Source: Candidatus Poribacteria bacterium
GTDB taxonomy: Bacteria; Poribacteria; WGA-4E; WGA-3G
Direction of reading: 5' to 3'
Assembly (NCBI GenBank): GCA_965205025.1
Contig: CBDBFU010000013.1
Location: forward strand, 192,001 to 256,000
Length of the DNA stretch: 64,000 nucleotides
Shown: positions 1 to 64,000 of the stretch, one piece after another
Position numbering within the stretch: the first letter of the stretch is position 1
Layout of the letters: each line of letters begins with the position of its first letter
Made by a program: the position numbers and the translations under genes
The notes under the pieces: model-generated
The model's database searches: none
Told to the model about the DNA's origin: nothing
What the model saw: only the letters and a program-made list of their open reading frames with translations

Positions 1-149
1 AACGAAAAACTAAACTCGAACGAGATAATCGTTCTAATCAGTTAAACCCAAACAACGACGCATATTGGAAATCAAGAGGATATGAAGATAAACCTATCAA
101 TAAAGGAGTATCTGATGGCGAAACGAAGAAACTTCACACCCGAGTATAA
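1..149 (+). CDS. 3' part of a hypothetical protein carrying a DNRSNQLNPNNDAYWxSRG motif (truncated by window edge)
   Basis: Frame from nt 3 reads RKTKLERDNRSNQLNPNNDAYWKSRGYEDKPINKG... to TAA at 147-149; not in the ORF track. Confidence 0.5.
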   Translation, partial: RKTKLERDNRSNQLNPNNDAYWKSRGYEDKPINKGVSDGETKKLHTRV

Positions 150-301
150 AAACCGAAGTTGTTTTTAAGGTATTTACGGGTGGAAGTAAGCAAGCTGAAG
201 TATGTCGACGAAACGACCTTAGTGATGAACAACTTTCAAAGTGGAAACGACAGATTCTTGAAAATGCGACTCTTTTTGAACCTGCTGATAAACAGCCCTA
301 A
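115..301 (+). pseudogene. IS3-family OrfA (HTH_Tnp_1-like) transposase remnant, frameshifted
   Basis: AAGGAG RBS then MAKRRNFTPEYK, frameshift in an A-run near 148-152, then TEVVFKVFTGGSKQAEVCRRNDLSDEQLSKWKRQILENA; no OrfB follows. Confidence 0.7.
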
Positions 302-479
302 GGAAGTTTCATAAACATTCTCTGTTAAATATCTATTAACTACATAGAGATTTTGCGAGCACTTGAAGGATTTATATGCCTCATTCTGATTCAAATGAAT
401 TGTGTGTTGACGCGTTTTCTCAAGACATTAGCAAATGTGATAAGTATTATCAATGTCAACTAAATAGGAGAAATAAGAA

Positions 480-1847
480 ATGACAAATATAAACAAATAT
501 CCATCGTTAAGTCACCCCAATCTTTTGTTTATCTCTTTAGATTGGACACGTCCAAAAGACTTACGAAAACCTCTTTCTACTGGTTCAATAGAAACCTACT
601 TTAGGAAGAATCAATCAGGCATAACAAGTGCTGAATTCATAGACTTTAATTTAAATGACTCAAGTTTTCGAATTGAGGATATAAAGGATTTAATAAGTAA
701 AAAACGTCCGAGTTTTCTTGCATTAGGAGCATATATTTGGAATGAAAAATACGTGCCAGATGTAGTGAGTTGGACAAAGAATAATTATCCAGACACAATA
801 ATTATCTTGGGTGGACCTCAAGTTACATATGGGAATCATAATCTCTCTATGGAATATCCGGGTGTTGATTATTTCGTTAGAGGTGAAGGGGAATTGCCTT
901 TCACCGAATTGATAGACGATCTCTCATTGAACCGTGTCCCTTCTCCTGAAATGATGAGTAGGTTTTCGATTTATACTCCAGAAACTCTTAAAAAGGGAGT
1001 ATGTAATAATAGTTATGTCCATAATCCGGAAAAACTATTATCGCCCTACCTGAATCAAATTCTACCTATTGAGCAAAATCAAACATTTGTACGTTGGGAA
1101 ACATCTCGTAGGTGTCCATATCAATGTAGTTTTTGTCAATTCCGTTCACCAGAAGACCATAAGGTGGTTAGACTTAATCATAAAAGACTTTTTCAAGAAC
1201 TTGAATATTTCAAGAAAAAGAAGGTTCAAGAAATAAATGTCCTTGATCCAATCTTTAATCTTAATCCAAAACATTACTTAGAGATTTGTCGTAAGATAGA
1301 TTTTTTGAGAATGAATTCTCGGTTCTACTTTCAATGCCGGTTAGAGTTGCTTTGTCATAGTAAAGCAGTAGAATTCTTAGAATTCTGTAGAGATCGTCAA
1401 ATCTGGCTTGAATTTGGTGTACAGACCTTTAAAGAAAAAGAGTCTGAGGCTATCAATCGGGGAAATAAATTTGATAAAATTGATAAAGGGATTGATCTGT
1501 TGCATCAATTCAAAATTCCCTTTGATCTCCATTTGATATTTGGTTTGCCGTTCCAGTCACTTGATAATTTTCTCTGGAGTTATGATAAAGCTAAAGATGC
1601 AAATCCAAACGGACTTTATCTCTATCCTTTAAATATACTCAAAGGTACAGATCTATTTGTACAAAGTAATGAATGGGATTATGATTACGATAGCAAGAAC
1701 AATAATATCTTCCTTAAAAGTAAATGGATGACGCAGCATGAAGTTGAATGTTTGAAAGAGGCTTCTGAGAAAATAAATCATCAATCAAAAGAAGTACGAA
1801 ATACTAAAAAGTCATTTAATCTTCCAGATTTACGAGATCTGTTGTAA
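480..1847 (+). CDS. B12-binding domain radical SAM protein
   Basis: N-terminal cobalamin-binding-type motifs (YIWN, IILGGPQV, GEGE) and CPYQCSFC radical SAM motif; TAGGAG RBS. Confidence 0.85.
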   Translation: MTNINKYPSLSHPNLLFISLDWTRPKDLRKPLSTGSIETYFRKNQSGITSAEFIDFNLNDSSFRIEDIKDLISKKRPSFLALGAYIWNEKYVPDVVSWTKNNYPDTIIILGGPQVTYGNHNLSMEYPGVDYFVRGEGELPFTELIDDLSLNRVPSPEMMSRFSIYTPETLKKGVCNNSYVHNPEKLLSPYLNQILPIEQNQTFVRWETSRRCPYQCSFCQFRSPEDHKVVRLNHKRLFQELEYFKKKKVQEINVLDPIFNLNPKHYLEICRKIDFLRMNSRFYFQCRLELLCHSKAVEFLEFCRDRQIWLEFGVQTFKEKESEAINRGNKFDKIDKGIDLLHQFKIPFDLHLIFGLPFQSLDNFLWSYDKAKDANPNGLYLYPLNILKGTDLFVQSNEWDYDYDSKNNNIFLKSKWMTQHEVECLKEASEKINHQSKEVRNTKKSFNLPDLRDLL

Positions 1848-1863
1848 ACTTGCTAATAACCTT

Positions 1864-1900
1864 TATTAAGGAGGGTAATTCCGATTATCTTCCTTAATAG
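1864..1900 (+). terminator. stem-loop after the radical SAM gene
   Basis: tattaaggagggtaat-tccg-attatcttccttaata inverted repeat. Confidence 0.4.
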
Positions 1901-2015
1901 TTGGGTTTGTGATCTTCTAAACAATTACAACGAATCCGTATCTTTGATCTCTATTTTTCCGTTCTTACATCAACAACTACCCTACATTCATTCTTTAATT
2001 AAAAGGATACTCCTC

Positions 2016-3203
2016 ATGGCAATTCAAATGGCTATCATCGGTTGTGGAGGGATGGCAAATGGTCATCTCAACGCATATCTCACAATCCACAACACAGAAC
2101 CCGGTAAAGTTGAACTCGTTGCAATGTGTGATGAAGTCGAAGAAAGAGCTGATAACTTCGCAGAAAGAGTTAAAGAAGTAACAGGTAAAAAACCTGCTGT
2201 ATTTACCGATACTGACACAATGCTGGCAAAAGCTGATTTAGACGGCGTAGACATCTGTACATCACACGCACATCACCATATCAATGCGATTAAATGTCTC
2301 AACGCAGGTGTTAATGTCATGGTAGAAAAACCGATGGGAATTACCGTTAAAGCAACACACGCAATCATCGATGCTGCAAAAGAAAATGGTAAAATCGCTG
2401 CAACAGCCGAGAATATACGGCGGATGCCAAGTCGTCGTACTGCAGAATGGTTAATGAACGAAAAACAGATACTTGGTGATATGCGTATGTTCAATGCACA
2501 ACATGCAAGCCATCGTGAACCAGATCCTGGAAGTGCATGGCACTGGAGATTGGATCTATCTCTCGGCGGTGGTGGAATGGTAATGGACTCTGGAGCACAC
2601 TATTGTGATACAATACGTTACCTTTTTGGTGATCCAACAACCGTTTATGGACGGGTGTGCCAATTTGAGAATCTTGAAGTCACGAAAAACGGTGAGATCG
2701 TAAAAAACGAACAAGAAGACACATGGGTTGCAACTATCAACTTCAAGAAAGATGTCATTGGACTGTGGACATGTACATGGGCAGCAGTTGGACACAGTTA
2801 CAACCATGTTGTATATTATGGAAGTGAAGGATGCCTACTTGACGATGGGGATATCTTTCACGGACCTTTTGATGGTGCAGAAATTATTCTTAAAGATGGC
2901 ACACACCTTTCAATGGAAAATCTTATAACTGAATATATGGCAAGTCTCTCTGATGAGCAGAAAGATAAACTGTTTCCACACAATTTTACCGACGGTGTCG
3001 TCCTTGAATGTTATGACTACGTTGATGCTATCGAAAACAACCGACCACCTGAACTGGATGCTGAAGTGGGACTCCGTGCGAAATCTATTTGTGAAGCTAT
3101 CTACGAATCAAATGCTTGTGGACAGGCAGTAAACTATGAAGATGTAGTTTCAGGAGATATCGAAGTTTACCAGAAACCTATCAACGAACGGTGGGGGTTA
3201 TAG
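2016..3203 (+). CDS. Gfo/Idh/MocA family oxidoreductase
   Basis: IIGCGGMA Rossmann motif, VEKP motif, DSGAH; probable start ATG 2016 after AAAGGA. Confidence 0.9.
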   Translation: MAIQMAIIGCGGMANGHLNAYLTIHNTEPGKVELVAMCDEVEERADNFAERVKEVTGKKPAVFTDTDTMLAKADLDGVDICTSHAHHHINAIKCLNAGVNVMVEKPMGITVKATHAIIDAAKENGKIAATAENIRRMPSRRTAEWLMNEKQILGDMRMFNAQHASHREPDPGSAWHWRLDLSLGGGGMVMDSGAHYCDTIRYLFGDPTTVYGRVCQFENLEVTKNGEIVKNEQEDTWVATINFKKDVIGLWTCTWAAVGHSYNHVVYYGSEGCLLDDGDIFHGPFDGAEIILKDGTHLSMENLITEYMASLSDEQKDKLFPHNFTDGVVLECYDYVDAIENNRPPELDAEVGLRAKSICEAIYESNACGQAVNYEDVVSGDIEVYQKPINERWGL

Positions 3204-4544
3204 TTGTCTGATAAAGATCAGTCTACCGTTACAACCTCTGAGAAATCCATTCAGTATAAGGGTGAATCATCAAGAAAAGAAAAACTTGTAGGTTATTTTG
3301 AATTACTTCGAATAAATGCAAACTTTCGATGGCTGTGGGCGGGACAGCTTGTCAGTCTCTTAGGGGATTGGTTTAATCTAATTGCTTCTGCACTGTTGAT
3401 TCGAAGTCTTACGGATTCGAAGTTTGCTTTAGGCGTTCTGTTTACAATTCGGATGCTTGCGCCATTTTTTATAGCACCGATTGCTGGGATCTGTGCTGAC
3501 CGATATAACCGCAAACATATCCTCATTATAAGTGATATAATTCGAGGATTACTTATACTCGGATTTCTTTTCGTTAGAACTGAAGAAGATATTCCACTTC
3601 TGTATGTCCTCACCACGCTCTTGTTTGGGAGTAGTGGATTTTTCAGTCCAGCTCGTAGTGCCATTCTACCAGATATTACCTCAACAAACGAATTAGGTAC
3701 AGCGAATGCCCTAAGTGCGACCACTTGGTCAATTATGCTTGCACTCGGTGCAGCCATCGGTGGATTTACTGTGGGAGTGTTTGGCATCCAGACAGCATTT
3801 ATCATTGATGGGTTAACCTTTTTTGTATCTGCTATACTTCTGTTGCAGATTAAACTACCACAAAATGCTGTTGCGTCAAGAAGAGATAATACTGGTCGAA
3901 AGTTCACAACTTTCCGGTACCTCATTCAGCAACCTGACCTATTCTTTATCACCCTTCACAAAGCATCAATAGCACTAATACTATATTCAGGATATCAGAT
4001 CTCCCAAGTTGAAATTGCCAAGAGTTATTTTGTCATAGGGGTGGAAGGGGCAATTAGCTTAGGAATCATGTTATGTTTTGGTGGCATTGGTAGCGGGATT
4101 GGACCGATTATTGCCAGAATATGGACAGGTGATAGTGACAAACCCCTTCGACAGAGTATTAGTCTCGGATATATTATAGGAGCAGTTGGATTGGCTGCTA
4201 CTGCACCACTTGGAAGTCTTACAACGGTAGTTATAGGAGGATTTATACGTAGTGTGGGTGGCGGAATTGCATGGGTGTTTTCAACACAACTTCTCCTTCA
4301 ACGCGCTCCAAACGAAATAAGGGGAAGAATCTTCGGTATAGAGTATGCACTTTTTACACTCATGGGGGGTATTGCTTCAGCAGTTGCTGGTGTCCTGCTT
4401 GATCTTTACGGTGTTAAAAAAGTTCTATGGGGAATGAGTATACTTCCCTTTATTCCAGCAATATTCTGGTGGCTTTGGCAAGCACATTTTACCAAAGTAT
4501 CTAAGAATAAAAAAAATGAAGAAAAACCCACTTCTAACAACTAA
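3204..4544 (+). CDS. MFS transporter (DHA3/MFS_3-like)
   Basis: FRWLWAGQLVSLLGDW, GICADRYNRK motif A, about 12 hydrophobic segments. Confidence 0.9.
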   Translation: MSDKDQSTVTTSEKSIQYKGESSRKEKLVGYFELLRINANFRWLWAGQLVSLLGDWFNLIASALLIRSLTDSKFALGVLFTIRMLAPFFIAPIAGICADRYNRKHILIISDIIRGLLILGFLFVRTEEDIPLLYVLTTLLFGSSGFFSPARSAILPDITSTNELGTANALSATTWSIMLALGAAIGGFTVGVFGIQTAFIIDGLTFFVSAILLLQIKLPQNAVASRRDNTGRKFTTFRYLIQQPDLFFITLHKASIALILYSGYQISQVEIAKSYFVIGVEGAISLGIMLCFGGIGSGIGPIIARIWTGDSDKPLRQSISLGYIIGAVGLAATAPLGSLTTVVIGGFIRSVGGGIAWVFSTQLLLQRAPNEIRGRIFGIEYALFTLMGGIASAVAGVLLDLYGVKKVLWGMSILPFIPAIFWWLWQAHFTKVSKNKKNEEKPTSNN

Positions 4545-4599
4545 CATATATATCACAAGAATAGAGAAACTTTGTAATAATATTTGTCAAAATAAAAAT

Positions 4600-4770
4600 A
4601 ATAGGACTTACGCATTTCTTCTTTGTCTGTAGCCCCGGGGAACGCCTACAGGCGTTCATACCGTTGATTCGCGGGGCGAAAGGTTTGTAGAAAACGTTGC
4701 AACCCTACTACTTAGCCCCGGCGGGGCGAAATGTGTTTCGCTTAAAACTGTCCAAATTATAGTATATGTT
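4600..4770. repeat. REP-like cluster: two gcccc(n)gcggggcgaaa hairpins, one interrupted by the ~34-nt element, with MITE-like ends
   Basis: Hairpins at 4631-4683 and 4714-4735; ataggacttacgca at 4601; aaactgtccaaattatagta near 4745 recurs at 37.6-38.0 kb. Confidence 0.8.
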
Positions 4771-5222
4771 AAAACACAGACTAAAACCAACAACTAAAAA
4801 ACTAACAGCTAATGACTATCTATAAAAACGATCCTAATTACAAAGTTTCATATTACGTCAAAAAGCATACCTTTTTAACTGATCAAAATGTCAAAATCTG
4901 GAAGGACAACAAAAACACAAAATCACATTTTTTTGAATTTCTTATAAATCAAGTTCAAACTGGAATAAAACCATGCTATGACAGGGGTTACAGGTGTAAT
5001 TTACACCAATTTCAATGTCACACGATGTGACAAAAAGTGTAACTTTTTCATGTTTTCGAGGCATAGAGAAATGCAACAACAATACGATCTACTGTCTGAG
5101 TATTTAGGATTAAATGTCTGTTTTTATAACTTATTTTTTATCTGTATATTAGGATTAAAAGTCTGTTTTTATAACTTTTTGATGATCAGAAATATCAGTT
5201 ATTTTAATCATTAGACTCTTTT

Positions 5223-5286
5223 GTAGGAGGGGATTCCGATCCCCGATTCTTACATTTCTTCTGTGGGAGGGGATTCCGATCCCCGA
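5223..5286 (+). repeat. GTAG-type REP doublet (gtaggaggggattccgatccccga)
   Basis: Two tandem copies; related copies near 42080, 46809, 46968, 49630 and 63136. Confidence 0.75.
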
Positions 5287-5689
5287 TCTTATACCATGAA
5301 AAACATAGATACATCAATTACACACTTAAGTTATAGTATGATTAACGTATGTGATTCACGAAAAACAAGCATACTCTAAATTATAAACCCTTATAGCATA
5401 AGGGCTCGTAAAATTGCTCCGTGAAGGTTTCCGTGAAAGTGTAATAAATTCAAGACGACAAATATTAACAGATATTTACAATACACAGTATCCATACATC
5501 TAACATTACTACAGTTGATATGAATACTAAAGATGATTCTTGACATAAATATTGGTATCCAGAGGCTACAACAGCGTATTCTTTAGTTACAAAAACTTTA
5601 CACACCCAAACTAAATAGTCAACATACCCTTTAAACGAAAATTATGATATAATAATTTATAGTAGAAGCATTGATCGAAAGGAATAAAT

Positions 5690-6520
5690 ATGAGATTGGA
5701 AGGAAAAGTCGCTATTGTCGCAGGAGCAGCATGGGGTGGTATCGGAGCCGCAACCGCATATAAGTTTGCATGTGAAGGCGCAAAAGTGGTTGTTAATACT
5801 CGTCAACGAGAAACGAAACTTGCCGAAACAGTTCAACGTATTGAGGAAGCTGGTGGAGAGGCTGTATCTATTATGGGGGATGTCGCAGAAGAAAAAACAT
5901 GGCAGACGCTTGTAGATACCGCATTATCTAATTACGGCAAAATTACGACTTTGGTTCACAACGCTGCACACTCCTATACTAAAAAAGCTATTGAGTTTAC
6001 TCCTGAAGAATGGAATGAAAGCCTTGGTGTAACCCTGGGTGGTCCTTGGCTTGGAGCAAAATATTGTATTCCCGAAATGATAAAAAATGGTGGTGGGACA
6101 TTAGTTCTTATTTCTACTGTTAATGCTACAATTACGAACCCAGGTTTCGGTCTTTATGGTGCAGGTAAAGGAGGCTTAAACGCTTTAACACGGAGCATTG
6201 CACTCGATTATGGAAGAGATGGTATTCGCGCAAATGCAATTGCACCTGGACAAATTGTGGGGGAACGCGGAGAAGCCTCACTTGCAGCAGATACATTAGA
6301 GGATCAAGCATCAAAAGACTGCTACCCCATAGGACGTTACGGAAAACCGGAAGACATCGCAAATGTTGCCCTCTTTTTAGCTTCTGATGAAGCGGATTTT
6401 GTTACCGGTATTGTTCTCACTGCTGATGGTGGATTAACACTTCAATCCCCAGAAGCACTTGTCAGACCATCCTTCCGTCTTAGATGGAGAGATGATATTC
6501 TGGTACCACAACCCAAATAG
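5690..6520 (+). CDS. SDR family oxidoreductase
   Basis: GKVAIVAGA..GIG, YGAGK catalytic YxxxK, NAIAPG. Confidence 0.9.
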   Translation: MRLEGKVAIVAGAAWGGIGAATAYKFACEGAKVVVNTRQRETKLAETVQRIEEAGGEAVSIMGDVAEEKTWQTLVDTALSNYGKITTLVHNAAHSYTKKAIEFTPEEWNESLGVTLGGPWLGAKYCIPEMIKNGGGTLVLISTVNATITNPGFGLYGAGKGGLNALTRSIALDYGRDGIRANAIAPGQIVGERGEASLAADTLEDQASKDCYPIGRYGKPEDIANVALFLASDEADFVTGIVLTADGGLTLQSPEALVRPSFRLRWRDDILVPQPK

Positions 6521-6598
6521 GTTAATAGTGTCAACTATGTTTATTAAATAGAGTTAAATAGGCGATATACGTCCCAATTATTTATAAGGAGATAAAAA

Positions 6599-7294
6599 AT
6601 GTGTGGACGATTTACCTGGACAACTCCCCCTGAATTAATGTGGTCAATTCTTGAAGACTTTGAGATCCCAATGGATTTTAAACCACGATACAACATAGCA
6701 CCAACACAAGATGTACCTGTCATTCCAAATACCATAAATGAAATTGATTCAGATAACAATACAAGAAAGTTGGAATTTTTCAAATGGGGATTAATCCCTT
6801 CATGGGCGAAGGATGCAAAAATTGGAAGTAGGATGATTAATGCACGCTCAGAAACACTTTCTGAAAAGCCATCCTTTCGCAATGCATACAAGAGAAGACG
6901 ATGTCTCATTCTGGCTGACGGATACTATGAATGGGTGCCTATACCAGGTGAAAAAACTAAGCAACCGGTCTACATTCGACTAAAGTCAAAAGAAACCTTT
7001 GCATTCGCTGGATTATGGGAACAGTGGAAACCAGAATGGACTGATAAACCATATATGTCTTGCACTATTATCACTTGTTCACCTAATCCAATGTTGGCAG
7101 AAATACACCATAGAATGCCTGTGATTTTACCCCAAGAAAACCATGAAGAATGGCTGGCTCCGGGAGAACAACCAAAAGAGAATCTGCAACATCTTCTTAC
7201 GGCATATTCGGGTGAAGAGATGGAGGCATATCCTGTATCAAAATTCGTGAATAAGCCAATGAATGACTCTCCTGAATGTATTGAACCAATATAA
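6599..7294 (+). CDS. SOS response-associated peptidase (SRAP/YedK/HMCES family)
   Basis: N-terminal MCGRF, RYNIAPTQ, INARSET, GYYEW, HHRMPVIL. Confidence 0.95.
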   Translation: MCGRFTWTTPPELMWSILEDFEIPMDFKPRYNIAPTQDVPVIPNTINEIDSDNNTRKLEFFKWGLIPSWAKDAKIGSRMINARSETLSEKPSFRNAYKRRRCLILADGYYEWVPIPGEKTKQPVYIRLKSKETFAFAGLWEQWKPEWTDKPYMSCTIITCSPNPMLAEIHHRMPVILPQENHEEWLAPGEQPKENLQHLLTAYSGEEMEAYPVSKFVNKPMNDSPECIEPI

Positions 7295-7408
7295 TGTGAA
7301 TATGATATCTTAATTACCAAAATCCGAACTATCCATCACGGTATGTTCGGATTCCTGACCGACCGAATCCATCTATAACAAAATGAAATGTGTATTTAGG
7401 AAGGAATT

Positions 7409-8392
7409 ATGTCTAATCCAACAAAAGACCAAATGATAACAATGTATCGTAAAATGGTAGAGATACGTCAATTTGAAGAATCTGCAGGTACGTTGTATCA
7501 AAGCGGACAACTCCCTGGTTTTCTTCACTTATATATTGGAGAAGAAGCTACTGCAGTCGGTGTTTGTGTTCACTTAAATAATGATGATTACATCACAAGC
7601 ACGCATCGTGGACACGGTCATCTCATAGCAAAGGGAGGAAAACGCGACCGAATGATGGCAGAATTATTTGCACGAACCACAGGATATTGTAAAGGTAAAG
7701 GTGGATCAATGCACATTGCCGATAAAGAGACAGGTATTCTCGGTGCAAACGGTGTTGTCGGTGCTGGAATTCCACTTGCTGCGGGTGCAGCACTCACTGC
7801 AAAATTCCAAGGCACACAACAAGTTGCCGTTTCTTTCTTTGGTGACGGTGCTACAAACCAAGGCGTATTTCATGAAACACTCAACCTTGCCGCTGTGTGG
7901 GAACTCCCTGTCGTATTTGTCTGTGAAAACAATCGATTTGGAATGGGAACACCGCAAAGTGAACATCAACGTGTAGAAGACATTGCTGTACGTGCACCCG
8001 CTTATGATATACCGGGCATCACGGTTGATGGAAATGATGTTCTCAAAGTGTATGCTGCTGCGGGAGATGCCGTAGAACGCGCACGAAATGGGGAGGGTCC
8101 AACATTACTCAACTGTGACACCTACAGATTTAGAGGACACCACATAGGAGACCCAGGGACATCCTATCGCGACCGTGAAGAGGTACAAGAACAGGAACGC
8201 CAACGTGATCCTATCCGTAGACTCGCACAAGTCCTAATTGATGAAGAAAATATGACAGAAGAAGAACTATCAACTATAGACGAAGAACTCGCAAATGAAC
8301 TTGAAGAGGCGTTGGAGTTTGCTAAAAATAGTCCTGAACCCCTTCCTGAAGACGCACTTGACGACGTTTATGCCGGTTCTATTCAACCCTAA
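7409..8392 (+). CDS. TPP-dependent dehydrogenase E1 alpha subunit (AcoA/PdhA-like)
   Basis: STHRGHGH, GKGGSMH, GDGA...ENN TPP motif, YRFRGHH. Confidence 0.92.
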   Translation: MSNPTKDQMITMYRKMVEIRQFEESAGTLYQSGQLPGFLHLYIGEEATAVGVCVHLNNDDYITSTHRGHGHLIAKGGKRDRMMAELFARTTGYCKGKGGSMHIADKETGILGANGVVGAGIPLAAGAALTAKFQGTQQVAVSFFGDGATNQGVFHETLNLAAVWELPVVFVCENNRFGMGTPQSEHQRVEDIAVRAPAYDIPGITVDGNDVLKVYAAAGDAVERARNGEGPTLLNCDTYRFRGHHIGDPGTSYRDREEVQEQERQRDPIRRLAQVLIDEENMTEEELSTIDEELANELEEALEFAKNSPEPLPEDALDDVYAGSIQP

Positions 8393-8438
8393 ATCACATA
8401 TATTCTATCAGAATAGAAATTATACAGAGAATTAGATC

Positions 8439-9374
8439 ATGTCTAACTTCACTACAACCACGGAACTATCACCTGCCGAACTCGCAAAATGTCGAGAAAA
8501 TCTAAAACATCAATGGGAAAATAGGCAGGTTGACGAAAAACTACTAAAACGAGCGTGGGAAGATGCACACCGTGTCGCCGCTGTACTCTATCAGGATTAT
8601 GGCGCGTCGAAAGTTGCTGTCTTCGGTTCTCTCACTGAACAAAGACGTTTTACTAAATATTCTGATATTGATATTATCGTATGGGGAGTTTCATATAACA
8701 AATGTCTTGAGGCACTCTGGCAAACAGATGGTTTAAGTGATGAATTCAAGATTGATATAATCAACTTCAAATCTACAAACAAAGCATTCCGTGAGAGGAT
8801 ATTAAGTCAAGCTATCCATATTGCACCTGTTGATTCTGATCCCCTAAAATATATCCGAGAAACTGATGACAAAACAGATACCGGTGTTAAGGAAATATAC
8901 TCAGTAGATAGAGAAAAATTGATACAACGTATCTCTGATGAACAACAGAAAATCAGAACAACGGTTGATAGAATAGAAAGAGCATTGGAGAAAATTGATG
9001 AATTACCAGTTGAAGCACGAGAATTTATTGAAAGATCTCTTGCAGCTGACCTGGCAGAGGTTTACACTGGTTTAGAGAAGATTTTTGAACAAATTGCAAA
9101 AAATATTGACAAACACATACCAAGAGGAAGTCGTTGGCATAACGATCTCCTAACACAAATGAGTGAACGTCGTCCAGAACGACCACCTGTTGTTACTGAA
9201 AGATCCTACGATAGATTAAGACGGTTCCTTAGGTTTCGACATAAAGTCAGAAATATCTATGGTGATGAATTGATTTACGCAGAAGCAGAAAAACAAGCGA
9301 AAGAAGTAAGAGAATTGTATACAGATATATCAGAAGAACTTGAAACTTTCCTCAGTTATCTGCATGGAATCTAA
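8439..9374 (+). CDS. Fused minimal nucleotidyltransferase (MNT) + HEPN/HepT-like protein
   Basis: VFGSL...SDIDI MNT motif; C-terminal YTGLEKIF..IA..ID...WHNDLL..M and FRHKVRNIY HEPN-type motif. Confidence 0.8.
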   Translation: MSNFTTTTELSPAELAKCRENLKHQWENRQVDEKLLKRAWEDAHRVAAVLYQDYGASKVAVFGSLTEQRRFTKYSDIDIIVWGVSYNKCLEALWQTDGLSDEFKIDIINFKSTNKAFRERILSQAIHIAPVDSDPLKYIRETDDKTDTGVKEIYSVDREKLIQRISDEQQKIRTTVDRIERALEKIDELPVEAREFIERSLAADLAEVYTGLEKIFEQIAKNIDKHIPRGSRWHNDLLTQMSERRPERPPVVTERSYDRLRRFLRFRHKVRNIYGDELIYAEAEKQAKEVRELYTDISEELETFLSYLHGI

Positions 9375-9380
9375 GGTGAA

Positions 9381-11324
9381 ATGAAAGAAGATGAACAGCT
9401 GAAATCGACCGGAGTCACATGGAAATCTGTTGCGATTACAGTTGTATTGATTCCATTTAATTTTTACTGGATTATAGCGGGTGAAGTTGGTCTTGTCGGT
9501 TATGCTCTAAATACCTACGCTGTTCCATTCTACAATGTCGTCTTTGTCGTTTTTGCATTCACCTTAATCAATCTTGCCGTTCGATATACCTCAAGAATTC
9601 GGCTACTCACCAATGCTGAACTCCTCACAATATACATACTGCTTAGTACTGCTTGTGCCTTTCCATCCATTACCCTGATGACGATCCTCGTCACGACAGT
9701 TGGACATGCCTTCTGGTTCGCAACCCCCGAAAATGAATGGAAACAACTCTTTTGGGACTACTTACCGAGATGGCTTCTGGTTGATGATACCAAAGCATTG
9801 ACAGGATACTATACTGGGGCATCCAATCTCTCTACATTTGAGATCATAAGTAAATGGATGGTTCCAACACTCTCTTGGACACTATTCATCACTGCACTTG
9901 TCCTTGTGATGTTATGTATCAATGTCGTTATACGCAAACAGTGGATTGAACGTGAAAGACTTGCCTATCCTATCACACAGATAGCATTTCATCTTACCCA
10001 TAACACCAAATCCCTATTTTCCAATCGTATTACATGGATAGGATTCGGAATTGCTGCATCAATTGCAATTCTGAATGGATTCAGTTTCTTATACCCAACA
10101 ATTCCGTCATTACCCATAAAACGTATCGGTGGTTGGCGAGGATTTGGACATCTATTTACAGAAAAACCGTGGAATGCCATCGGGGGTATCAGCATGTCCT
10201 ACTACCCATTTGTAATTGGACTTGGACTGTTAATGCCGCTTGATCTATCTTTTTCCAGTTGGTTTTTCTTCATGTTCTATAAAGCACAACTGGTGTTATC
10301 CAGTGCGGCAGGCCTTTCCAGTATTCCCGGTTTCCCATACATTGATCGGCAATGCTTTGGGGCTGCTATAGGAATTTTCATCTCAGTATTAGTGCTTAAT
10401 CTACGTCATATTCGAGGTGTATTCCGAATAGCACGAAACCGTACTGGAGAAGATAATGACGAACCTGTTTCATACAGATTTGCACTATGGGGAATAGCAG
10501 CGGGGCTTGTAGCACTCTTCATTTTTGCCAATCGTATCGGTATGTCTCTATGGTTAATCCCTATCTTTTTTGCTATTTATTTTATCATTGTATTGGTGCT
10601 AACGCGTATGCGTGCCGAACAAGGTTTTCCAGTACATGCAATGGAGAACATGCCAAACCATCATATCCTCATAGACAGTTTCGGTACCCGGATGTTAGGA
10701 ACGAATAATCTCGTTGCCTTTACACTTTTCCGATGGTTCAATCGAAGCTATACCAGCAACCCAATGCCCCATCAGTTGGAAGGATTCAAACTATCAGAAC
10801 GATCAGGCATAGATCCAAAACGCCTATTTTTCTCACTACTCGGAATTTCCGCGTTTGCCTCAATTACGGTATTTGGGGTTATTCTTTATCTTTACTATAC
10901 TTATGGGGCATTGAACATGAGTGGTAGTAGCAGCTGGTCAACAGGATTTGGGGAACGTGTCTTCAGTGGACTCCAAAGGTGGTTATATTATCCTACCGAA
11001 CCGAACTTTTATGCAACGGGTGGTATTGCTTTTGGACTTCTCTTTTCCACACTTCTAATGTTTATGCGTGCAAGATTCTTTTGGTGGCCATTCCACCCAA
11101 TCGGATTTGTCGTTTCAAGTGATTGGGGGATGCGGTATTTGTGGAGTTGTATGTTGGTAAGTTCGATTGTAAAATGGTCTGTTCTGAGAATTAGTGGACC
11201 TCGTGCCTCACAACAATTGGTTATGTTTGCTCTTGGATTGATGTTAGGTGACTTCACGGTTGGTGGTATTTGGAGTCTCATTAGTGTTATCACTCAACAA
11301 CCGATGTATAACTTCTGGCCGTAA
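9381..11324 (+). CDS. DUF6785/DUF6784-type polytopic membrane protein (putative transporter)
   Basis: FATPENEW, RKQWIERERLAYP, MRAEQG, WWPFHPIGF motifs; paralogs at 22345 and 56475. Confidence 0.75.
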   Translation: MKEDEQLKSTGVTWKSVAITVVLIPFNFYWIIAGEVGLVGYALNTYAVPFYNVVFVVFAFTLINLAVRYTSRIRLLTNAELLTIYILLSTACAFPSITLMTILVTTVGHAFWFATPENEWKQLFWDYLPRWLLVDDTKALTGYYTGASNLSTFEIISKWMVPTLSWTLFITALVLVMLCINVVIRKQWIERERLAYPITQIAFHLTHNTKSLFSNRITWIGFGIAASIAILNGFSFLYPTIPSLPIKRIGGWRGFGHLFTEKPWNAIGGISMSYYPFVIGLGLLMPLDLSFSSWFFFMFYKAQLVLSSAAGLSSIPGFPYIDRQCFGAAIGIFISVLVLNLRHIRGVFRIARNRTGEDNDEPVSYRFALWGIAAGLVALFIFANRIGMSLWLIPIFFAIYFIIVLVLTRMRAEQGFPVHAMENMPNHHILIDSFGTRMLGTNNLVAFTLFRWFNRSYTSNPMPHQLEGFKLSERSGIDPKRLFFSLLGISAFASITVFGVILYLYYTYGALNMSGSSSWSTGFGERVFSGLQRWLYYPTEPNFYATGGIAFGLLFSTLLMFMRARFFWWPFHPIGFVVSSDWGMRYLWSCMLVSSIVKWSVLRISGPRASQQLVMFALGLMLGDFTVGGIWSLISVITQQPMYNFWP

Positions 11325-11448
11325 ACTTTATTCACTTCAAATTGGTGAATTGGTGGCTTTTGTTTGATAAAACACTCCAAGTATGATAAAATTCATTAAG
11401 AAATACTTGCTTGTATGCAACTCAATTAAAATCATCATAATTCTACCT

Positions 11449-11979
11449 ATGGAGTTGGAAGTGCGAACATTAACAATCTCTTTACCAGATTATTTATATC
11501 GGAAATTTACACGACAAGCTCAAGCATTTGATACATCTCTTGAGGAAATTGTGCTATTTCAACTCAAACTCGACGAAGTTAGGAATTCCGCATTGGTTTT
11601 CTTACAACAGCATGCCGGTAGGTGTCTAACTGTAAGAGAACCTATTTTTAAGGAAGAAACCCCACCTATCTGGGTAGTTCCGGCATTTACTAATGTGGCA
11701 CAACCACAAAAAGTTGGAGAAGTTGTCGTTGATGCCGACACGTTTAAAGTATTAAGCACACACAGGGATGTAATTGAAATGATAAAGAAGGGACACTCAA
11801 GTTTTGGTTTTAAGGACTTTCCTGTGGAAAAAAAAGATCGATTAGCAGACCTCTTAACATTAAATAATCAAAATTCTTTAGATGGAAAAGAGAAACTGGA
11901 ACTGGATATCCTACTTGCCGAAGAACAGGCACTACAACTCCAAAATCTGGAAACATTGGATAAGAGATTATTGTCATAG
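11449..11979 (+). CDS. hypothetical antitoxin-like protein (RHH-like N-terminus) upstream of an HNH remnant
   Basis: LTISLPDYLYRKF N-terminus; C-terminal RLADLL..N....L...EK.ELD.L helix; start uncertain (11383/11449/11461). Confidence 0.5.
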   Translation: MELEVRTLTISLPDYLYRKFTRQAQAFDTSLEEIVLFQLKLDEVRNSALVFLQQHAGRCLTVREPIFKEETPPIWVVPAFTNVAQPQKVGEVVVDADTFKVLSTHRDVIEMIKKGHSSFGFKDFPVEKKDRLADLLTLNNQNSLDGKEKLELDILLAEEQALQLQNLETLDKRLLS

Positions 11980-11993
11980 ATAAGGAGTGATAA

Positions 11994-12152
11994 GTGCGTG
12001 TAGGTGATCCAATGCGTGGTGATATTCTAAATCGCGCAAATGGCAAGTGCGAATACTGTCACTATCCAGAGCACTTCTCTCCTTCAGCGTTTGAGGTAGA
12101 ACATATCATTCCAAAATCAGCAAATGGATTAACAAGAATTGAAAACCTTTAA
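11994..12152 (+). pseudogene. truncated HNH endonuclease
   Basis: AAGGAG RBS, GTG start, RANGKCEYCHYP...FEVEHIIPKSANG..RIENL then stop before the second CxxC/N. Confidence 0.75.
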
Positions 12153-12269
12153 CCATCAATCCACAATACTCCTCTATATCTATTTGGTGTATATTTTATA
12201 CATCAATAAGTTCTTCCTTTCATTGAAATATACATATTTTGTCATCCTATCTGCTAAGGAAACAGTGAG

Positions 12270-13221
12270 ATGCAACCTAAAGAGAATACTTACACTACAA
12301 AAGATCTATCCTCAGAAGAAGTTAAACCATCGTCCATTCACCTTGATGAACGGATGAAATACCGTAAGGTTGATGGTGAATTGCTACAACGCGCGTGGCA
12401 CACCGCACACAAAATTGCAGCCATGCTTTATGAAGATTTCGGAGCATCGCAGGTCGCTGTATTTGGATCGCTTGCCGAAGGATATTGGTTTTCAACGGAA
12501 TCCGATATTGATATTGCTGTCTGGGGAATTCAAGGAGATACGTATCACGATGCTGTATGGGAAACCAGGAACTTTAGTACTGAATTTCGAATCGATCTCG
12601 TCAACTACCACAGTGCAAATGGACGATTTTGTGATCGGATACAAAACCAAGCCAATTCTAATTCAAGCAGAGAAAACTGGTTTAGATATTTCCATAGACA
12701 ACCAAGTCTCCTTTACATTAAAGGAAAATACTTCTGAAGTGAATAGTCGAAAACTCATTGAACGAATAACCGATGAACGCAAAAAATTAGAACAAACTGT
12801 TGAAGAAATTAGGGTGCGCCTCAAAAAAATAGAAATGATATCAGGTGAAGATCTGGAAGATCTTAAAGTTTTGGTTGCAATTCGTCTTCCTGTTTTTTAT
12901 ACGGGATTAGAGAACATATTTAAACGGATCGCTCGTGAAATTGACATGGATCAACCTCAGGGTAGAGATTGGCACAAAGATTTGTTAAATCAAATGGCAT
13001 CATCACACCGTATGCGTCCTGCCGTGATCTCGAGGAAATTAATTACCACTTTGGATCATATATTAAAGTTTCGTCACCGTTTCAGGAACATCTATGTGTT
13101 TGAGTTAGAACTTGAAAGAGTAGTTGAAAATGCACAACGAGTTTCTGATATATTTAAAGAACTCAATGGAGAACTTGGTAGTTTTATCAGGTGGATAGAG
13201 ACACAGACATCAGATAAGTAG
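12270..13221 (+). pseudogene. MNT-HEPN fusion paralog 2, frameshifted near 12650-12660
   Basis: MNT half in ORF 12270-12737 (VFGSL..SDIDI); HEPN half in another frame to 13221 (WHKDLL, FRHRFRNIY); paralogs are single ORFs. Confidence 0.7.
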
Positions 13222-13254
13222 ACTGTAGATCCTATTTTCCAAGGGAACAGTGAT

Positions 13255-14139
13255 ATGCAACAACCAAAAGAAAACACTCCCACTTCAAAAGATCTGTCCC
13301 CAGAAGAGGTAGAACTATCCTCCATCCGCTTTGATGAACGTTTGAAGAACCGTACGGTTGATTGTGAATTGCTACATCGCGCATGGGATACCGCACATCG
13401 GATTGCAGCCATGCTTTATGAAGTTTTTGGGGCAACTCAGGTTGCTGTATTTGGATCACTTGCCGAGGAATACTATTTTTCAAAATGGTCAGATATTGAT
13501 ATTGTTGTGTGGGGTATCCCTAATGACAAGTCCCTACGCGCTTTATCAGTGGCATCAGATATTAGTAGACTCTTTAAGGTAGATCTCGTGATGTTTGAGA
13601 ACTGTGAAAAAAAGTTTCAAGAACGAATAAGTAATCAACTAAGATATATAGAAAAAGGTGTAATATATAACGTGGACCGAAGTGGGTTTATTGAGCGTAT
13701 TGGTGCTGAACGCGATAAAATTGAAACAACAATTGCAAAAATTGACGATAGACTACAAAAAATAAAGACTGCTCCAGACGAATATAAAGAAGAGATTGAA
13801 ACAACAATTGCTAAGAATCTTGTAGATTGTTATCAAGGGATGGAGAATATCTTTAGACGGATAGCTCTTGATGTGGATTTACACTTACCTGATGGAAGCA
13901 TGTGGCATAAAGAATTGCTATCTCAGATGGTTGAACGACATGATGAACGACCATCTGTGATTACTCAAGAAACCTATCTCCGAATACAAGAACTATTGGA
14001 GTTTCGTCATGTTTTCAATAATATCTACGGAGAGGAATTGGTGTACGAAAGAACAGAAAAAATCGGTAAAGAAATTGGTGGATTGTTTCAAAACTTTTAT
14101 AAAGAACTGGACCTGTTCATCGCTTGGTTGGAGAAGTAA
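13255..14139 (+). CDS. MNT-HEPN fusion paralog 3
   Basis: VFGSL..SDIDI; YQGMENIF..IA, WHKELL, FRHVFNNIY. Confidence 0.8.
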   Translation: MQQPKENTPTSKDLSPEEVELSSIRFDERLKNRTVDCELLHRAWDTAHRIAAMLYEVFGATQVAVFGSLAEEYYFSKWSDIDIVVWGIPNDKSLRALSVASDISRLFKVDLVMFENCEKKFQERISNQLRYIEKGVIYNVDRSGFIERIGAERDKIETTIAKIDDRLQKIKTAPDEYKEEIETTIAKNLVDCYQGMENIFRRIALDVDLHLPDGSMWHKELLSQMVERHDERPSVITQETYLRIQELLEFRHVFNNIYGEELVYERTEKIGKEIGGLFQNFYKELDLFIAWLEK

Positions 14140-14156
14140 ACATCAAAAAAGGCGAA

Positions 14157-15309
14157 ATGACTAATCACACACTTCTACACCAAATCACAGACTTCTGCAG
14201 ATTCCTCCGACAGATGGGTGTGAATGTAACAACAACCAATCAGTTAAGTTGGTGTAAGAGTGTAGAACTCATTGATATTGCAGATCGCGAGACGTTTTAT
14301 CATACAGCACGAACAAATCTAATTGTCAACCAAGCAGACTGTGAGAAATTTGATCTCGCCTTTAACCTTTTCTGGCGATTTCCAAGACCCGAATTCCAAT
14401 CGGTTGAAATGGATGGTGAACCTGAGCCTTCAGCATTACAAGATCTATACAATGAAGAAGATATAGAGAACGTACTTGATCAATGGATAGACCACGAGGA
14501 AGAGGACGATGCTGAAGCACAGGAAGACGATCCTATCGCTTATAGTGTTGAAGATGTCTTCACTCAAAAGGATTTCAGTGAGTTCACCATGGAGGATATG
14601 GAAAGGGCACGCGACATTGTTGCAAAATTGGCAGCCATATTAGCAACAAGACTGAGTAGACGAAAAGTTGTTAGCAAAAAGGGAAAGACCATTGATTTCA
14701 GAAAAAGTTGGCGGCAAAGTCTTACTTACGGTGGTGAACCCATCGAACTCAAACGGAAACAAAAAAAGATAAAAAAGACTAAGATCCTACTTCTGTGTGA
14801 TGTAAGTGGTTCTATGGATTGTTATGCCAAATTCCTAATACAATTTATATACGGTATGCAGCAAGAATTGAAAGAAGTTGAGGTGGCAGTTTTTAGTACA
14901 CACCTAACAAACATTACAGGTCTACTCCGTCGAAAGGGTTTGGCAGAAGGTCTAAATGAAGTAGCAAACGCTGTTCCAGACTGGTCGGGTGGTACAAAAA
15001 TAGGGGAAAGCCTATTAGAATTCTATCGACAATTTGCTGCGTCTTTCTCAGCATACCGTACCGTTGTCATCCTCATCAGCGACGGTTGGGATCGTGGAGA
15101 TGCAGATATTACTTCGTCGATCCATGGAAATGATACACCAACATGCATATAAACTGATATGGCTAAATCCACTGCTTGGGAGTGATACCTATCAACCGAT
15201 TTGTAGAGGTATCCGAACTGCAATGCCTTATGTGGACTATTTTCTTCCAGCACATAATTTGGAGAGTTTTAGCACAATTGACAAAGGTTCTAATTCCTCT
15301 CTGGTCTAA
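14157..15309 (+). pseudogene. VWA domain CoxE-like protein, frameshifted near the C-terminus
   Basis: LCDVSGSM MIDAS, WSGGTKIG, ISDGWDRG; continues in another frame as LIWLNPL...RGIRTAMPYVD. Confidence 0.8.
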
Positions 15310-15495
15310 GTAATCCCTCCTATGGTAAACAACAATGAAATAGATAGATACTATTTTGAAGTTGTGGTGTTATTATATACAAGAGCTATAAGAATATCAT
15401 ATATAGAATAGGTACGATTTCCACCCACTACATTTAGAATGTGGATACTGTAATTTTAATTCTTATACCTCATCTTAAAACAAGGAATATTTTCT

Positions 15496-16623
15496 ATGCA
15501 AGTTCAGGCAGCGGTGATGCTCCAACCGGGGCAGATAGAAATCCGCGAATATGACAAACCAACACCGGAAGACGATTCGCTCATACTACAAGTAGACAAA
15601 GTTGGTATCTGTGGTAGTGACAAACACATGTACCTTGGACATACAGCACTTAAATTCCCTGTTATTCCAGGACATGAAGTAGTCGGTACAGTTGCTGAAA
15701 TCGGAAAGGATGCCAACAAAGTTATGAATGTAATGGGTGGTCCTATTAAGACTGGCGACCGAATTACTGTTGTACCCGGTTCAAAGAATTGTGGTAGATG
15801 CTACTACTGCTTACATGTACCAGGACGTCCGACTTTATGTTCAGGACGTACGATCTATGGGTTTAGTAATAGCGAGACTCCACCATACCTGAATGGTGAA
15901 TTTTCTGAATGTACATATATTCACGGGAACTCTTGGGTATATAAGATTCCTGATGATATTCCAGAGGAAATAGCAGTACTTACTGAACCTGTTGCTGTAG
16001 CGACACGTGCTGTTGAGCGTGCTTGTGCCCCCGGGTTTACCACAGATTGGGGATGGCTATAGTATTGGAAGCAGTGTCGCCGTACTCGGATGCGGACCGA
16101 TTGGACTTCTTGTGATTGCAGTCTTAAGAGATAGTGGGGCTGGTACAATTATCGCTACGGACCTTGTTGATAGCCGTTTGGAAATGGCACAGCACATGGG
16201 TGCGGATGTGGTTATTAATGTAGGAGATACTACACCAGAAGAAACGGGTTGAACAAATTCAGGATCTTACAAATGGTGTCGGTGTGGACATAGCGATTGA
16301 ATGTGCAGGTATACCTGCTGTTTTTTCAGAAGCTTTGGATGTTGTCAGACGCGGAGCGAAAGTCATAGAGGTAGGTCCATTATACTGATTCAGGCGATAT
16401 ACAAGTTAGACCTCATCAAATCTGTAACAAAGACCTTGATGTTTGTGGCGTGTGGGCATATCCACAGATCCAATTTCAGACAGCGTTAGATTTCCTTCAA
16501 AGAACACGGACACCCTTACACAAGCTAATTACGCATCGTCTACCCTTAAATCAATTAGAACATGGTATTGATATGCTTGGAAAAGAGGGTGTCTATAAGG
16601 TTGTTATCGAACCACAAACATAA
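15496..16623 (+). pseudogene. zinc-dependent alcohol dehydrogenase (MDR) split by several frameshifts
   Basis: GICGSD, GHE, CGRCYYC in the first frame; GCGPIG in the second; C-terminal part ends at TAA 16621-16623. Confidence 0.8.
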
Positions 16624-16676
16624 TGAACTGCTAAGAATTCCTATGTTTTAAAAAAGTCAACAATTCCTATACATAG

Positions 16677-17664
16677 GTGAAAAATATGAAAAATCGGAAC
16701 TACATACTCAAACTACTATTATTTCTAATCTTAGTATATATCGTTTCTTTTAATACCTCGATTACAATTGCTCAAGATATACCAAAAAAAGGTTCCTCGT
16801 TATTTACAACAATTGAAAACGCAAAAGAGTATATCATAAACAATCAGAATGTAGATGGCGGTTGGCCACTAATACCAGGTGAAGAAAGCGATGTTGAGAT
16901 CACAGCACTTGCTATCTGGTCTCTAATTGATGCGGATTGGGGAACAGGATCAAGTGTCGTTCGTCGCGGTGTCAGATATTTGGAAAGATACCAACGTGAA
17001 GATGGTAGTTGGAATAACAATACTGCTCACACCATTTTTAGTGTTATCGCATTGGCAAAGGGAAAAACAGCACCAGATATACGATTTAGGGGTTTACAAT
17101 GGCTGAAAAAAGCACAAAATCCTAGTGGTAGTTGGGGTAGTGAAAGCAATGATACTGGACATATCCTTTATACAGCAGCATCTCTTGTTGGACTAAAAAA
17201 AACTCGGGTTAACGCAGAGAAATTCCGAGCTTATTCCTTCTGGTATGAAATGGATAGCAGATCCAGAACGGATAAATTTTGATGGTGGATGGACATTACC
17301 CAATGGTACACAGTCAGATATTTATGTGACTTCTTGGGTATTGCAGGCACTATCTCCTGACTACGATCTTGATGAGCAGATTGCATGGATAAAGCAATTC
17401 CAAAATAAGGATGGTGGTTTCGGGAGATATAGAGGGAATTCAAGTGATCCAGAGGTTACTGCTACCGTAATTATGGCACTTGCAGCAAGTGAAGATCCAC
17501 TTAATACACGCCGTATAGCGATTTCTTATTTTACAAAGGCTCAATCTGAAAATGGCGGTTTTATTAGTGATACACCAATAGAACTCAAAACCCCAACCGA
17601 GAACTTACAAACTACCTGTTTTGTATTGATTGCCATTCATGCCAATACAAACAGTGAACAATAA
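16677..17664 (+). pseudogene. secreted prenyltransferase/squalene-cyclase repeat protein, frameshifted near an A-run at ~17195
   Basis: Signal peptide; repeated Q(N/R)xDG(G/S)W/F motifs in both ORFs (16677-17282 and 17245-17664). Confidence 0.75.
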
Positions 17665-17678
17665 AACAGGCATTTCAT

Positions 17679-17723
17679 AGAAAAGGGATGATTCAAGTAT
17701 ATACACTTCAATCATCCCTTTCT
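17679..17723. terminator. bidirectional terminator-like hairpin between convergent genes
   Basis: agaaaagggatgatt...aatcatccctttct. Confidence 0.65.
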
Positions 17724-17774
17724 TTATTTCTAAAACTTGTCTGAGTAAATTTTCAATATCTCTCTAAATATGTC

Positions 17775-19304
17775 CTAAAATTCAACCAGTAATTGTGGAA
17801 TAATCCTTGCACTACGTGTTGGTTTTTCAACGTTATTAATCTGATAGACAATCCTTGCTAATGCTCCTTCGGAGAAATGCCACGTTAAGGCACCACCAAG
17901 GGTTGACCACACCTGATCTTCATCCCCCCGATTGAATGTAAATGTGTTGAACTTTGTTGTGTTTGGATTCCACACATCATACTTCAATCGAACATCTAAT
18001 GTCTCAGACAAAGGCAATTCTGCATGAAGATAATAACCTTCAACAGAAGCATTTCTGTCTTCGGTTGGTATCGGAATATAAAGATACTTCAAGAGTTGTG
18101 TATCTCTACCTCTAACCCATTCAGCAGCAAAGTCAAGACGCCACAACTTGAAACTTGTTGCAAAACCAGCACGCCGTTTATATACTAACGTGGACGGGTT
18201 GACATCACCATTAATAGGATTAAATGGATAACTATTCCCATCAAAATAGGATCCACCAAGCCAAATTCTCTTACCAAAAACTGGCAGTGTCCCGTTTAAA
18301 TGGACAAACACTGGTGGACTGTTATTTCTAATCGGTTTTAAGATACCACCTCCACTTCCGTGTGGACCAATTTGTATGCCTTTAGCCACTGTGCCTTCTG
18401 TGACAGTTCGGAGCGAATCTGGTCCATCCGCAAGCGATACTACATAAGAGACTGGTCCTACAAATCCATTTAGTTGTAATCCACGATCAGAAATGAAACC
18501 GATATTCTTCCTTACCAAATTATATAATGGATTCGCTGCAGCATCCGACTTCGTATCTATACCAAATCCATGACGAAACCTACCTACTTTTAAAGAAGCA
18601 CCCTTTGGAAGGACAGGTAGTCCTGTCAGAATTGCATATACAAAACCGTGGTCATCAGCGACTTGTGTTCCCAAAGGAGAGGTCGTCAACAACTGCTCTC
18701 CTAATACACTCACATGATCCCCAATGCTCGTGGTAACGACAAATTCAGCAACGTGAATTAAGGTGGTTCCCGAATCCCAATTCTCTCTATCAGGGAACAG
18801 ATCTTTCCCACGAGTGATACGCCGTATATCTAACGCACCTCCGAAAACCAGATCTCCGAATGCACCACCCAGAAAATCTGAACCCCCTGTATCCTCTGAG
18901 ACATCAGCATCATCAAAACTAAAGACATTGTCATCATCAAGATCAATATCTTCATCGGATTCAGATAGTTCGTTCGATGTTTCAACATTTTCAGGTGTAC
19001 TGGCTGCATCTCCAGGATAGGAACGAGCAATAAGTTCTTTTATATTGCTAAACCCATCTTTATCAGAATCCATATTTTCAATACGTGTGAATGTAGACAT
19101 GTTCATTCCGTTATGTAAGAATGCTCTACCGTAAGGGTTTGGTGAATCTCCACCCTTCTTTGAAAAATGGCATACATTACATCCACCTGTCCATTTATAT
19201 TTTGTTTTGAACATTTTATAGAATGCTGGGAGAGCGTGGACTGATTGGTCTGCAATTAAGGTACAAAAGAGCACCATCACGCAGATAAATAGTATTTTGC
19301 GCAT
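17775..19304 (-). CDS. monoheme cytochrome c + outer-membrane beta-barrel fusion (Cyc2-like architecture)
   Basis: Signal peptide, ALPAF...CNVCH...NPYGRAF, DSDKDG acidic motif, acidic linker, alternating beta-strand C-terminal domain ending in F. Confidence 0.7.
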   Translation of the reverse strand: MRKILFICVMVLFCTLIADQSVHALPAFYKMFKTKYKWTGGCNVCHFSKKGGDSPNPYGRAFLHNGMNMSTFTRIENMDSDKDGFSNIKELIARSYPGDAASTPENVETSNELSESDEDIDLDDDNVFSFDDADVSEDTGGSDFLGGAFGDLVFGGALDIRRITRGKDLFPDRENWDSGTTLIHVAEFVVTTSIGDHVSVLGEQLLTTSPLGTQVADDHGFVYAILTGLPVLPKGASLKVGRFRHGFGIDTKSDAAANPLYNLVRKNIGFISDRGLQLNGFVGPVSYVVSLADGPDSLRTVTEGTVAKGIQIGPHGSGGGILKPIRNNSPPVFVHLNGTLPVFGKRIWLGGSYFDGNSYPFNPINGDVNPSTLVYKRRAGFATSFKLWRLDFAAEWVRGRDTQLLKYLYIPIPTEDRNASVEGYYLHAELPLSETLDVRLKYDVWNPNTTKFNTFTFNRGDEDQVWSTLGGALTWHFSEGALARIVYQINNVEKPTRSARIIPQLLVEF

Positions 19305-19363
19305 GATTTATTCCTTATATGAAATGAATGCAATGATATTCGAAAATATCCTAAGAACTTGCC

Positions 19364-20341
19364 CTAATACGACTCAATATCAATTTCTTCACCCGTGAAT
19401 CGTATATGTGCTTGATTCACTAATGTCAATATTTGTTCCCACTGTTTACGCGTATCGTCTGTTATACCTGATTCATCAAGGGCATCAGCAAATTCTGTAA
19501 GCATTTTACCGAACTTTTCCTGCATCTCCGTGTATTCTTCTGTCTGATCAGCATTCATAGGTGGCTCAAATTCGGAGATTCCTTTTCCATATAGAACGAG
19601 TTTCTTAGCAGCAGATACTGCTTCTTCCTTCCCTTCACCTTTGTCAAAATAATCTATAATAGCATAATAAGCATCTACCATCAGAATCATAAGTTCCTTT
19701 AAATCCTCAACTTCAGGTATCTCTTCGGTTGGTTCTTCTGGTGTGGGTTTTTCTTCTGCTTCTGGCTTGGGTTTACGCTTCAGAAAGAGGGCATAACTCA
19801 TGACCAGTGTCTTTTTCGGCATTAAAGCAATCGCCTTAGATGCATCTTCTTGTCCCTTAACTGCTTCAACATCCTTTCCAACAGTGAAAGCATCGTCTAT
19901 TCCCTTGTCAACGAACTGCTTAAGAAATTTCTCTGAGGTAATTGACTCTGATTCCTTGTGATCATAAACAGCTACTTTCACAACTTTACCTTTCATGTTA
20001 AGTCCAACAGCCCCATCAATTTTCCCATGTGGTCCCTGCACATCAACGAATAATACCAAACCCATAGGTTTCTTATTCTCACCAATCGATATATAGAAAA
20101 TCGGTTTCAGGTCTTCTTTACGAAGTTTCGTCCCCAAATCTTTCTCAATGGACTTAATCTTGTCTGTTGTAAGCACAACACTTCTCTGAACGAATTTTTT
20201 CGCTTTTGGGAAAATACCTGCGAGTTTTTCACCCGGCCACTCAGTTTCATGCGTAATACCGAGTATCGGGGTGAATACCATCGCAAATGCAAACACAAAT
20301 ATTATACTATTTCGGATAGGAAGGTATTTATTGAATAACAT
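19364..20341 (-). CDS. exported FMN_bind-like domain + four-helix (cytochrome b562-like) domain protein
   Basis: Signal peptide; V.G.HG.I...VG....GKV..V.V..H.E......FLKQF pattern; Pro/Glu linker; helical C-terminal domain with Met near its start and His near its end. Confidence 0.6.
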   Translation of the reverse strand: MLFNKYLPIRNSIIFVFAFAMVFTPILGITHETEWPGEKLAGIFPKAKKFVQRSVVLTTDKIKSIEKDLGTKLRKEDLKPIFYISIGENKKPMGLVLFVDVQGPHGKIDGAVGLNMKGKVVKVAVYDHKESESITSEKFLKQFVDKGIDDAFTVGKDVEAVKGQEDASKAIALMPKKTLVMSYALFLKRKPKPEAEEKPTPEEPTEEIPEVEDLKELMILMVDAYYAIIDYFDKGEGKEEAVSAAKKLVLYGKGISEFEPPMNADQTEEYTEMQEKFGKMLTEFADALDESGITDDTRKQWEQILTLVNQAHIRFTGEEIDIESY

Positions 20342-20401
20342 CTATTCACTCCTTTTGAAGTGTCTGCTGCCGATAGATATTATCGACAGCAGACAGATAA
20401 T

Positions 20402-21412
20402 TTACTCTTCTACTTTTACCATGAATGTAGGAAACAGAATCTGGTCCTTATGTTTTAGTTGCCCAAAAATCTGATAAATCCCTGCTTTCGGAAATGTAGT
20501 CATGAGCATAACGGAAGGTCCGAATTTATCGGGTGTTTCCCCCTGATGTTTATGTCCGGACGTAGGATCTTTTTTCTCCATTTTATGTCCTTTGTGGGAG
20601 ACATCTTTTTTCATTTTGCTATGATCCATATTCATCATCACTGAACCGTGTGTATGTACTATACCATCTAATTCAGTATTTACAATAGCAAAATGCATTG
20701 GAGCATCCAAAAATGGAACAAGATCGGTTATCGGTTTCCCTGCTTGTGAAAAATGATAATCGATATGAACCATCTCTCCTGCTTTAATTTTATCTTGGAC
20801 ATTCATTTTCACTTGATATACTGACGTGCCTTTTCCATCAGTTAAAACAGCCTTAGTATATCGGTCACCACCTTCTTCAGTATAACCGGAAACAGTTTTT
20901 TCTCGACTGAAATCTTCAGAAAGATCTGTCATCTTCTTCTCCCCTACAACATCAACATACAGATATTTCGAATATTCAGCATCTGCTGTCATCACATCCA
21001 GTGCCAATATATATCTACCTGCAGCGGGAAAAGTAAAGTGAACAGTATAGGTTCCTTCAAGTTCTGCCATCATGTCACGCTCATCGAAATCTTCAGGATG
21101 GATATGTCCAAGAATCTGTAGATTCTCACTTACAATTAAAACATGGAGAACCCGATCGTGGTGTATCATAAGATCTGTAAAGGGTTCACCCATTTTATCG
21201 GTGAGATTGAACATTAGAGTTGCTTGCTCACCTGCTTTAATATCTTCTGGTTCAGTGTGTAGACTTACATTCAAGACATCAGTTTTTTCTATCTGATGAG
21301 CACTATGATCTTCATGTTGGGCAGTATAGCCTATATGTACAAAATACAGGACGCTTATGAATATTGCAATAGCAATTCTTGGTGTGTAAAACGTGGAAAA
21401 TAGGGTTTTCAT
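20402..21412 (-). CDS. exported His/Met-rich heavy-metal-binding protein (two related beta-sandwich repeats)
   Basis: HEDHSAH, HHDRVLHVLIVS..GHIHP, PMHFAIV..HTH, FP..G.Y motifs twice, MMNMDH...HKGH; start ATG 21412 after TATGGAGGA. Confidence 0.7.
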   Translation of the reverse strand: MKTLFSTFYTPRIAIAIFISVLYFVHIGYTAQHEDHSAHQIEKTDVLNVSLHTEPEDIKAGEQATLMFNLTDKMGEPFTDLMIHHDRVLHVLIVSENLQILGHIHPEDFDERDMMAELEGTYTVHFTFPAAGRYILALDVMTADAEYSKYLYVDVVGEKKMTDLSEDFSREKTVSGYTEEGGDRYTKAVLTDGKGTSVYQVKMNVQDKIKAGEMVHIDYHFSQAGKPITDLVPFLDAPMHFAIVNTELDGIVHTHGSVMMNMDHSKMKKDVSHKGHKMEKKDPTSGHKHQGETPDKFGPSVMLMTTFPKAGIYQIFGQLKHKDQILFPTFMVKVEE

Positions 21413-21417
21413 TATAT

Positions 21418-21543
21418 TCCTCCATATAAATATATAAATTCTTAAAAAGAGTTTCAAATACTCTATTTATTCCGTGACTATACAATGGTCCGGAATAAAA
21501 ACAGTCAATTAAGATAATATTCTAAGAAAGGGTGTATGGAGGA
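21418..21543 (-). promoter_or_regulatory. putative translational attenuator (anti-SD in RGPPY codons, SD of the next gene, intervening hairpin)
   Basis: mRNA UCCUCCAUA (plus 21535-21543) is the exact complement of SD UAUGGAGGA (plus 21418-21426); hairpin ttattccg...cggaataa at about 21467-21498. Confidence 0.65.
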
Positions 21544-21959
21544 CCGCGACGGGATAGGTTCGAGGTTAATGGTAAGAGAGATAGGTTGTGGGGACTGAAG
21601 GTCTTTAGTTGTTGTTCTTGACCAACCATTACCGATGAATCAAGTAGGACTGAAGCAATTTTTAAGTGTTCATCCGATTGAGGGGTATAGTCAATACGAT
21701 AAGTGATTTCAGGAAGGATCACCTCGAAATTTGTTAAACAGCATGTATTTCCATCTTCTGATGTGCTATTGTTTTCACTTGAAGAATCCGCATCTTTGTT
21801 ATGGCAACAAGATGAATTGGTTTGAATACCATTCATATTTTGAATAAGTTTGCTACCACAAGATGTCTGTTCAACAGCTGCACAGTATAATGGACAAAAG
21901 GAATGAAGACAAACTAATGCCGTAAGTGAAAAGGTCAATAACCAATGTTTTTGGAACAT
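21522..21959 (-). CDS. secreted Cys-rich leader protein with C-terminal RGPP (DUF2946/CutF-like putative arrest peptide)
   Basis: Signal-like N-terminus, CLHSFCPLYC, SCCH, TCCL, ends LSRRGPPYTLS*. Confidence 0.7.
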   Translation of the reverse strand: MFQKHWLLTFSLTALVCLHSFCPLYCAAVEQTSCGSKLIQNMNGIQTNSSCCHNKDADSSSENNSTSEDGNTCCLTNFEVILPEITYRIDYTPQSDEHLKIASVLLDSSVMVGQEQQLKTFSPHNLSLLPLTSNLSRRGPPYTLS

Positions 21960-22114
21960 TGCTATTATCTCCGTTGTTTTAATGGAAATAGTTCGTGAAT
22001 TACACTTCTATGACATTATACACCATAATTCAAGAATGTTGCATTAAAATAACACAAAGCTCATTATTTATTTTGAGTAATTCCATTTCTAATTGAAAAT
22101 GTCTCTTTTTTGTA

Positions 22115-22342
22115 CCACAAACTTTATGAGGATTAAGTTTTAAATTCGGCAATTCTCATTATTCCAAACCCTGTAGGTTCGGTTTCCTAACCACGGGGAA
22201 TGCTAAATAGCATTCATACCGTTGATTCGAATTTCCTATCACATTACCGAATTATTATTTTAATCTTCATTCAGTTTGTGTCCTGAAAAATGACTACCAT
22301 AATAACCACCTAATGAGACAATAATTTATAGAAATGGTATAA
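22115..22342. repeat. nested MITE-like palindromic element containing a REP and the ~34-nt element
   Basis: cacaaact..atgaggattaa...ttaatcttcat..agtttgtg; same layout at 24347-24592. Confidence 0.75.
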
Positions 22343-22344
22343 TA

Positions 22345-24312
22345 TCAGCGTGGTAATGCAAAATAACCAATCCCAGTGAAAAACCCAACAAACATCCAAA
22401 TACCTACCATCACATACTCCCCAAAAATCAGACCAAATGCAATAGGACGGATTTTACGGTAAGTCAGGGGTCCACCAAACTTAAGTGTAATATATTTAAT
22501 CATCCACCCTATAAGGACAGATGACCATAAATGAAAAGCAGGATATGTTGCGCCTAATAAATACCCAATTGGGTGTAATGACCACCAAACAAAACTTTGA
22601 CGCATCCATAGCATGAAACCCGTAAAACCTGCGCCAGCAATCATACTATAAACCTCACCCCAATTTGTTTCTACAGGAAATTGGATGAGCTTATTCATCC
22701 GATTGAAATAACCGCGAGGTGCATTGATAAATGACCAATTCTGTAGAAACAATCCTCCTTTGTTATACACCAATGTCAATGATGCATAAACTGATACAAC
22801 AAGAGCAACCATAATTGAAACACCCAGTATCGGAACAACTTTGCGCCGCATCAATCCCACTTCATCCGCAGCTTTGAAACTGTGCAGAAAGTTCGGCATC
22901 ATGAATTCTCCCCAATCCCGGAGAAATGTTCGTTGAAAACTGAGAACAGCCAAACTCTTTTGTCCTATTGCCCCCGAACCAAGTGTATAGGTAATGTAAT
23001 CAGAAGGAAAGAATGGCGCTTGTACAAGCAACAAACCACCATTGACTACCATCCATGATAAGACAACAGAAGTTACAAAGATAGAAAGCATCGTTATGAT
23101 TGCTACCCATGTTTTGATTCCTGCGATGACTAAGAACGTAACAAGGATGACAAATCCGAAGATGAATCCGAAAAAAGCGATACGATATGAAAGTGGTTCA
23201 TTGCTATCATCCACTAAATGTCTATTTTCAATACTCTTCCCGTTGTACTTAACCATACCAAATGCTCTTTTTATTATGGATAGTATATGTTCACGTCCAC
23301 CCCAGAAAACAGCAGGAACAAAAATAAGATAGCCACCCATTACTTGACGACTACAACTTATCCACGGTCCAATGCCTACACCTGTTACATTCATAATAAT
23401 ATATTGAAGTTTAAAAAAGAGAAAGAAAAACCAAAGACTGAAAGACACTTCCAATGTAAGCAATGCAGCTACACCGATTACTGAAAAATAGATCGCAATA
23501 TTCATCCCTGGCCACATACCCAGTGTATGCCACGGTTTTTCAGTAAATGCGCGATGAATCTCAAAGATCATTGGAATCCGAGGCACCATTGGGAAATGTG
23601 CATGGAGTCCGTTGAGGAAGTGAATCACAAGCGGTAAAACCATACCTACCCATAATAACTTATTCTTAAAAAATGAGTTTAGGAGTGATCCACTTGCTGG
23701 TTCTGCTGCTAATTGTATAGGAATCTGGATGAGTGGAAAGGAAAACCTTTCACGTTCTACCCACTGCTTGCGAAGAATGGCTGATAGACAGATTATCGTG
23801 AAATAGAATACAACAACAAATAATCCCCAGACTAAGAGAGGATTAATCCAAGAGACCCAAGGAATATTACCACCTGGAGATAGTCCTTCATAGAAATCGG
23901 TTACGGCTTGTGTATCCGTAACGACTAACCAGTCTGGGATCTGTGGTTGGAGTGTTTCTGCCCAATCGTTCACTGGTGTTGTGAAATAACGAAGTGCTAC
24001 AAGGCAAGGGATAAGGAACTGTAACAGTCCCATGGATGGAATACCAACAGCAACAATCAGCATCATCCAAATTACAGTTAATTCGAGTGATGTGAATGAA
24101 AGTCGACGACTCCATCTCAAGAAACGTAAAGGAAGGTTGACAATGAAAACAAGTAGGAGTAGACCTAAAATTGAGCCAACTGGAAGGTGATTACCTGCCA
24201 GTCTCGAATTCTCTAAGAAATAGTTATTGTAGGGTGAGATTGCACAAATTCCACCTACTAATAGCAATCCTACAAGGATAGCAGAAATACGAATCTTTGG
24301 GTGGACAGGCAT
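22345..24312 (-). CDS. DUF6785/DUF6784-type membrane protein paralog
   Basis: RKQWVERERFSFP, FTEKPW, WWSLHPIGY. Confidence 0.75.
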   Translation of the reverse strand: MPVHPKIRISAILVGLLLVGGICAISPYNNYFLENSRLAGNHLPVGSILGLLLLVFIVNLPLRFLRWSRRLSFTSLELTVIWMMLIVAVGIPSMGLLQFLIPCLVALRYFTTPVNDWAETLQPQIPDWLVVTDTQAVTDFYEGLSPGGNIPWVSWINPLLVWGLFVVVFYFTIICLSAILRKQWVERERFSFPLIQIPIQLAAEPASGSLLNSFFKNKLLWVGMVLPLVIHFLNGLHAHFPMVPRIPMIFEIHRAFTEKPWHTLGMWPGMNIAIYFSVIGVAALLTLEVSFSLWFFFLFFKLQYIIMNVTGVGIGPWISCSRQVMGGYLIFVPAVFWGGREHILSIIKRAFGMVKYNGKSIENRHLVDDSNEPLSYRIAFFGFIFGFVILVTFLVIAGIKTWVAIITMLSIFVTSVVLSWMVVNGGLLLVQAPFFPSDYITYTLGSGAIGQKSLAVLSFQRTFLRDWGEFMMPNFLHSFKAADEVGLMRRKVVPILGVSIMVALVVSVYASLTLVYNKGGLFLQNWSFINAPRGYFNRMNKLIQFPVETNWGEVYSMIAGAGFTGFMLWMRQSFVWWSLHPIGYLLGATYPAFHLWSSVLIGWMIKYITLKFGGPLTYRKIRPIAFGLIFGEYVMVGIWMFVGFFTGIGYFALPR

Positions 24313-24346
24313 ATCTTATTTCCATAAGAAGTCATCAATTCATATC

Positions 24347-24592
24347 TTATACCATTTCTGGTAATTAAAGTATCATTAATAGAATCTCTTTAATGTAGCA
24401 CAAACTTCATGAAGATTAAGAAAATATTTCGGTAATTCTAATTTCCCAAACCCGGTAGGTGCGGTTTCCTAACCGCACTGGATTTTTTACAAAACTACCG
24501 AATTAATAAATTAATCTTCATCCAGTTTGTGCACTATTTCAAGACATAGATATCACCTAATCATGGGACAATCATTTATAGAAATGGTATAA
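24347..24592. repeat. concentric inverted-repeat element around a GTAG REP
   Basis: ttataccatttct/agaaatggtataa > gcacaaact/agtttgtgc > atgaagattaa/ttaatcttcat > ttcggta/taccgaa > gtaggtgcggtttcctaaccgcac. Confidence 0.8.
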
Positions 24593-24597
24593 CTTAA

Positions 24598-26067
24598 TTA
24601 TCCATCAGTTTCATCGCGGAGAACAGGGTTATAAAGACAGAGTTCGGCATCTACAATTCTGCCATCTGGCAATGTATATTGATTTGGTGTACCGCCACCC
24701 CACGGTTCCTTGAATTCTTTACTCCGTTCTTGATCTATATCCTTCTGTTTCTGAACATCTTCCCATGAAAAATCTGCCATAAGTTGTTCATGTAATGTCG
24801 CTTCTAATTCGCGATGTTCAGGTTGTCCAGCAATATTCTCAAATTCACCAGGGTCATTTTCTAAATCAAAGATAATGGATTCATCCTCAGGAAATGCAAC
24901 ATACTTGTACCGAGGTGTTCTTAACATCCGCATCGGACTTGTTGTTTGGTGTGCCCAATATTCACTAATAGCGGTATTCCGCCAACCATTTGTATTGCCG
25001 TACATCAGATTTGATAGATCTGATCCATCCAAACCGTCCGGGGTTGGGATTCCTGCCTTTGCACATAGCGTTGGATAAAGATCATTTAATTCTACAGGAG
25101 AATTAACGCGTCTACCGTGTGAATCTTCTAATCGGTTATCGTATATAATCAGTGGAACCCGTGCAGCAGCTTCATAATAACTGGACTTCCACCACTGTCC
25201 ATGTTCACCTGCCATTTCACCATGATCTGTGGTATAAACAATAATTGTGTTCTCTAACAAACCGTCCCGTTCCAAAATTGTCAACAGATCCCCGATACAC
25301 TCATCAAGAAATTCACAGCATGCATAATATATTGCTCGTGCTTTACGCGTTTCTTCCTCGGGCATATTATTCGTATTGAAGTGTTGCCGTAAACTTTTCG
25401 CATACCGGTGTGTCTCTTCAAGATGTCCAGACGGTATATCTGGCATGTCAATATTATCTGGGTAGTATTTATCAATCAATCTCTTCGGAGCTGTTAAGGG
25501 AAAATGTGGACGACTATAACTTGCGAGAAGAAACCACGGTTTGTCTGAGGAATGAGATCGTAAATACTCAATCGTTTCCTCATTAATTACGCGTTCTTGC
25601 AGAAGACTTGATGGTATTTCTGTGACGCCAGCATTTTGGGTACGTCCACGGTTACCACCCATATTTCCTTGTAGTGGATCACGTTGATGTCCTGCACGTC
25701 CTCGTAGGTCCCCGTATGGTCTGGCTTCAAATCCGTTGTGTTGTTCTATCCCACCAAAATGCATCTTCCCAACGAGTGCAGTACTATACCCATGTTGTAC
25801 AAAATGTGCAGGCATCGTAAGATGTTCAGGATATAGAATTGAACCGTTATTCCAAGCTGAACAACGATGAGCATATTTCCCTGTCAGCATACACATACGA
25901 GAAGGTGTGCAAAGTGGGAATTGACAGTATGCTGCATCAAAGTAAGTGCCAGATTTGGCGAGACGATCTAAATTCGGTGTCTGCACAATATCATTACCTT
26001 CACATCCCATGGCATGGGGACTGTGTTCATCACTCATAAGAAATAAGATATTAGGTTGTTGAGCCAT
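24598..26067 (-). CDS. sulfatase (S1, choline-sulfatase-like)
   Basis: PNILFLMSDEH, CTPSR FGly motif, GKMHF, PHFP, DHGEM; start probably MAQQP. Confidence 0.92.
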   Translation of the reverse strand: MAQQPNILFLMSDEHSPHAMGCEGNDIVQTPNLDRLAKSGTYFDAAYCQFPLCTPSRMCMLTGKYAHRCSAWNNGSILYPEHLTMPAHFVQHGYSTALVGKMHFGGIEQHNGFEARPYGDLRGRAGHQRDPLQGNMGGNRGRTQNAGVTEIPSSLLQERVINEETIEYLRSHSSDKPWFLLASYSRPHFPLTAPKRLIDKYYPDNIDMPDIPSGHLEETHRYAKSLRQHFNTNNMPEEETRKARAIYYACCEFLDECIGDLLTILERDGLLENTIIVYTTDHGEMAGEHGQWWKSSYYEAAARVPLIIYDNRLEDSHGRRVNSPVELNDLYPTLCAKAGIPTPDGLDGSDLSNLMYGNTNGWRNTAISEYWAHQTTSPMRMLRTPRYKYVAFPEDESIIFDLENDPGEFENIAGQPEHRELEATLHEQLMADFSWEDVQKQKDIDQERSKEFKEPWGGGTPNQYTLPDGRIVDAELCLYNPVLRDETDG

Positions 26068-26140
26068 ACAGCAGAATTCTCCTTTAAGCAAGTTTCAATA
26101 TTAAACGGATTTAGTCGTTTTGGGATTTTTGTTTCCAAAA

Positions 26141-26185
26141 TAAAAAGGAGAAAGGTGTAAAATATACACTTTCCTCCTTTTTTTC
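26141..26185. terminator. intrinsic terminator-like hairpin
   Basis: aaaaaggagaaaggtgt...acactttcctccttttttt. Confidence 0.6.
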
Positions 26186-26200
26186 TGTTGAAAAAATATA

Positions 26201-26509
26201 TTAAAGAGTTGGTTGGACAATACGCCCAGTGTCGCTCGACCTTTTCAAGCCCACGTGTTTCCTTATGGATTCAACATCTACGTTGATAGATTTTATATTC
26301 TTATCTATAGACTCAAGCCAACTATTTATAGAGTCAAGCTTAACAAAGATCTGCGTTTGATTTTCAGATAGATTGTCCACCTTATTCTCAAGATTATCAA
26401 CCTTATTCTCAAGATTATCAACCTTATTCTCAAGTGTCTCAAATCTACCATCAATCACTTCCCTTACTACATCCCGAATTGCATCAAGGGTTATTTCGTT
26501 TTCATTCAT
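26201..26509 (-). CDS. small coiled-coil protein with LENKVDN heptad repeats
   Basis: TAGGAG RBS; 21-bp tandem repeat ccttattctcaagattatcaa at about 26371-26434. Confidence 0.7.
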   Translation of the reverse strand: MNENEITLDAIRDVVREVIDGRFETLENKVDNLENKVDNLENKVDNLSENQTQIFVKLDSINSWLESIDKNIKSINVDVESIRKHVGLKRSSDTGRIVQPTL

Positions 26510-26648
26510 TTTTTTCTCCTATTTATTATAACATGTTTACTTTGTATATTATGTTTACTATTATATCATAATTCCTATCTATATTACAAACTTTTAACCT
26601 ACCGGGTCTGGGGAATTAGAATTACCTGAATATTTTCTTAAACTTCAT

Positions 26649-28688
26649 CTAATGAACTGGTGTCGCCTTCTTTTTACCGATACTTAATTCAATGGCAGGC
26701 AGGATTGTATTTGATATATTCGATGAATAATTAAAGACACACCAACCAGAAGCACCTAAAAATCGTACAAGATGGATTTGACCTACCACTCCGTCAGGTG
26801 TTAGGATGGAATTAGATGCAGTCGCACCAATACCGGGATAAACAGCAACTCCTTTAGGCATCAAAGCAAGTTGATTTTCTAAGAGGTCCGTAAAATACTT
26901 GTTGTCTTCAGTATAATTCATGGGACAAACAAAATCAATGTATCCAGCCTTTGCCCAGGCAATCCAATCCTGTCCAATAGAAGTGACACAGGATGGATAT
27001 CCTCCGAACACTGCAGTTGAAAGCTTAATTCCTGATTTTACCTTACGGATCCGTTTATGGATTAACCTCACTAAACGTGTTATCTGCTCTACCCGCCAGT
27101 CAGTATAGGCTTTACTGTATTGTCCAGTTCTCGGTAGCACGGATTGAGGCCAGTCTTGAACATTTATTCTTGAAGATAGCATGAATCTTTTTCGACATTC
27201 TTGACAGAAACATGCATGGCTCCCAGGATAACGGATATAATCAAGATGGATACCATCAACATCGTACTTTTGCACGATTTCCATAATGCTATCCAGTTCC
27301 AATTTTACGTTATCAGGATGTGATGGACATAACCAATTCAGCGGATCGCCACTTGAAGAAACTTGTGTGCGACCGGAATCTCGTAAGTTTTTCACAAAAT
27401 CCTCTGGAGCACCTTCTAAATTCCATGTTATTTTCCAAATATGTACTTCTAAATTATATTTCTTTGCTGCTTCAACACATTGTTGTATCTGGTCACCATA
27501 TTGTGTAAATTTACTGCTTTGTGGTAAAACACTGCTATCGTAGTGTGCAATGCCACCCCAAGCCATATTGGGGAGAATCATATTTATCCCAGCAGCAGCC
27601 AATTCCTTCGCTGAACGTTCCCAATCACCAGGATACGCACCGAGTCCAGAATGGTTCCAGAATGCACGCCCTTCAGTTGTATCGCTTAAATGAGATAGAT
27701 TGTATGCTTTTGCTAATTCTTCTCGACTTTGACGGGATGTGGTCATTGAAGCATGATATTTCTTATCGGTATAATCTGTTTGAGCTTGAAGAGACAATGT
27801 CTTTCCAGATTGTAACGCCTGTTTCGCCTCTGATACCCCTCCATACCCAACAAATTTTGATAAGTGATCAAGATTACTAATATGACCAATAGTAGTTAGT
27901 GAATCTAATTCGCGCTTTGCAATTGCATGCTGAAATTCAGGTATCATATATCCAAGCAGTGCCGCCAGAAGCTGTGTTTTTGTTTGAATGTCATCTGGCA
28001 GGAAAACATGACTAAAAAACACACCTGCATTCCCCATAAAAAATGCTGGATACCCCGTTGATTCATTATCAGAATTATACCAATGTCCAATTACCTTAGT
28101 CGTAGGATCTGTTGCCTCTGCTACCGTAATATTCCAAGATATCTGTCTGACAGATTTCGGCATTCCCAGAACTTCAGGAGCATCGAATTGGATAGTGGAG
28201 AATTGACCTGGAGATTCTCGACGAAGCCATTTTTTACTCCGTATATTCAAAATCCTTCCGACTTCATCAGCGAGATTATAGGTGACAAATAATTTACCGC
28301 CACCATCAACAAAGGTCTTAAGTAATGGGGCTGTATCTAAAGAGATCTTCTGATTAAGCGGTAGGATTACCAATCTATAAGGATTCGAAGCCGTATTCTG
28401 AAGACGTTTTTCACTTGCAGCCGTAGCTTCATCCAATTCATCCGCAGTAAATCCTATACTTTTTAACATACGGACAAAACGCTTGCTCACAGAACGTGCA
28501 TAGTTTACATCACCTTCGGAGATACCAGATGCGGTTGATGGTAACAAAATCGCAATATCCGCCTGTTGTGCAGATATACTGCCTACCCATCCAATAATGA
28601 AGATGAATATTAAGAAGTGAAAAGATCTGACTTTAAATGGGATTGCTTTCAACCACAAACGACATTGTTGTAAGAACGAATACAACAT
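26649..28688 (-). CDS. family 10 glycosyl hydrolase-like (GHL10/DUF187) exported protein
   Basis: LEVHIW, WLCPSHP, YDVDGIHLDYIRYP, GQDW..W..G.IDFVCPMNY. Confidence 0.85.
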   Translation of the reverse strand: MLYSFLQQCRLWLKAIPFKVRSFHFLIFIFIIGWVGSISAQQADIAILLPSTASGISEGDVNYARSVSKRFVRMLKSIGFTADELDEATAASEKRLQNTASNPYRLVILPLNQKISLDTAPLLKTFVDGGGKLFVTYNLADEVGRILNIRSKKWLRRESPGQFSTIQFDAPEVLGMPKSVRQISWNITVAEATDPTTKVIGHWYNSDNESTGYPAFFMGNAGVFFSHVFLPDDIQTKTQLLAALLGYMIPEFQHAIAKRELDSLTTIGHISNLDHLSKFVGYGGVSEAKQALQSGKTLSLQAQTDYTDKKYHASMTTSRQSREELAKAYNLSHLSDTTEGRAFWNHSGLGAYPGDWERSAKELAAAGINMILPNMAWGGIAHYDSSVLPQSSKFTQYGDQIQQCVEAAKKYNLEVHIWKITWNLEGAPEDFVKNLRDSGRTQVSSSGDPLNWLCPSHPDNVKLELDSIMEIVQKYDVDGIHLDYIRYPGSHACFCQECRKRFMLSSRINVQDWPQSVLPRTGQYSKAYTDWRVEQITRLVRLIHKRIRKVKSGIKLSTAVFGGYPSCVTSIGQDWIAWAKAGYIDFVCPMNYTEDNKYFTDLLENQLALMPKGVAVYPGIGATASNSILTPDGVVGQIHLVRFLGASGWCVFNYSSNISNTILPAIELSIGKKKATPVH

Positions 28689-28699
28689 ACCTATTCCTT

Positions 28700-29265
28700 A
28701 ACGTAAGTTTGATAACTCAGATTTTTATATTTGAATCAACGGTATGAATGCTCTAAGGCAATCCCGGGAAACCGCACCATAGGCGTCAATTTAGTAAGAT
28801 TATACCATTTTCAATTGATAGATTTACATTAAGACTTATCTGATACAGGGATTATCATATACATATATGAGTCCCGTAGGGACGAAATGTCTATAGAAAA
28901 CGTGTTTATTCACTATCTTGAGTCCCGTAGGGACGGAATGTTTATAGAAATCGTTATCACCAATACACCAAGCCCCGGTGAATGACTAAATGTCATTCAT
29001 ACCGTTGATTCGGGGCGAAAGGTGTGTAGAAAACGTACAAATCCTAAACACTAAGCCCCGGGGAATGCCATAAGGCATTCATACCGTTGATTCGCGGGGC
29101 GAAAGGTGTATCCCTAAATTGACGCTAATGAATCAACGGTATGAATACTATTTAGCATTCACCGTGGTTAGAAACCGAAAATCAACGGTATGAATACTAT
29201 TTAGCATTCCTCGCCTACTGGGTTTGAGAAATTAGAATTACCGAAGTATTTACTTAATTATCATT
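28700..29265. repeat. dense nested repeat block (at least four REP/MITE families plus five copies of the ~34-nt element)
   Basis: gagtcccgtagggacg x2, gcccc..ggggcgaaagg x2, gtcaatttag/cctaaattgac pair, ggttagaaaccgaa REP, cataccgttgatt element x5. Confidence 0.85.
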
Positions 29266-29276
29266 AAATAGAACTA

Positions 29277-30710
29277 TCAATTCGTGGCTGCCAAAACCCT
29301 ATTGAATTTAGGTGGGTTATTATGACTTATATGTTCATGACTCCCTAAAAACTTTTCAACACCGCGCACAACTGCAGCAGCTATCTTCTGTTGATATGTT
29401 TCAGAAGTGAGCTTTTGTCCTTCAGAAGGGTTGGTAATAAACCCTGTTTCAATAAGAATTGCAGGAACAGTTGTTCCTATTAGAACAACAAAGCGTGCAT
29501 GTTTAACCCCGCGATCTGTAGCACCTGTGGCGTTGACCAATTCCTGTTGAACATGTTGTGCCAATCTACGGCTGTCTTTACTCTTACTCTCGACGATTAT
29601 ACCTTTTAAGAGCGATTCCAATTCTTGTATACTATATCCTGAGTATGTATTTTCTCGTGCTGCGATAAGTTCCGAATTCTTATCCGTACTTGTAACATCT
29701 AAATAATATGTCTCAATACCGTTAGCTTTCAAATTTTCACTTGCATTTGCATGAATACTCAAAAATAGGTCTGCTTTATGTTTTGTGGCAAATGCTGTAC
29801 GGTCTTTTAATTCAATAAATCGGTCGGTATCTCTCGTTAACAGAACGTTGTATCCTTTTGCCGATAACAATGCTCCAATTTTCTTTGAAATACTAAGCGC
29901 AATAGGTTTTTCTATTAGATTACCAGAACTGACGCCTCCAGGATCTTTACCACCGTGGCCAGCATCAATAACAATCGTTTTAGCCGTCAATCCGAATTCA
30001 CGAGTCAATGATTCAGGGGTTAATGTTTCTGGTTTGGAGGTAGTTGGGGCAGGTTTAGTTTGTGGCTTTGTCTTTTCTTGTGTTTTAATTGATTGTGCTG
30101 TAGGTTTGGGTTCTATCTTCTGTCCTTTTAGTTCTTTCAACTCTCTTGATGCAATAGTTACTACCTCTTTTGCGGATGCTGATTCAACGATGTCGACATA
30201 CAATGTTTCAGCACGGGTTTTATATCCATGTTGAACATACGATCTACCCAATTCCAACTTCGCTTCTGAGGCAACATCAGTATTTGCATATCGGTTAATT
30301 ACTATCTGGTAATGATGCACAGCACGGGCGGAATCCCCTACTAATGTATAGCAGCGACCTATCCAGTAATGCGCTTGAGGTAAATGCGTGGAGTCAGGAT
30401 AGGTATAAATTAATCTCCGAAAGGCTGAAATTGCCTTTTGTGGTGCTTCAGTATCTCCAGATTTAATACACCAAACCCAACTGGACGCAATAGCAAATTG
30501 CACATCATCAGCAGATTCATTCTTGGCATCAGTCTGAAGTAATTTCTCGAAATCAGAGATCAATGAATACCATTCATCAAGTGTTGTTTGTTTTTCTCCA
30601 CTTGTATAGGTGTAATGCTTATCAAGCAATTGATTATGTTGTGGCATGCTAACACAACCAAGGAAGCACAACATTAAAAGGGGTACCATACACAGAGAAT
30701 ACGATTTCAT
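29277..30710 (-). CDS. N-acetylmuramoyl-L-alanine amidase (Amidase_3) with N-terminal TPR domain, probable lipoprotein
   Basis: FLGC lipobox; YPDS..PQAHYWIG TPR; IVIDAGHGGKDPG, SIHANA, ILIETGF. Confidence 0.88.
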   Translation of the reverse strand: MKSYSLCMVPLLMLCFLGCVSMPQHNQLLDKHYTYTSGEKQTTLDEWYSLISDFEKLLQTDAKNESADDVQFAIASSWVWCIKSGDTEAPQKAISAFRRLIYTYPDSTHLPQAHYWIGRCYTLVGDSARAVHHYQIVINRYANTDVASEAKLELGRSYVQHGYKTRAETLYVDIVESASAKEVVTIASRELKELKGQKIEPKPTAQSIKTQEKTKPQTKPAPTTSKPETLTPESLTREFGLTAKTIVIDAGHGGKDPGGVSSGNLIEKPIALSISKKIGALLSAKGYNVLLTRDTDRFIELKDRTAFATKHKADLFLSIHANASENLKANGIETYYLDVTSTDKNSELIAARENTYSGYSIQELESLLKGIIVESKSKDSRRLAQHVQQELVNATGATDRGVKHARFVVLIGTTVPAILIETGFITNPSEGQKLTSETYQQKIAAAVVRGVEKFLGSHEHISHNNPPKFNRVLAATN

Positions 30711-30890
30711 TCTTAAAACTCCTCTGCTTTCTTTTAAATTGACATAGCACAATTCAACCTTATGCTATGCAGATATAGAGAATCTTAATGTTTATTTTTA
30801 TTCTTGATTACCAAAGTATAAAACGATGAAGATGACATCTTCGTTACTAAATGCGAATTAATACCATTTCTATATGATAATATTGTTCAC

Positions 30891-31006
30891 TGAAAAAACC
30901 TATTGAAAAACCTATTGAAAATGTTGTATAATAGTCGTTGCGACGAAACAAAACAGCACAAAACAACACAAAGCAAAAGTGACTGTCAGAAATGACAGTC
31001 ACTTTT
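30891..31006 (+). promoter_or_regulatory. sigma70-like promoter with direct repeats, followed by a perfect 14-bp GAAA-loop hairpin
   Basis: TTGAAA 30903-30908, TATAAT 30927-30932; aaaagtgactgtca-gaaa-tgacagtcactttt 30975-31006. Confidence 0.6.
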
Positions 31007-31066
31007 AATCGTACCAATAGTATCAAATTATATTTAATAAGGATATTATTCTATAAGGAGCATACA

Positions 31067-31378
31067 ATGGCTGCGAAAACGTACTTAATCCACAATAAAT
31101 TGTTTGATGAGACGTTTATTGCACATATTGAAAATAATGGTGCGGGTTGGGTCGGTTTAGTGCCAGACATACCAGAACTCAGGTGCTACGGTGATACTGT
31201 TGAAGCAGTTGAAAAAAAATTACCGGGCGAAGTCAATCAGGAGTTGATACGGGAAGAAGAAGCGTGGGAACGCTTATTGACTGACGCTGCCACGTCCGAA
31301 ACAATCGCAAAACTTGAAGCTCAAACCCAGCAAAACTACAATGAGGGGAAATACACTGAACTTGTCTGTCTATCATGA
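31067..31378 (+). CDS. HicB-like fold antitoxin candidate (copy 1)
   Basis: W.G.VPDIPELRCYGDTVE HicB-like motif; AAGGAG RBS; ATGA overlap with the toxin. Confidence 0.65.
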   Translation: MAAKTYLIHNKLFDETFIAHIENNGAGWVGLVPDIPELRCYGDTVEAVEKKLPGEVNQELIREEEAWERLLTDAATSETIAKLEAQTQQNYNEGKYTELVCLS

Positions 31379-31647
31379 ACAATCTTGATTTTCAACACGT
31401 TCAGGACAACAATTTTCATAATTTAGTCAATGCACTTCCAAGCAATGTACAATCTAAAGTTCTAAAACAATTTGAATATTTAATGACAATTGTTCTGCCC
31501 CCATCATTACGATTCAAAAAGGTGGCAGGACGATGGTCTATACGCATTGACCGAAACTACAGAGCTTTAGGAAAAGAAATTAACGGCACAAATTTATGGT
31601 ATTGGGTTGGTCATAAAAACGAGGTTGATAAAATCTTGAAATCGTGA
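31375..31647 (+). CDS. RelE/ParE-like toxin (copy 1)
   Basis: PSLRFKKV..RWSIRI...YRALG......WYWVGH. Confidence 0.75.
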   Translation: MNNLDFQHVQDNNFHNLVNALPSNVQSKVLKQFEYLMTIVLPPSLRFKKVAGRWSIRIDRNYRALGKEINGTNLWYWVGHKNEVDKILKS

Positions 31648-31721
31648 CAGTAAAAAAATTTGTATACTAAACAACAATGCTTTAATAGTCTTGTATCAAC
31701 CAGTTTTAGAAGGAGAATATC

Positions 31722-32039
31722 ATGGATTTTAAGGATGGATACCCATTGACCTGTTTCGTGCACAATGAGTCTTTTGATGAAACCTATACAGCCTACATCC
31801 AAAAGAACGGCACCGGTTTTTTGGGGCATATTCCTGACTTCCCAGAAGTGGAATGTCCGGGGGATACTATTGAGTCTGTCAAAGCACAGCTGCACGATGC
31901 GCTTGACCAAGCCCTAAATGAGATTGAAGATGCTTGGGAAAAACAGTTTGAAGCAGATGTCAAAGAGGGACGCCTTGAACCGCTTGTGCAAAAAGCGAAG
32001 GAAAATTATAAGGCAGGGAAGTATACCCGGATTGTTTGA
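31722..32039 (+). CDS. HicB-like fold antitoxin candidate (copy 2)
   Basis: GHIPDFPEVECPGDTIE plus DAWEKQFEADVKEGRLE tail. Confidence 0.7.
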   Translation: MDFKDGYPLTCFVHNESFDETYTAYIQKNGTGFLGHIPDFPEVECPGDTIESVKAQLHDALDQALNEIEDAWEKQFEADVKEGRLEPLVQKAKENYKAGKYTRIV

Positions 32040-32044
32040 AGTTC

Positions 32045-32311
32045 ATGCAAAAGTTTTAACATGTAATCAATGACGAATTTGTAGCACTTGCTGACAATCT
32101 TCCAAGCGATATTCAAAGATCTATTGCCAAACAATTTCAATTTTTACGAGTCAACCCACTTCACCCATCGCTCAAATTCAAAAAAGTGTCAGGACGATGG
32201 TCACTACGTATCACTAAGGATTACCGAGCACTCGGTTATGAACAAGATGATGATACCATTACATGGTATTGGGTCGGGCAACATGATGAGTATGAAAAGA
32301 GAATCAAGTAG
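32045..32311 (+). pseudogene. RelE/ParE-like toxin (copy 2) with in-frame TAA at codon 5
   Basis: MQKF*HVINDEF...HPSLKFKKVSGRWSLRITKDYRALG...WYWVGQHDEYEKRIK; missed by the ORF track. Confidence 0.8.
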
Positions 32312-32353
32312 TAGAAATACTGAAGTGTGATCGACAGGAAAATAAAGATTTTC

Positions 32354-32393
32354 AAATGCCTCTACAGAGTTGTAGGGGTGTTTTCTTTTTTTG
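32354..32393 (+). terminator. intrinsic terminator after the TA cluster
   Basis: atgcctctaca-gagt-tgtaggggtgt followed by a T-run. Confidence 0.6.
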
Positions 32394-32459
32394 GCTTAAT
32401 AAGGACGTGAGACGTAAAAACCTAAAAATTGCTATTTATATAGTTCACATTACGATCAC

Positions 32460-32850
32460 TCTTAGTAGTCCCCCTGATAAGGGGGATTTAGGGGGTTTCT
32501 TTAATTGATAATGCACGATCATTATTTAGAAATGGTATTACATCACGATGTTTCCTCACGCCAGCGGCGTGATATGTCTATAGAAATAAGAAGCAGAAAA
32601 CTCTGCACTCCAGCGGAGTGCTATGTAGAGATGTCCGCTTTGGACATAAATATGCAACCCCTTGGTAGGTTCACCCCAGACCCAGTAGGCGGGGAATGCT
32701 GTATAGTATTCATACCCGGGGAATGCCATAAGGCATTCATACCGTTGATTCCTTGATTCCTTGATTCCTTGAGTCCCGTAGGGACGGAATGTCTATAGCA
32801 CAGGTGTATACCCGTAATTGAGTCCCGTAGGGACGGAATGTTTATAGAAT
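32460..32850. repeat. REP cluster with self-nested ~34-nt element
   Basis: cacgccagcggcgtg/cactccagcggagtg block (near-identical at 37760-37870), gagtcccgtagggacgg x2, nested element 32690-32766. Confidence 0.8.
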
Positions 32851-33025
32851 CCCTTTGAACTAAATTAACTTCTCCGATTTGCTATTAATGTAAACTAATT
32901 AAGTAAAATTGGTAATACTAAATTGACACGTAATAATACGGATGTCAGATTTTATAAGCAAAATATGAGCATATAGAGTAAAATATGGATAAGAGACTTT
33001 ACCAAATTATGCACGGAGATAACTT

Positions 33026-35968
33026 ATGGCAAGAGATAAGAGAGAGAAAGAGGTTAAGGATTACCGACACGACTCATCAACACGAAAGAATAACCCACCC
33101 GCTGGTATCGCTGGACAGGCGAGAACACCCGAAACTCCCAAACAGGAATACGCATATAATCCACATTTACCACCCATATTGCGCTCCGATCCGAACGGTG
33201 ATGTAGACAAACTTCACGAACTCCTCGAAAGAGCACAGAAACAACCCCTCACATCAGAAGAGGCGAAAAGAATTGCGGATGCACTCAAACATCATGAACC
33301 GTGGTTAGAATGGTCAGGGAAACAAGAAGCAAAATCCTTTACTGTTGACCCAGTTGCATTGCATGTGCATGAACGCGTGAGTGCAAAAGCAATTTTAAAG
33401 GTAGCAGAACGTGAAAATGTCCAACGCCAACTCTTTGCTGACCCACAGCAGACATATAACGAGGCGGTCGAGTTTTACAAGCACGATGTGGATTGGGCAA
33501 ATAGGCTAATTCTTGGGGATAGTCTGATGGTGATGAGTTCTCTTGCGAAACGTGAAGATCTTGCTGGTAAAGTACAGATGATTTACATTGATCCACCCTA
33601 CGGTATTAATTTCTCTTCTAATTTTCAATCAACAGTATTCCAACGTGATGTAAAGAATAGAGACCAAGATTTGACGCGTGAAGCAGAACAGGTAAAGGCA
33701 TACCGTGACACATGGACACTCGGTATACATTCCTACCTTGCATATCTCCGTGATAGGTTAATTGTTGCCAAAGATTTGTTGACAGATAGCGGGAGTATCT
33801 TTGTGCAAATTAGTGATGAGAATGTTCATCGGGTAAGGGTTATAATGGATGAAGTGTTTGGTAGTAAAAATTTCTATGCTATGATAAATTTCAGAAGCAT
33901 GAGTCCTTTGGGACAAAAAGGAATCGCTCGAATTTATGATTATATCATGTGGTATGCCAAGGATATAGATCAGATAAAATTTAGACCGCTGTTCTTTTAT
34001 AGAGACTTAATGGATGAATCAGAGTTCTCTTTTCTTGATAGAGGTGACGGAACCTATGAGAAATTGCCAAGATCCGATATCCAAAATCTATCCTCTGAAC
34101 AATTGCATAAGGTATTTAAGAGATCAGTTCTAACATCTTCTGGATATACACCATCTTGCACCTATGATTTCAAATATGAGGGGAGTACATTTAGTCCGTT
34201 AAGTCGTAAAAGTTGGCGTACAACTTTAGATGGAAATAGACGTTTATCATTAGCTAAAAGGCTTTTAATCTTAGGAAAGAATCTCTACTATCGGCAATAT
34301 CATAGTGACTTTCCATTAATTCAGATGGAAAATAGTTGGACAGATACTGCCGCTGGATTTAGCGATTCTAAACGATATGTTGTTGAAACTAATCCAAAAA
34401 TAATTCAACGCTGCTTACATATGACTACTGATCCTGGGGACCTTGTCCTTGATCCTACCTGTGGTAGTGGTACTACTGCCTATGTGGCTGAGCAGTGGGG
34501 TCGACGGTGGATTACAATTGACACCAGTCGGGTTTCTCTTGCATTAGCACGACAACGTCTGTTAACAAGTAGTTTCGAGTATTATGAACTGAAAGATGAA
34601 ATGAGTGGTGTTGCAAGAGGATTTATTAATAAAGTCGCACCACACATCACGCTCAGAAGCATTGCCCAAAACACCGCCCTTGACCCTATCTTTGAAAAGC
34701 ATGAACCCATTCTTAAAGAAAAATTGGATACATTGAATAGTGCTTTGGTTGAAATTACAGACGACATCCGATCGAAACTCCTTGCGAAACTTGTAGAGAA
34801 AGAAAAACGCGATGGGAAAAGATCCATCACAGAGGCAGATAGACGACGATGGCAACTACCAGAAACGGAATGGCAGGAGTGGGAAGTGCCGTTTGACACC
34901 GATCCGGATTGGACGGATGCATTAAAGAAAGCGTTGACCGATTATAGAGAAGCATGGCGTGCAAAGATGGATGAGGTAAATGAATGTATTGCTGCTGCCT
35001 CTGATGGTGAGGAGTTGGTTGACCAACCAGAGATAGACAGAAGACGAATTCGTGTGAGTGGTCCCTTTACTGTGGAAGCGGTGCAGCCTCCTGAAGAATA
35101 TCTTGATATGGAGTCTCCTATCGGTGGAGAACCCGAAGAATTGGACGAAACATTTGATGAAACTGAAAATGATACACACGAAGATGTGAATGCAGAGGCG
35201 TATCTTGACAAAATGATTCGTCTTTTACGTGAAGATGGTGTGAAGTTTCCTGATGATAATAAACAGAAATTCGCTACGCTGAATCCTTTTGATGGTGGTA
35301 TTTTACACGCTGAAGGGAGTTGGGAAAATGGTGATTCGGATCGACGGGTTGCGGTCGCGTTCGGTCCACAACACGGACCTGTGACCGCAGTACAGGTTGA
35401 ACAGTGTGTACGTGCAGCATATCGAAATGCATTTGATGATCTTATATTTGCAGGTTTTAGTTTTGATGGTGCAGCACAAGCTGCCATTCAAGACGATCTG
35501 AATCCGAGTGTACGTATCCACATGGCTAATATCAGTCCTGATGTGGTGATGGATGACCTCCTGAAGAATACTTCCTCCACGCAATTGTTTACGGTGTTCG
35601 GATTGCCGCGTACAACCCTTGAGAAACAAGACAATGGTGAGTATGTTATTACGATGGAAGGGGTGGACATTTATAATCCTGTGGATAACACCTTGAGTTC
35701 TGCTGGTGCGGATAAGGTGGCAGCATGGTTTCTTGATTCTGATTATGATGGTCGAACTTTCTGTATTACGCAAGCGTTCTTTCCTGACAGAAAGGCATGG
35801 GACAAAATTGCGCGTGATCTTAAGGGTGTGATTGACGCGGAGAGTTTTGAGATGTTCAGTGGAACAGAATCGTTACCATTTCCTATGGGGCAACATAGAT
35901 GTGCTGCCGTTAAAGTCATTGATCCGCGCGGGAATGAGGTGATGCGGGTGCATAATTTGGATGCGTAG
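33026..35968 (+). CDS. mod: type III R-M methyltransferase (Mod; N6-adenine, beta-type motif order)
   Basis: NRLILGDSL, IYIDPPY, LDPTCGSGTT, C-terminal AVKVIDPRGNE. Confidence 0.9.
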   Translation: MARDKREKEVKDYRHDSSTRKNNPPAGIAGQARTPETPKQEYAYNPHLPPILRSDPNGDVDKLHELLERAQKQPLTSEEAKRIADALKHHEPWLEWSGKQEAKSFTVDPVALHVHERVSAKAILKVAERENVQRQLFADPQQTYNEAVEFYKHDVDWANRLILGDSLMVMSSLAKREDLAGKVQMIYIDPPYGINFSSNFQSTVFQRDVKNRDQDLTREAEQVKAYRDTWTLGIHSYLAYLRDRLIVAKDLLTDSGSIFVQISDENVHRVRVIMDEVFGSKNFYAMINFRSMSPLGQKGIARIYDYIMWYAKDIDQIKFRPLFFYRDLMDESEFSFLDRGDGTYEKLPRSDIQNLSSEQLHKVFKRSVLTSSGYTPSCTYDFKYEGSTFSPLSRKSWRTTLDGNRRLSLAKRLLILGKNLYYRQYHSDFPLIQMENSWTDTAAGFSDSKRYVVETNPKIIQRCLHMTTDPGDLVLDPTCGSGTTAYVAEQWGRRWITIDTSRVSLALARQRLLTSSFEYYELKDEMSGVARGFINKVAPHITLRSIAQNTALDPIFEKHEPILKEKLDTLNSALVEITDDIRSKLLAKLVEKEKRDGKRSITEADRRRWQLPETEWQEWEVPFDTDPDWTDALKKALTDYREAWRAKMDEVNECIAAASDGEELVDQPEIDRRRIRVSGPFTVEAVQPPEEYLDMESPIGGEPEELDETFDETENDTHEDVNAEAYLDKMIRLLREDGVKFPDDNKQKFATLNPFDGGILHAEGSWENGDSDRRVAVAFGPQHGPVTAVQVEQCVRAAYRNAFDDLIFAGFSFDGAAQAAIQDDLNPSVRIHMANISPDVVMDDLLKNTSSTQLFTVFGLPRTTLEKQDNGEYVITMEGVDIYNPVDNTLSSAGADKVAAWFLDSDYDGRTFCITQAFFPDRKAWDKIARDLKGVIDAESFEMFSGTESLPFPMGQHRCAAVKVIDPRGNEVMRVHNLDA

Positions 35969-35974
35969 AGGTTG

Positions 35975-36335
35975 TCTGAATCGCAGATTTCACGGATTTC
36001 ACGGAGAAGAGGATTATACCATTTTCAATTGATACACTTACATTATGACTTACGTAATTCAATGATCATCATATACATATAATGAGTCCCGGGGAATGCC
36101 TAAATGGCATTCATACCCGGGGAATGCTAAATAGCATTCATACCGTTGATTCCTTGATTTGGTAGGGACGGAATGTCTATAGAAAACGTGTTTAGCCACT
36201 ATCTTGAGTCCCGTAGGGACGGAATGTCTATAGAAAACGTACTGACCCTAAACAATAAGCCCCATCGGGGCGAAAGGTTTGTAGAAAAGCATATAAAAAA
36301 TGAGGTTCAGCCCCAGCGGGGCGAAAGGTGTGTCG
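35975..36335. repeat. repeat block: 9-mer cacggattt tandem, self-nested ~34-nt element in a gagtcccgtagggacg REP, gcccc REPs
   Basis: Direct reading; nested element at 36090-36159. Confidence 0.8.
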
Positions 36336-36455
36336 AAACATAATGTCTGAAGAGAAAACTCACGAATTATATGATTTTATACAGCAATGCAGTGATGAAA
36401 CGCATTTGTGTATTGTGAGCTTTATTTTTAGATAAATACAAACGGAGGTAAAAAC

Positions 36456-36878
36456 ATGAGCATTATAATGCCAACTGGTAAAAGTGGAATATTCGGAGAC
36501 CTAAAACAACATGGCAGAGCACGCGCAGTCTTACCAATCCTTATACTCCGCGCACAAGAACATAATACCATCACTTTCGGAGAATTAGGAAATGCTATCG
36601 GTTTCCGACGCTATGATCTCTTTGGTGGTATTCTTGACTGTATCAACACAGAACTTCATGGAATAAACACAGATCTTCCAACGCTATCAACAATTGTTGT
36701 TAGAAAAAACAATGACGGAAATAAGGAACCGAGTAGTTGGATGGCAAATCAGATGCGGGAACAGTTGAATTTGGAGCCTACGTGGGAGAATTACCACCGT
36801 ATCTGCATTCAACCTGTTTTTGATTATCCAGACTGGGATAAGGTTATGAACGAAATTATCCAGTCACAAAATTGGTGA
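36456..36878 (+). CDS. hypothetical protein (winged-helix-like, restriction-associated type)
   Basis: GGAGG RBS; ITFGELGNAIG...LDCIN...LPTLSTIVVRK pattern. Confidence 0.6.
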   Translation: MSIIMPTGKSGIFGDLKQHGRARAVLPILILRAQEHNTITFGELGNAIGFRRYDLFGGILDCINTELHGINTDLPTLSTIVVRKNNDGNKEPSSWMANQMREQLNLEPTWENYHRICIQPVFDYPDWDKVMNEIIQSQNW

Positions 36879-36946
36879 TAAAGTGTGATGTGTCTAAAAT
36901 ATTTTACTTGGCAATATGTCTAACACATGCTTTTCAATATTCATTT

Positions 36947-37138
36947 TTATTCTTTGCGTATATCTTTGTAAACTAAATTTTGCAGTATGACATTAAGTAA
37001 TAAAATAATTAACGTTTCATTTGTGTTGTGTGAACCTTCGTAAAAAATATTATCTATAACCTGAAAGGTAAAAATACCGAAAAATATAAGCAGGGTTATG
37101 CTAAAAAAAATAAACATAACTTTGTAAAATTTATTCAT
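36947..37138 (-). CDS. small two-TM membrane protein (63 aa), paralog A
   Basis: TAAGGA RBS; two hydrophobic stretches; shares IDNIFYEGS and KDI.KE with paralog B. Confidence 0.65.
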   Translation of the reverse strand: MNKFYKVMFIFFSITLLIFFGIFTFQVIDNIFYEGSHNTNETLIILLLNVILQNLVYKDIRKE

Positions 37139-37153
37139 TTTTTAATCCTTACA

Positions 37154-37190
37154 GTTTCCATTCCCTTCAAACGGGAAAGTAGTTCCGATC
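37154..37190 (-). repeat. solitary CRISPR-repeat-like sequence (37 nt)
   Basis: Minus strand gatcggaactactttcccgtttgaagggaatggaaac: TTCCC/GGGAA hairpin and GAAAC 3' end. Confidence 0.55.
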
Positions 37191-37230
37191 TTGACAATAT
37201 GTCTAATACATGCTTTTTCAATATTCATTT

Positions 37231-37446
37231 TTATTCTTTGCCTATATCTTTGGCATCTAATTTTTGTAGTATAGTAAATAATAACATCATAATAGCTATT
37301 AATAATACAATAATAACTGTTTCACTTATATTGGATGAACCTTCGTAAAAAATATTATCTATTAACTGCAAGATAAAAACCCCGACACATATAAAAAAGG
37401 CTATGGGACATAAAATAAACATAACTCTGTATTGTTTTTTAGACAT
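37231..37446 (-). CDS. small two-TM membrane protein (71 aa), paralog B
   Basis: TAAGGA RBS; tandem duplicate of 36947-37138 including flanks. Confidence 0.65.
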   Translation of the reverse strand: MSKKQYRVMFILCPIAFFICVGVFILQLIDNIFYEGSSNISETVIIVLLIAIMMLLFTILQKLDAKDIGKE

Positions 37447-37466
37447 TTTAATTTTTAATCCTTACG

Positions 37467-37503
37467 GTTTCACTTCCCTCCAAATGGGAAAGAATTTTTA
37501 CCA
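37467..37503 (-). repeat. degenerate second CRISPR-repeat-like sequence
   Basis: Plus strand gtttcacttccctccaaatgggaaag versus gtttccattcccttcaaacgggaaag at 37154. Confidence 0.45.
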
Positions 37504-37609
37504 TCCCATTCTTCATACTTCCACTTCTCCAGCCTTCTATTCAAATTCGGTTCAAAAAGTACACTACATTAACAATTATATCAAGAAAAAATGAAATTCA
37601 CTATCTTAT

Positions 37610-38460
37610 TAATATAGTTTGGACAATTATCAGATGTTTTAGGTTGACCTAATACTACTATAGTTTGGACAATTTTAGACATAGCACTCCGCTGGAGCAA
37701 GACGCACAACTTATCTGTGTGTTAGATGTGATCAATAGAGAACTAACTACACCGGCCTTACGATGTCTCCTCACGCCAGCGGCGTGATATGTCTATAGAA
37801 ATAAAAGGCAGAAAACCCCGCACTCCAGCGGAGTGCTATGTAGAGATGTCCGCTTTGGACATAAATATGCTTTTCAGTCATTTATACCGACCCTAAAACT
37901 ATCAGGAAAACAGAGAAACCCTTGAAACACGACATGAGACCGACAGAAACTGTCCAAAATATAGTATGCGATATTAACTTGTAGAAAATCTATCATATAC
38001 AAATAAGAACAGCCCCAGCGGGGCGGAAGGTGTGTAGAAAACGACGGATAGGAAAAACTAAGCCCCGGAGGGGCGAAAGGTGTATTGGAAAAACATAATG
38101 CCTGAAAAGAAAACCCACGAATTATATGACTTCATTCAACAGTGCACCGATGAGATGTCTACAGAATATGAACGGATTTATAAAGATCAACTGAAAATTA
38201 AGGATCGCTGGGAATCAATGAGAAGAAAATTGAGATGATTATTACGTGGCTGGCTTCCTTGCAACATCAACGTCAATTTAAGAATACACCTTTCGCCCCG
38301 CTGGGGCTTTATACATTGGGTTTCAACGTTTTCTATAAACCTTTCGCCCCGCTGGGGCTTTTAACAGGGTTATTTAGTTTTAAGAATTATCAGTAAATTA
38401 GTATTACCGATAATTTATTTCGTAGATTGGGTTGAACCGTAGGTGAAACCTAACATTTCC
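37610..38460. repeat. REP/MITE cluster
   Basis: tatagtttggacaatt/aactgtccaaaatatagta ends; cacgccagcggcgtg block; gccccagcggggcg copies in both orientations. Confidence 0.75.
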
Positions 38461-38662
38461 TGTATGTCTAGGGTTACATGTTGCTTTTTATAGAAATGTG
38501 AAAAAATATAGAAGTAAAACCGAAAACTAAATAACCCTGGAAGTCGTGGATAAACATGGATTAAGTATAGTAAATAATGCTATAATTTCTGGCATGTGTT
38601 CGTAGAATTCCAATCCACGAAACTGAAATTCAGCGAGCAGCGCGTCCGGACGTTAAAATACA

Positions 38663-38691
38663 TTGACTTTCCACCCAAATTATCACATAAT
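38663..38691 (+). promoter_or_regulatory. sigma70-like promoter of TA pair 3
   Basis: TTGACT-17 nt-CATAAT. Confidence 0.6.
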
Positions 38692-38740
38692 ACTATATTA
38701 CCAAATATTGTACAGATAGGCTTTATTGGAGGATCAAGAC

Positions 38741-39076
38741 ATGGACCATATCCAAACATTCAAAATTCATGACGTGGAAGATGGCGAGATCTATACCGCA
38801 AAAATCCAAAAAAATGGCAAGAAGTGGATGGGGTGGATACAGGAATACCCCAAAGTCAAGTGTGAGGCAGATACACAAGACGCATTACTGGAAATCCTCG
38901 AAAACACGCTTTATCAAAGCCTTGAAGCAGATTGGCAAGCATGGGACAAACAATTAGAGGCAGACGTAAGAGCAGGAAAACTTGACACTATCCTTGAACG
39001 AGTCAGTGCTGACTTTCATGCGGGTAAATGTGAAGACTTAAGGGTATTTCTTTCAAAGAAAGCCGCTGAGGAGTAG
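38741..39076 (+). CDS. HicB-like fold antitoxin candidate (copy 3)
   Basis: GGAGGA RBS; WMGWIQEYPKVKCEADTQD plus AWDKQLEADVRAGKLD. Confidence 0.7.
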   Translation: MDHIQTFKIHDVEDGEIYTAKIQKNGKKWMGWIQEYPKVKCEADTQDALLEILENTLYQSLEADWQAWDKQLEADVRAGKLDTILERVSADFHAGKCEDLRVFLSKKAAEE

Positions 39077-39149
39077 AGTGCTGCGTCTAAAATTTTGAAA
39101 CTTGCCATATTTCGTTTTAACCTACGCAAATCGAAACGTGCAAAGAAAT

Positions 39150-39404
39150 ATGAACAACCATGTCATAAACGACGATTTCTGGGCTGCGTACAACAACCTA
39201 CCACAAAACGTTCAAAGAAGCACACTCCGGAAAATTGAATTGTTACTTGAAAATCCTATGCACCCTTCTCTCTACTTTAAAAAGGTTGGTAGGCTTTGGT
39301 CAGCACGAATCAATAAGCAATATCGTATTCTGGCGCGCGAAGAAGAAGGCACTTTAGTCTGGTATTGGGTCGGAAAACACGACGAGTATATGAGACAGAT
39401 ATGA
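39150..39404 (+). CDS. RelE/ParE-like toxin (copy 3)
   Basis: HPSLYFKKVGRLWSARI..QYRIL......WYWVGKHDEY. Confidence 0.78.
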   Translation: MNNHVINDDFWAAYNNLPQNVQRSTLRKIELLLENPMHPSLYFKKVGRLWSARINKQYRILAREEEGTLVWYWVGKHDEYMRQI

Positions 39405-40139
39405 TGCATTAGCGTAGATTCACCCATTTCCATCCCACCTCAAAATATCCCTTCCTGATTTACCCAAAGTATATTTATTAAAAAAAATAAAATAAATTGA
39501 AGAAAATATAAATATCTAACATCTAACATACATATTTCACAATAATATAAAAATAAAGCATATATATTTGTCAAAATAAAAATAAAATTGTATAATACTA
39601 TATCGTTCAATAATTGTAAACTAACGCATTTTGGAGTTGATACCCAAATCATGATTTTCCGTAGTCTAAAAAATCAGATAAATAGGATTATCAAATTGAA
39701 TTACACGGCAAATTTTTTTAGTTTTTCAAATTTTAAAATTTTACACCGATTCATCAAATCCTCTGTTATCCCAACCCCCAACAGGGTTTACAGCCTATTA
39801 AAAAGTCATTTCCTAAAAACCGACTCAAAAAACTTGAAAAACTTGAAAATGGATGGTTAAGTTATTTCATATAAAAACGACTCCCAAACAATGGATAAAA
39901 GGAAAAGTAAAAGACACAAAATCCATCAATTGTGCAAATTCTTGTAACCTTAAAACAGTGGCTGTAAGCCCAGTGTAGTACTGACGGGATAAGGGTTTTC
40001 CCAATGTTACACGATGTAACGAAAAGTGCAACTTTTGAAAACAATATGAAATATTAAATATTACAACTGTGAAAGCGAAAGAGAGTAAATTTACAGAATA
40101 ATTACCCTTGGATTAATATAAGTTTGTACAATTTTAAGC

Positions 40140-40765
40140 GATACACATTTCGCCCCTCTGGGGCTTTGGGTTAGTAGTTTAGCACATTTTCTACAAACAT
40201 TTCGCCCCTCTGGGGCTTTCTGAATCACGGATTACACGGATTACGCGGATTTCACGGATGGGTTTTTTGGTTGTTTAGTGGTTCTTGACTTGTGATTGGG
40301 TTTATCTGGGACGACGGGTTATAAGTGTATGTATCAAAATAGTGTTATCTTTTCGAAATTGGCAGCCCCAGAGGGGGAAAGTGTGTAGAAAACGGAATAG
40401 TCCAAAACAATAAGCCCTGGAGGGGCGAAAGGTGTGTAAAAACATAATCAAGAATACCTATAATGAGTTGTACTAAATAACTTTTAGTATTAGTAACCAA
40501 TAGTTTCACATAAATAATGGCTGGTATGAATACCCTTCATTAGTTGGCATTATCTTTAGTCCCGTAGGGACGGAATGTCTATAGAAAACGTGTTTAGCCA
40601 CTATCTTGAGTCCCGTAGGGACGGAATGTTTATATATTGAAACGTAATACCACTTCTAAAATGTTGCTTACTCATTATACATTGAAGAAACACCCTAATT
40701 TCACTTTATCAGGGGATTACTAAGAATACCCGTAATGTAAACTATTTAAATAGAAATGGTATAAT
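40140..40765. repeat. REP cluster with inverted gcccc REP pairs, 9-mer tandem and gtcccgtagggacgg doublet
   Basis: ttcgcccctctggggc x2 facing gccccagagggg/gccctggaggggcg; tcacggattacacggattacgcggatttcacgg. Confidence 0.75.
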
Positions 40766-40908
40766 AATGCAAGCTCGATGTAGGGTCCACTCGGATTTGA
40801 GAGAAAATATCTAAATCGGTAATATGAAGTGCGGAGTGTAGGTTATAGACAAAGTAGAACAAAATTAAAATACATGAATTCTATTTCTCAAAATGGAGAT
40901 ACTAAATT

Positions 40909-41832
40909 ATGCAAGAATTTGGCACATTAAAAACGACAGACCTGCGGAAATCTTGGAAACGCGAGGATAAAGACTTTACACCATGGTTATCAAAAAACTT
41001 GAAATTGTTAAGCAAAGCGTTGGATATGGATCTTGAGTTTGTTGATGAACACATCAATGTCGGACGGTATGAATGTGATTTACTCTGTAGGAACAAGCGT
41101 GATAACTCATTTGTAGTCATTGAAAATCAGTTAGAAGAAATGGATCATGATCATCTTGGTAAAGCATTGGTTTATACGACTGGATTACATGCCGAAACAG
41201 TCATCTGGATAGCAGAAGACTTTACGAATGAACATCGAAAAACAATTGATAGGTTGAATGAAATTACCCATGATTATATCCAGTTTTTTGGTGTACAGCT
41301 TGAAGTAATTCAGATTGATGATTCCCGCATTGCCCCAAAGTTTAATGTTATCGTGAAACCGGATAACTGGATACCTCATATAATACTAAGTGATGACTAC
41401 TGGGAGAGATTTAAACACTACTTGGAACAACACAAGAGTAACCTTGAAGTACTGAAATGGACAGCAGGAAAAAATTATCTCGGTTTCTACTTGGGATATG
41501 ATGTGAATGATGGTCAGAGACCTAAATACTGGATTGCAGCAGGTAAGAGCGGTGGATTTCTCGCTGCAACTTTCTGCATTGATAAACAAAAACTTCCGGA
41601 TATCATGCAATGGTTTAAGAATAATCGTCAGGTTGTGGACCAAATATTCACTGAGAATTTTCCTGAGAAACCTAAGAGACCCAATATTCCCTTTAATGTG
41701 GTTGGAGTTACACGGAAGTTAAATAATCAGATAAAAGAGGAGCAAGAGTTTGAATGGTTTCGTGAAAAACTTGAGAACTTAGAGAAGTTATTTAAGCATG
41801 GCGGGGAGATTGATTTTTTATCAGATGAGTAA
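40909..41832 (+). CDS. PD-(D/E)xK/NucS-like nuclease-fold protein (DUF4268-associated type)
   Basis: E.KDFTPWL..NL, VGRYECDLL, VIENQLEEMDHDHLGK.L.Y. Confidence 0.7.
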   Translation: MQEFGTLKTTDLRKSWKREDKDFTPWLSKNLKLLSKALDMDLEFVDEHINVGRYECDLLCRNKRDNSFVVIENQLEEMDHDHLGKALVYTTGLHAETVIWIAEDFTNEHRKTIDRLNEITHDYIQFFGVQLEVIQIDDSRIAPKFNVIVKPDNWIPHIILSDDYWERFKHYLEQHKSNLEVLKWTAGKNYLGFYLGYDVNDGQRPKYWIAAGKSGGFLAATFCIDKQKLPDIMQWFKNNRQVVDQIFTENFPEKPKRPNIPFNVVGVTRKLNNQIKEEQEFEWFREKLENLEKLFKHGGEIDFLSDE

Positions 41833-42150
41833 TCACAGAAATGGGTATGTGTACATTAATATAAAGAAATCAATTGTGTCAGACTTTGTCCTGTGATACT
41901 ACACTATATACATCTTTTGTTTAGAGGTATTTAGTTTTCGACTTTTCAGGCGAATTTCGTCACAAATGTAAATGCAATAGAATTGTATCGTAGGTTTGGA
42001 TGAGAAATGAAACACAACCTAAAAGATAAACTGGAAATACGGTTCGGTTAGAAACCGAACCTACCGAGGGGTGGGAAAGATCTGGGATCGGAATCCCTAC
42101 AGAATGTTGGTACTATGTATTAGAAGTGTCAATTTAGGAGTCTGTGGAGA

Positions 42151-43311
42151 ATGAAGTTAAATATCGTCTTTTTCATTTTGATAGTATTATTAGGAATCAC
42201 GGTTTCAGTTGCAATTGCCCAGCAAAATGGTGATGTTCCAAAAACGGACAAGGAAGTTGAGAAACTCAAAATCCAACTTCAGACTGTGGAAAATGAGAAG
42301 ATGGAGGCAGAAACGAAACTTGCTGAGGCAAATACAAAACTCATAAATGCTGAGTTTGGCAAGTTTGAGAGGGAATTGCGAGATTCTAATAATAAATGGT
42401 TATGGGGATGGACAGGATTCTTTGTTGGGATTGTAGCGATTATTGGAATAGCTTTATGGTTTTCAGTAAAATCATTGATTGTAGATAGAGTTGAAAAGAG
42501 CCTAAACGGATTTAAGGATGCCGTTAAAAAAGTGGAAGAATTACGAGATCAATTGAGATATTTACTAAGAGAAAACGCTGTAGCTGTATTAGGAGACTTT
42601 TCTGCGGGTATTCTTGTGGAATTAGACAAGCACACTAAAGAAGTCAAAGCACTATCAAAAGAAGTACTTATGGATGTATTCAACGATAAAACACGTGATT
42701 TAAGTTACAGATGGCTTGCTGCAGAGATATTTGTTGCAAGGGAATACACTGATCTTGTTGCACCAGTACTAAACTTCCTAAAGGATATTATAAAATCAAA
42801 TGATTTTGATAGAATTTATATCTTTCCTTATGATCCCCAGTATCACATACGTAGTTTGGTATACCCAATTGGAAAAATACATACACAGGACACTTACAAA
42901 AACTTAAGAAATTTCATAATTTTTCTTCAAAATGAGAATCCAAAAAATAAAGATTCATGGATTGCATGGACTGCACATTCATTCGCTTCGGTTAGTGTGG
43001 CATTGAATAAAACAGATTCAACGGTTATCCTTATAGAGTCTATACCAGATTGGGATTTTTCTACACAAGTTCCTATACAAGAAAAGGAAGCCTTAACAGA
43101 TCTGATCTATAACTTCAATTCATTGCATGTTCCTAATGGAATAAAAGCAATATTAACAAATAGTTTAACAGATAACATGCCCGATGTAGAAGAAAAATGT
43201 TTAGAGTTATTGCAAGAACACGACCCAAAATTTGTAAGAGAATGGAAAGAGGAGAAAAAAGAAACTAACGAGGAAAATGAGGAGAATAATGAATCAGAAC
43301 CAACAACTTGA
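42151..43311 (+). CDS. hypothetical membrane protein (signal peptide, coiled coil, TM, helical domain)
   Basis: Hydrophobic N-terminus, coiled coil, WLWGWTGFFVGIVAIIGIALW TM; 3' end overlaps the res start. Confidence 0.7.
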   Translation: MKLNIVFFILIVLLGITVSVAIAQQNGDVPKTDKEVEKLKIQLQTVENEKMEAETKLAEANTKLINAEFGKFERELRDSNNKWLWGWTGFFVGIVAIIGIALWFSVKSLIVDRVEKSLNGFKDAVKKVEELRDQLRYLLRENAVAVLGDFSAGILVELDKHTKEVKALSKEVLMDVFNDKTRDLSYRWLAAEIFVAREYTDLVAPVLNFLKDIIKSNDFDRIYIFPYDPQYHIRSLVYPIGKIHTQDTYKNLRNFIIFLQNENPKNKDSWIAWTAHSFASVSVALNKTDSTVILIESIPDWDFSTQVPIQEKEALTDLIYNFNSLHVPNGIKAILTNSLTDNMPDVEEKCLELLQEHDPKFVREWKEEKKETNEENEENNESEPTT

Positions 43312-46264
43312 TATCCCAATTCAACCAGTAGAACAACCTATCTTATGCAGTCCGTATGAAGAACCAGTAGAACACTGGAGATATGACACTGAAAATGGGG
43401 AAGCCGTTAAACACCCCGGAAGACGTGAAGCGGGGTATTGGTATAAAACAGAACGTACCGGTAGTGCTCAACTCGGTCTTTTTCAGGAAGAGGAACGTGA
43501 CGATCTACCGATTGTAAACGAACTACGTGCAGATGTAAAACGATGGCGCGAGACGAATTATCGTAACGCCACAAATGTCACCCGTGAATTACTTAGACAT
43601 TGGTCACGCGATGATCTTTTACGCCGTCTCTTTTTCTGTCAACGCGAAGCAGTTGAAACTATCATATACCTCGTTGAGATACGTCAAGGTGGGAAACGCC
43701 TCGGTTTTAATCCGACTTTTACCGATGAGAAATTGGCGAAGTTAGTGGATACACCGAATGATCCCGGTCTTTCGGAGCTGATACGTTACGGGTGTAAAAT
43801 GGCAACCGGTAGTGGTAAGACTGTTGTTATGGCAATGTTAATCGCTTGGGCATTTTGCAACCGTGGTAGATTTCCTTCTGATGACAGATTTCCACACGCA
43901 GCACTTATCGTTTGTCCGAACTTGACAATCAAAAAACGGTTACAGGTATTACGTCCAGATGAAACTGATAATTACTACGACGAATTTGAACTTATCCCAA
44001 CGAAACTACGTCCCTTGCTAAACAGTGGTAAGGTGTTGATAAACAATTGGCATCAATTTTCACTTGAGTCTGAACATAGTGAAGGCGGACAATCTTATAC
44101 GGTTGTGAACAAAGGCGAGGAAACGCCGGATGCTTTTGCAAAACGTGTCTTGGGTGAACTGTACGACCGTGCACCAATTATGGTGTTGAATGACGAGGGA
44201 CATCACGCCTATCGTCCTGCACCGACGGATGAAAAACTTTCCGCTGAGGAGAAGAAGGAACGTCAAGAAGCCACGGTGTGGGTAAGTGGATTGGATAGGT
44301 TCAATCAGTCGTGTGGTGTTAAGTTCTGTGTGGATCTCTCTGCCACACCGTTTTACATTCAAGGGAGTGGATATGCAGAAGGTACACCGTTCCCTTGGCT
44401 TGTGAGTGATTTCGGTTTAGTAGATGCAATTGAAAGTGGTATCACAAAAATTCCGCGTTTACCTACGAGTGATACGACGGGTAGACCGGAACCGAAGTAT
44501 TTTCGGTTGTGGAAAGCGATTAACGATGAAATTCTACCTGCGGAACGATTACGAAATAAGAAACCTAAACCGGAAGCAGTATACCGAGTAGCTGAGGACG
44601 CACTTAACACGATTGCGAGTCAATGGAAAGAACGGTTTGATTATATTCAGGAGGCATCGGACGAACAGGATAAAACGCCGCCAGTACTTATCATCGTTTG
44701 TGATAACACGGATATTGCAGAGCATTTCTACCGTATGATTTCAGGTGAACGAGAGGTAGAAGTGCTTGATGAAAAACGCAAGGTCAAGACACAGATAGAA
44801 TTTGAACAGGGGAAGGTCTTTCCCAATTTGCTTGGGAATACACACAGTGTTACGCATACAATACGAATTGATAGTAAAGTATTGGATGAGGTGGATAGTG
44901 ATGATCCAACCAAGAGTCGTAGTCAAGCAGAAGAGGATCTCCGTGAAGTCGTTGCCACAATAGGGAAAAAAGGAAAACCGGGAGCGAATATACGATGTGT
45001 GGTATCTGTGGCAATGCTTAACGAGGGATGGGATGCTAATAACGTCACACATATTCTGGGTATACGTGCTTTTACCAGTCAATTGCTTTGTGAACAGGTC
45101 GTCGGAAGGGCATTACGTCGAATGAATTACACACCAGATCCTGAAACGCAAAAACTCACAGAGGAATACGCTGATGTGTATGGTATTCCGTTTTCTGTAA
45201 TTCCTTTCAAGGGTAGGGCAACTAAGAAACCTGAAGAGGGTGACAGACCTGTTAACCACGTGCGTGCATTACCCGCACGGTCAGTTTATGAGATACGGTT
45301 TCCAATTGTAGAGGGATATGCTTTTGCTTTACGGAAGTACGAGATAAAGGCTGATATTGAATCTATGGATGTGTTGCGTCTTGAACCTGAATACACCCCA
45401 ACCGCTGTTTTTCTTGAAGCGACTACGGGATATCAGATTGGAGAAATTTCGGGGGCACGTCCAGGTGGGTTTGTTAGACAGGATCGAGAACAATTCTATC
45501 GGCAAACACACTTACAAACGATTAAGTTTGAAATTGCACAACGGATTGTCTATAGATTGGTTGGTGATAAGAATAGTGCGCCAGATCCAAATAGCAACCC
45601 GGAACTCCGTCTGATCTCTCGGCACAGGTTATTTCCACAGGTATTCAGGTATGTTGATGCCTATATTGAGAATAAGGTTGATTTTCGCGGTTGTAATCCG
45701 TGTGAACTCGGACTTGAGAAGTATGTTATGTGGATCGTTGATCGTCTGATGACAGCAATTCTGCCCGATAATTCAGAAGGTGAAGTGCCGTTGCTTCCGA
45801 TTTTAGATCGGTATAAACCTGTCGGTACATCGGCAGATGTTGATTTCTTTACAACACGTCCATGTCATGGGGCATACCGTAGTCATGTAAATCAAGTTGT
45901 GTTGGATACAGCAACATGGGAACAATCTGCATGTTTCTACTTGGAAGCATCGGAGGTCGTGAAATACTATGTACGGAATGATCATCTCGGTTTGAGTATA
46001 CCGTATGAAAACCTTGGAATTACCCATAATTATGAACCTGATTTTATTGTTAGACTTATAGATAATACCAACGTACTTTTGGAAACGAAAGGGTTTAAAA
46101 GACAATTAGAATCATTGAAAAGTGAGGCTGCGAGGAGATGGGTTGCTGCAGTGAATAATTGGAATCGTGAACGGCTTGGAGAACTGGAGCAACAGGGGAA
46201 GTGGGTGTTTCATGTATGTGATGATCCACAATTGTTAGAAGAGGAATTGGAAGGGTTGGTGTAG
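43277..46264 (+). CDS. res: type III restriction enzyme Res subunit (SF2 helicase + PD-(D/E)xK nuclease)
   Basis: MATGSGKT, NDEGHH, LSATP, MLNEGWD, QVVGRALRR, YEPDF...LETKG. Confidence 0.9.
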   Translation: MRRIMNQNQQLDIPIQPVEQPILCSPYEEPVEHWRYDTENGEAVKHPGRREAGYWYKTERTGSAQLGLFQEEERDDLPIVNELRADVKRWRETNYRNATNVTRELLRHWSRDDLLRRLFFCQREAVETIIYLVEIRQGGKRLGFNPTFTDEKLAKLVDTPNDPGLSELIRYGCKMATGSGKTVVMAMLIAWAFCNRGRFPSDDRFPHAALIVCPNLTIKKRLQVLRPDETDNYYDEFELIPTKLRPLLNSGKVLINNWHQFSLESEHSEGGQSYTVVNKGEETPDAFAKRVLGELYDRAPIMVLNDEGHHAYRPAPTDEKLSAEEKKERQEATVWVSGLDRFNQSCGVKFCVDLSATPFYIQGSGYAEGTPFPWLVSDFGLVDAIESGITKIPRLPTSDTTGRPEPKYFRLWKAINDEILPAERLRNKKPKPEAVYRVAEDALNTIASQWKERFDYIQEASDEQDKTPPVLIIVCDNTDIAEHFYRMISGEREVEVLDEKRKVKTQIEFEQGKVFPNLLGNTHSVTHTIRIDSKVLDEVDSDDPTKSRSQAEEDLREVVATIGKKGKPGANIRCVVSVAMLNEGWDANNVTHILGIRAFTSQLLCEQVVGRALRRMNYTPDPETQKLTEEYADVYGIPFSVIPFKGRATKKPEEGDRPVNHVRALPARSVYEIRFPIVEGYAFALRKYEIKADIESMDVLRLEPEYTPTAVFLEATTGYQIGEISGARPGGFVRQDREQFYRQTHLQTIKFEIAQRIVYRLVGDKNSAPDPNSNPELRLISRHRLFPQVFRYVDAYIENKVDFRGCNPCELGLEKYVMWIVDRLMTAILPDNSEGEVPLLPILDRYKPVGTSADVDFFTTRPCHGAYRSHVNQVVLDTATWEQSACFYLEASEVVKYYVRNDHLGLSIPYENLGITHNYEPDFIVRLIDNTNVLLETKGFKRQLESLKSEAARRWVAAVNNWNRERLGELEQQGKWVFHVCDDPQLLEEELEGLV

Positions 46265-46359
46265 TGTGGGATCAATGCCGAATAGGTGTATGGGTAGGAT
46301 TCTGTGATGTAGACAAGAAAGAACACAGCACACAAGAAACGATCATTCAGCGAAAAACT

Positions 46360-46515
46360 CTTATCCGCGTAATCCGTGATTCTGACAATATAACGTGAGT
46401 TTGATAATAGATAAATAATCTTCATTTTTCCAAAATATCACTCCTATAGACCCGGTAGGTGCGGTTTCCTAACCGCACTGAACATAAATATTTGAATAAT
46501 CAAACTCACGTTATG
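46360..46515. repeat. MITE-like element around a gtaggtgcggtttcctaaccgcac REP
   Basis: taacgtgagtttgat ... atcaaactcacgtta terminal inverted repeats. Confidence 0.7.
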
Positions 46516-47219
46516 ATACCTTTCATATAAAATAATCATAAATATTGAGTTTAGTTAATACAACATTCACAATAGTTAATTTCACGGAGAATTGACTACC
46601 TAAAATCTGTGAACCCTTACCACCACTACATTCTTAAAAAACCTTCGTGAAGGTTTCCGTGAAACGTACTATCAAAATTTCACCCAAATTCAGGGATTTT
46701 TTAACAGGATTATACCTCTTTACTATATATCATATTACACCAATTCTAATATATAATATGTCATTACATAAATATTATGGAATTGAATATTATTGGAAAC
46801 TATCTTCTGTAGGAGCGACCTCCCGGTCGCGACATGGAGATTGACCCTGCAGAATCTCCACCATCAATGCGACAGTATATTTTAGAAATGGTATAAGGAC
46901 TATGATCTGGTAATGTCAACATACTAAGTAAAATGGTATTATAATGACCATTTGACATCAAAGTTAGATCGGAATCCCCTCCTACAAAGAGCATACGGAA
47001 GATTCAGTGTGTTCGCGTGTAGAATTTGGTTACTAAAAATTATTTAGCACAACTCGTTATCATAATATAAAGAAAAGCCTGGGAGGGGAATAGTTTGCCA
47101 ATCGGATGTTGTGTTTCATTGATGTAGTCTTGCCATGACTGTTAAGCCCAGAGTCGGAAAATATAGAAAATAAAGGCAGATACCACAAGGATACCTGCCT
47201 ATAAGTTCTGTAGAATCAT

Positions 47220-48248
47220 TTACTTACTGTATTGTTGTTTTAGCGTACTCCACGTTACTGTTTTTTTGCCGACCGGTGAAACCGACAACACATCGTCACT
47301 TATCCAATCCAGCGAATCATCTCTTCCCGGATGGTCTGTTAGGCGTGTAATCTCTCCCGTTCGTATGCCATACTTATAGATATTGCTGGGTGGGTACTGA
47401 TCGCGAAATGGTGGTGGTTCGTTCAGAGGTATCCCAACATACGCACTAAAAACAACCGATTTTCCATCATCCATCCAGTCAATTGTTAATGAGAACCAAT
47501 CTTTGGGTATCCGTAGTTGTTTGATGTTTTCTCCGTTCCGGTCACAAATCAGATACCGATGTGCCTTGTAGATAATTGCTACACCTAATCCGGGGATCCG
47601 CTCCCAGACATATTGGCTATGGAGATAGACGATCTGTTTTCCATCAGGTGACCAGCGTGGGGCTCGGATACTTCCCAGGATCGGAGGAGGCAGGAGTTTT
47701 CGTGGATTATGTCCATCTGCGTCCATTATCCAAAGCGTTCCACCCACTCCATTAATAACCCCAGGTTCTGTGTACACAATCTGTTTTCCATCTGGGGACC
47801 AATCACAATATGTTGCCTGGACATCCGCAATCTTTTTTAGCACTCCGGTTTCAATATCCAGCACGTTGACTGTCTTTATCTCTTTGTCGTTTTTTTCCAC
47901 TCTCATGTTAAAAACGAGAGATTTGCTATCCGGGGCAAATGACATCCTACCGATAGGGATTCTCGGGGTGTTAAGTTTCCGGATGTTTGTGCCATCTGGA
48001 TGCATCAAGTATTCACCCCACTTACCCTCAAATGCAATCTGTTTTCCATCTGGGGACCAGGAAGAGGGGTGTGGGAACGTCCGGTCCCCCTCTTCTATAA
48101 GAAGCGTCTGATTGCTGCCGTCATCATCCATCACGTAAACACCTTTCACACCGTCGCGTCTGGAACTAAAAACTATTTTAGCATCTGCCACTACTCCGAA
48201 AAGTAGAAGCATTAGCAGACAAAGCAAACTGACTTTTTGCCCATTCAT
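47220..48248 (-). CDS. secreted TolB-like (PD40) beta-propeller protein with conserved C-terminal tail
   Basis: Repeated WSPDGKQI; ends LSVSPVGKKTVTWSTLKQ. Confidence 0.85.
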   Translation of the reverse strand: MNGQKVSLLCLLMLLLFGVVADAKIVFSSRRDGVKGVYVMDDDGSNQTLLIEEGDRTFPHPSSWSPDGKQIAFEGKWGEYLMHPDGTNIRKLNTPRIPIGRMSFAPDSKSLVFNMRVEKNDKEIKTVNVLDIETGVLKKIADVQATYCDWSPDGKQIVYTEPGVINGVGGTLWIMDADGHNPRKLLPPPILGSIRAPRWSPDGKQIVYLHSQYVWERIPGLGVAIIYKAHRYLICDRNGENIKQLRIPKDWFSLTIDWMDDGKSVVFSAYVGIPLNEPPPFRDQYPPSNIYKYGIRTGEITRLTDHPGRDDSLDWISDDVLSVSPVGKKTVTWSTLKQQYSK

Positions 48249-48298
48249 GACTACTCTCCTTAAGGTACGGCAGGGGAGGTTCCCCCGCCGTCTATGGA

Positions 48299-49105
48299 TT
48301 ATCGAACATCGTCTTCACCAAAAGTATTTGTAGATGTCGCTAACCAATCGTCTTTCTTTCCACCATAATAGACTTCGATCCGAATATATGCTTCACAAGT
48401 CCACGCGTTATTATCTCCGAGTTCCCCAGGGAAGAATCTTAACTCCACATCACTATCACTGGTACCATAGCCGTAACTCTCACCCAGTGAAAAGAATCCG
48501 ACCGGGAATATATATTCTAAGTCATCTCCTCTCTCTTTGGCGTCATGTCTGCACTTGCCTTCCCCACGCGCATCACCACCGATACCGTTATAAGCGTTGG
48601 TATACCCGTCCATGATAATAGCCGTTCCGTCATAATAGTGAGCGGTCAGTTGTGAGTAGCCATAAATACCTGTCTTTTTGTATGGGATAGAATCATACTC
48701 AGGTTTATAGACGTTGAGCGTGCTGGTAGCATCGTCATCAGAGGAGTCCACAAATGACACAACTGCCCTTACTTCGTATTCTGCAATTTTTATGTGACCA
48801 TCGAAAGAACTTAGGCCTACATACACAGAAGAACTATTGCCGTGCATACTGGTAAATAAATATTCATGGTCATTATCTTCTTTATCTTCTTCATCTATTG
48901 GATAAGTCTGTTTAGCATACCAGTCAATAAAGAGTATATCTTCATCCGCTGACACATACGCTGAGGTGGTCGCACCATCACCCCAATCATGATTTGCATA
49001 GACAGAAAACGACGTGACAGAAGCCGCATTACTATGATTAACAAAACTGAGTAAAACAAATACAGTGAGTATTGCTGTGATTGAAAGGGCCTTATATCTA
49101 AACAT
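48299..49105 (-). CDS. secreted hypothetical protein
   Basis: AAGGAG RBS, signal peptide, acidic beta-rich mature part. Confidence 0.7.
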   Translation of the reverse strand: MFRYKALSITAILTVFVLLSFVNHSNAASVTSFSVYANHDWGDGATTSAYVSADEDILFIDWYAKQTYPIDEEDKEDNDHEYLFTSMHGNSSSVYVGLSSFDGHIKIAEYEVRAVVSFVDSSDDDATSTLNVYKPEYDSIPYKKTGIYGYSQLTAHYYDGTAIIMDGYTNAYNGIGGDARGEGKCRHDAKERGDDLEYIFPVGFFSLGESYGYGTSDSDVELRFFPGELGDNNAWTCEAYIRIEVYYGGKKDDWLATSTNTFGEDDVR

Positions 49106-49359
49106 TTATTTTCTCCTTCTTATTTTGATCGTATATGATTAATCATTGTTTCCGTAAATTCGGTTTAGCAGTGCCGATAAATTTCCTATCGTTTCTAAAA
49201 TCGCGACACCTTGTTTGTAGTGAGTTGTCATAGTCATGATTTTCCCTTTGTTAATATATATATACATTTCATCTGAAATTGTTTAGTTTTTTTTAATGCA
49301 GCGAGTAATATCTAAAAATCGTTGAAAGTTACACGAAAGTCAATCATAGAATATGCTAA

Positions 49360-49655
49360 ATAAACGTGAGTTTGATAACTCAGGTTTTTATATTCGTCGA
49401 ATCAACGGTATGAATGGGCGTATGACATTCCCCGTGGTACAAACCGCGGAATCAACGGTATGAATGCCATATGAAGATTAATTTTTAAATTCGGTAATTT
49501 TGGAGAAATATGCAGTGCGGTTGGGAAACCGCACCTACCAGGTTTGGGGAAATTAGAATTACCGAAATATTTTCTTAATCTTCATTAGGCATTCACCGCC
49601 TACCGAGGGGTGGAACAGGATTTTGAAGGATCGGGAATCGGAGTTCCCTCCTAAA
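49360..49655. repeat. nested repeat block with a MITE inserted into the loop of the ~34-nt element
   Basis: aatcaacggtatgaatgccat [atgaagattaa...ttaatcttcat] taggcattcaccg. Confidence 0.8.
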
Positions 49656-49669
49656 ACTATTAAATTATC

Positions 49670-49698
49670 TTGACAAACAGGGATGTTTGTATTATACT
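49670..49698 (+). promoter_or_regulatory. sigma70 promoter of the tRNA operon
   Basis: TTGACA-17 nt-TATACT. Confidence 0.8.
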
Positions 49699-49738
49699 TA
49701 ATACTGTCCTTGAGATGAGACAATCAAAATCTCATTTT

Positions 49739-49812
49739 GGGCGGGTAGCTCAGGTGGCTAGAGCGACAGCTTTACACGCTGTAGGTCACAGGTTCAAGTC
49801 CTGTCCCGCCTA
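49739..49812 (+). tRNA. tRNA-Val(TAC), CCA not encoded
   Basis: Cloverleaf: acceptor gggcggg/cccgcct, anticodon arm acagc-tttacac-gctgt, GGTTCAAGTCC. Confidence 0.92.
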
Positions 49813-49831
49813 CTTGTTAGAGGTCTCTTAT

Positions 49832-49906
49832 GGACTCGTGGCGCAGTTGGTTTAGCGCGCCTGCCTGTCACGCAGGAGGTCGCGGGTTCAAGTCCCGTCG
49901 GGTCCG
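49832..49906 (+). tRNA. tRNA-Asp(GTC), CCA not encoded
   Basis: Acceptor ggactcg/cgggtcc, anticodon arm cctgc-ctgtcac-gcagg, GGTTCAAGTCC. Confidence 0.95.
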
Positions 49907-49919
49907 TTTAATATATAAT

Positions 49920-49965
49920 GAAATAGCCACAGGTTGTGTTTACAACTCTGTGGCTATTTCGTTTA
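49920..49965 (+). terminator. terminator after the tRNAs
   Basis: gaaatagccacag...ctgtggctatttc stem. Confidence 0.7.
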
Positions 49966-50005
49966 GGTATGCCATCTATACTAAATTACAATCGGGAAGA
50001 ATCAA

Positions 50006-50677
50006 ATGAACGTATACGATGAGATTATCCAACATAATCCAAATTCTGCCGAAGTATATTTCAATCGTGGACTCGAAAGACGTCAAGATCCCATAGCGAT
50101 TGGAGACTTCAACAAAGCAATTCGGCTTAACCCTGAATTAGCAGAAGCCTATTTTTATCGAGGTTGTTTGAAGGACTACTATGCACTTCGGAAACCTGAA
50201 CTTGTGGAACAACATGAGAGTCTACGTTCCGCAGTGGCAGATTTTGATGATGCCATACGATTAAATCTCAACCCCAACCTACTCGCTCACGCTTATTATA
50301 GACGTGGAGAAGCAATGTACAATCTGGACAGGTATGAAGAGGCTATGCATGATTTTAATGAAGCGTTAAAACTTGATCCAGAGAATTCTGATATACGTTC
50401 TTCACTTGATGAAGCAGAAGGAATATTAGATTTCTACAATACAGGAATTACGCAGTTTGATAAGACGATACGGCTGAATCCTAATGATCTGAGAACCTAT
50501 AAGATACGAGGTGAAACTAAGGGATTCTTAGGACGTTTGAAGGAAGCTAAAGCGGATTTTGAGAAAATCTTGGAACTTACATCAGACAATCAACTAAGAA
50601 CAGAGATAGAAAGACATTTATCAGAATTGCATAATCCTAACTATTGGCAACAGTATAGTTGGCGTTCAGGTAATTAA
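50006..50677 (+). CDS. tetratricopeptide repeat protein
   Basis: Repeated A(Y/F).RG...A..DF..AI.L.P. Confidence 0.9.
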   Translation: MNVYDEIIQHNPNSAEVYFNRGLERRQDPIAIGDFNKAIRLNPELAEAYFYRGCLKDYYALRKPELVEQHESLRSAVADFDDAIRLNLNPNLLAHAYYRRGEAMYNLDRYEEAMHDFNEALKLDPENSDIRSSLDEAEGILDFYNTGITQFDKTIRLNPNDLRTYKIRGETKGFLGRLKEAKADFEKILELTSDNQLRTEIERHLSELHNPNYWQQYSWRSGN

Positions 50678-50783
50678 CTGAAGAAGTCATGACATATCCT
50701 AAGATCCTTGTCGTAAGTTGTTGTATTAACCCAAATAGTTGTATTTTATTGTATAACCCAAAAGATTGAGGAGCAGAAACGCA

Positions 50784-52073
50784 GTGCTTGACCTTAAATA
50801 TATTCGTGAAAATGTAGATGCTGTACGCCAAATGTTAGAACATCGTAAGACTGAAGTCGATTTAGATAAACTTATTGAATTGGATTCACTTTGGCGAGAT
50901 AATTTGACCCATACACAAACACTGCAGGCACACCAGAACGAAGTTTCACAGCAGATAGCAGAGAGAAAAAAAGCAAAAGAAGATGCTACAGAGACTATTG
51001 CCGAAATGCGGAAACTCTCTCAAGAGATTAAAGAACGTACAGCAGAAGCAACTGATCTTAGAGTTGAGATAGATGCTATCCTTTTGATGATTCCAAATAT
51101 GCCAGAGGAAACCACACCTGTGGGAATAAGTGAAGACGATAACACTGAAATCAAGACATGGGGTGAAAAACCGAGTTATAACTTTGAATTAAAACCACAC
51201 TGGGAAATCGCTGAACAGTTAGATATTGTAGATTTTCAACGCGGGGTAAAAGTTGCAGGAAGCAACTTTGTGGTCTTTAAGGGTGTTGGTGCTCGTTTGG
51301 AACGTGCTTTGATTCAGTTTATGCTTGATTTACACACCACGCAACACGGATACACAGAAATATCCCCACCTTTCCTGGCAAATCGTCCAGCAATGACGGG
51401 TGCAGGTCAAATTCCTAAGATGGAATCTGATATGTATCGATGTGATAGAGACGAAGAGAATCCAGAAACTGACCTATTTCTAATTCCAACCGCAGAAGTG
51501 CCGGTAACAAATCTGTTCGCAGATGAAATCTTACCTGTAGATGAATTGCCTATCTACTATACAGCATATACCCCCTGTTTTCGACGGGAAGCAGGAGCAT
51601 ACGGAAAAGATACACGTGGACTACAACGAATCCATCAATTTGACAAGGTCGAAATGGTGAAGTTTACTACACCAGAAGCATCTTACTCCGAGCATGAATC
51701 GTTATTAGAAAATGCTGAGAGTGTGTTACAAGCACTAGGGCTTCCTTATCGTGTGGTGCAACATTGCACAGTTGAACTATCCTTTGCTGCTGCGAAATGT
51801 TACGATATTGAGGTATGGGCACCGGCAGGTGAGAAATTCTTAGAGGTTTCCTCATGTAGCAACTTTGAAGATTTCCAAGCACGACGTGCGAATATCAGAT
51901 ATCGTCCAGAAGTCGGGGCAAAACCTGAGTTCATTCACACTCTTAATGCGTCCGGAACAGCATTACCGCGTGTTGTGATTGCACTTCTTGAAACCTACCA
52001 GAATCCTGATGGAACAGTCCGTATTCCTGCGGTGTTACAACCGTATATGGGTGGCTTGAAGCAAATAGGGTAA
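50784..52073 (+). CDS. serS: serine--tRNA ligase
   Basis: GTG start (MLDLKYIREN) after GAGGAG; LIPTAEV, FRREAG, HQFDKVE, EVSSCSN, HTLNASG. Confidence 0.97.
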   Translation: MLDLKYIRENVDAVRQMLEHRKTEVDLDKLIELDSLWRDNLTHTQTLQAHQNEVSQQIAERKKAKEDATETIAEMRKLSQEIKERTAEATDLRVEIDAILLMIPNMPEETTPVGISEDDNTEIKTWGEKPSYNFELKPHWEIAEQLDIVDFQRGVKVAGSNFVVFKGVGARLERALIQFMLDLHTTQHGYTEISPPFLANRPAMTGAGQIPKMESDMYRCDRDEENPETDLFLIPTAEVPVTNLFADEILPVDELPIYYTAYTPCFRREAGAYGKDTRGLQRIHQFDKVEMVKFTTPEASYSEHESLLENAESVLQALGLPYRVVQHCTVELSFAAAKCYDIEVWAPAGEKFLEVSSCSNFEDFQARRANIRYRPEVGAKPEFIHTLNASGTALPRVVIALLETYQNPDGTVRIPAVLQPYMGGLKQIG

Positions 52074-52144
52074 TCGATTATCTCAACAATTATCTAATGA
52101 TTATTCTGTGAAGTATAATCTGGTTTGAATCCTCGGGTGGTGTT

Positions 52145-53248
52145 CTAATTGTTGGATTCTAAGCGTGGACGTAGTACAGGTAATTCTTTTAGGAGTACAC
52201 TACTCTGTTTAGGTTGTTGATCCAGTTGATTATCCAGAATTTCTCCATTTGTTTCAATCGTAAATCCTGCATCCTGAATCATCTGTAATGTACGGGATGC
52301 TGCTGTGCCTTCCGCATTCAAATAACCATCTATAAACATCGAATTCGCCGGATAGAGAGACATTACCTCCATGCCGCGCAAATGATGTTCCCTACCTGCA
52401 GCTACACGTATCTCAGAACGAGGATTGAGAAATCTAAAGAGACATAAAACTCGGAGACAGAAATCTGGAGTTAGGATAGGAGATCCGTTCTGTTCAACCA
52501 ATTGTATTTCTGATAGTTGTGTACCTTCAATCGGAAGGAAAAAGTTAACCGGTATAGAAGCGATTTCTAATCGTCGTAATTCTTTAGCAACTCGGATTAA
52601 ATCCACTACATCTTCACCCATTCCAACAATTACACCTGAACAACAAGCCAGTCCAGCTGTCTGTGCAGCCAGTAAAGTATCCATCCTATCTTGATAAGTG
52701 TGTGTTGTACATATATTTGGATAGTGGGATTCAGATGTATTCAGATTATGATTCAATCGGTCCAAACCTGCTTCTTTTAAAGTATGTGCTGCGGGTTCAT
52801 CAATCAATCCTACGGATAAACATACCTCAATCGGGAAATGTTCCTTAACGGTTCTTATTATATTTGCCATTTGCTGGACACGTTTTGATGATGGACCGCG
52901 TCCACTCATGACGATACAGTAACGGTATGCTCCAGATTGATACGCTTTTTCTGCTTCAGCAATTATTTCAGATTCAGGTTTTAAGGCATAGGTATCAATG
53001 TCTGTTGTGGCAGTTTTTGCTTGAACGCAGTAATAACAATCTTCCGGACAATTACCGTTCTGTGCGTTATTTAGAATATGTAGTTGGACTGTATTATTAT
53101 GATAGGTTTTACGCACTTGATAGGCAGCATTTAACAAAGGGAGTAGTTCTATCTCTGAATCGGATAAGATTCTCTCACAGGTTATGTCAGAATGTATCTC
53201 ATCTTGCAAACTGATGGTGGTTATATCTTGATAGAATGAAGAGGTCAT
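52145..53248 (-). CDS. bioB: biotin synthase
   Basis: CPEDCYYC, NHNLNTS, CCSG.IVGMGE, SIPVNF, RVAAGRE. Confidence 0.93.
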   Translation of the reverse strand: MTSSFYQDITTISLQDEIHSDITCERILSDSEIELLPLLNAAYQVRKTYHNNTVQLHILNNAQNGNCPEDCYYCVQAKTATTDIDTYALKPESEIIAEAEKAYQSGAYRYCIVMSGRGPSSKRVQQMANIIRTVKEHFPIEVCLSVGLIDEPAAHTLKEAGLDRLNHNLNTSESHYPNICTTHTYQDRMDTLLAAQTAGLACCSGVIVGMGEDVVDLIRVAKELRRLEIASIPVNFFLPIEGTQLSEIQLVEQNGSPILTPDFCLRVLCLFRFLNPRSEIRVAAGREHHLRGMEVMSLYPANSMFIDGYLNAEGTAASRTLQMIQDAGFTIETNGEILDNQLDQQPKQSSVLLKELPVLRPRLESNN

Positions 53249-53294
53249 TATTATCTTTCGTTTGGATTGTTAGGATTATACTATTAGATTTTCT

Positions 53295-54107
53295 TTAAAT
53301 ATCCCAAGCAATATCAGTAGGATTAAATACTGGTCCTTCAGTACATACCCGTTGATATTCAATCTGATCCTCATCCACACGAATAGGACAAACACATCCG
53401 AGGCACACACCTAATGCACATCCCATTCGATTTTCCATTGCAACCTGTGTAGGAACATCATGACTGGTTGTAATCTTGTTAACAGCAGCGAGCATACCGT
53501 GAGGACCACAGGCGTAGATGGCAGGATTCTTAATACGTGAATTAGTAAGCATGTTGCTTAAAATATCGGTGACAAATCCGTGATGTCCTATGCTGCCATC
53601 ATCGGTTGCAATATGTACTGAAACCCCAATTACTTTCAAATCATCTATACTCAGCAACCTTCGCCGGTGTTGTGCCCCTACCAAAGCGTGTGTTTCTCTA
53701 TTTTCATTCCGCAACGCTGCGGCGAGTAACATCAATGAAGCAATTCCAGCACCACCCCCAACTAAGATCGCTGTTGTAGTAGATTTCTTGATTTCAAATG
53801 TGTTCCCAAGTGGTCCCAGGATATGTATTGGACTTCCTTTTCCCATTTCAGACAGCCGTAACGTCCCTTCACCGATGACTTGATACAGCATTGTTATCTC
53901 ATGGCTATCCACGGAATAAACTGTGAAAGGACGTCGAAGCAGAAGACCCGCACCATTTGACCCCGTACCATTTAAAATGAGTACATGTATGAATTGTCCT
54001 GGTTGGACATGCTTGGCAATATCTGGACACTCACAACGTAAAAGATAATGATCTTCAGCAACATTCTCATTTGAGAGAATTGTTGTGTGAATGTCGAATC
54101 TATTCAT
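53295..54107 (-). CDS. pyrK: dihydroorotate dehydrogenase electron transfer subunit
   Basis: PGQF, LRRPF, GPLGN, GGGAG, CGP, MGCALGVCLGC...CTEGPVF. Confidence 0.9.
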   Translation of the reverse strand: MNRFDIHTTILSNENVAEDHYLLRCECPDIAKHVQPGQFIHVLILNGTGSNGAGLLLRRPFTVYSVDSHEITMLYQVIGEGTLRLSEMGKGSPIHILGPLGNTFEIKKSTTTAILVGGGAGIASLMLLAAALRNENRETHALVGAQHRRRLLSIDDLKVIGVSVHIATDDGSIGHHGFVTDILSNMLTNSRIKNPAIYACGPHGMLAAVNKITTSHDVPTQVAMENRMGCALGVCLGCVCPIRVDEDQIEYQRVCTEGPVFNPTDIAWDI

Positions 54108-54249
54108 GAGTAATAAGTGACATATTAAGAATACTTAGGATTGGAATAAAACATATAGGTACACTGACCTACAATTGCCAGTCAACAATTTAGTGGCAAA
54201 TTATACCATTATCAATAAGGTAAGACAATACAAAAGCAGTGAGATGAAA

Positions 54250-54612
54250 TTATAGATTATATGTAGGAGATACTGAAACCTGTTTTTTTATTCGATATCG
54301 GAAAGGTAACCCCCGCCACAGACCTAAGAGAATGCCAACAATTGGCCAGAGTAAGAACCCATATTCTCCTGTTGGTGTGAGAACTAAGACAATCTTTTCT
54401 GGGGTAGTTAACGCGGCTCCACTATTCGCTTGGTTATGTATATCTCTAACAATCCCATAGAATGCAATCAAATCGTCTTTCATCTGTAGTTTTATCTCTG
54501 CATCCGCTAATGTACTATAAAAGATAAATGGCATTACTGGATAATACCATAAGATTCCTAAAAAAACGAAAACTAAGAAATAGACACAGATAAAAAGAAA
54601 TGTTCTCTTCAT
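54250..54612 (-). CDS. small membrane protein
   Basis: Two hydrophobic segments; TAGGA RBS. Confidence 0.6.
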   Translation of the reverse strand: MKRTFLFICVYFLVFVFLGILWYYPVMPFIFYSTLADAEIKLQMKDDLIAFYGIVRDIHNQANSGAALTTPEKIVLVLTPTGEYGFLLWPIVGILLGLWRGLPFRYRIKKQVSVSPTYNL

Positions 54613-55139
54613 AATATAATTCCTAAGTTTTTGATATCGTGCCTTTAAAACTTGATAGAGTTTATCTTTCTCTACATAGAATAAAGCGGCTAATTAATCT
54701 TTTTATCACAGCACATATATGACAATTCAACTATTTTGTTACAAATTACATAATAGAAAATCCTATGTCTATCTGAAAACCTTTACAACCATTGAATTTA
54801 GCAACTAATAAATCCGGATCCTGCAAAAATTGTCCTGATTGATGATGGGTTGCTTTGTATAGATTGTATAGATTTTAAACGTCACTTTTTGGTAACTGTT
54901 TCTATAATATTCGAAAAATACATGGACTAATTTGTTGTAAATGACAATTGACTAAGATACATTCAGATTAAACTATCTTTTTCATTTTTAGCATCTCTAT
55001 AAAGACGATGTATAGTTTAAGGTGGTCTACCAATGTGTCTATGTGTAAGTGTATTTCAAAGTTATGTAGACAAACTCCTTGAATTTGCTTGCATATTTTC
55101 CTAAATATGATTATATTAACACGGGAGGAAAATATAAAA

Positions 55140-56084
55140 GTGGATAACAAGCTGAAATTTCGAGAAGACGGATCCTTTAAAATTGTCCAGTATACTGACA
55201 TTCATTGGCAAAATGGTGATGGTCCAGATGTACAATCTGGAGAATTAATGAGACAAATTGCACTTGCAGAATCACCGGATTTAATTGTGATGACAGGTGA
55301 TATGTTATCTGGTGGAGGTTGCAAAGATGCAGCTGAATCCTTAAGACAAATTACAAGGATACTTGATGAATGTGGTTTCTTATGGACCGCTGTATTCGGA
55401 AATCACGATGATGAAGGTACGGCAAGCCGTACCGAACTAATGGATGTCATGCAAGAAAGCGAACTATGTCTTGCAGAGCATGGTCCAGAAGATATTACAG
55501 GTGTGGGTAATTACTCTCTAACTATAGAAGGTTCAAATACCGCTGAACCAGCAGCACTATTATATTTTATTGATTCTGGTAGTTATGCCCCAACAGATAT
55601 TGGAGGGTGGGACTGGATCAGACGCGATCAGATAGCATGGTATCTTAGTGAATCTGAAATGCATGCTAAGGCCGTTGGGTCAAAACTTCCGGCGCTTGCT
55701 TTCTTTCATATCCCAATACCTGAATATGATGAAGTATGGGATTTCCATACATGTTATGGATTCAAATATGAGAAGGTTTGCGCACCAGAAATTAATACAG
55801 GGTTTTTTGCTGCCCTACACGAAGCCGGGGATGTAATCGGAACATTTGTCGGACATGAACATATTAATGATTATTGGGGAGAGTTACACGGAATACGTCT
55901 CTGTTATGGCAGAACTACTGGCTACAATTGCTACGGTCGAGAAGGGATGCCACGCGGGGCGCGGGTGATTGAACTCCGGGAGAATGAACGCCAATTCGAT
56001 TCCTGGATTCACCGCGCTGATAAGATTATAGTACGTGAACAGCAGGAACATACACCCCTTGAACGTACTTTTACCGAAGATTAA
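55140..56084 (+). CDS. metallophosphoesterase (Dcr2/PAP-like)
   Basis: FKIVQYTDIH, TGD, GNHD, FFHIP, GHEHIND; GTG start after GGAGGA. Confidence 0.9.
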   Translation: MDNKLKFREDGSFKIVQYTDIHWQNGDGPDVQSGELMRQIALAESPDLIVMTGDMLSGGGCKDAAESLRQITRILDECGFLWTAVFGNHDDEGTASRTELMDVMQESELCLAEHGPEDITGVGNYSLTIEGSNTAEPAALLYFIDSGSYAPTDIGGWDWIRRDQIAWYLSESEMHAKAVGSKLPALAFFHIPIPEYDEVWDFHTCYGFKYEKVCAPEINTGFFAALHEAGDVIGTFVGHEHINDYWGELHGIRLCYGRTTGYNCYGREGMPRGARVIELRENERQFDSWIHRADKIIVREQQEHTPLERTFTED

Positions 56085-56125
56085 TCACTCTGTTATTACA
56101 AATTACGGTTCTTTAGGAGGATAGT

Positions 56126-56470
56126 GTGAGAGCACAACCACAGATTACTATTCGACATGAAGGTGACGTCGCGATTTTTGATATTACCGGATACTTAACT
56201 AATGAATCTGAAGATGCTATGAATGATGCTTATGCAGAAAATGGTATACAAGAGACAAAAAAACTATTACTCAATTTCGACCGCCAAAGCTTCATCACCA
56301 GTAGTGGTTTTGGGACTATAATAAAACTACTATGGAAGACACGGGAAAACGGACAGTCTCTACGAATAGCACATCCAGCCATGCAAGTGCGAACTATTTT
56401 CAATACCATTGGGTTGACACAGAGTATCGGTGTATATGAGTCAGAAGCACAAGCGTTAGAAGATTTTTAG
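56126..56470 (+). CDS. STAS domain anti-sigma factor antagonist
   Basis: FITSSGFG phospho-Ser-type motif, VRTIF.TIGL. Confidence 0.85.
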   Translation: MRAQPQITIRHEGDVAIFDITGYLTNESEDAMNDAYAENGIQETKKLLLNFDRQSFITSSGFGTIIKLLWKTRENGQSLRIAHPAMQVRTIFNTIGLTQSIGVYESEAQALEDF

Positions 56471-56474
56471 TTGG

Positions 56475-58368
56475 CTATGGAAATAGGGTGTACATGTTCT
56501 TACTAAATATCACACCTAATAGACTCCATAGACTTCCTGCAAGGAACTGACCGAAAATCAGACCTAAAAACAGTGGTAATGCTTTACGATATGATCCTAC
56601 TCCACCCCCTGTGAATAGTATCCTCTTAAAGAGCCAACCTAAGAAAATTGAAAACCACATCCATCCAATTGCCCAACCATTCCCTACGGCATAACCCACA
56701 GGATAAAACGGCCACCATAAAAACTGCCGTTTGAGAATGGTTAATATACCGGTTAAAACAAACCCAAAACCCATATGTTGGATGGCAGTGAGATTCGGGG
56801 CACGCGGTGTTGTAATCCAGTTCTGCAATCTGTTAAATTCACCCACACCCCACAGCGCAAACCTATATTCATAGTATAATGCAACATGACCAACAATGGA
56901 TATGATGGCTCCAACAATGGACGCAATTATTAAGGCAATAACAATCCTGTTCTCCCGTAGCCGAAATTGCCGACCAATTTTAAATGCCTCCAATTGATGA
57001 GGCATCGGATGACACCGATAACCGTATGCAAGCCAGGATAGTAATGTTGTATTCGTAAGATTCTGTGCGCCAAGGGGGACGACTTCCCATAAATAACAGC
57101 ATTATACGGTCCGGATGTACTCCATGTAACTCATGTGTAGGAGGTCCAAGTTCAGCGCGCATGCGTGTCATTCCAATACATAGTACAAAGTAAATTCCAA
57201 AATAACCGAGTGTAACCCATGGGGACAACCCCGCAAAATACCAAAATACTAATACACATCCCAATCCAACTAAAAATCCAAACACTGCAAGGTTATATAA
57301 TGGATCCTTCGATTTAAAGGTGAAGACTCCTCGTAGTACTCTAAGAATTTCACGTCTACTCGTTATCAATGCCAGTAACCCTATACCAATCCATGCGCCT
57401 GTCCGTTGTTCAGTCTGAAAACTGATAGCCGTTGTCCATCCGGTTGCTGTAAATAAGACCCGTTGTAGTCCCCAGAATAGATAAAATCCCCAGAAAGATA
57501 GTGCTAAATCTAACGGCATTAGATACCCAAGTCCGATAGCAAATGGGTATACATAAATGGGTAACCGTCCAATAGCATTCCACGGTCTATCCGAAAAATA
57601 GAGTTGATACTTTATCTTCAATGAAGGAATTACGGGGAAAAGATAATTTAACCCAGCAAGAATCTCAAGTGTAAAGGCAATCCCGAACCCTAACCAAATC
57701 AGTTTATTTCGGAATAAACTGGATGTGTTTCCCAGTAGTTCTACGGGAAGTGTTGTTAAGGGATAACTGAGTTTCTCATGGTCAATCCACTGTCTACGGA
57801 TGATGATATTAACACATAGCATCATAAACAGAAGTATGATTACCAAAGCACTCCAGGCAATTATCGGCCACATCCACGCTTCCATATAGCGGGATTGCCA
57901 AAAGGTGTCATCTCCTTCAAAGTATCCTTGTAATATCTTACGGTCGGTAATAGTTAACCACGTTGGCAAGAAACGAAAAAAGATGTCTGACCATTCATTT
58001 TCCGGAGTAGCAAACCATCCCGCATTGGCAATCATCGGAACCAATTGTCGAACGATGTCGTGACCAGCAAGTGCAGTGGCAACCGATACCATGATGTAGG
58101 TCATTGCCAATTCTCGCTTAGTCGGTGCAGCGTTTCTGAATATCCTTTTAAGTATAGGTGTCAGTGCAGCAAGGAAGAAAAATGTGAATAGAACTGTCGG
58201 GAAAATTGAGAAATCTGTAAGTTCCCAAACAACCCGGTTTTCCGCCGATATTATCCAATAACAGGTGAGAATTATGAGGATTGAACCAAAAAGGAGAGTG
58301 CCAACAACAAAACGAAACGTTGATGATCTATCAACATCCTGATTCGTGTTGGAAGGGTGATCATGCAT
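56475..58368 (-). pseudogene. DUF6785/DUF6784-type paralog split by one frameshift near 57075
   Basis: N-part has FATPENEW and MRAELG; C-part has MPHQLEAFK and WWPFYPVGY; break at a G/C run. Confidence 0.75.
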
Positions 58369-58570
58369 GTTTATATGATACCATGTTTAGGGGATATGTG
58401 GCAAAAATTAATAAGTTCTGTATGCCTGTTTGGTTCGGTTTCATTCATTGTTTTTGAATGATCCAGATCAGCCGACTTATTGCTTTCAATTGTGGTTTAT
58501 GATATTTGTCTATAGTATATTCTTATGATATAATAACTCCGATGTATTATTTCAGCAAAGGTGATAAAGA

Positions 58571-59635
58571 ATGCCACAATACGACATAAAAGATGGAAAT
58601 TTACTTCCTGACATAGATAAGATTCTAATCATCCGCGCTGATGGTATCGGGGATTTACTTAATTCCACACCTGCAATCACCTTGTTACGAAAGAACTATC
58701 CTACTGCAGAAATAACTGTCTTAGCACGTCCACTAAATGCCCCAATATTAGTTGGTAATCCGGATGTCGACAACATCCTTATTTTTGATAGAAATGGAGA
58801 ACATCGTCAACTATCAAACAGACTCCGTTTCTTCCAAAATTTGCGTCGTGAACGTTTTCAACTTGCAGTGGCAATGCAAACTGCATCATTTCCACATCTT
58901 ACCACATTTCTATCTGGCGCCACCTATCGATTAGGTCGATACCATAAAAGGTTCAAATCTACACTGACTCATTCCTGGAGAGGTACATACAAGAAAGGTG
59001 AAACACACGAAGTCGATAGAAACCTTGAACTGGTCAAGTTAATCTGTCAAGGTGAAGGTTCAAGAAAACTTGTTTTCAATCTATCGTCTGAAGAAAAGGA
59101 TGATGCACAAAGTCTTCTTTCGTCTTGGGATATTAATCATGATATGTGCCTAATTGGTATCCATCCGGGTGGTAGTTCATTCGATAAAAGATGGCCTGAA
59201 AAACAATACGCTGAATTGGCAGATAGGTTAGTGAATAGTTACGATGCCACAGTTCTAATTCTATGTGGTCCGGATGAATTGCCTTTGGCAGAATACATTA
59301 AAAAGACTATGCAATCAGAATCAATCGTTTATGCACCAAATTCAATTCGGGAATTGGGATCTCTGTTCTCTCATTGTAATTTGGTAGTATGTAATGATTC
59401 TGGTCCAATGCACATTGCAGCAGCACTGGATGTTCCAACGGTTGCGATCTTCGGTCCTACCGATCATGTAGCATGGCAGCCTATGAGTGAAAATGCATCT
59501 ATCGTTAGGCGAGACATGCCATGTTGGCCCTGTAGTGCACACAAATGTAAAATCGGATGGGAGTGTACGAAAAAACTACCCGTTGACATGGTCTGGAATA
59601 CTACTACTATGACAATAGAAGCGAGTCAGAAATGA
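58571..59635 (+). CDS. glycosyltransferase family 9 (heptosyltransferase-like)
   Basis: IGDLL.STP, HPGGS..KRWP, NDSGPMHIAAA, FGPT. Confidence 0.9.
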   Translation: MPQYDIKDGNLLPDIDKILIIRADGIGDLLNSTPAITLLRKNYPTAEITVLARPLNAPILVGNPDVDNILIFDRNGEHRQLSNRLRFFQNLRRERFQLAVAMQTASFPHLTTFLSGATYRLGRYHKRFKSTLTHSWRGTYKKGETHEVDRNLELVKLICQGEGSRKLVFNLSSEEKDDAQSLLSSWDINHDMCLIGIHPGGSSFDKRWPEKQYAELADRLVNSYDATVLILCGPDELPLAEYIKKTMQSESIVYAPNSIRELGSLFSHCNLVVCNDSGPMHIAAALDVPTVAIFGPTDHVAWQPMSENASIVRRDMPCWPCSAHKCKIGWECTKKLPVDMVWNTTTMTIEASQK

Positions 59636-60876
59636 AGATAATCGTGGTAGGATGGGGAACTACAGGTGATGTGTATCCATTATTAGCTTTGTCTGAACGG
59701 CTTAGTATAGAGTATCAGGTACGGGTCTGTGCCCCTTCGATTTATAAAGATAAAATTTCACAAATTGGCATAGACTACTATCAAGTAGGAACGACTTTCG
59801 ACCTTACTGAATTTCATCAGACGATGGATTCACTCATAAAAATGCGTGATCCAATGGCACCACTTGTGTTAATTGCTAAGGAGGGAATACTGCGGCATGG
59901 TGAAAATTGGTATCACGATTGTCTTGAAGCTATGAAAGATTACGATTTGGTTGTATGTCATTCCATAGACATTCCTGCCCAAGAGGCAGCCATTCGATTG
60001 GGGATACCTTGGATAACAGTAACGTATTGTCCTGGGTTTATCAAAACCCCTGGTAATGCCCCATATCCTTTTCCAAATTGGAGTCGTACATTCAATAGGT
60101 TAATTTGGAGTATGGTCAGGTTTCGTCTTCGGCATGCTATTGATCCACTTTTTAATCAATTTATTATATCTGTCGGAGGAAATCCAAGATCCTCAGTGGC
60201 ATCAGATGAGATGTATTCACCGCACCTGAACCTTATCGCTGCATCTCCTGCAATCTCTACATCAGCAGAATTACCGTCCAACCATAAAACCACGGGTGTT
60301 TGGTCTCTTCCAGAACAGGACTACACACCACCATCAAATCTTGTTGCCTTCATAGAAGATGGTCCTCCACCGATTATCATTTCATTTGGATCAATGGGAG
60401 GAAGTGATGGAGCAGAGACAACTCAGATCCTAATTGATGCTATTAGAATGACAGACCAACGCGCAGTAATTCAAGCAGGTTGGGGACTATTAGGTTCAGA
60501 AGATACAGAGACAGACATCTACTTTACAGATTACGTGCCACACAATTGGTTATTTCCAAAAGGATCTTGTGTGATACATCACGGGGGAGCGGGAACTACT
60601 GCAGCTGTATGTAAATCTAAAGTCCCATCTATCGTTGTACCGCACATTGCTGACCAATTCTATTGGGGAAAACGTCTATCTAATATCGGGGTTGCACCAA
60701 AAAGTCTACCTCGACGAAACCTAACTGCAAAACGATTGGCAAGTCGAATTCAACAGGTGATGAATACGCCTGCTATGTCAGAGAAAGCAAAATTCTTAGG
60801 AAGGCAAATGGACTCTGAAGATGGATTGACAACTGCAGTAAATCTGATTGAATCTTTCTCTGTATCTAAGCGATGA
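59632..60876 (+). CDS. GT1/GT28-N glycosyltransferase (sterol glucosyltransferase-like)
   Basis: GTTGDVYP, SFGSM, VPHNWLF, HHGGAGTT, DQFYW. Confidence 0.85.
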   Translation: MKIIVVGWGTTGDVYPLLALSERLSIEYQVRVCAPSIYKDKISQIGIDYYQVGTTFDLTEFHQTMDSLIKMRDPMAPLVLIAKEGILRHGENWYHDCLEAMKDYDLVVCHSIDIPAQEAAIRLGIPWITVTYCPGFIKTPGNAPYPFPNWSRTFNRLIWSMVRFRLRHAIDPLFNQFIISVGGNPRSSVASDEMYSPHLNLIAASPAISTSAELPSNHKTTGVWSLPEQDYTPPSNLVAFIEDGPPPIIISFGSMGGSDGAETTQILIDAIRMTDQRAVIQAGWGLLGSEDTETDIYFTDYVPHNWLFPKGSCVIHHGGAGTTAAVCKSKVPSIVVPHIADQFYWGKRLSNIGVAPKSLPRRNLTAKRLASRIQQVMNTPAMSEKAKFLGRQMDSEDGLTTAVNLIESFSVSKR

Positions 60877-61853
60877 AGAAAATCCTTGTATTTAGCTTCA
60901 GTTTTATCGGTGATGCAGTATTATCCACCGCAATCATCCAACCCCTTCGAAGACATTTCTCAAATTCACATATTACCTACCTCGTTGGTCCACTCGCTGT
61001 GAACCTTCTAACCAACGATCCACAACTTGATGCCACTTTTGCTTATGACAATCGTGGGGAACATAGTGGATTAAGAGGCAGAATAAAACTCATCAGGTCA
61101 TTACGTAGTCAGAAATTCGACCTTGTCGTCAATCTGCGGGATAGTTTTATTGCACGATGTATAGGGGCAGAACATTGGGGATTAGTACGCGGTGATAGAA
61201 ATAGACATGCAGTTACACGGTATTTAGATGTTATTACTAACTATGATGTAGACATTACGGATGCACACCCACACCTACAATTAACTGAAGACGAACATTC
61301 ACAAGCATACCGTCTGCTGACAGAAGCAGGAGTAGATTCGGATAAGTTAATAATCGGTGTTCATCCGGGTGGAAATTGGAAGTATAAGTTGTGGAGTGCT
61401 GAAAAATATGCGGAGTTATCGGATCTCCTAACAAAAAAATATAATGCTACCATTTTACTATTCGCTGGTCCAAATGAACGAAAACTCCAATCCGATGTAG
61501 TAGATATGATGAATTCTCAACCCATCATCATAGATACAGATAATCTGAGAGAAGTTGCAGCGTTAATTGCGTCCTGTAATATCTATATTGGGAATGACAC
61601 TGGACCGATGCATATTGCAGCTGCGGTAGGGACACCTGTGATTTCGCTTTTCGGGTCTACGGATCACATTCGGAGTGGTCCTTATGGTGACCAGCATACG
61701 GTTATCCAGAGTGGATTGAATTTGGGGTGTAATCCGTGTCATCCGGGACAGAATCCGGGTGGGTGCGGGGCAAGCAGCTGTGCTGTGATTGATGGGATTA
61801 CAGTGGATCAGGTTTTGAAATATGTTGACTTGCTACCCATAGAAGGAATTTAA
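60873..61853 (+). CDS. glycosyltransferase family 9 (WaaF-like)
   Basis: IGDAVLS, HPGG..K.W, NDTGPMHIAAA. Confidence 0.9.
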   Translation: MKKILVFSFSFIGDAVLSTAIIQPLRRHFSNSHITYLVGPLAVNLLTNDPQLDATFAYDNRGEHSGLRGRIKLIRSLRSQKFDLVVNLRDSFIARCIGAEHWGLVRGDRNRHAVTRYLDVITNYDVDITDAHPHLQLTEDEHSQAYRLLTEAGVDSDKLIIGVHPGGNWKYKLWSAEKYAELSDLLTKKYNATILLFAGPNERKLQSDVVDMMNSQPIIIDTDNLREVAALIASCNIYIGNDTGPMHIAAAVGTPVISLFGSTDHIRSGPYGDQHTVIQSGLNLGCNPCHPGQNPGGCGASSCAVIDGITVDQVLKYVDLLPIEGI

Positions 61854-61903
61854 GAGATCCACTTTGTTAGTCCTATCCAAATAGAACTACTGAATACAAA
61901 GTA

Positions 61904-62989
61904 TCAACCTTTGTTTTTCTCCATGTTGATTTCATCAAATGTCGTTGCGGTTGCTATATCCTCAAAAAGCATATCAAGACGTGGTATACTTCGAATAGCA
62001 GAAATCTTATCTATGATTGCCTTTGGAACTGGATCAAATCGGATGTGGAGTAGTTTTAGAACATCTTCTCGTTTGGCTCGTAACTCACCTCTTTTTTCGC
62101 CTTCTTTTTTACCTTCTTTTTTACCTTGTTCAATTAGGAATTCAGCCATTGTCTGTGCCATTGCTTCTCCCTCCTCTCTATGTGAAGTTTCTTGGGATTG
62201 TTGATAAACTAAAGTCTTCAACTCATCATGTTCTTCAACGGGACGTCGGTGTAGAATTAACAGGTAAAGGTAGAAAATCGCACGCCGCCACTGTTGAGTT
62301 TTTTCAACATCAAGTGTGTCAATATGCTGTATTGCTTCTGTTATGGCAATCCGGATTTCCTCTTTTGCTGCATTTTCCTTTTGCAGAACAGTTAGCAACC
62401 ATCCAAACGGATGGTCGGTTTTGGTTAAATCTGCGGAGTCCGTTTCTTTTACACTCAGAAACAGGATTTCAAAGTTAGGGACAAAATCTACAAGTAATTC
62501 GGGCAATTCCATCAAGGTATAGAGTGATAGAGGTGTCTGCCATTTTTGTTCACCTGTATAAAATACAATCGGAATAATGGGGCGTAATCGTCTTTGACTC
62601 TTAGATATATTGTTGGATTCCCATTCGCGTCGTTGAAAATCCCATATCTGTGTCATATAGAACAGAACTCTAAAACCCATTGTTGCGTCTATCGTTGATT
62701 GGTGTTCAATAAGAATGTAAATCAGAAGTTCGTCTGTCTGTGTATCACTTTTAAATGGTACAGTATACACAAGGTCGGACTCCTGTTCTCGTAGATTGTC
62801 TGGAATGAAACTCCTGTTGATATGCACAAGTTGATTAAAATCAATATGTGGAACAAGGTGTTCAGTGACTATTTCTAACAGGCCTCGAACATTCTCTTTG
62901 TCTTCAAGTAACCATCGGGTGCTACGGTCATGGAACTGCTCTATAGGGTAATCTAAAAAAGAGAGGAACTCTGTATTTTTCATTTCCAT
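61904..62989 (-). CDS. Rpn family recombination-promoting nuclease (YhgA-like, Transposase_31)
   Basis: SFIPDNLREQESDLVY, YILIEHQS, PIIPIVFYTG, C-terminal EQGKKEG repeats. Confidence 0.88.
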   Translation of the reverse strand: MEMKNTEFLSFLDYPIEQFHDRSTRWLLEDKENVRGLLEIVTEHLVPHIDFNQLVHINRSFIPDNLREQESDLVYTVPFKSDTQTDELLIYILIEHQSTIDATMGFRVLFYMTQIWDFQRREWESNNISKSQRRLRPIIPIVFYTGEQKWQTPLSLYTLMELPELLVDFVPNFEILFLSVKETDSADLTKTDHPFGWLLTVLQKENAAKEEIRIAITEAIQHIDTLDVEKTQQWRRAIFYLYLLILHRRPVEEHDELKTLVYQQSQETSHREEGEAMAQTMAEFLIEQGKKEGKKEGEKRGELRAKREDVLKLLHIRFDPVPKAIIDKISAIRSIPRLDMLFEDIATATTFDEINMEKNKG

Positions 62990-63267
62990 AAGTAATAACT
63001 ATTGCCACCTATGTTTATTATACTGAAGAGTTGTGTAAAATGTCAATTAAACTGTGTCTATGGGGTATGTAGAGTTCTTGACATTAAAGCACTGGAAGGT
63101 ATGTTCTTCGAATCAAGATACGTTTGTAGATAAGATCGGGGATCGGAATCCCTCCTACAGAAGAGGAGAAGATCAAGAATTGGAATCTACTCCTACATGA
63201 ACCTAATGCTTAAATAGACACCTTTAGTAACATAAAGTTAACACACCTTTTGTTTTCTTACCCCAAC

Positions 63268-64000
63268 TTATCTACTCTTCAACCGAATATCACCCGTAGA
63301 AGTCTGTAACTTCAACAATTGTCCACCCCCATTTATTGAACCCCGTACCCTCTTTTTTTGCATAGTAGTTGTCAACACAGGAAAGTCTGTCGATATATCT
63401 CCTACACTTGTTTTGACATCAATATCAGCTGCAAGATTAGATGAAAGCGTCAAAACTATATCTCCAGTAGATGTCTGTATATTCCATGCATGTTGAAGCT
63501 GTGTAGGCAAATGCATCCGGATATCTCCTGTTGATGATTTGACAGAAATTGATCCTTGACAATTTGACATAGTAATGTCACCGGTGGAGGATCCCCCTGA
63601 TATCGCACCTATGATTTTTTCAAGGTGTAGATCCCCTGTCGAGGTACGCACTTGGGTTGGACCACTTACATCAATAACATCAATGTCACCAGTGGATGTT
63701 GATACTTCTAATTCACCTGTTACACCATTTACAGAAATATCATCTATACGGGTATTTAAGTCAACATCATATTCTTGTGGTATAGTTACCTGAAAATGTA
63801 TTCTAATATCATTCAGTTCATTCTGCCAAAAGTTTACTCCCCGTTGAAACTTGCCAGTAATATTTAGATCGTGACCTGTATGATCAAAAGTCACATTGAA
63901 ATCATTCAAGATGTTTTGAAGGTTGAATAAATTTTTCTTTTTATCCTTTATTATTTTTAGCTCAATTGTATCTTTTTTATGGGTCTTCACATCAATTTCA
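63268..64000 (-). CDS. DUF4097 beta-strand repeat (adhesin-like) protein, probably 5'-truncated by the window
   Basis: Repeated TSTGDI motifs; G.INGGG..L.L.TSTGDI C-terminus. Confidence 0.8.
   Translation of the reverse strand, partial: EIDVKTHKKDTIELKIIKDKKKNLFNLQNILNDFNVTFDHTGHDLNITGKFQRGVNFWQNELNDIRIHFQVTIPQEYDVDLNTRIDDISVNGVTGELEVSTSTGDIDVIDVSGPTQVRTSTGDLHLEKIIGAISGGSSTGDITMSNCQGSISVKSSTGDIRMHLPTQLQHAWNIQTSTGDIVLTLSSNLAADIDVKTSVGDISTDFPVLTTTMQKKRVRGSINGGGQLLKLQTSTGDIRLKSR

Follow-up and report, generated by a model that had tools for sequence, protein, structure and literature searches.

Hairpin elements and host repeats in the window

The window, i.e., the whole 64,000-nt stretch of Candidatus Poribacteria DNA that was analysed, harboured a non-coding mobile hairpin element of 34–36 nt, in which a hairpin, opened by a 5′ C and closed by the G that pairs with it, is followed by the tail TTGATT-Y. 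All 13 copies claimed in the original prediction were present at the positions given, and the exact tail (TTCATACCGTTGATT) occurred 11 times in the window, compared to 0 times in 100 shuffles. The element was intergenic, with no copy inside ORFs of over 150 aa.

Host A contained the element at 4636..4670 (+ strand; AGCCC|CA|GCGGGGCG, with CA replaced), 28976..29011 (+; GGTG head and GAC/GTC stem) and 29059..29093 (+). Empty copies of this host were located at 4714 and, as predicted, at 36309..36323 (+; one of 10 in the window), and an empty paralogue of the 28976 copy differed by one flank mismatch (C13+220976). The 3′ foot of host C, a GTAG REP, was occupied at 22194..22228 (+), 29131..29164 (−) and 49400..49434 (−). 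The first of these had an empty paralogue with two flank mismatches (C13+214194), and its host C was itself contained in a MITE with ends at 22126–22136 and 22260–22270. The host C copy occupied at 29131 carried another element, with the degenerate head CGAGG, at its 5′ foot (29180..29213, −), and a copy at 28734..28767 (−), also with a degenerate head, had its 5′ junction in a host C loop and its 3′ junction to unrelated sequence. Empty host C repeats (GTAG plus hairpin) included one at 24455..24478 (+; one of 4) and the predicted one at 42042..42064 (−). The copy at 49450..49598 (−) was split by a 115-bp MITE with IS630-type ends in its loop (49471–49585), which separated the 5′ half (49586–49598) from the 3′ half (49450–49471). 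The degenerate heads at 28734 and 29180 and the split copy at 49450 are corrections to the predicted list.

Two nested arrays were found on the plus strand. At 32690..32766, an outer head (32690–32716) was followed by an inner element (32717–32750) and two more tails (32751–32766), with the host C 5′ foot on the left and a continuation into host B on the right. The second array, in host B (36090..36159), consisted of an outer head (36090–36117), an inner element (36118–36151) and the outer tail (36152–36159), followed by TG + GTAGGGAC. An empty host B repeat, again as predicted, lay at 36206..36221 (+; one of 7). Host B also flanked three MANTYTQ Y1 genes (contig C27), and cognate RAYT genes of host C were present in relatives; the main host repeats are cognate REPs of Y1/RAYT enzymes.

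Structure and taxonomic range

Genome-wide, 251 exact tails were counted in this sponge-symbiont-type genome. Tail positions were conserved in 233–241 of 243 copies while the stem co-varied: the three variable stem positions formed Watson-Crick pairs in 154 of 174 cases (58 distinct variants), compared to a mean of 106 and a maximum of 124 in shuffles, although the filter, which demanded 5 of 7 pairs, tilted this result toward pairing. This confirmed the predicted co-variation. Hairpin folding scores ranged from z −2.95 to −4.79 (6 folds). Because G.T pairs in the stem were not in excess over A.C pairs (13 vs. 10), there was no sign that the element folds as RNA. No tag of the GTAG/CGTC type was present 5′ of the hairpin; one strand has the stem base at its very start, and on the other AATCAA precedes the stem. 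A search of the window against Rfam at the gathering score returned two tRNAs only, with no match to the element. At 34–36 nt, the element is likely among the smallest jumping elements known.

The element was present in 36/36 genomes of the same genus and in 0/24 from other families, and the sequence records carrying it were labelled Ca. Poribacteria. Matches outside this phylum (3 genome records, 5 viral loci and 5 plasmids) lacked the hairpin head. Across the family, a set of hairpins shares the ending G-TTGATT, and the element is one of them; its sisters have other stems, in which the closing C-G pair is retained, as is TTGATT. This superfamily was limited to family f1 (37/37 and 55/57 genomes of two genera), with 0–3 matches elsewhere. 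About 95 genomes were carriers, with 1 to about 500 copies each, e.g., 498 in G034, 416 in G017 (one contig), 191 in G023 (one contig) and 112 in G001. Since the inserts occupy repeats, the weakest places of assemblies, an assembly or library artefact at hairpins was considered, and it is extremely improbable: lineage-typical variants of the element occur in dozens of genomes, draft as well as single-contig, that were obtained independently, the stem co-varies, IS630 insertions lie secondarily inside the element, and contigs from public runs reproduce the flanking stretches into the copies.

Target sites and junctions

Element copies lay in repeats in 197 of 203 cases, compared to 563 of 1500 random non-ORF positions, and there were more than ten target types, including the element itself. 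The proposal that hairpin DNA is targeted was not fully supported: nearly all copies were in repeats, but 10 copies in relatives occupied weakly folding AATCC tandem repeats, and insertion sites were distributed over host loops, arms and feet alike. The orientation within a given host repeat was constant, with 0 reversed junctions in this genome (231/278 left and 171/250 right junctions assigned).

Neither terminal inverted repeats nor a target duplication were found at the junctions or in the comparison of paralogues, as had been predicted. The predicted variation of 1–2 nt at the junctions did exist, but it was not random: each target site showed its own recurring change. Junctions were determined by the site, with 0–3 host bases lost and 0–2 added after TTGATT-Y. 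The site CC[C]GT, for example, yielded C..TTGATT+TG in 18 cases, spanning 7 left contexts and four different heads, and a sister element with a different hairpin formed the identical junction at the identical site. Elsewhere, CA or TA gave way to C..Y. Distinct element contexts began with C in 325 of 360 cases. The only feature common to targets was CC or GG 5′ of the element (248/325); insertions occurred at CC|T in some cases and at C|G, C|A, G|T and G|A in many, and precise insertion 3′ of a fixed 4–5-nt target was not observed. Some sister-element insertions were at CC|TAC, a site type that E. coli TnpA-REP cleaves (PMC3333891). A serine-recombinase 2-nt core, an integron G|TT crossover, IS608-type TCAA cleavage and a Cas1-type duplication were each dropped after comparison by hand with the junction table.

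Target-primed reverse transcription typically leaves 2-nt losses from the target, extra bases at the junction and an invariant 3′ tail, all of which were found here. Retroposition, in which a small RNA of the element is reverse-transcribed at a nick, would also agree with the weak sense-strand bias of the copies (76 vs. 44). However, the host repeats followed the same sense trend, and there was no G.U bias. Reverse transcriptase gave no match in this genome, nor in G017, G034, G014 and G023; it was matched in 18/40 genomes, the richest element carriers not being among them, and the exact tail was found at 0/20 of its loci. We regard this route as quite improbable.

Recent movement and spread with host repeats

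Empty paralogues and nested arrays bore out the prediction of a non-autonomous mobile element whose landing sites include other repeats as well as its own copies. An empty paralogue existed for 80 of 216 arrays, with identical flanks in at least 12, and this filled/empty polymorphism between paralogues of one genome shows that the element moved recently. All 29 arrays with at least two heads had at least two tails, and the self-nested arrays comprised 16 different inner variants. Contigs from public runs that skipped 34 nt at 28976 and 29059 had sides of 19–25 letters and were indistinguishable from paralogues; another comparison with public-run contigs revealed no strain polymorphism for the element. 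At orthologous sites in G004, G018 and G025, whole clusters differed.

The stem variant was tied to the host: mutual information reached 1.78 (n = 231), whereas 2000 shuffles did not exceed 0.86; once flanks were de-duplicated (n = 107), it was 1.75, with a shuffle maximum of 1.33. One composite repeat was vacant on C5 and C22; on C18 only its B site was filled and on C20 only A1, whereas C14 and C7 had all three sites occupied, by the same variants. The allele at the host C 3′ foot lacked the same 2 nt upstream in several contexts whose right flanks differed. Filled host repeats spreading as units supply part of the copy number.

These observations, together with the missing excision footprints (0, 0, 0, 0, 1 and 1 hits for six patterns sought in this genome), would also be expected if true insertions were few and filled alleles homed by conversion onto empty host copies via short flanking homology, with no dedicated enzyme involved. 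We consider this rather unlikely as the main route. The right flanks at the host C 3′ foot shared no homology, a given site received one and the same junction from different elements, and unrelated hosts obeyed the C|G rule. Conversion alone would also leave the fixed ends, a tail kept across two genera and the self-nesting unexplained.

Search for a mobilizing enzyme

The mobilizer may be encoded elsewhere than with the element. The original prediction had suggested looking for a copy that flanks a Y1/RAYT, IS110 or reverse transcriptase gene, and none was found with the element as cognate repeat at the loci searched. Among the Y1/RAYT loci inspected, the count was 0/79 (4 genes here and 75 loci in relatives); what they carried instead were GTAG/GTAC-type repeats of their own or IS605 ends. 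The relatives' loci came in sets of 29, 20 and 29, and in 5 of these loci no HUH ORF was detected. A PF01797 search of this genome retrieved 3 copies of one Y1, and a local profile added a fourth gene, a RAYT, each with its own REP. Y1 enzymes were found in 36/40 genomes of the lineage, and G023 and G001 gave no match to PF01797 or to a second RAYT query. IS110 (PF02371) had 0 matches in this genome (G000, 95% complete). Of four GIY-YIG matches, the small one was inspected and had no element nearby, and DUF559 was discarded with just 1 weak match within a long ORF. Six ORFs had the element on both sides: one was an IS630 in the element's loop, three were ordinary genes and two were spurious. 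Candidate autonomous versions, i.e., head-tail pairs around an ORF, turned out to be copies whose loop had been invaded at TA by IS630 or by its MITE.

That the candidate families were all negative or unlinked, that the junction rules match no family tested, and that family f1 alone holds the superfamily would be consistent with a family-limited, unrecognised enzyme class (not Y1, IS110, RT or DDE) that recognises the hairpin plus TTGATT, inserts these 30–36-nt elements and writes target-dependent junctions with no TIR, TSD or fixed motif. We consider such a class unlikely: no recurrent uncharacterised gene adjoined the element among 278 ORFs here and 393 ORFs at relatives' loci, and no master locus was detected in 10 low-copy genomes. 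If it did exist, the element would be the minimal mobile unit of bacteria, living as a parasite on REPs, and SDR-type mobility could be approached through it.

Proposed mechanism of transposition

We tentatively propose that an HUH (Y1-type) transposase, acting in trans, excises the element as single-stranded DNA and rejoins it. The single-strand route is suggested by the implausibility of a 35-bp double-stranded circle, the lack of TIR and TSD, and the layout of a hairpin plus a 3′ tail, which is also found at relaxase nick sites and at the right ends of IS200/IS605. The transposase would read the stem base and the tail, and the 3′ end would be finished on 1–3 bases of microhomology, giving rise to the small junction changes. 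Further copies of filled host repeats would then arise through whatever moves those repeats (MITEs, RAYTs) and as paralogues convert one another.

In favour of an HUH enzyme are the fixed tail with a co-varying stem, the C-G pair and TTGATT kept by the sisters, the prevalent C start, the junction shared by four heads at one site, the single polarity and the pairing of heads and tails in arrays. The missing sign of RNA folding, a lineage rich in Y1, hosts that are cognate REPs and the CC|TAC sites of sisters point in the same direction. Against it stand the lack of a cognate enzyme and the two carriers with no Y1/RAYT match. HUH strand transfer is precise and requires a fixed target motif, whereas host bases were lost or changed here and only CC or GG was shared. 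Excision footprints were lacking and no replication-strand bias was seen (70 vs. 57, with a weak skew in these contigs). The tie between stem variant and host also counts against an HUH enzyme, since free insertion does not predict it.

Comparison with known systems

How bacterial elements of less than 40 bases move is an open problem that the element addresses. No description of it was found in the literature available without subscription. Its closest analogue may be the small dispersed repeats of Nostoc. SDR1–8 of the Nostocaceae, reportedly described by Elhai et al. in 2008, are said to measure 21–27 nt, and an RNA intermediate was reportedly proposed, not proven. To our knowledge, no enzyme is known for SDR-type repeats. 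SDRs would share with the element an ultra-small, structured form with compensatory changes, self-nesting, restriction to one clade, no known mover, and embedding in tandem repeats and mini-transposons; the element differs by its 34–36 nt, its phylum, the TTGATT tail common to its sisters, and site-determined junctions with base loss. SDR5 inserts precisely into HIP1 (PMC4390886). Family f1 supplies hundreds of filled/empty pairs, several sister elements and site-specific junction rules, so that the question can be tested with oligonucleotides and the Y1 proteins of the lineage. Should the enzyme be found, a short hairpin tag that inserts with no duplication could be of interest as a tool.

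Like REPs and REPINs mobilized by TnpA-REP (RAYT), as described in PMC8266576, PMC3333891, PMC6006769 and PMC3116915, the element is a short intergenic hairpin with hundreds of copies and no TIR or TSD. Unlike them, it has no GTAG/CGTC tag and no cognate RAYT that was found, hardly ever lies outside another repeat and has junctions not confined to C|T. The spread of REPs in vivo is itself unresolved (PMC8266576). REP-targeting IS110-family elements such as ISPpu9 reportedly likewise enter REPs with no duplication; the element differs in its many unrelated targets, its lack of coding capacity and the lack of an IS110 transposase in this genome. It resembles IS200/IS605 ends and their non-autonomous derivatives in that a short 3′ tail follows a hairpin, the polarity is single and nothing is duplicated, but it has a single hairpin, no fixed 4–5-nt target and imprecise junctions, and the IS605 ends of the genus are dissimilar. 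GTAG-23 of T. roseum and other REPs lodged in palindromes resemble it as small repeats regularly present inside another small palindrome of which empty copies exist too; these REPs are tagged and have one target type (PMC3733652), compared to more than ten for the element.

Structure and distribution of the element

All 13 copies of the element claimed in the original prediction were present in the window, each where it had been placed, and 11 of them carried the exact 15-nt tail, which occurred in none of 100 shuffles. Ten window copies yielded the consensus CGGGGAATGCTAAATAGCATTCATACCGTTGATT. Folding of six copies gave z-scores of −2.95 to −4.79, with a stem extendable to a CGG/CCG base, leaving a tail of 6–7 nt. 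The proposed co-variation of the stem was borne out: at the variable stem positions of 58 distinct variants, 154 of 174 pairs were Watson-Crick (shuffles: mean 106, maximum 124), as were 133 of 144 in relatives' loci (shuffles: mean 114, maximum 122), the absolute pairing level being inflated by the filter of at least 5 of 7 pairs. Tail positions were conserved in 233–241 of 243 copies. Because stem mismatches comprised 13 G·T and 10 A·C, neither a favoured strand nor a favoured RNA fold was indicated.

The genome studied (G000; 5.66 Mb, 33 contigs, 95% complete) contained 251 exact tails in 183 clusters. All 36 genomes examined in the genus carried the tail, at 1–498 copies each, and none of 24 genomes of three other families did; the reversed-tail control gave 0 matches in every genome examined; that the element is an artefact is extremely improbable. 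Among 80 loci listed by a search of the genome collection, the record title was Candidatus Poribacteria for 75, uncultured bacterium for 2 and another taxon for 3, the last 3 having no element head. With a relaxed pattern, sister elements, which have different stems and an initial C pairing with the G that precedes TTGATT, were detected in two of the family's genera, in 37 of 37 genomes of one and 55 of 57 of the other; elsewhere each genome gave 0–3 matches.

Single element-like copies occurred in two small sister genera, in surroundings that were apparently not repeats, and a possibly mis-binned genome of another family held one exact copy (L232:1512, L233:1512 and L228 were listed). In the second genus, the element was seen inserted in host repeat E with an identical junction, inside a similar MITE (L306, L312, L319), which suggests transfer of the composite. 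L010, L063, L097, L099 and L129 held longer versions, their stems extended (GAATCATGGCGAATAC...GTATTCGCCATGATTC), and sisters nested at several levels. Palindromic tail-to-tail or head-to-head forms with inverted flanks (L010, L118, L234, L241; G000 C14-43648 and C14+436468) probably arose when the stem underwent crossover or template switching.

Mobility and insertion sites

The element is real and was recently mobile. Allowing up to 5 mismatches in each 42-nt flank, empty paralogues were found for 80 of 216 arrays, at least 12 with zero flank mismatches, and one composite of hosts B, A and A occurred empty, filled at one site or filled at all three. In relatives, the counterpart of the five-copy intergenic stretch at 28.7–29.27 kb was 26–27 bp long (G018, G025) or about 137 bp long (G004). 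The check for strain polymorphism established none for any single copy: joints skipping 34 nt had sides of 19–25 letters. Predicted excision footprints were nearly absent in G000. As nesting predicts, 29 of 29 arrays with at least two heads had at least two tails, while the extra tails in 36 of 187 single-head arrays probably arose by head loss.

A repeated 13-mer lay on at least one flank of 197 of 203 intact copies and on both flanks of 145; among 1500 random non-ORF positions the corresponding counts were 563 and 198. No copy was inside any ORF longer than 150 aa. The main hosts were REPs flanking Y1/RAYT genes (host B in G000; hosts A, C and others in relatives), with insertions in loops, arms and feet. 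The predicted targeting of hairpin DNA is not fully supported: a hairpin is not required, since 10 copies in relatives lay in tandem repeats of AATCC, which when empty showed weak folding (0 to −4.7 kcal/mol).

A MITE with ends matching those of an IS630 interrupted the loop of the split copy at 49450–49598, which is adjoined by two tRNA genes (49739–49906). Genome-wide, 27 IS630-type ends were followed by the 3' half of the element and 31 5' halves by such an end. MITEs with IS630-type ends (ATGAAGATTAA) and the host C REP as cargo were located at 22126–22270, 24409–24521 and 49471–49585; their parent IS630 also repeatedly occupied the element loop.

Junctions and host dependence

By the patterns used, a host could be assigned in G000 for 231 of 278 left junctions and 171 of 250 right ones; these had a single polarity throughout, with 0 reversed, the remainder lying outside the patterns. 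Polarity was a property of each site: the inverted strand of the REP was also used, at CC|TAC, by sisters in relatives. The junctions had been described as imprecise; their bases do vary among sites, but the outcome is fixed by the site. Site CC[C]GT gave C..TTGATT+TG in 18 cases with 7 left contexts and 4 different heads, the self site CC[G]TT gave +CC (28), +TC (7) or +TT (1), and CC[CA]GC gave +C (9) or +T (4); +C followed at CC[TA]AC (11), GG[GA]TT (11) and CC[T]AC (4). CC or GG stood immediately 5' of the element in 248 of 325 contexts. Since the junction in host B is the same when a sister is inserted there, the rule reflects mechanism and not a single founder event.

One stem dominated per host (B, 18/27; host C 3' foot, 47/58; host E, 11/17), and host-stem mutual information exceeded all 2000 shuffles, likewise after flank de-duplication. 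The host C 3'-foot allele carried an identical 2-nt upstream deletion across several contexts. Both observations argue against free insertion and mean that the spread of filled hosts, as units or by conversion, contributed as well. Homing by conversion as the principal route, weighed together with the site-fixed junctions, is rather unlikely.

Search for a mobilizer and possible mechanism

A mobilizer gene beside a copy, sought among Y1/RAYT, IS110 and reverse transcriptase genes, did not emerge. Each of the four Y1 genes in G000 had its own repeat. Three near-identical 157-aa copies on contig C27 (L001–L003), IS200-type by NCBIfam, were flanked by host B arrays; their YxxxQxxHH motif suggests subclass 1.2 of Quentin et al., for which those authors list no REP, whereas clear repeats flank such genes in G000 and relatives. 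A 222-aa RAYT missed by PF01797 (C13:281577–282242, L379) had its own GTAGCGTAATCTTCCAGATTGCG-type repeat, and its close relatives, spread over many of the family's genomes, each had a different one. Cognate GTAG/GTAC repeats or IS605 ends were found at about 75–78 fetched relatives' loci (29 + 20 + 29, gene types partly overlapping; a subset of the matches listed in the genus and family searches), where the element appeared only as an occasional insert in the cognate repeats. The IS200-like tnpA genes at L148, L149, L154 and L157 had no tnpB following and no obvious IS605 ends.

G023 and G001 carried more than 100 copies and no Y1 match by two queries, no IS110 was found in G000, and no conserved master locus was found among 10 low-copy genomes; ORFs neighbouring the element encoded DDE transposases and ordinary proteins. 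Movement by an unrecognised class of enzyme is unlikely. Retroposition is more doubtful still: reverse transcriptases occurred in 18 of 40 genomes, none was found in G000, G017, G034, G014 or G023, and the exact tail was present at 0 of 20 such loci.

To the observed anatomy, recent gains, polarity and junctions we tentatively add a trans-acting HUH enzyme, the favoured of several possible explanations, in which the element would be excised and joined as a single strand, the 3' junction would be completed on short microhomology, and filled hosts would spread afterwards. This HUH reading is weakened by the lack of precision at the junctions and by the failure to find a cognate gene. The element is of a poorly understood kind.

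The element appears to work like the Nostoc SDRs, repeats mentioned in PMC4390886, and lives among REP-RAYT systems (PMC8266576, PMC3333891, PMC6006769, PMC3116915 and PMC3733652). It differs from a REP in having neither tag nor cognate gene, from IS200/IS605 in its variable target, and from MITEs in having neither terminal inverted repeats nor target duplication. A literature search found no description of it.

DNA methylase and BPTD_3080-family restriction endonuclease genes occupied 33026–35968 and 43277–46264 of the window, separated by about 7 kb rich in repeats and small ORFs, one of them ParE-like. An AT-rich module of several hundred bases at 4500–5200, 36931–37440 and 39490–39960 recurred on contigs C1, C2, C4, C9, C28 and C32.

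Follow-up and report, generated by a model that had tools for sequence, protein, structure and literature searches.

Four co-oriented minus-strand genes from the genome of a Candidatus Poribacteria bacterium, a sponge symbiont, form a unit that suggests an undescribed way of handling copper. Our leading reading, to which we give an even chance, is that copper induces them as an envelope module, tied to the respiratory chain, whose task is to remove or detoxify copper in the periplasm. In the stretch of DNA that we analysed (the window, 64,000 nt in all), the order runs from a Cys-rich leader ending in RGPP, through a His/Met-rich YtkA-like protein and a RnfG-like domain joined to a b562-like bundle, to a monohaem cytochrome-porin, with gaps of 109, 60 and 59 nt; all four products are exported, with hydrophobic N-termini read from sequence alone.

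21522..21959, minus strand: ORF1, exported Cys-rich leader, CutF-like arrest peptide, 145 aa
20402..21412, minus strand: ORF2, periplasmic His/Met-rich protein with two YtkA-like halves, 336 aa from an ATG behind a GGAGGA site
19364..20341, minus strand: ORF3, RnfG-like domain plus b562-like bundle, 325 aa, no Cys
17775..19304, minus strand: ORF4, cytochrome-porin, 509 aa, one CxxCH at residues 42-46
17679..17725, no strand assigned: terminator-like hairpin with U-tract

The four-gene block exceeds chance: comparison of coordinates finds the genes adjacent and in identical order in 34 of 36 genomes from the genus, the exceptions being G007 (leader not found, the other three genes kept) and G029 (ORF2 replaced, porin broken). 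The hairpin (fold z -3.81), which a pattern scan left off its list, separates the unit from a convergent gene. An earlier note on this DNA had described four co-oriented exported proteins followed by a terminator and had proposed neighborhood conservation as a check; the ORF layout and hairpin bear out the former, and the genes are indeed co-conserved.

The same note's arrest-peptide-type leader also holds, as RGPP ends 38 of the 39 distinct upstream ORFs, and the Cys and R-x-P-P positions are kept in 40-44 of 44 aligned leader rows at overall identities down to 25-45%. ORF1 has eight Cys (CPxxC at residues 22-26, C34, CC at 51-52 and 73-74), and the codons of its RGPP (residues 138-141; 21537-21548) are predicted to pair with the ORF2 Shine-Dalgarno (SD) region over the 109-nt spacer.

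21535..21545, minus strand: anti-Shine-Dalgarno formed by the Gly-Pro-Pro codons of RGPP
21418..21426, minus strand: ORF2 Shine-Dalgarno region

The anti-SD/SD fold has a z of -2.66, its pairing register was counted in 44 of 53 leaders, and the first Pro codon of RGPP is CCT in 48 of 53, versus 691 of 2786 Pro-Pro pairs (25%) in the source genome. Because these codons pair with the ORF2 SD, stalling should turn translation on, as in CutF. ORF1 shares with CutF (of CutF-CutO, Rhodobacter capsulatus) and CruR (Bordetella pertussis) a short exported Cys-containing leader with CxxxC and a Pro-rich R[AG]PP end, a downstream SD predicted to be hidden in a stem and, in relatives, copper genes behind the leader. 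It falls within the filters for CutF-like uORFs given in the available text of PMC9973294 (<150 aa, PP within the last 15 residues, a signal peptide and a co-oriented gene <=1000 nt downstream), with 145 aa, PP at 140-141, a 109-nt gap and a signal read from the sequence; by prediction it also has the SD-hiding stem. Unlike CutF and CruR, it carries two extra CC pairs, its arrest codons are themselves the anti-SD, and the genes it would control are of no described kind. Membership of Pfam DUF2946 (PF11162) was rejected: the profile gave no match to ORF1 at E<=1 or to three homologues at E<=0.1, and RGPP follows the end of CPxxC by 111 residues and the final CC by 63, as against the roughly 45 residues between CXXC and RAPP described for DUF2946 in the part of PMC9426467 available to us.

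The genomic setting of the leader and of the porin points to copper. Homologous leaders head DUF3347-TolC-multicopper oxidase in sister families, and YHS-TolC-TolC-CusB-CusA in all 4 porin-less regions of genus g9 with a leader in view and in G029. Among the 57 genomes of genus g9, 14 have the porin, 39 a Cus-type RND and none both; within the family, G004 alone has both. A close multicopper oxidase orthologue was found in 0 of 36 congeners versus 16 of 24 other members of the order (one partial), and G000 has a CopA-type ATPase, with neither that multicopper oxidase nor a Cus-type RND. The swapped RND has three Met-containing segments that are absent from the heavy-metal RND of G000 itself and that we take to match those of E. 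coli CusA. The swaps possibly reflect few evolutionary events among kin, so their counts are not independent. The unit resembles CusCBA and the CueO/CopA-type multicopper oxidases in occupying the same slot behind the leader and, presumably, in answering the same periplasmic copper problem; unlike them, it has no RND pump or cupredoxin domain, and it has no sequence or fold relation to them.

In other phyla the porin module stands beside CopA, Cus and oxidases, not in their place; its neighbors include exporters and CsoR-family repressors, and all three neighboring ATPases scanned scored above the copper-translocating cut-off. Across the 25 non-Poribacteria porin loci of at least 10 kb, the cytochrome domain occurs in every one together with an RnfG-like protein, a His-rich membrane protein in 22, and a copper-type gene in 17 (against 2.8% of random G000 windows; the script counted 18, and L130 was dropped because its RND is multidrug-type), leaving 8 with no classified copper gene. 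The earlier note had linked the unit to copper or iron, and to uptake or detoxification: the setting points to copper and not to iron, and detoxification is favored over uptake because the swaps are with efflux and oxidase cassettes.

ORF2 is a probable copper binder. It contains 22 His and 19 Met, matches YtkA-like PF13115 above the gathering score (27.4 bits vs 25.9), and has H85, H90, H103, H105, H240, H253 and H255 conserved in all 53 homologues aligned, most of which are kin. Of the family members tested, all 10 with the porin have ORF2 and none of the 20 without it does. The TTG start chosen by the ORF lister, at 21457, would give a product of 351 aa.

ORF3 comprises two predicted domains.

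19778..20251, minus strand: ORF3 N-domain (residues 31-188), RnfG/NqrC-like fold in the predicted structure, candidate docking adaptor
19388..19714, minus strand: ORF3 C-domain (residues 210-318), cytochrome b562/c'-like four-helix bundle, no CxxCH

The N-domain resembles RnfG/NqrC (PF04205) in fold (against an RnfG structure, Z 15.3, rmsd 4.2, 142 aligned) and, weakly, in sequence, its FMN_bind match lying barely above the cut-off. The protein had been called FMN-bind-like, which is right for the fold; FMN binding itself is not supported, since the flavinylated Thr position is Glu (RnfG GATITSKAV vs profile GAEEASKAV). The motif [ST]GA[ST], which we take to be the RnfG/NqrC flavinylation motif with its flavinylated Thr, is in no row of a 37-row alignment, and identification as a flavinylated RnfG/NqrC was rejected on these two grounds; neither the window's operon nor the recurring neighbors listed include rnf/nqr or apbE genes. 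Also unlike RnfG/NqrC, the adaptor domain is fused to a b562-like bundle or a c haem domain, and ORF3, as read from its sequence alone, is probably cleaved from its signal, leaving a His at the new N-terminus. That residue is probably His31 (20249-20251): His occupies the predicted first position in 25 of 25 other-phylum records and 10 of 10 porin-bearing g9 members, in 3 of 18 porin-less family members and in 0 of 8 sister-family proteins, with Arg in G029.

The bundle aligns with cytochrome c' at Z 13.4 (rmsd 2.2, 108 aligned), close to what helical bundles score through their shared layout, and a b562-like comparison gives a TM by target of 0.78 (rmsd 2.4). Residues M218, M221 and H312, candidate haem ligands, are invariant in 151 of 151 sequences. 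Cytochrome c' proper was set aside as an identity, the C-terminal CxxCH being absent and ORF3 having no Cys. In its four-helix arrangement, which begins close to an invariant Met and finishes close to an invariant His, the bundle is like cytochromes b562/c' and like such c-subunits of Rieske/cytochrome b complexes as Bacillus QcrC; unlike them, it lacks CxxCH, is shared with an outer-membrane porin and would normally be attached by a tether-adaptor pair with no covalent link.

ORF4 divides into three parts.

18993..19232, minus strand: monohaem c domain (residues 25-104), CxxCH at 19167-19181, acidic Ca-type loop
18912..18923, minus strand: acidic FSFD tether in the linker (residues 128-131)
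17775..18860, minus strand: porin domain (residues 149-509), 16-strand OprP-like barrel in the predicted structure

The barrel matches OprP/OprO (Z 24.1, rmsd 4.4, 317 aligned), and porin residues H184, E187, D218 and H219 are kept in 22-23 of 24 non-Poribacteria rows. The haem part is predicted at low confidence (pLDDT ~50-68) and matches the diheme_GEGP model below its cut-off; all cytochrome domains that are aligned over their N-terminal part have CxxCH. The protein had been likened to Cyc2, and the likeness stops at architecture: Cyc2, in the available part of 10.1101/228056, has a signal peptide, a single N-terminal CxxCH, a 16-strand porin and >365 aa, with AXPXFAR[Q/K][T/Y] 5 residues ahead of CxxCH and PXL 4 residues after it. 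ORF4 has the single N-terminal CxxCH, the 16-strand barrel, the length and an xP (Leu-Pro) at its mature N-terminus, whereas the defining PXFAR[QK][TY] occurs in 0 of 86 cytochrome domains and ORF4 has no PXL 4 residues past CxxCH; its identification as Cyc2 was rejected accordingly. Also unlike Cyc2 are its 55-residue acidic linker with the docking tether, the separation of haem domain from porin in most phyla, and the copper-island context. A monohaem cytochrome-porin fusion alone does not make an iron oxidase.

Complex modeling, which that note had proposed as a check for the three downstream proteins, predicts that the RnfG-like domain of ORF3 caps the ORF4 porin via the acidic tether, with a score of 0.66 (best control 0.00). 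Of 157 solved complexes, 116 attain that mark, as do 2 of 215 mismatched pairs. The runs agree in at least 85% of contacts, partner pLDDT is at least 87, and the lowest-error contacts listed are the tether and barrel turns; the interface residues include none from the haem domain (residues 25-104).

A second partner of ORF3 emerges from gene neighborhoods. In 8 sister loci that were read, ORF3 orthologues precede Rieske and cytochrome b genes in 6 and a Rieske gene by itself in 2; the tallies by family agree, with ORF3 at 36/36, 9/9, 8/8 and 0/7 and cytochrome b at 34/36, 9/9, 8/8 and 0/7. In G071, cytochrome b is fused directly to the bundle after its seventh membrane helix, a placement like that of the c-subunits in Rieske/cytochrome b complexes, with neither adaptor nor tail. 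An FxF-type tether is common to the porin linker (a similar acidic motif in 27 of 29, against a background of 10%) and the C-terminus of c1-less cytochrome b (VF[DE]F ends 18 of 19 further tails vs 4 of 3700 G000 proteins), these motifs having been defined after the sequences were seen and a first, stricter pattern having fitted only 7 of 16 tails. In the source genus the Rieske/cytochrome b genes are unlinked to the four-gene unit; the tie of ORF3 to this pair, encoded elsewhere, had been missed in the earlier note, whose electron path we judge plausible. The bundle and the cytochrome b link are both limited to Poribacteria and kept where the porin is lost, so the two roles of ORF3 could be separate.

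We propose the following mechanism. With good probability, copper bound to the Cys pairs that the leader exports while being made would hold the ribosome at RGPP, and the stalled ribosome would then cover the anti-SD and free the ORF2 SD, so that translation begins. The His/Met clusters of ORF2 would likely collect Cu(I). In the modeled complex, the RnfG-like domain would probably serve as a peptide-docking adaptor: holding the porin by its acidic FxF tether, it would cap the periplasmic mouth and place His31 there, facing the pore with its conserved His/Asp/Glu residues. From the genomics, it is comparably likely that this domain also holds the c1-less cytochrome b by its acidic VF[DE]F tail, so that the bundle would substitute for the cytochrome c1 of that Rieske/cytochrome b pair. 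Just short of an even chance, in our estimate, is that ORF3 shuttles electrons between Rieske/cytochrome b and the porin haem c, altering the copper redox state at the pore. As to direction, we favor Cu(I) oxidation with Cu(II) exit, itself somewhat unlikely, over Cu(II) reduction, which is rather improbable; electrons normally leave a Rieske/cytochrome b complex, and on that account reduction would fit better than the favored oxidation.

An unlikely alternative is copper sequestration with passive exit and no redox coupling: ORF2 and His31 would bind copper and pass it to a His-lined pore, the bundle would be only a c1 substitute, the adaptor would be shared by history, and the haem c domain would be a plug or sensor. 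The position of the haem domain outside the modeled interface, the occurrence of the module in other phyla without the bundle, and the persistence of ORF3 with its bundle in 19 of the 20 family genomes without a porin that were tested (one as a cytochrome b fusion) speak for it, against the conserved CxxCH and the cytochrome domain's constant company with the porin in the long loci. Where the haem domain is unfused to the porin, as in most other phyla, it is instead joined to a second adaptor, and the His-rich membrane protein bears the same tether, which resembles a second path to the inner membrane; L098 also groups porin, adaptors, Rieske and cytochrome b in a single gene run. A very remote prospect is that the unit oxidizes Fe(II) at the outer membrane in the manner of Cyc2, or serves more generally as a conduit for extracellular electrons, which would account for the shared signal peptide, CxxCH and OprP-like barrel and is opposed by the missing motifs, the mostly unfused haem domain and the swapping of the unit for copper efflux genes.

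Quite improbable, too, is reductive copper import in shortage, in which the leader would stall without copper and switch the unit on when copper is scarce, and Cu(II) entering the pore would be reduced by quinol electrons and passed to ORF2 to load a haem-copper oxidase. G000 encodes sequences that read as such an oxidase cluster, and outward flow is the usual direction for Rieske/cytochrome b; CruR, in the available part of PMC9426467, represses an import operon in copper. Against import, cassettes for efflux and oxidase, which would be needed in excess copper, stand behind a homologous leader that has the same anti-SD, and exporters and CsoR-family repressors adjoin the module in other phyla. 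Highly improbable is that another soft metal (Ag, Ni, Co or Zn), or several, is handled and the copper islands are merely shared: HupE/UreJ genes lie near four loci, NCBIfam does not tell CusA from CzcA, and certain CutF-like leaders head Ni/Co genes, though the available text of PMC9973294 ties Ni/Co to His-only leaders and ORF1 is Cys-rich. The neighboring ATPases and the Met segments of the swapped RND also speak against that reading.

Returning to the copper-induced, respiration-linked module, we tentatively suggest that it would represent a third periplasmic copper defense beside Cus and multicopper oxidases, a machine that would use haem, and no oxygen, to change the redox state of copper at a pore in the outer membrane, would connect to the quinone pool and would serve at least five phyla. 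In it the leader's arrest codons would be the anti-SD, and a de-flavinated RnfG-like domain, the wire to the quinone pool, would recognize partners in the two membranes by their acidic FxF tether, be it the porin, c1-less cytochrome b or a His-rich Aq_1264-type membrane protein. If true, this would add a route to bacterial copper defense and assign functions to four families, as yet unnamed, found repeatedly in the copper islands of Bdellovibrionota, Myxococcota, Nitrospirota, Margulisbacteria and Poribacteria. The adaptor and FxF tether would amount to a testable docking code, which would explain how a c1-less Rieske/cytochrome b holds its acceptor and how redox parts of the inner and outer membranes are joined across the periplasm.

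The names of homologues assign the window to Ca. Poribacteria. The four genes are co-oriented on the minus strand, as the earlier note held, and ORF reading places a Shine-Dalgarno (SD)-like site ahead of each: ORF1, the leader (21522-21959); ORF2, a His/Met-rich YtkA-like protein (20402-21412); ORF3, an RnfG-like N-domain followed by a b562-like bundle (19364-20341); and ORF4 (17775-19304), which joins a monohaem c domain (residues 25-104) through an acidic linker with an FSFD tether to a porin domain (residues 149-509). At the end of the operon, where a terminator was claimed, a strong hairpin (z -3.81) with a U-tract lies 3' of ORF4, and the neighbourhood check that the note proposed came out in its favour: of 36 genomes of the same genus (congeners), 34 have the four genes side by side in this order. 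The exceptions are G007, which is without the leader, and G029, in which a Cus-type cassette replaces ORF2 and the porin is broken. In one subclade, the leader is also followed by a His-rich MetA-type barrel; the His-rich barrel that other family members carry after the leader has an orphan homologue (52%) at G000:C4:81359-82219, where G000 is taken as the window's genome.

No Pfam or NCBIfam model scored above cut-off for ORF1 or ORF4, the protein atlas placed ORF4 in unnamed clusters only, and a sequence search found no solved relative of ORF2 or of the haem domain, only a weak EF-hand loop likeness (E 0.12). A porin homologue had no match in the plasmid collection, nor did an Rfam scan of window positions 17000-23000 return any; the promoter scan gave 23 sites versus 23.7 expected, and we claim no promoter. 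Within G000, the four genes have no paralogue apart from two distant barrels. Nearby, genes at 14124-17664 (vWA-like, Zn-dehydrogenase, prenyltransferase-like) seem split or frameshifted relative to homologues, possibly through assembly errors; 12270-14139 reads as tandem nucleotidyltransferase/HEPN-like ORFs; and two related membrane proteins (9381-11324 and 22345-24312, the second DUF6785/DUF6784) flank the region.

The leader adds a new member to an already known kind. RGPP ends 38 of the 39 distinct small ORFs located upstream of ORF2 homologues, and in the single other case the wrong ORF had been chosen, the true leader at that locus having RGPP; the CPxxC, two CC pairs, and RGPP motif are conserved although identity drops to 25-45%. 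Leaders ending in RGPP or RAPP are common upstream of copper genes, according to PMC12992588. In the predicted fold, the RGPP codons are paired with the SD ahead of the following gene, and a ribosome stalled at RGPP would mask this anti-SD, releasing the SD of ORF2, which is the logic described for CutF in PMC9973294 and 10.1101/2025.02.05.636593. The Pfam search did not make the leader a member of DUF2946, and its motif spacing is unlike that of CruR (PMC9426467). The word "Poribacteria" was not found in the searched supplements of PMC12992588 and PMC9973294 (three small text files for the latter); the leader could still be listed in their other supplements.

Because the four C residues of the Pro-Pro pairing with GGAGG are dictated by the genetic code, we excluded them, so that evidence for the anti-SD is limited to the wobble base and the flanks. 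The first Pro of RGPP is CCT in 48 of 53 leaders versus 25% in Pro-Pro pairs of G000, and the second uses all four codons among leaders. At some flanking positions, both bases of the pair differ among leaders (for example, 22 A-U and 10 U-A), in stretches that are AT-rich and paired in only 25-34 of 44 cases, from genomes that are kin; the rule used did not locate the SD in 9 of the 53 leaders. At G000:C13:44295-44654 there is another small ORF that has Cys/His motifs and ends in RAPP.

In sister families, the genes behind a homologous leader ending in RAPP encode DUF3347, a TolC-like protein, and a Tat multicopper oxidase; members of the window's own family that lack the porin have YHS, two TolC, CusB, and CusA genes behind it in all four regions with the leader in view. 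In one draw of 151 genomes, the porin turned up in no family but this one (54 of its 99 members); a Cus-type RND was found in 41 of the 99, and both together within the family only in G004. Within genus g9 of this family, 14 of 57 genomes have the porin and 39 of 57 the Cus-type RND, with none shared. G004 carries, on another contig (C42:41647-51394), a second leader copy with a Cus-type RND. ORF2 accompanies the porin (10/10 porin-bearing versus 0/20 porin-less members). The multicopper oxidase orthologue was found in none of the 36 congeners and in 16 of 24 other members of the order; weak oxidase matches in 13 of the 36 (~30% identity) are to a different, shorter protein and were not scored as orthologues. 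G000 has a CopA-type ATPase, and the oxidase orthologue and Cus-type RND are both absent from it. Because Cus-type and oxidase cassettes swap with it, in what may represent few events, we would say from gene content that the four-gene unit occupies the slot of periplasmic copper defence. Separately, G000:C22:2156-9349 holds a CzcI-like small gene, TolC, a membrane-fusion protein, and a heavy-metal RND that has His segments in place of Met ones and probably serves divalent metals.

The ORF4 model is a 16-strand OprP-like barrel (pLDDT 70.7), and alignment shows H184, E187, D218, and H219 of the porin domain to be conserved. The porin family has few members (37 representatives at E<=1e-10) and, beyond Poribacteria, extends to Bdellovibrionota, Myxococcota, Nitrospirota, Margulisbacteria, and Omnitrophota. 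Among 44 distinct non-Poribacteria loci, 25 are at least 10 kb long; the haem domain and an RnfG-like protein are present in every one of the 25, a His-rich membrane protein (assigned by the protein atlas to the Aq_1264 type) in 22, a copper-type gene in 17 (the script gave 18; L130 was removed), and a second barrel in 9. In other phyla, the usual fusion partner of the haem domain is a second RnfG-like domain; loci L141 and L148 resemble Poribacteria in joining it to the porin instead, with the membrane protein absent from the locus in all of these. Searches of G000 and of Poribacteria families f1-f3 did not find the His-rich membrane protein. Partial matches in family f4 (7/7) are to a different, CxxCH-containing form, with unrelated neighbours in the three loci examined; at L164, L166, and L167 it is an Aq_1264-type protein with an inserted CxxCH, and f4 is without ORF3 and the VF[DE]F-type cytochrome b.

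The haem domain has no conserved Met or second His, and Leu-Pro is conserved at its predicted mature N-terminus; the terminal amine may therefore be the sixth ligand, by analogy with cytochrome f. For Cyc2, an EPR study reports two axial ligands (PMC13692758). A second cytochrome-porin in G000 (C7:110178-111395) has two CxxCH motifs, the first spaced from P-x-F as in Cyc2, with the strict motif absent.

The fold of the ORF3 N-domain is that of RnfG, with Glu at the position of the flavinylated Thr, and covalent FMN binding is rejected. A His follows the predicted cleavage site in 25/25 other-phylum records, 10/10 porin-bearing g9 members, and all 69 congener records (duplicates included), versus 3/18 porin-less family members and 0/8 sister-family proteins. 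Modelled with the porin, the RnfG-like domain scored 0.66 versus 0.00 for the best control, a mark reached by 116/157 solved and 2/215 mismatched pairs (approximate counts, as own alignments were used), with at least 85% shared contacts and partner pLDDT of at least 87. In this model it caps the barrel end bearing the N- and C-termini, with residues 30-35 within the interface and the ORF4 haem domain outside it; the best contacts join porin linker F128-S129-F130 to ORF3 residues 186-188. Tether-like motifs occur in 27/29 porin linkers (background 10%) and, by pattern, in 17/19 N-termini of the His-rich membrane protein (background 18%; one match off the aligned site), whose tether site is aligned in all 19 rows. 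An ORF3 orthologue at L067:5972-7393 (genome G037) has ~150 residues inserted between its domains, resembling the protein at G000:C2:294647-295108.

ORF3 orthologues in sister families precede Rieske and cytochrome b genes, with no adjacent c1 gene in the loci read; locus L098 unites porin, adaptors, Rieske, and cytochrome b, and family tallies of ORF3 and the Rieske-paired cytochrome b agree.

Cytochrome b features of the window's genome and of genome G071
G000:C30:8619-10253, Rieske and seven-helix cytochrome b, no adjacent c1 gene; acidic tail with tether motif
L199:7315-8820 (G071), cytochrome b fused to a b562-like bundle; tethered putative haem domain without CxxCH

Seven helices are predicted for the Rieske-paired cytochrome b, whose acidic tail, with VF[DE]F at its end, would lie in the periplasm if b6f topology is taken as reference. 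The tail motif was found in 9/9 by a related pattern, and VF[DE]F in 18/19 further tails (background 4/3700), the latter with a revised pattern, the first having matched 7/16; a post hoc pattern search of G000 returned two proteins, the porin linker and the cytochrome b tail. The G071 fusion sets the bundle at the place of the tail, with neither adaptor nor tail motif. Bundle residues M218, M221, and H312 are kept in 151/151 sequences, and structure comparison matches the bundle to cytochrome c'/b562. ORF3 would thus most likely be the electron-carrying partner of the Rieske/cytochrome b complex as well as the porin cap.

Several other readings of the unit were weighed. Copper might be handled without redox chemistry, which we regard as unlikely, or imported, which seems distinctly less probable; that another metal is handled we rate as slightly more doubtful again. 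The likeness to Cyc2 raised in the earlier note did not hold up beyond architecture, its motif (10.1101/228056) occurring in 0 of 86 haem domains, and an iron oxidase is very improbable. Within the literature searched (abstracts, listings, and PMC10654088, mostly outside subscription journals), no described system matched the leader-regulated module. The reading that we favour, with moderate confidence, is that the four-gene unit serves copper-induced detoxification with a respiratory link.

Follow-up and report, generated by a model that had tools for sequence, protein, structure and literature searches.

A probable metal-sensing arrest leader in Poribacteria whose Gly-Pro-Pro codons are complementary to the Shine-Dalgarno sequence of the next gene

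The DNA analysed here (the window) is a 64,000-nucleotide stretch of the genome of a Candidatus Poribacteria bacterium (G000). On its minus strand, a small open reading frame (the leader) precedes a cluster of three genes (Table 1). The leader protein consists of a hydrophobic helix with a CPxxC motif, followed by a single Cys, two CC pairs, a weakly conserved linker and an invariant R-x-P-P motif. In the alignments, the helix carries the near-invariant C22-P-x-x-C26 together with C34. The AlphaFold model of the whole protein is of low confidence (pLDDT 57, pTM 0.26), with a block of pLDDT 76-93 over residues 1-30 and a low-confidence remainder, and the modelled helix is likely to be a signal or signal-anchor. 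The leader matched no family in Pfam and NCBIfam searches, and the ESM Atlas returned unnamed clusters only, plus a lead to DUF6769 at 0.95 (148/256 features shared).

Table 1. Features of the leader and of the gene cluster behind it; positions are those of the window.
Feature	Position	Strand	Remarks
Leader ORF	21522..21959	-	145 aa, 8 Cys; ends S-R-R-G-P-P-Y-T-L-S-stop
Hydrophobic N-terminal helix, residues 4-39	21843..21950	-	AlphaFold, hydropathy ~1.5, alignments
C51-C52 pair	21804..21809	-	Invariant in alignment A1; C52 at least 90% conserved in alignment A3
C73-C74 pair	21738..21743	-	63 residues ahead of the motif Arg (fixed ruler)
C-rich, G-poor tract	21525..21614	-	Last 90 coding nt, C 41%, G 8%; rut-like
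R138-G-P140-P141 arrest-motif codons, CGC GGU CCU CCA	21537..21548	-	Motif R, P and P invariant in 27 aligned homologs
Anti-SD UCCUCCAUA	21535..21543	-	Gly wobble base, Pro-Pro, first two Tyr bases
Second helix, 5' arm, over the stop codon	21520..21528	-	9 bp
Inner hairpin, shortens the loop	21466..21499	-	12 bp, one bulge, -12.2 kcal/mol alone
Second helix, 3' arm	21439..21447	-	Pairs with 21528-21520
Shine-Dalgarno sequence UAUGGAGGA of the next gene	21418..21426	-	Exact complement of UCCUCCAUA; matches the 16S tail
First target gene	20402..21412	-	336 aa, exported, His/Met-rich, two-domain beta-sandwich (YtkA-like); PF13115, E 5e-6
Second gene, FMN-binding-domain protein	19364..20341	-	325 aa; PF04205, E 2e-4
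Third gene	17775..19304	-	509 aa, one CxxCH; partial match to NF041762, E 2e-16, far below cut-off

The YtkA-like first target was modelled with a pLDDT of 68; its fold matched only generic Ig-like structures and its sequence had no match in the PDB. Among its distant homologs, the genes next to three (of 95 records, three were checked) encode a heavy-metal P-type ATPase, HMA and cupredoxin proteins, HMBD and TolC proteins, or a multicopper oxidase; in these same three records (Hymenobacter, Gloeocapsa and Cytobacillus), no annotated gene ending in RxPP lies directly upstream. On the Hymenobacter plasmid (L085:2973-3707), the first-target homolog is preceded by two short ORFs that contain CC and PP motifs and are possibly a CutF-like leader of Bacteroidota; one of them ends ...HLPPKIPDIRIFIQSLTV. 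The gene for the FMN-binding protein occupies the same place in the full-length loci. In the third protein, the CxxCH motif is likely a c-type heme site and the C-terminal part is probably porin-like; the Atlas gave a lead to PF07396 in 20% of a cluster, and a plasmid search gave no match. None of the window's own target genes carries a direct copper annotation. Sister leaders, however, head operons of the types lipoprotein-OEP-multicopper oxidase (Tat) and YHS-OEP-OEP-CusB/HMBD. The family suggests that the unannotated three-gene cluster, which is kept in nearly all sampled genomes of the genus, likely handles copper or silver.

The original prediction held that the G-P-P-Y codons of the leader are exactly complementary to the Shine-Dalgarno (SD) sequence ahead of the ATG at 21412. 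This was confirmed: the codons CGC GGU CCU CCA UAC contain UCCUCCAUA, the partner of UAUGGAGGA just 5' of that ATG. The 16S rRNA tail of this genome reads ...GAUCACCUCCUUUCU and contains CACCUCCU; GGAGG is thus a genuine SD sequence here, and it stands ahead of 175 of the 2136 long ORFs. When the RNA was folded, the 9-bp helix between anti-SD and SD was present in the minimum free energy (MFE) structure, with pair probabilities of 0.82-1.00 for eight pairs; for the outer U-A pair, the value was 0.44-0.88 and varied with the extent of sequence that was folded. The region had a folding z-score of -1.97, and 8 of 200 shuffled sequences were equally stable. The intervening hairpin, expected at about 21467-21498, was found at 21499-21466. 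Folding also revealed a second 9-bp helix, absent from the original prediction, so that the predicted structure is a nested rod made of the anti-SD/SD helix, a helix over the stop codon and the inner hairpin. No Rfam covariance model matched at E<=1 within 21300-22400, and our scan listed no terminator-like site in the intergenic region between leader and target. A promoter scan performed at chance level (18 vs 16.1), and the TTGAAA-17-TATATT found at 21457-21429 was not counted as evidence.

We considered how much of this complementarity is expected by chance. Given the peptide and the SD sequence, a 9-bp run occurred in 11.7% of 5000 synonymous recodings and pairing of at least 5 bp in 60% of them (this genome), while 8 of 60 recodings hid the SD as strongly. 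Since Pro-Pro forces CCNCC, the match in a single genome is near chance, and we rejected it as significant on its own. At the level of sequence, it is the conservation in relatives, and not the match in one genome, that confirmed the pairing as real.

To describe this conservation, the sample has to be defined. The leader is present in 35 of 36 genomes of the same genus and in 146 of 176 genomes of the phylum (27-row profile A3), all within four families of one order; among 17 genomes from other families the profile search found it in 0, and a global search of representatives gave only 35 clusters. Of about 158 leader matches, 103 loci were examined, 43 as a first draw and 60 chosen manually so as to cover diverse genera; 25 of the latter belong to genus g13, where they come from 24 of its 64 matching genomes. 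In 67 loci the leader is followed by a GGAGG SD heading a long ORF (GGAGG-type loci; 42 ytkA-first, 23 lipoprotein-OEP-multicopper oxidase and 2 sigma-like), which leaves 36 others. Rows G017, G029 and G004b were omitted from alignment A2, and 10 loci with more than 130 nt between stop codon and SD were excluded from the intergenic-fold, stall-model and tail-pairing tests, in which 57 remained. Both sigma-like loci, L104 (G083) and L105 (G080), have the leader before a 187-aa protein that looks, by eye, like an ECF sigma factor; in L104, OEP-like genes follow.

A lack of conserved pairing had been named as grounds for refuting the original prediction, and this is not what was found: in-register pairing was predicted with P>0.5 in 60 of the 67 GGAGG-type loci (31/35, 6/6 and 23/26). 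The GGAGG itself is present in 42/42 ytkA-first loci, and RNAalifold, run on 40 sequences, chose the anti-SD/SD helix unprompted. The only free base of the core is the wobble position of the first Pro codon (Pro1), which is U (CCU) in 63 of the 67 loci and C in one. Within the genus, Pro1 is CCU in 34/35 loci, whereas the codons of Pro2 (34% at most) and of the Pro of the CP motif (49%) vary; in the downstream gene, only 3 of 48 invariant four-fold columns, and none of 9 prolines, are equally fixed. Genome-wide, CCU is the first codon of Pro-Pro in 25% of cases. In three loci with an altered SD (GAGGGG, GGGGG, and GGAGA with RSPP), the MFE structure still paired the SD with the arrest codons.

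The flanks of the core bear on the covariation in homologs that had been put forward as a check. Pair types change between lineages (U-A to A-U; A-U, G-C and U-A): the arrangement is U-CCUCC-AUA/UAU-GGAGG-A here and A-CCUCC-GUUU/AAAC-GGAGG-U before the oxidase operons, with CUU/AAG in G089 and UCUUU/AAAGA in G080 as further variants. In a set of 19 representatives below 60% identity, pairing was seen in 60 of 95 flank cells, against 39.7±4.1 after permutation, and 79% of flank cells were paired in register against 40-50% in slid registers. Covariation is seen mostly between clades and is weak within them (p ~0.04 in the ytkA group; no excess, p 0.55, in the oxidase group). Four of the core pairs are invariant and the fifth is broken in 1/40, so the core carries no covariation. 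The description of the anti-SD as perfect applies to the exact 9 bp found here, but this length is specific to the lineage, and the conserved core is limited to CCUCC/GGAGG. As regards the second helix, pairing of the tail with the sequence before the SD (at least 4 expected pairs) was predicted in 26/57 loci, mostly in the ytkA-type group. The inner hairpin was rejected as a conserved element: its sequence varies, and intergenic folding is only modestly above that of shuffled sequences (median z -1.1, below -1.5 in 16/57 loci).

The pairing is not universal in the leader family. It is predicted to be lost (P<=0.5) in 7 of the 67 GGAGG-type loci, including G010, where Pro1 is CCA. In 26 of the 103 loci, the leader heads a CxxU-porin gene; the start of this gene lacks a GGAGG, and the arrest codons find no consistent pairing partner. 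Universality was rejected on account of this subgroup. There, Pro1 is CCU in 18/26 and CCC in 5/26 loci. The difference from 63/67 has a Fisher p of 0.003, kin being not independent, and the 18 CCU codons found where consistent pairing is lacking mean that the codon bias is in part due to something else. Two genomes show other arrangements. G007 (L066 6907-7108) lacks the leader together with the 5' part of the intergenic region and keeps the 3' part, the SD and the operon, and in G050 the first target gene is present without a leader.

The porin gene of the SD-less subgroup deserves a description of its own. In L068:4731-5774 (-), in 25 further loci and in this genome (G000:C4 ~82430-81360, -), a signal peptide is followed by Q-E-S-C-x-A-UGA, or by a UGA-x-x-UGA variant in G000 and L101, and the frame continues past the UGA as a beta-barrel-like protein of ~348 aa. 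This CxxU/UxxU ORF, which had no NCBIfam match, is a candidate selenoprotein porin; it is often the first gene behind the leader family, and G000 has a tRNA-Sec. In L126 (G161) and L110 (G105), the leader and the CxxU porin are followed by a YtkA-like and/or an FMN-binding gene, an order that connects both types of operon. The leader and the porin of L136 are separated by a 353-aa ORF.

In the leader protein, R-x-P-P is unchanged among homologs of 13-40% identity, and among the 2136 long ORFs of the genome RGPP occurs 0 times and RAPP once, against 8-9 times each for AAPP, LAPP and LGPP (these are small numbers). The last CC pair lies 62-65 residues before the motif Arg in 66 of the 67 GGAGG-type loci (63 in 54 of them; in the remaining locus no CC was found) and 60-64 residues before it in 36/36 other loci. 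The tail behind RxPP counts exactly four codons in 67/67 GGAGG-type loci, as opposed to 21/36 others. The fixed Cys spacing and the four-codon tail imply selection on the geometry of the nascent chain.

The end of the leader gene also contains a rut-like tract that the original prediction had missed. Its excess of C over G exceeds that of all 2136 long-ORF ends of the genome, and it is above synonymous recoding at p<0.05 in 36/43 loci, the null being built by applying the codon usage of this genome to every locus. In the predicted fold, the tract is largely unpaired 5' of the RGPP motif. It persists where SD pairing is absent (C-G of 12-32 per 90 nt among the loci listed), and the genome encodes Rho. 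The tract suggests a second, Rho-based layer of control.

Taken together, we consider it probable that the 145-aa gene is a metal-sensing arrest leader, the Gly-Pro-Pro codons of which keep the next SD closed unless a ribosome is stalled there. The interpretation given in the original prediction, that stalling would switch the operon on, is supported. The mechanism would start from the conserved complementarity between arrest codons and SD observed in the sequence. In the absence of a ribosome, the mRNA is predicted to fold into the nested rod and to hide the SD (opening cost 9.5 kcal/mol). RAPP-type peptides are described as stalling with the motif's third and fourth codons in the P and A sites (PMC12992588); a ribosome stalled with the same geometry, its P and A sites holding Pro140 and Pro141 respectively, would therefore sit on 21542-21537, at the centre of the anti-SD, and would cover this sequence. 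When a stalled ribosome was modelled as a 30-nt footprint, the median opening cost of the SD fell from 9.7 to 4.2 kcal/mol (9.5 to 5.0 in this genome), with a decrease of at least 2 kcal/mol in 53/57 loci; in the stalled model of this genome, the SD was only 16% unpaired, being mostly paired elsewhere. The stalled ribosome would presumably also stop Rho from acting on the C-rich tract, both layers then obeying the rule that the stalled state is ON.

The least secure part of this scheme concerns the signal. The N-terminal helix may engage the translocon, in which case the CC pair would lie at the periplasmic exit or close to it. In the absence of metal, the chain would then be pulled free by translocation and by disulfide folding (OFF); copper (or silver) bound to the thiols would remove the pull (ON), as proposed for CutF. 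Copper is the likely signal, judging from the neighbouring genes. Copper is reported to promote stalling in CutF (bioRxiv 2025.02.05.636593), and since the targets look like detoxification functions, they fit with this polarity. Periplasmic folding has been described to pull on an arrest peptide at ~70 residues (bioRxiv 2021.02.06.430026), and by analogy the 63-residue spacer, which is near this value, suggests periplasmic sensing. Much more tentatively, the whole may represent a transmembrane metal-sensor family spread across this lineage of the phylum, in which one 9-nt stretch would be both arrest site and anti-SD, backed by the adjacent rut tract, so that a single stall could gate translation and transcription; the 63-residue ruler, unlike the CxxC ruler of 44 residues in a second, CruR-like leader of this genome, would set the CC pair at the periplasmic exit, and the module would have been swapped before at least four operon types, with the SD lock kept or dropped.

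We considered whether the main output could instead be Rho-dependent attenuation, with the stall shielding the rut tract and the SD pairing serving as an additional lock or arising as a side effect of the high pyrimidine content. In this case, the polarity could be that of CruR, in which metal releases the stall and turns expression off. The extreme C-G excess of the tract, its persistence in loci without SD pairing and the presence of Rho are in keeping with such a role, as is the fact that the rut of CruR has been mapped to an unstructured C>G bubble (PMC9426467). Yet C-richness would favour CCC and so does not explain the preference for CCU (63 CCU and 1 CCC in the 67 GGAGG-type loci, with CCC in 5 of the 26 unpaired ones). 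Moreover, a rut would leave the covariation of the flanks and the matching to altered SDs unexplained, the recoding null rests on the codon usage of this genome at all loci, and detoxification-type targets are better suited to induction by metal. We therefore regard attenuation as the main output as unlikely. A leader that monitors export or oxidative folding rather than metal, through SecM-like pulling and Cys disulfides, and that turns up envelope genes when secretion or the oxidation of thiols falls behind, would account for the N-terminal hydrophobic helix and for the signal peptides often carried by the targets. The 63-residue spacer, the subgroup heading a CxxU/UxxU protein and the two loci heading a protein that looks by eye like an ECF sigma factor would be compatible with it as well. 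However, no sec, yidC or dsb gene was seen behind the leader at the examined loci. The downstream genes seen were YtkA-like, OEP, oxidase, CusB-type or sigma-like, and the recognised targets are multicopper oxidase, OEP, CusB/HMBD and His/Met-rich proteins, which makes this explanation quite improbable.

Finally, there might be no regulated stall at all, either because ribosomes that pass or terminate on the leader are constitutively coupled to the next gene or because the complementarity is incidental to the Pro-Pro codons. Pro-Pro is always CCNCC, with the frequent pairing of at least 5 bp among recodings of this genome mentioned above, anti-SD-like sequences are reported to resemble Pro codons and to pair over long ranges generally (PMC12697547), and G007 has lost the leader. 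Still, the invariance of R-x-P-P at 13-40% identity, the near absence of RGPP and RAPP from the remaining proteome, the fixed Cys spacing and the four-codon tail argue against this, and we hold it to be very unlikely. The reading as a metal-sensing arrest leader that unmasks the SD is the one retained for comparison with known systems.

The closest of these is CutF-cutO of Rhodobacter capsulatus (PMC9973294; bioRxiv 10.1101/2025.02.05.636593). As described there, CutF is also a small, exported, Cys-containing leader with a C-terminal proline motif, the SD of the next gene is likewise hidden in a stem, and cutO has its counterpart in the Tat multicopper oxidase genes headed by sister leaders here. 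The present leader falls within the length, motif and gene-distance limits of a filter for CutF-like proteins (at most 150 aa, PP in the last 15 residues, a same-strand gene within 1000 nt; PMC9973294), with its 145 aa, PP 4 residues from the end and 109 nt to the ATG; some homologs have 155 aa. The filter also asks for a Sec signal peptide cleaved by SPase I, for which the hydrophobic N-terminal helix is a candidate. CutF differs, according to these accounts, by a CxxxC, a PPP motif and the involvement of EF-P, and its stem-loop is intergenic and melted by ribosomal helicase activity. In our case the motif is RGPP or RAPP, and the arrest codons themselves are the anti-SD, ~100 nt away from the SD. 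The Cys pattern, CPxxC/C/CC/CC with a ruler of 63 residues, is also different, the residue numbering given for CutF implying a shorter spacer.

CruR (Bp2923, DUF2946/PF11162) of Bordetella pertussis (PMC9426467) resembles the leader in its 145 aa, its RAPP-type motif near the C terminus, the fixed spacing between Cys and motif, the C>G tract near the 3' end and the long intergenic region; in the leader, RGPP or RAPP 4 residues from the end constitutes such a motif. As reported, CruR has a CxxC 45 residues before RAPP and acts via Rho, and copper turns an uptake operon off, whereas the leader here has a CC pair at 63 residues and a conserved SD pairing, and its targets resemble detoxification genes. 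PF11162 matched neither the leader nor 27 family members (E<=1), nor this locus in a genome-wide search. A CxxC ~45 residues before the motif is absent, the nearest Cys pair being the CC at 62-65 and the only CPxxC lying at residues 22-26. Membership of DUF2946/CruR was therefore rejected, by HMM and by Cys pattern. On the sequence evidence, the leader likely works like CutF, by SD unmasking, with the CruR-like features of RxPP, ruler and C>G tract.

Outside the window, this genome has a second arrest-type leader of 119 aa (L082:8296-8655, -, which corresponds to G000:C13:44654-44295), with a CxxC 44 residues before RAPP. It heads genes for a His-rich protein, a TonB receptor and CobW, and has a CruR-like anatomy with no match to PF11162; the codons just after its RAPP are predicted to pair with a GGAGA site 235 nt downstream.

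That an RGPP arrest can open an SD-masking stem was shown for uDF_RQH_Enterobacterales, the peptide of which induces secDF2 of Alteromonas in this way (PMC10987492), as we propose here. That peptide, unlike the present one, monitors Sec and sits before secDF, and the available text of the study is silent on arrest codons acting as anti-SD. At the loci seen here, the leader does not lie directly upstream of secA, secDF or yidC, the placement typical of SecM, Apd and RQH peptides. The same study reports that RAPP-like motifs alone often fail to stall, and SD-masking hairpins were, according to PMC7897499, not predicted for ApcA, ApdA and ApdP. The leader also fits, by its small size, predicted export or membrane location and conserved C-terminal RGPP/RAPP, the class of small ORFs (<300 aa) with a C-terminal RAPP/RGPP motif, a localisation signal, conserved Cys and metal-related neighbours described in PMC12992588. 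All but one of the supplementary files of that survey were searched and none of these mentions 'Poribacteria', nor did our literature search find a stalling paper mentioning Poribacteria or a text stating that RxPP codons themselves are the anti-SD, figures and subscription journals lying outside its scope.

This 2025 survey lists as open whether and how arrest controls downstream genes (PMC12992588), and it leaves the output mechanism open, its main text containing 0 occurrences of 'stem', 'Shine' and 'secondary structure'. The leader family is a concrete candidate answer to this question. Since CCU-CCN Pro-Pro codons mimic the 16S tail, the stall site itself can be the switch, without a separate anti-SD. 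A single synonymous change, CCU to CCA, is enough to set the role of the RNA apart from that of the peptide, and natural control variants exist in the form of SD-less, leader-less, altered-SD and RSPP loci.

Elsewhere in the window, a squalene-cyclase/prenyltransferase-repeat gene convergent with the operon (16677-17664, +) is split into ORFs of 201 and 139 aa, whereas it is single in relatives (327-341 aa). Genes at 15496-16489 also look split, and the split genes over 15496-17664 are possibly due to assembly indels. At 12270-14139 (+), two tandem copies of a gene pair are present that look, by eye and from their translations, like nucleotidyltransferase/HEPN pairs.

Follow-up and report, generated by a model that had tools for sequence, protein, structure and literature searches.

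CRISPR-like repeats heading two tandem small membrane-protein genes in a Poribacteria genome may derive from a stranded array end

Why do CRISPR-repeat-like sequences stand directly in front of small membrane-protein genes in a genome in which no CRISPR array was found? The question arises from a module on the minus strand of a stretch of 64,000 nucleotides of Candidatus Poribacteria DNA (the window, to which all coordinates refer). The module consists of two tandem units of ∼310 nt, each made up of a CRISPR-repeat copy, the motif TAAGGA, and an ORF for a two-helix protein of 63 or 71 amino acids. Read 5′ to 3′, it starts with an extended −10-like element (TGATATAAT, 37575–37583), read from the sequence, which is identical in a second genome (G032) together with the surrounding 37 nt and is presumably the promoter of a two-unit transcript; it lacks a −35 match and hence is absent from the listing of our consensus promoter scan. 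A purine-rich, GGAAG-type segment (X, 37504–37567; 95% identical in G032) separates this putative promoter from R2, a degenerate repeat copy whose 5′ third is unrecognizable (37467–37503, with the core TTTCCCATTTGGAGGGAAGTGAAAC at 37467–37491). The ribosome-binding site TAAGGA (37459–37464) follows after 2 nt and serves orf71 (37231–37446), predicted to encode an A-type small two-helix membrane protein of 71 residues. An inter-unit tail (X″, 37191–37230), which is a diverged and shortened copy of X, leads to R1, a full-length 37-nt repeat copy (37154–37190) ending in CTTTCCCGTTTGAAGGGAATGGAAAC. Again 2 nt separate the repeat end from a TAAGGA read from the sequence (37146–37151), and the ATG at 37138 opens orf63 (36947–37138), a 63-residue B-type paralogue whose second hydrophobic segment is the shorter one. 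A second tail copy (36907–36946) has no repeat after it. The starts of the two units lie 305–313 nt apart (313 nt between the repeats), the units are 78–82% identical across repeat and ORF, and the 28-nt 3′ tail is 93% identical between its two copies (36907–36934 and 37190–37217). The layout agrees with that given in a first-pass annotation of this DNA, which had described tandem ∼0.3-kb minus-strand units with a repeat, TAAGGA, a 63/71-aa ORF, and a conserved 3′ tail; its ribosome-binding site stands, with a gap of 2 nt instead of the 3 nt recorded there. The weak promoter-like match within X″ (TTGAAA-16-TATTGT) is within chance expectation because the scan, which was uninformative, found 8 such sites with 6.4 expected.

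We compared both repeat copies with the repeats of true arrays in the genus. R1 is identical at 32 of 37 positions to the array consensus (5/37 mismatches) and at 25 of 25 positions across the stem-loop and handle to the variant in genome G012; alignments to array repeats gave 86–89% identity over 37–44 nt. The UUCCC/GGGAA stem and the handle AUGGAAAC of R1 are the same as in the G012 arrays, so that it has a stem-loop followed by an 8-nt handle ending in GAAAC. R2 resembles the array repeat in the 25-nt core only (22/25 to the consensus), differs at more than 11 of 37 positions overall, and has an 8-bp hairpin containing two G-U pairs and the handle AGUGAAAC. Judged by these alignments, the R1/R2 repeat belongs to the genuine array family of the genus. 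In the source genome (G000), the degenerate core had two matches, and a scan for the 37-mer at ≤11 mismatches found two sites; beyond the module, the only hit at that threshold was C9 (11/37 mismatches), a dubious site that looks like a chance match inside other sequence. A search of positions 34000–41000 against Rfam at E ≤ 1 gave no family, and thus no CRISPR-DR model matches the region. RNA folding recovered the repeat hairpin with energies no better than those of shuffled sequences (z = −1.10, −1.01, +0.01, and +0.11); sequestration of the ribosome-binding site by the repeat was rejected, as the folds held no stable anti-RBS pairing and the z values were not significant.

True arrays with periods of 71–78 nt are present in 15 of the 40 genus genomes, and the repeat-like 37-mer therefore does have a matching CRISPR repeat family in the lineage. 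The first-pass annotation had named the lack of such a family as the finding that would count against it, and that lack does not hold because the genus arrays match R1. Of the 112 family genomes, 69 contain the repeat core, as do 22 of the 39 other genomes of the genus. In G014, the array lies between genes for a reverse transcriptase (RT) plus Cas1 and an operon encoding Cas6, CARF, Csx7, Csx10, and Cas10, a gene content that points to a type III-D-like locus. Relics made up of lone repeats are frequent among the genus genomes: just one or two core matches are present in 8 of the 40, and among these eight the cognate Cas6 is absent from six, interrupted by a stop in one, and intact in one. 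Genomes with at least three core matches have Cas6 in 13 of 15 cases. The leaders of 28 array loci have a conserved ∼200 nt in common, and a leader origin of the sequence upstream of the module was rejected since it has no homology to them. A GGAAG-rich, spacer-like sequence adjoins the degenerate terminal repeats of true arrays in four genomes (G016, G022, G036, and G046), and GGAAG-rich sequence also precedes the second, truncated repeat of G032. There, a 76%-identical paralogue of X (X′) carries GGTGGAAGAATGGGAGG, which likewise forms spacer-like sequence beside degenerate terminal array repeats in the same four genomes. By sequence, the GGAAG-rich segment upstream of the module resembles the oldest spacers of real arrays, those nearest the trailer. 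One array end in G046 comprises three tandem units of a repeat plus 250–350 nt, and tandem duplication of long terminal units therefore occurs in this repeat family. We also considered a relic left in place and did not adopt this idea: the amidase and PD40 homologues of G014 (their counterparts flank the module, see below) are about 1–2 Mb from its array, the array locus is not syntenic with the module, and a shared position is not supported.

The source genome is 95.5% complete, and G032, the only other module carrier among species representatives, is 99% complete; both exist as drafts, in 33 and about 120 contigs, respectively. When G000 was queried by tblastn with 12 G014 proteins (cognate Cas6, Cas10, Csx7, Csx10, CARF, Cas1, and RT), there was no match at E < 1e-3; a family search of the same genome gave no Cas1, RAMP, or PF10040 Cas6 match, and its assembly contains no CRISPR array. 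It retains a 43-residue broken C-terminal piece of Cas6 on another contig and an atypical Cas2-domain ORF. With these two exceptions, the earlier remark that no cas genes or array are in the window is true for the whole assembly. The G032 assembly yielded neither Cas6 nor Cas10, a single core match, and no array. In the two sequencing runs that contain the window, contigs with R1-like true arrays had depths of 269–406 versus 50.2 for the module contig, and an unbinned array or cas locus of the source strain is unlikely given this difference. The module is also unlike a functional array in its own organization: there are two repeat copies at the wide spacing given above rather than at least three at a ∼70–78-nt period with unique spacers, the upstream sequence is unlike the conserved leader, and neither draft, at its stated completeness, includes a cognate Cas6 and effector.

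Both proteins have two hydrophobic segments by hydropathy, and the AlphaFold2 model (mean pLDDT 73.7, from a 6-row alignment) has helices at residues 3–35 and 40–70, in keeping with their earlier description as two-TM ORFs. A profile search of 1.84 billion proteins returned six at E ≤ 0.001, and the family has at least six intact members. They have in common a loop motif, N-x-F-[YF]-[ED]-[GA]-[ST]-x-N-x-x-E-T, located between the two hydrophobic helices, which orf63 and orf71 fit; the motif and both hydrophobic segments persist in the more distant P0007 and P0008, whose identity to orf71 is 42% and 27%, and P0005 is a frameshifted copy. P0005–P0008 are encoded on metagenome contigs of 9.5, 2.1, 16.7, and 2.4 kb, respectively. 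P0006 has the same short C-terminal form (ILQNLVYKDIRKE) as orf63, which we therefore regard as a subtype rather than a broken copy; the paralogues differ in length by 21 nt, which preserves the frame, and P0006 shows this difference too. The dN/dS ratio was 2.05 for the orthologues (4 synonymous and 30 non-synonymous changes) and about 0.9 for the paralogues, with changes by codon position of [16,8,10] and [15,14,16]. Among 112 family genomes, three matched the ORF (G000, G032, and, weakly, G108), and the family profile matched 2 of 159 order genomes and 2 of 173 class genomes. On these counts and substitution patterns the family is rare and fast-evolving. Neither ORF had a PADLOC or PHROG match, all Pfam hits were noise from membrane families below the threshold, Atlas scores peaked at 0.85 (under the lead level of 0.9), and none of the 378 and 85 matches in two back-translated pattern searches for the family was confirmed. 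Small hydrophobic toxins and holin-like proteins have 60–75 residues, two hydrophobic helices, a basic N-terminus, and a charged C-terminal tail; orf63 and orf71 are alike in these respects and lie in a defence island, but differ in that no sequence family match, antisense RNA, or lysis genes were identified for them. Because of the defence-island setting and the fast evolution, our guess is that they are small membrane effectors or toxin-like proteins.

The module sits in a chromosomal defence island between amidase and PD40 genes that holds restriction-modification, toxin-antitoxin, and PDC-S11 genes. Comparison of G000 with G032 revealed 9 mismatches in the 161 nt upstream of the ORF (94% identity) versus 34 mismatches in the 216-nt ORF (84% identity), indicating that the non-coding part, repeat included, evolves more slowly than the gene. 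The order repeat-TAAGGA-ATG is kept in both paralogues and in the two species; the start codon is shifted by two codons between G032 and G000, and a start is never lost. In G032 the second repeat ends before GAAAC and the B-type unit is gone.

The reading that we favor, with a probability of roughly 55%, is that the module is a stranded, tandemly duplicated array-end fragment that now supplies the 5′ UTR to genes for small membrane proteins within a defence island. We infer that it would have come from the trailer (old) end of a type III-D-like array, with GGAAG-rich old-spacer sequence next to a terminal repeat; this piece would have come to lie directly upstream of a two-helix membrane-protein gene, and both would then have been duplicated in tandem, the rest of the array and the cognate Cas6, effector, and adaptation genes being missing from G000. 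A single transcript would run from TGATATAAT (near 37575–37583) through X, R2, orf71, the tail, R1, and orf63, on which the repeat hairpins would be mere 5′-UTR or intercistronic stem-loops because nothing cuts them. Both proteins would be translated from the TAAGGA sites and inserted into the membrane as helical hairpins. Signs of decay include the lost 5′ third of R2, the cut second repeat and missing B-type unit of G032, the frameshift of P0005, and the dN/dS values of 2.05 and about 0.9. Against a relic stand the retention of all 25 core positions in R1 although the units have diverged by ∼20%, the greater conservation of the upstream part than of the ORF, the repeat-TAAGGA-ATG order kept in two species, the non-syntenic location of the G014 array, the draft state of both carrier assemblies, and the ORF itself, which is not junk (six proteins in 1.84 billion with a shared loop motif). 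On balance, the repeats appear to be leftovers stranded from a former array and not a switch still in use. The suggestion in the first-pass annotation that the units might be gene-sized "spacers" was nearer the mark in an evolutionary sense, since they look array-derived.

Stand-alone type III mini-arrays as described by Shmakov et al. (10.1101/2023.03.03.530964), judged there as likely degraded and non-functional, represent the most likely kind for the repeats seen here. Those repeats, like ours, are partly degenerate, type III-associated, outside a regular array, and without a detectable target; however, the mini-arrays of that account are near cas operons or arrays in genomes that have a system, whereas here the whole genome is without one, the copies are far apart, and directly behind each stands a small ORF that looks translated. 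A second parallel is offered by Reimann et al. (10.1101/2020.04.14.041012), who report array fragmentation in Anabaena: array pieces lie scattered away from the cas genes, and the type III-D system there includes an RT-Cas1 module plus a Cas6 of its own. The orphan arrays in that report are multi-spacer and are processed by a Cas6 whose gene lies elsewhere in the genome, in contrast to two repeats with no normal spacer and no Cas6 here, and our host is not a cyanobacterium (no Photo_RC). If the repeats are only a relic, the locus is a clean case of array ends outliving CRISPR-Cas loss and illustrates that a CRISPR repeat can become the 5′ UTR of a gene, which calls for caution with tools that annotate isolated repeats as regulators or anti-CRISPR RNAs. 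Whether or not the repeats still matter, the module defines a small uncharacterized membrane-protein family in a defence island.

A barer version of the relic, in which the ORFs are frames that decay or arose spuriously in the AT-rich DNA of an array end and whose expression serves no purpose, is in our estimate unlikely. The dN/dS range of 0.9–2.05 with changes spread over codon positions, the lack of a Pfam, PHROG, or PADLOC family and of any Atlas score ≥0.9, the very narrow distribution, and the frameshifted P0005 would all fit, but the frame, start codon, and TAAGGA are kept in three copies (two here and one in G032), the length difference shared with P0006 preserves the frame, P0007 and P0008 retain the loop motif and hydrophobic segments despite their divergence, and a chance 71-codon open frame in such AT-rich DNA is improbable (∼0.002 per frame by rough estimate).

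The first-pass annotation had proposed that Cas6 cleavage couples expression of the ORFs to CRISPR status. Its repeat family and its geometry were borne out, as a cut 8 nt from the repeat end would put the handle 2 nt before TAAGGA, but the enzyme was not, there being no cognate Cas6 in G000 or G032; such coupling cannot operate in G000 as assembled. Extended to relatives, the proposal becomes a membrane toxin coupled to Cas, the type III counterpart of CreTA with a protein as its toxin, in which Cas6 would cut 8 nt before the repeat end and leave an mRNA with a crRNA tag that is silenced by capture and trimming or else set free for translation, so that toxin output would signal that CRISPR-Cas was lost or inhibited. 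Under this reading, G000 and G032 would be Cas-losers in the course of disarming the toxin, or their cas locus would be unassembled. We consider this improbable. It draws on the handle ending 2 nt before TAAGGA in all three copies, the intact Cas6-recognition part of R1 (25/25), the better conservation of the non-coding part, and live arrays with the same repeat in the same samples and in 15/40 genus genomes; dN/dS ≥ 1, the frameshifted P0005, and the unit deleted in G032 fit disarming after Cas loss. Set against these are the failure to find Cas6, Cas10, RAMP, or Cas1 in G000 and Cas6 or Cas10 in G032, the location of the module neither inside nor beside a cas locus, the restriction of the ORF (3/112 family, 2/159 order, and 2/173 class genomes) to genomes lacking the cognate system, the lack of a significant RBS-sequestering fold (z of −1.1 to +0.1), and the expectation that an addiction toxin should not survive intact in two Cas-less species. 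The more specific proposal, that the repeat-TAAGGA-ORF unit is the type III counterpart of CRISPR-guarding toxin modules, with Cas6 and effector loading silencing or licensing the membrane-toxin mRNA, is about equally improbable; the Cas-less carriers would be survivors disarming the toxin, and the traces would be the fast, non-synonymous-rich change in helix 1, the frameshifted copy, and the deleted unit. In creA, two degenerate repeats enclose a spacer of ∼30–40 nt that is complementary to the toxin promoter. CreA is described as a repeat-spacer-repeat within cas loci of type I or V-A, where it directs the effector to shut down the promoter of an RNA toxin (PMC9458426, PMC8501985, PMC10097628). 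CreTA and our module have in common ectopic degenerate repeats next to a toxic (here putatively toxic) element, as well as the concept of a toxin tied to CRISPR status. Unlike CreTA, the module has no cas locus in the window or genome and no ∼30–40-nt spacer or spacer-like unit (an ORF lies between the distant repeats); its repeat family is of type III, its ORFs encode proteins, and its persistence in two Cas-less genomes argues against CreTA-type lethality on Cas loss. If the repeat still matters, CRISPR-coupled toxins would extend past the RNA toxins of type I systems. Our literature search found no earlier case of a type III repeat directly heading a protein-coding toxin-like gene, and under that condition this would be, to our knowledge, the first.

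Lone repeats might also act as a decoy, in the manner of the Racr elements described in viruses and plasmids, some of which are co-transcribed with small anti-CRISPR genes behind promoters (PMC10651486). Transcribed from a strong promoter, the repeats would soak up Cas6 or Cas7 of the cognate type III-D system once the island, or an element that bears it, had entered a CRISPR-bearing relative, and the proteins would be co-transcribed cargo. Each repeat here is a lone copy of a known type with no other within 100 bp, the rule for solitary repeats in that source, and lies behind a promoter-like element, the conserved TGATATAAT about 70 nt upstream of R2, with possible co-transcription of a small gene; the cognate system is widespread across the genus and occurs in the same samples. 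The decoy reading is nevertheless very improbable. Racr elements belong to viruses and plasmids, mostly in hosts with a matching system (∼90% of carriers in CRISPR-Cas hosts according to PMC10651486), whereas both carriers here are without CRISPR-Cas and the module lies among chromosomal defence-island genes, between which we saw no integrase and no phage or plasmid hallmarks. A blastn search of 50,697 phage and 72,556 plasmid records had no match, and the 27-nt junction pattern occurred in no metagenome or viral contig and in one genome contig (L065, presumably the G032-like record).

Chance resemblance to a CRISPR repeat, for which little more can be said than that the motif is short, is already refuted and has close to no probability, given 0.00 expected occurrences of the exact 26-mer in 100 shuffles, no matches for the reversed core in any of the 112 family genomes (the source genome included) or for the reversed 37-mer in the latter, and identity of the full repeat at 32/37 positions. 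Separately, the terminator scan scored a terminator-like hairpin on the plus strand at the complement of R2.

Both tandem repeat-ORF units reported by the first-pass annotation were located on the minus strand at 36907-37503, confirming its layout. Each reads, in order, a GAAAC-ending CRISPR-repeat-like hairpin, 2 nt, TAAGGA, 7 or 12 nt, ATG, a small ORF and a conserved tail. Unit 1 comprises a 37-mer (R1, 37154-37190) and orf63 (36947-37138), and unit 2 a repeat core (R2, 37467-37491) and orf71 (37231-37446). Start positions of the two units differ by 305-313 nt; identity is 78-82% across the repeat and ORF and rises to 93% in the 28-nt tail. No Rfam family matched the region. On the plus strand, the R2 complement with AGAATTTTTA (37474-37490) scored as an intrinsic-terminator-like site for plus-strand transcripts; the unit 1 complement lacks a T run.

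Judged by sequence, the module repeat is a genuine CRISPR repeat of the lineage. Its 25-nt core was present in 69 of 112 family genomes and in 22 of the 39 other genus genomes, in runs of up to 230 copies with 71-78-nt periods, and a reversed control gave 0 everywhere. The array consensus is a 37-mer (GTTCGGAAAG..CTTCCCGTTTGAAGGGAATTGAAAC); R1 has 5 mismatches to these 37 positions, confined to the 5' third. The stem-loop and handle of R1 (25 nt) are identical to the ...AATGGAAAC variant of another genome (G012), and R2 has kept 22 of the 25 core positions and lost the 5' third. The lineage therefore possesses a matching repeat family with regular arrays, and the objection that no such family exists, raised in the first-pass annotation itself, falls away. 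In the closed genome of a relative (G014), an array of 54 repeats separates a reverse transcriptase and Cas1 from a group comprising Cas6, a CARF protein, three Csx7-type RAMPs, Csx10 and Cas10; the locus is a type III-D-like system. Another genus relative, G037, has two full-length cognate-type Cas6 copies, 69% identical to that of G014, but 0 matches to the core when up to 2 mismatches were allowed; the repeat of its arrays has presumably diverged.

We favor, with a probability of roughly 0.55, the reading that a fragment of an array end was stranded and duplicated, and that it now makes up the 5' UTR of two genes for small membrane proteins. By blastn, the module upstream sequence was unrelated to the conserved array leader (28 loci); its likeness is to array trailer ends. 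In G016, G022, G036 and G046, the final spacers, adjoining degenerate terminal repeats, consist of GGAAG-rich sequence of the GGTGGAAGAATGGAAGG type. With one mismatch, this motif recurs in G032, the second module carrier, ∼30 nt ahead of its second, truncated repeat; the segment containing it shares 76% identity with its paralogue X, the purine-rich segment in front of R2 in both G032 and the genome of the window (G000). One array spacer from the metagenome runs was CTTCC-rich on the plus strand, that is, GGAAG-rich in repeat orientation. The G046 array, after its leader and 7 normal units, ends in three tandem units of repeat plus 250-350 nt (L028, 892-1800, minus strand); duplication of long terminal units therefore occurs in this family. 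GGAAG-rich sequence and a half-repeat open each of these long units, with short tandem oligomer repeats behind them, and G046 lacks a cognate Cas6. Because of the trailer likeness and this terminal duplication, we read X and R as what would be the old-end spacer and terminal repeat of an array. The ORF would derive from sequence formerly lying behind the terminal repeat, and the whole X-R-ORF unit would have been duplicated later; we infer this order of events. Array fragmentation is frequent in Anabaena, according to one report (10.1101/2020.04.14.041012).

Repeat-core matches and cognate Cas6 searches were combined for 40 genus genomes, with the counts used only as a base rate because kin genomes are not independent. 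At least 3 core hits were found in 15 genomes, 13 with a cognate Cas6 (one with stops) and two, G016 and G046, without; 17 had 0 hits, including G037 with its two Cas6 genes and G027 with a fragment. The eight genomes with 1-2 hits were G000, G010, G013, G024, G025, G032, G041 and G043; six had no cognate Cas6, the gene of G024 contained a stop and that of G010 was intact. Thus, lone, partly mutated repeat copies are a common residue in system-less genomes. Lone type III repeats are probably degraded, according to a preprint (10.1101/2023.03.03.530964). We also observed a second kind of repeat-headed gene, in which a true array leader's 3' end, together with a single repeat, is followed 9 nt on by GGAGGG and a 167-aa P-loop ORF and then by a TnpB/OrfB_IS605-like gene (L026 976-1525 in G043; also L007 in G008 and L017 in G025). 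This locus is nearly identical in the three genomes, and G025 and G043 lack a cognate Cas6. A repeat-headed protein gene of the module's kind was not found in the literature searched, although print may still hold one.

That the module is a dead relic without live genes is unlikely, given how its ORFs have been preserved. Frame, TAAGGA and start codon were kept in three copies (two in G000, one in G032); the start has shifted by two codons with none lost (ATG AAA GTA in G032 versus ATT AAA ATG in G000 unit 2), and orf63 differs in length by 7 codons, which preserves the frame and is also seen in the metagenome-encoded relative P0006. A profile search of 1.84 billion proteins gave 6 matches at E≤0.001, among them P0007 and P0008, with 42% and 27% identity to orf71; both retain the two hydrophobic segments along with the loop motif N-x-F-[YF]-[ED]-[GA]-[ST]-x-N-x-x-E-T, and AlphaFold2 predicted a two-helix hairpin (pLDDT 73.7). 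On the side of a relic, dN/dS was 2.05 between orthologues (4 synonymous, 30 non-synonymous; reckoned not significantly different from neutral) and ∼0.9 between paralogues, values that count as evidence against strong constraint on the ORFs, and the relative P0005 is frameshifted. Apart from one weak match, none of the other 110 family genomes contained the ORF family; its profile matched in 2 of 159 order genomes and 2 of 173 class genomes. No known family from Pfam, PADLOC or PHROGs matched, and no Atlas score reached 0.9. Between G000 and G032, the 161-nt stretch spanning the TGATATAAT region, X, R2 and the RBS contained 9 mismatches (94% identity) versus 34 in the 216-nt ORF (84%). The 25-nt core of R1 is unchanged. 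This slower change outside the ORF would reflect either constraint on the non-coding part or diversification of helix 1, and it keeps functional readings of the module alive.

A Cas-coupled toxin is quite unlikely. The geometry is structurally apt for the coupling through Cas6 cleavage that had been proposed, but the enzyme for it was not found in G000. There, none of the 12 G014 locus proteins gave a tblastn match at E<1e-3 (best E-values 0.39 to 9.9), and family searches detected no Cas1, PF10040 Cas6 or RAMP. The sole Cas6 trace was a C-terminal remnant of 43 residues (PF01881, E = 8.6e-13) on contig C31 (9686-9853; L003); it contains three TGA stops, lies near no array and stems from a different CRISPR-Cas system, since lost. 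A Cas2-domain match (contig C2, 62838-63056; L066 1003-1851) falls within an unusual ORF of 282 aa whose C-terminus is cysteine-rich; adjacent is a homologue of the window ORF at 38726-39076, the partner of a ParE-like gene. The genome has no cas1. A k-mer scan of G000 revealed no arrays, the candidates opened being LRR-type gene repeats and tandem dispersed repeats. As the assembly (33 contigs) is 95.5% complete, absence of cas machinery is probable, and the earlier statement that the window holds no cas genes or array extends to the assembly, bar the Cas6 remnant and the Cas2-domain ORF. The one other species representative with ORF and module, G032 (99% complete), had neither Cas6 nor Cas10 and a single core match.

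The window occurred only in two DNA contig sets, both from one study (X1 and X2), in which the module contig was identical at depths of 50.2 and 2.8. Bins over R1 summed to 46,464 and 33,478 in X1 because many true-array contigs with an R1-like repeat and differing spacers map there (depths 269-406 among those listed). In both runs, such contigs, with many spacers, mapped to 37104-37237 at depths several-fold above the module contig, a mismatch suggesting that the arrays belong to a more abundant relative; an unbinned array of the G000 strain is unlikely by depth but possible. The relative's contig carries a homologue of the 140-aa ORF neighboring the module and then unrelated sequence from 36898 on, and therefore is without the module.

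The island that contains the module is variable and is bounded by an amidase gene (29277-30752) and a PD40-repeat gene (47220-48248). Within it are a type III R-M methyltransferase (33026-35968; PADLOC E = 1.9e-164), the 140-aa ORF, the module, a ParE-like toxin with its upstream partner (38726-39404), a PDC-S11 candidate defence gene (40909-41832), a 386-aa ORF and a Res-like helicase (43277-46264); the module, ParE-like pair, PDC-S11 gene and uncharacterised ORFs fill the ∼7.3-kb gap from methyltransferase to helicase. In G032 the flanks are ∼2 kb apart, with nothing between them but dispersed repeats, a 342-nt methylase fragment and 1.3 module units. Lone repeats on mobile elements act as RNA anti-CRISPRs according to one paper (PMC10651486); no integrase, phage or plasmid signal was found, and we regard a Racr-like decoy of that kind as very unlikely here. 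Chance resemblance was rejected as extremely improbable, with 0.00 motif matches expected in shuffles, 2 in the genome and 0 in the reversed control, and 2 sites versus 0 for the reversed control in a full 37-mer scan at ≤11 mismatches.

The closest named homologues of the 140-aa neighbor are from Candidatus Poribacteria, and G000 has no photosystem reaction-centre gene. Direct repeats of ∼160 nt, 63-84% identical (36242-36398 and 37995-38153), bracket this ORF and the module, and the intervening stretch may represent a single insertion or duplication. Each bracketing repeat ends in a small-ORF start, M(S/P)E(E/K)KTHELYDFIQQC.
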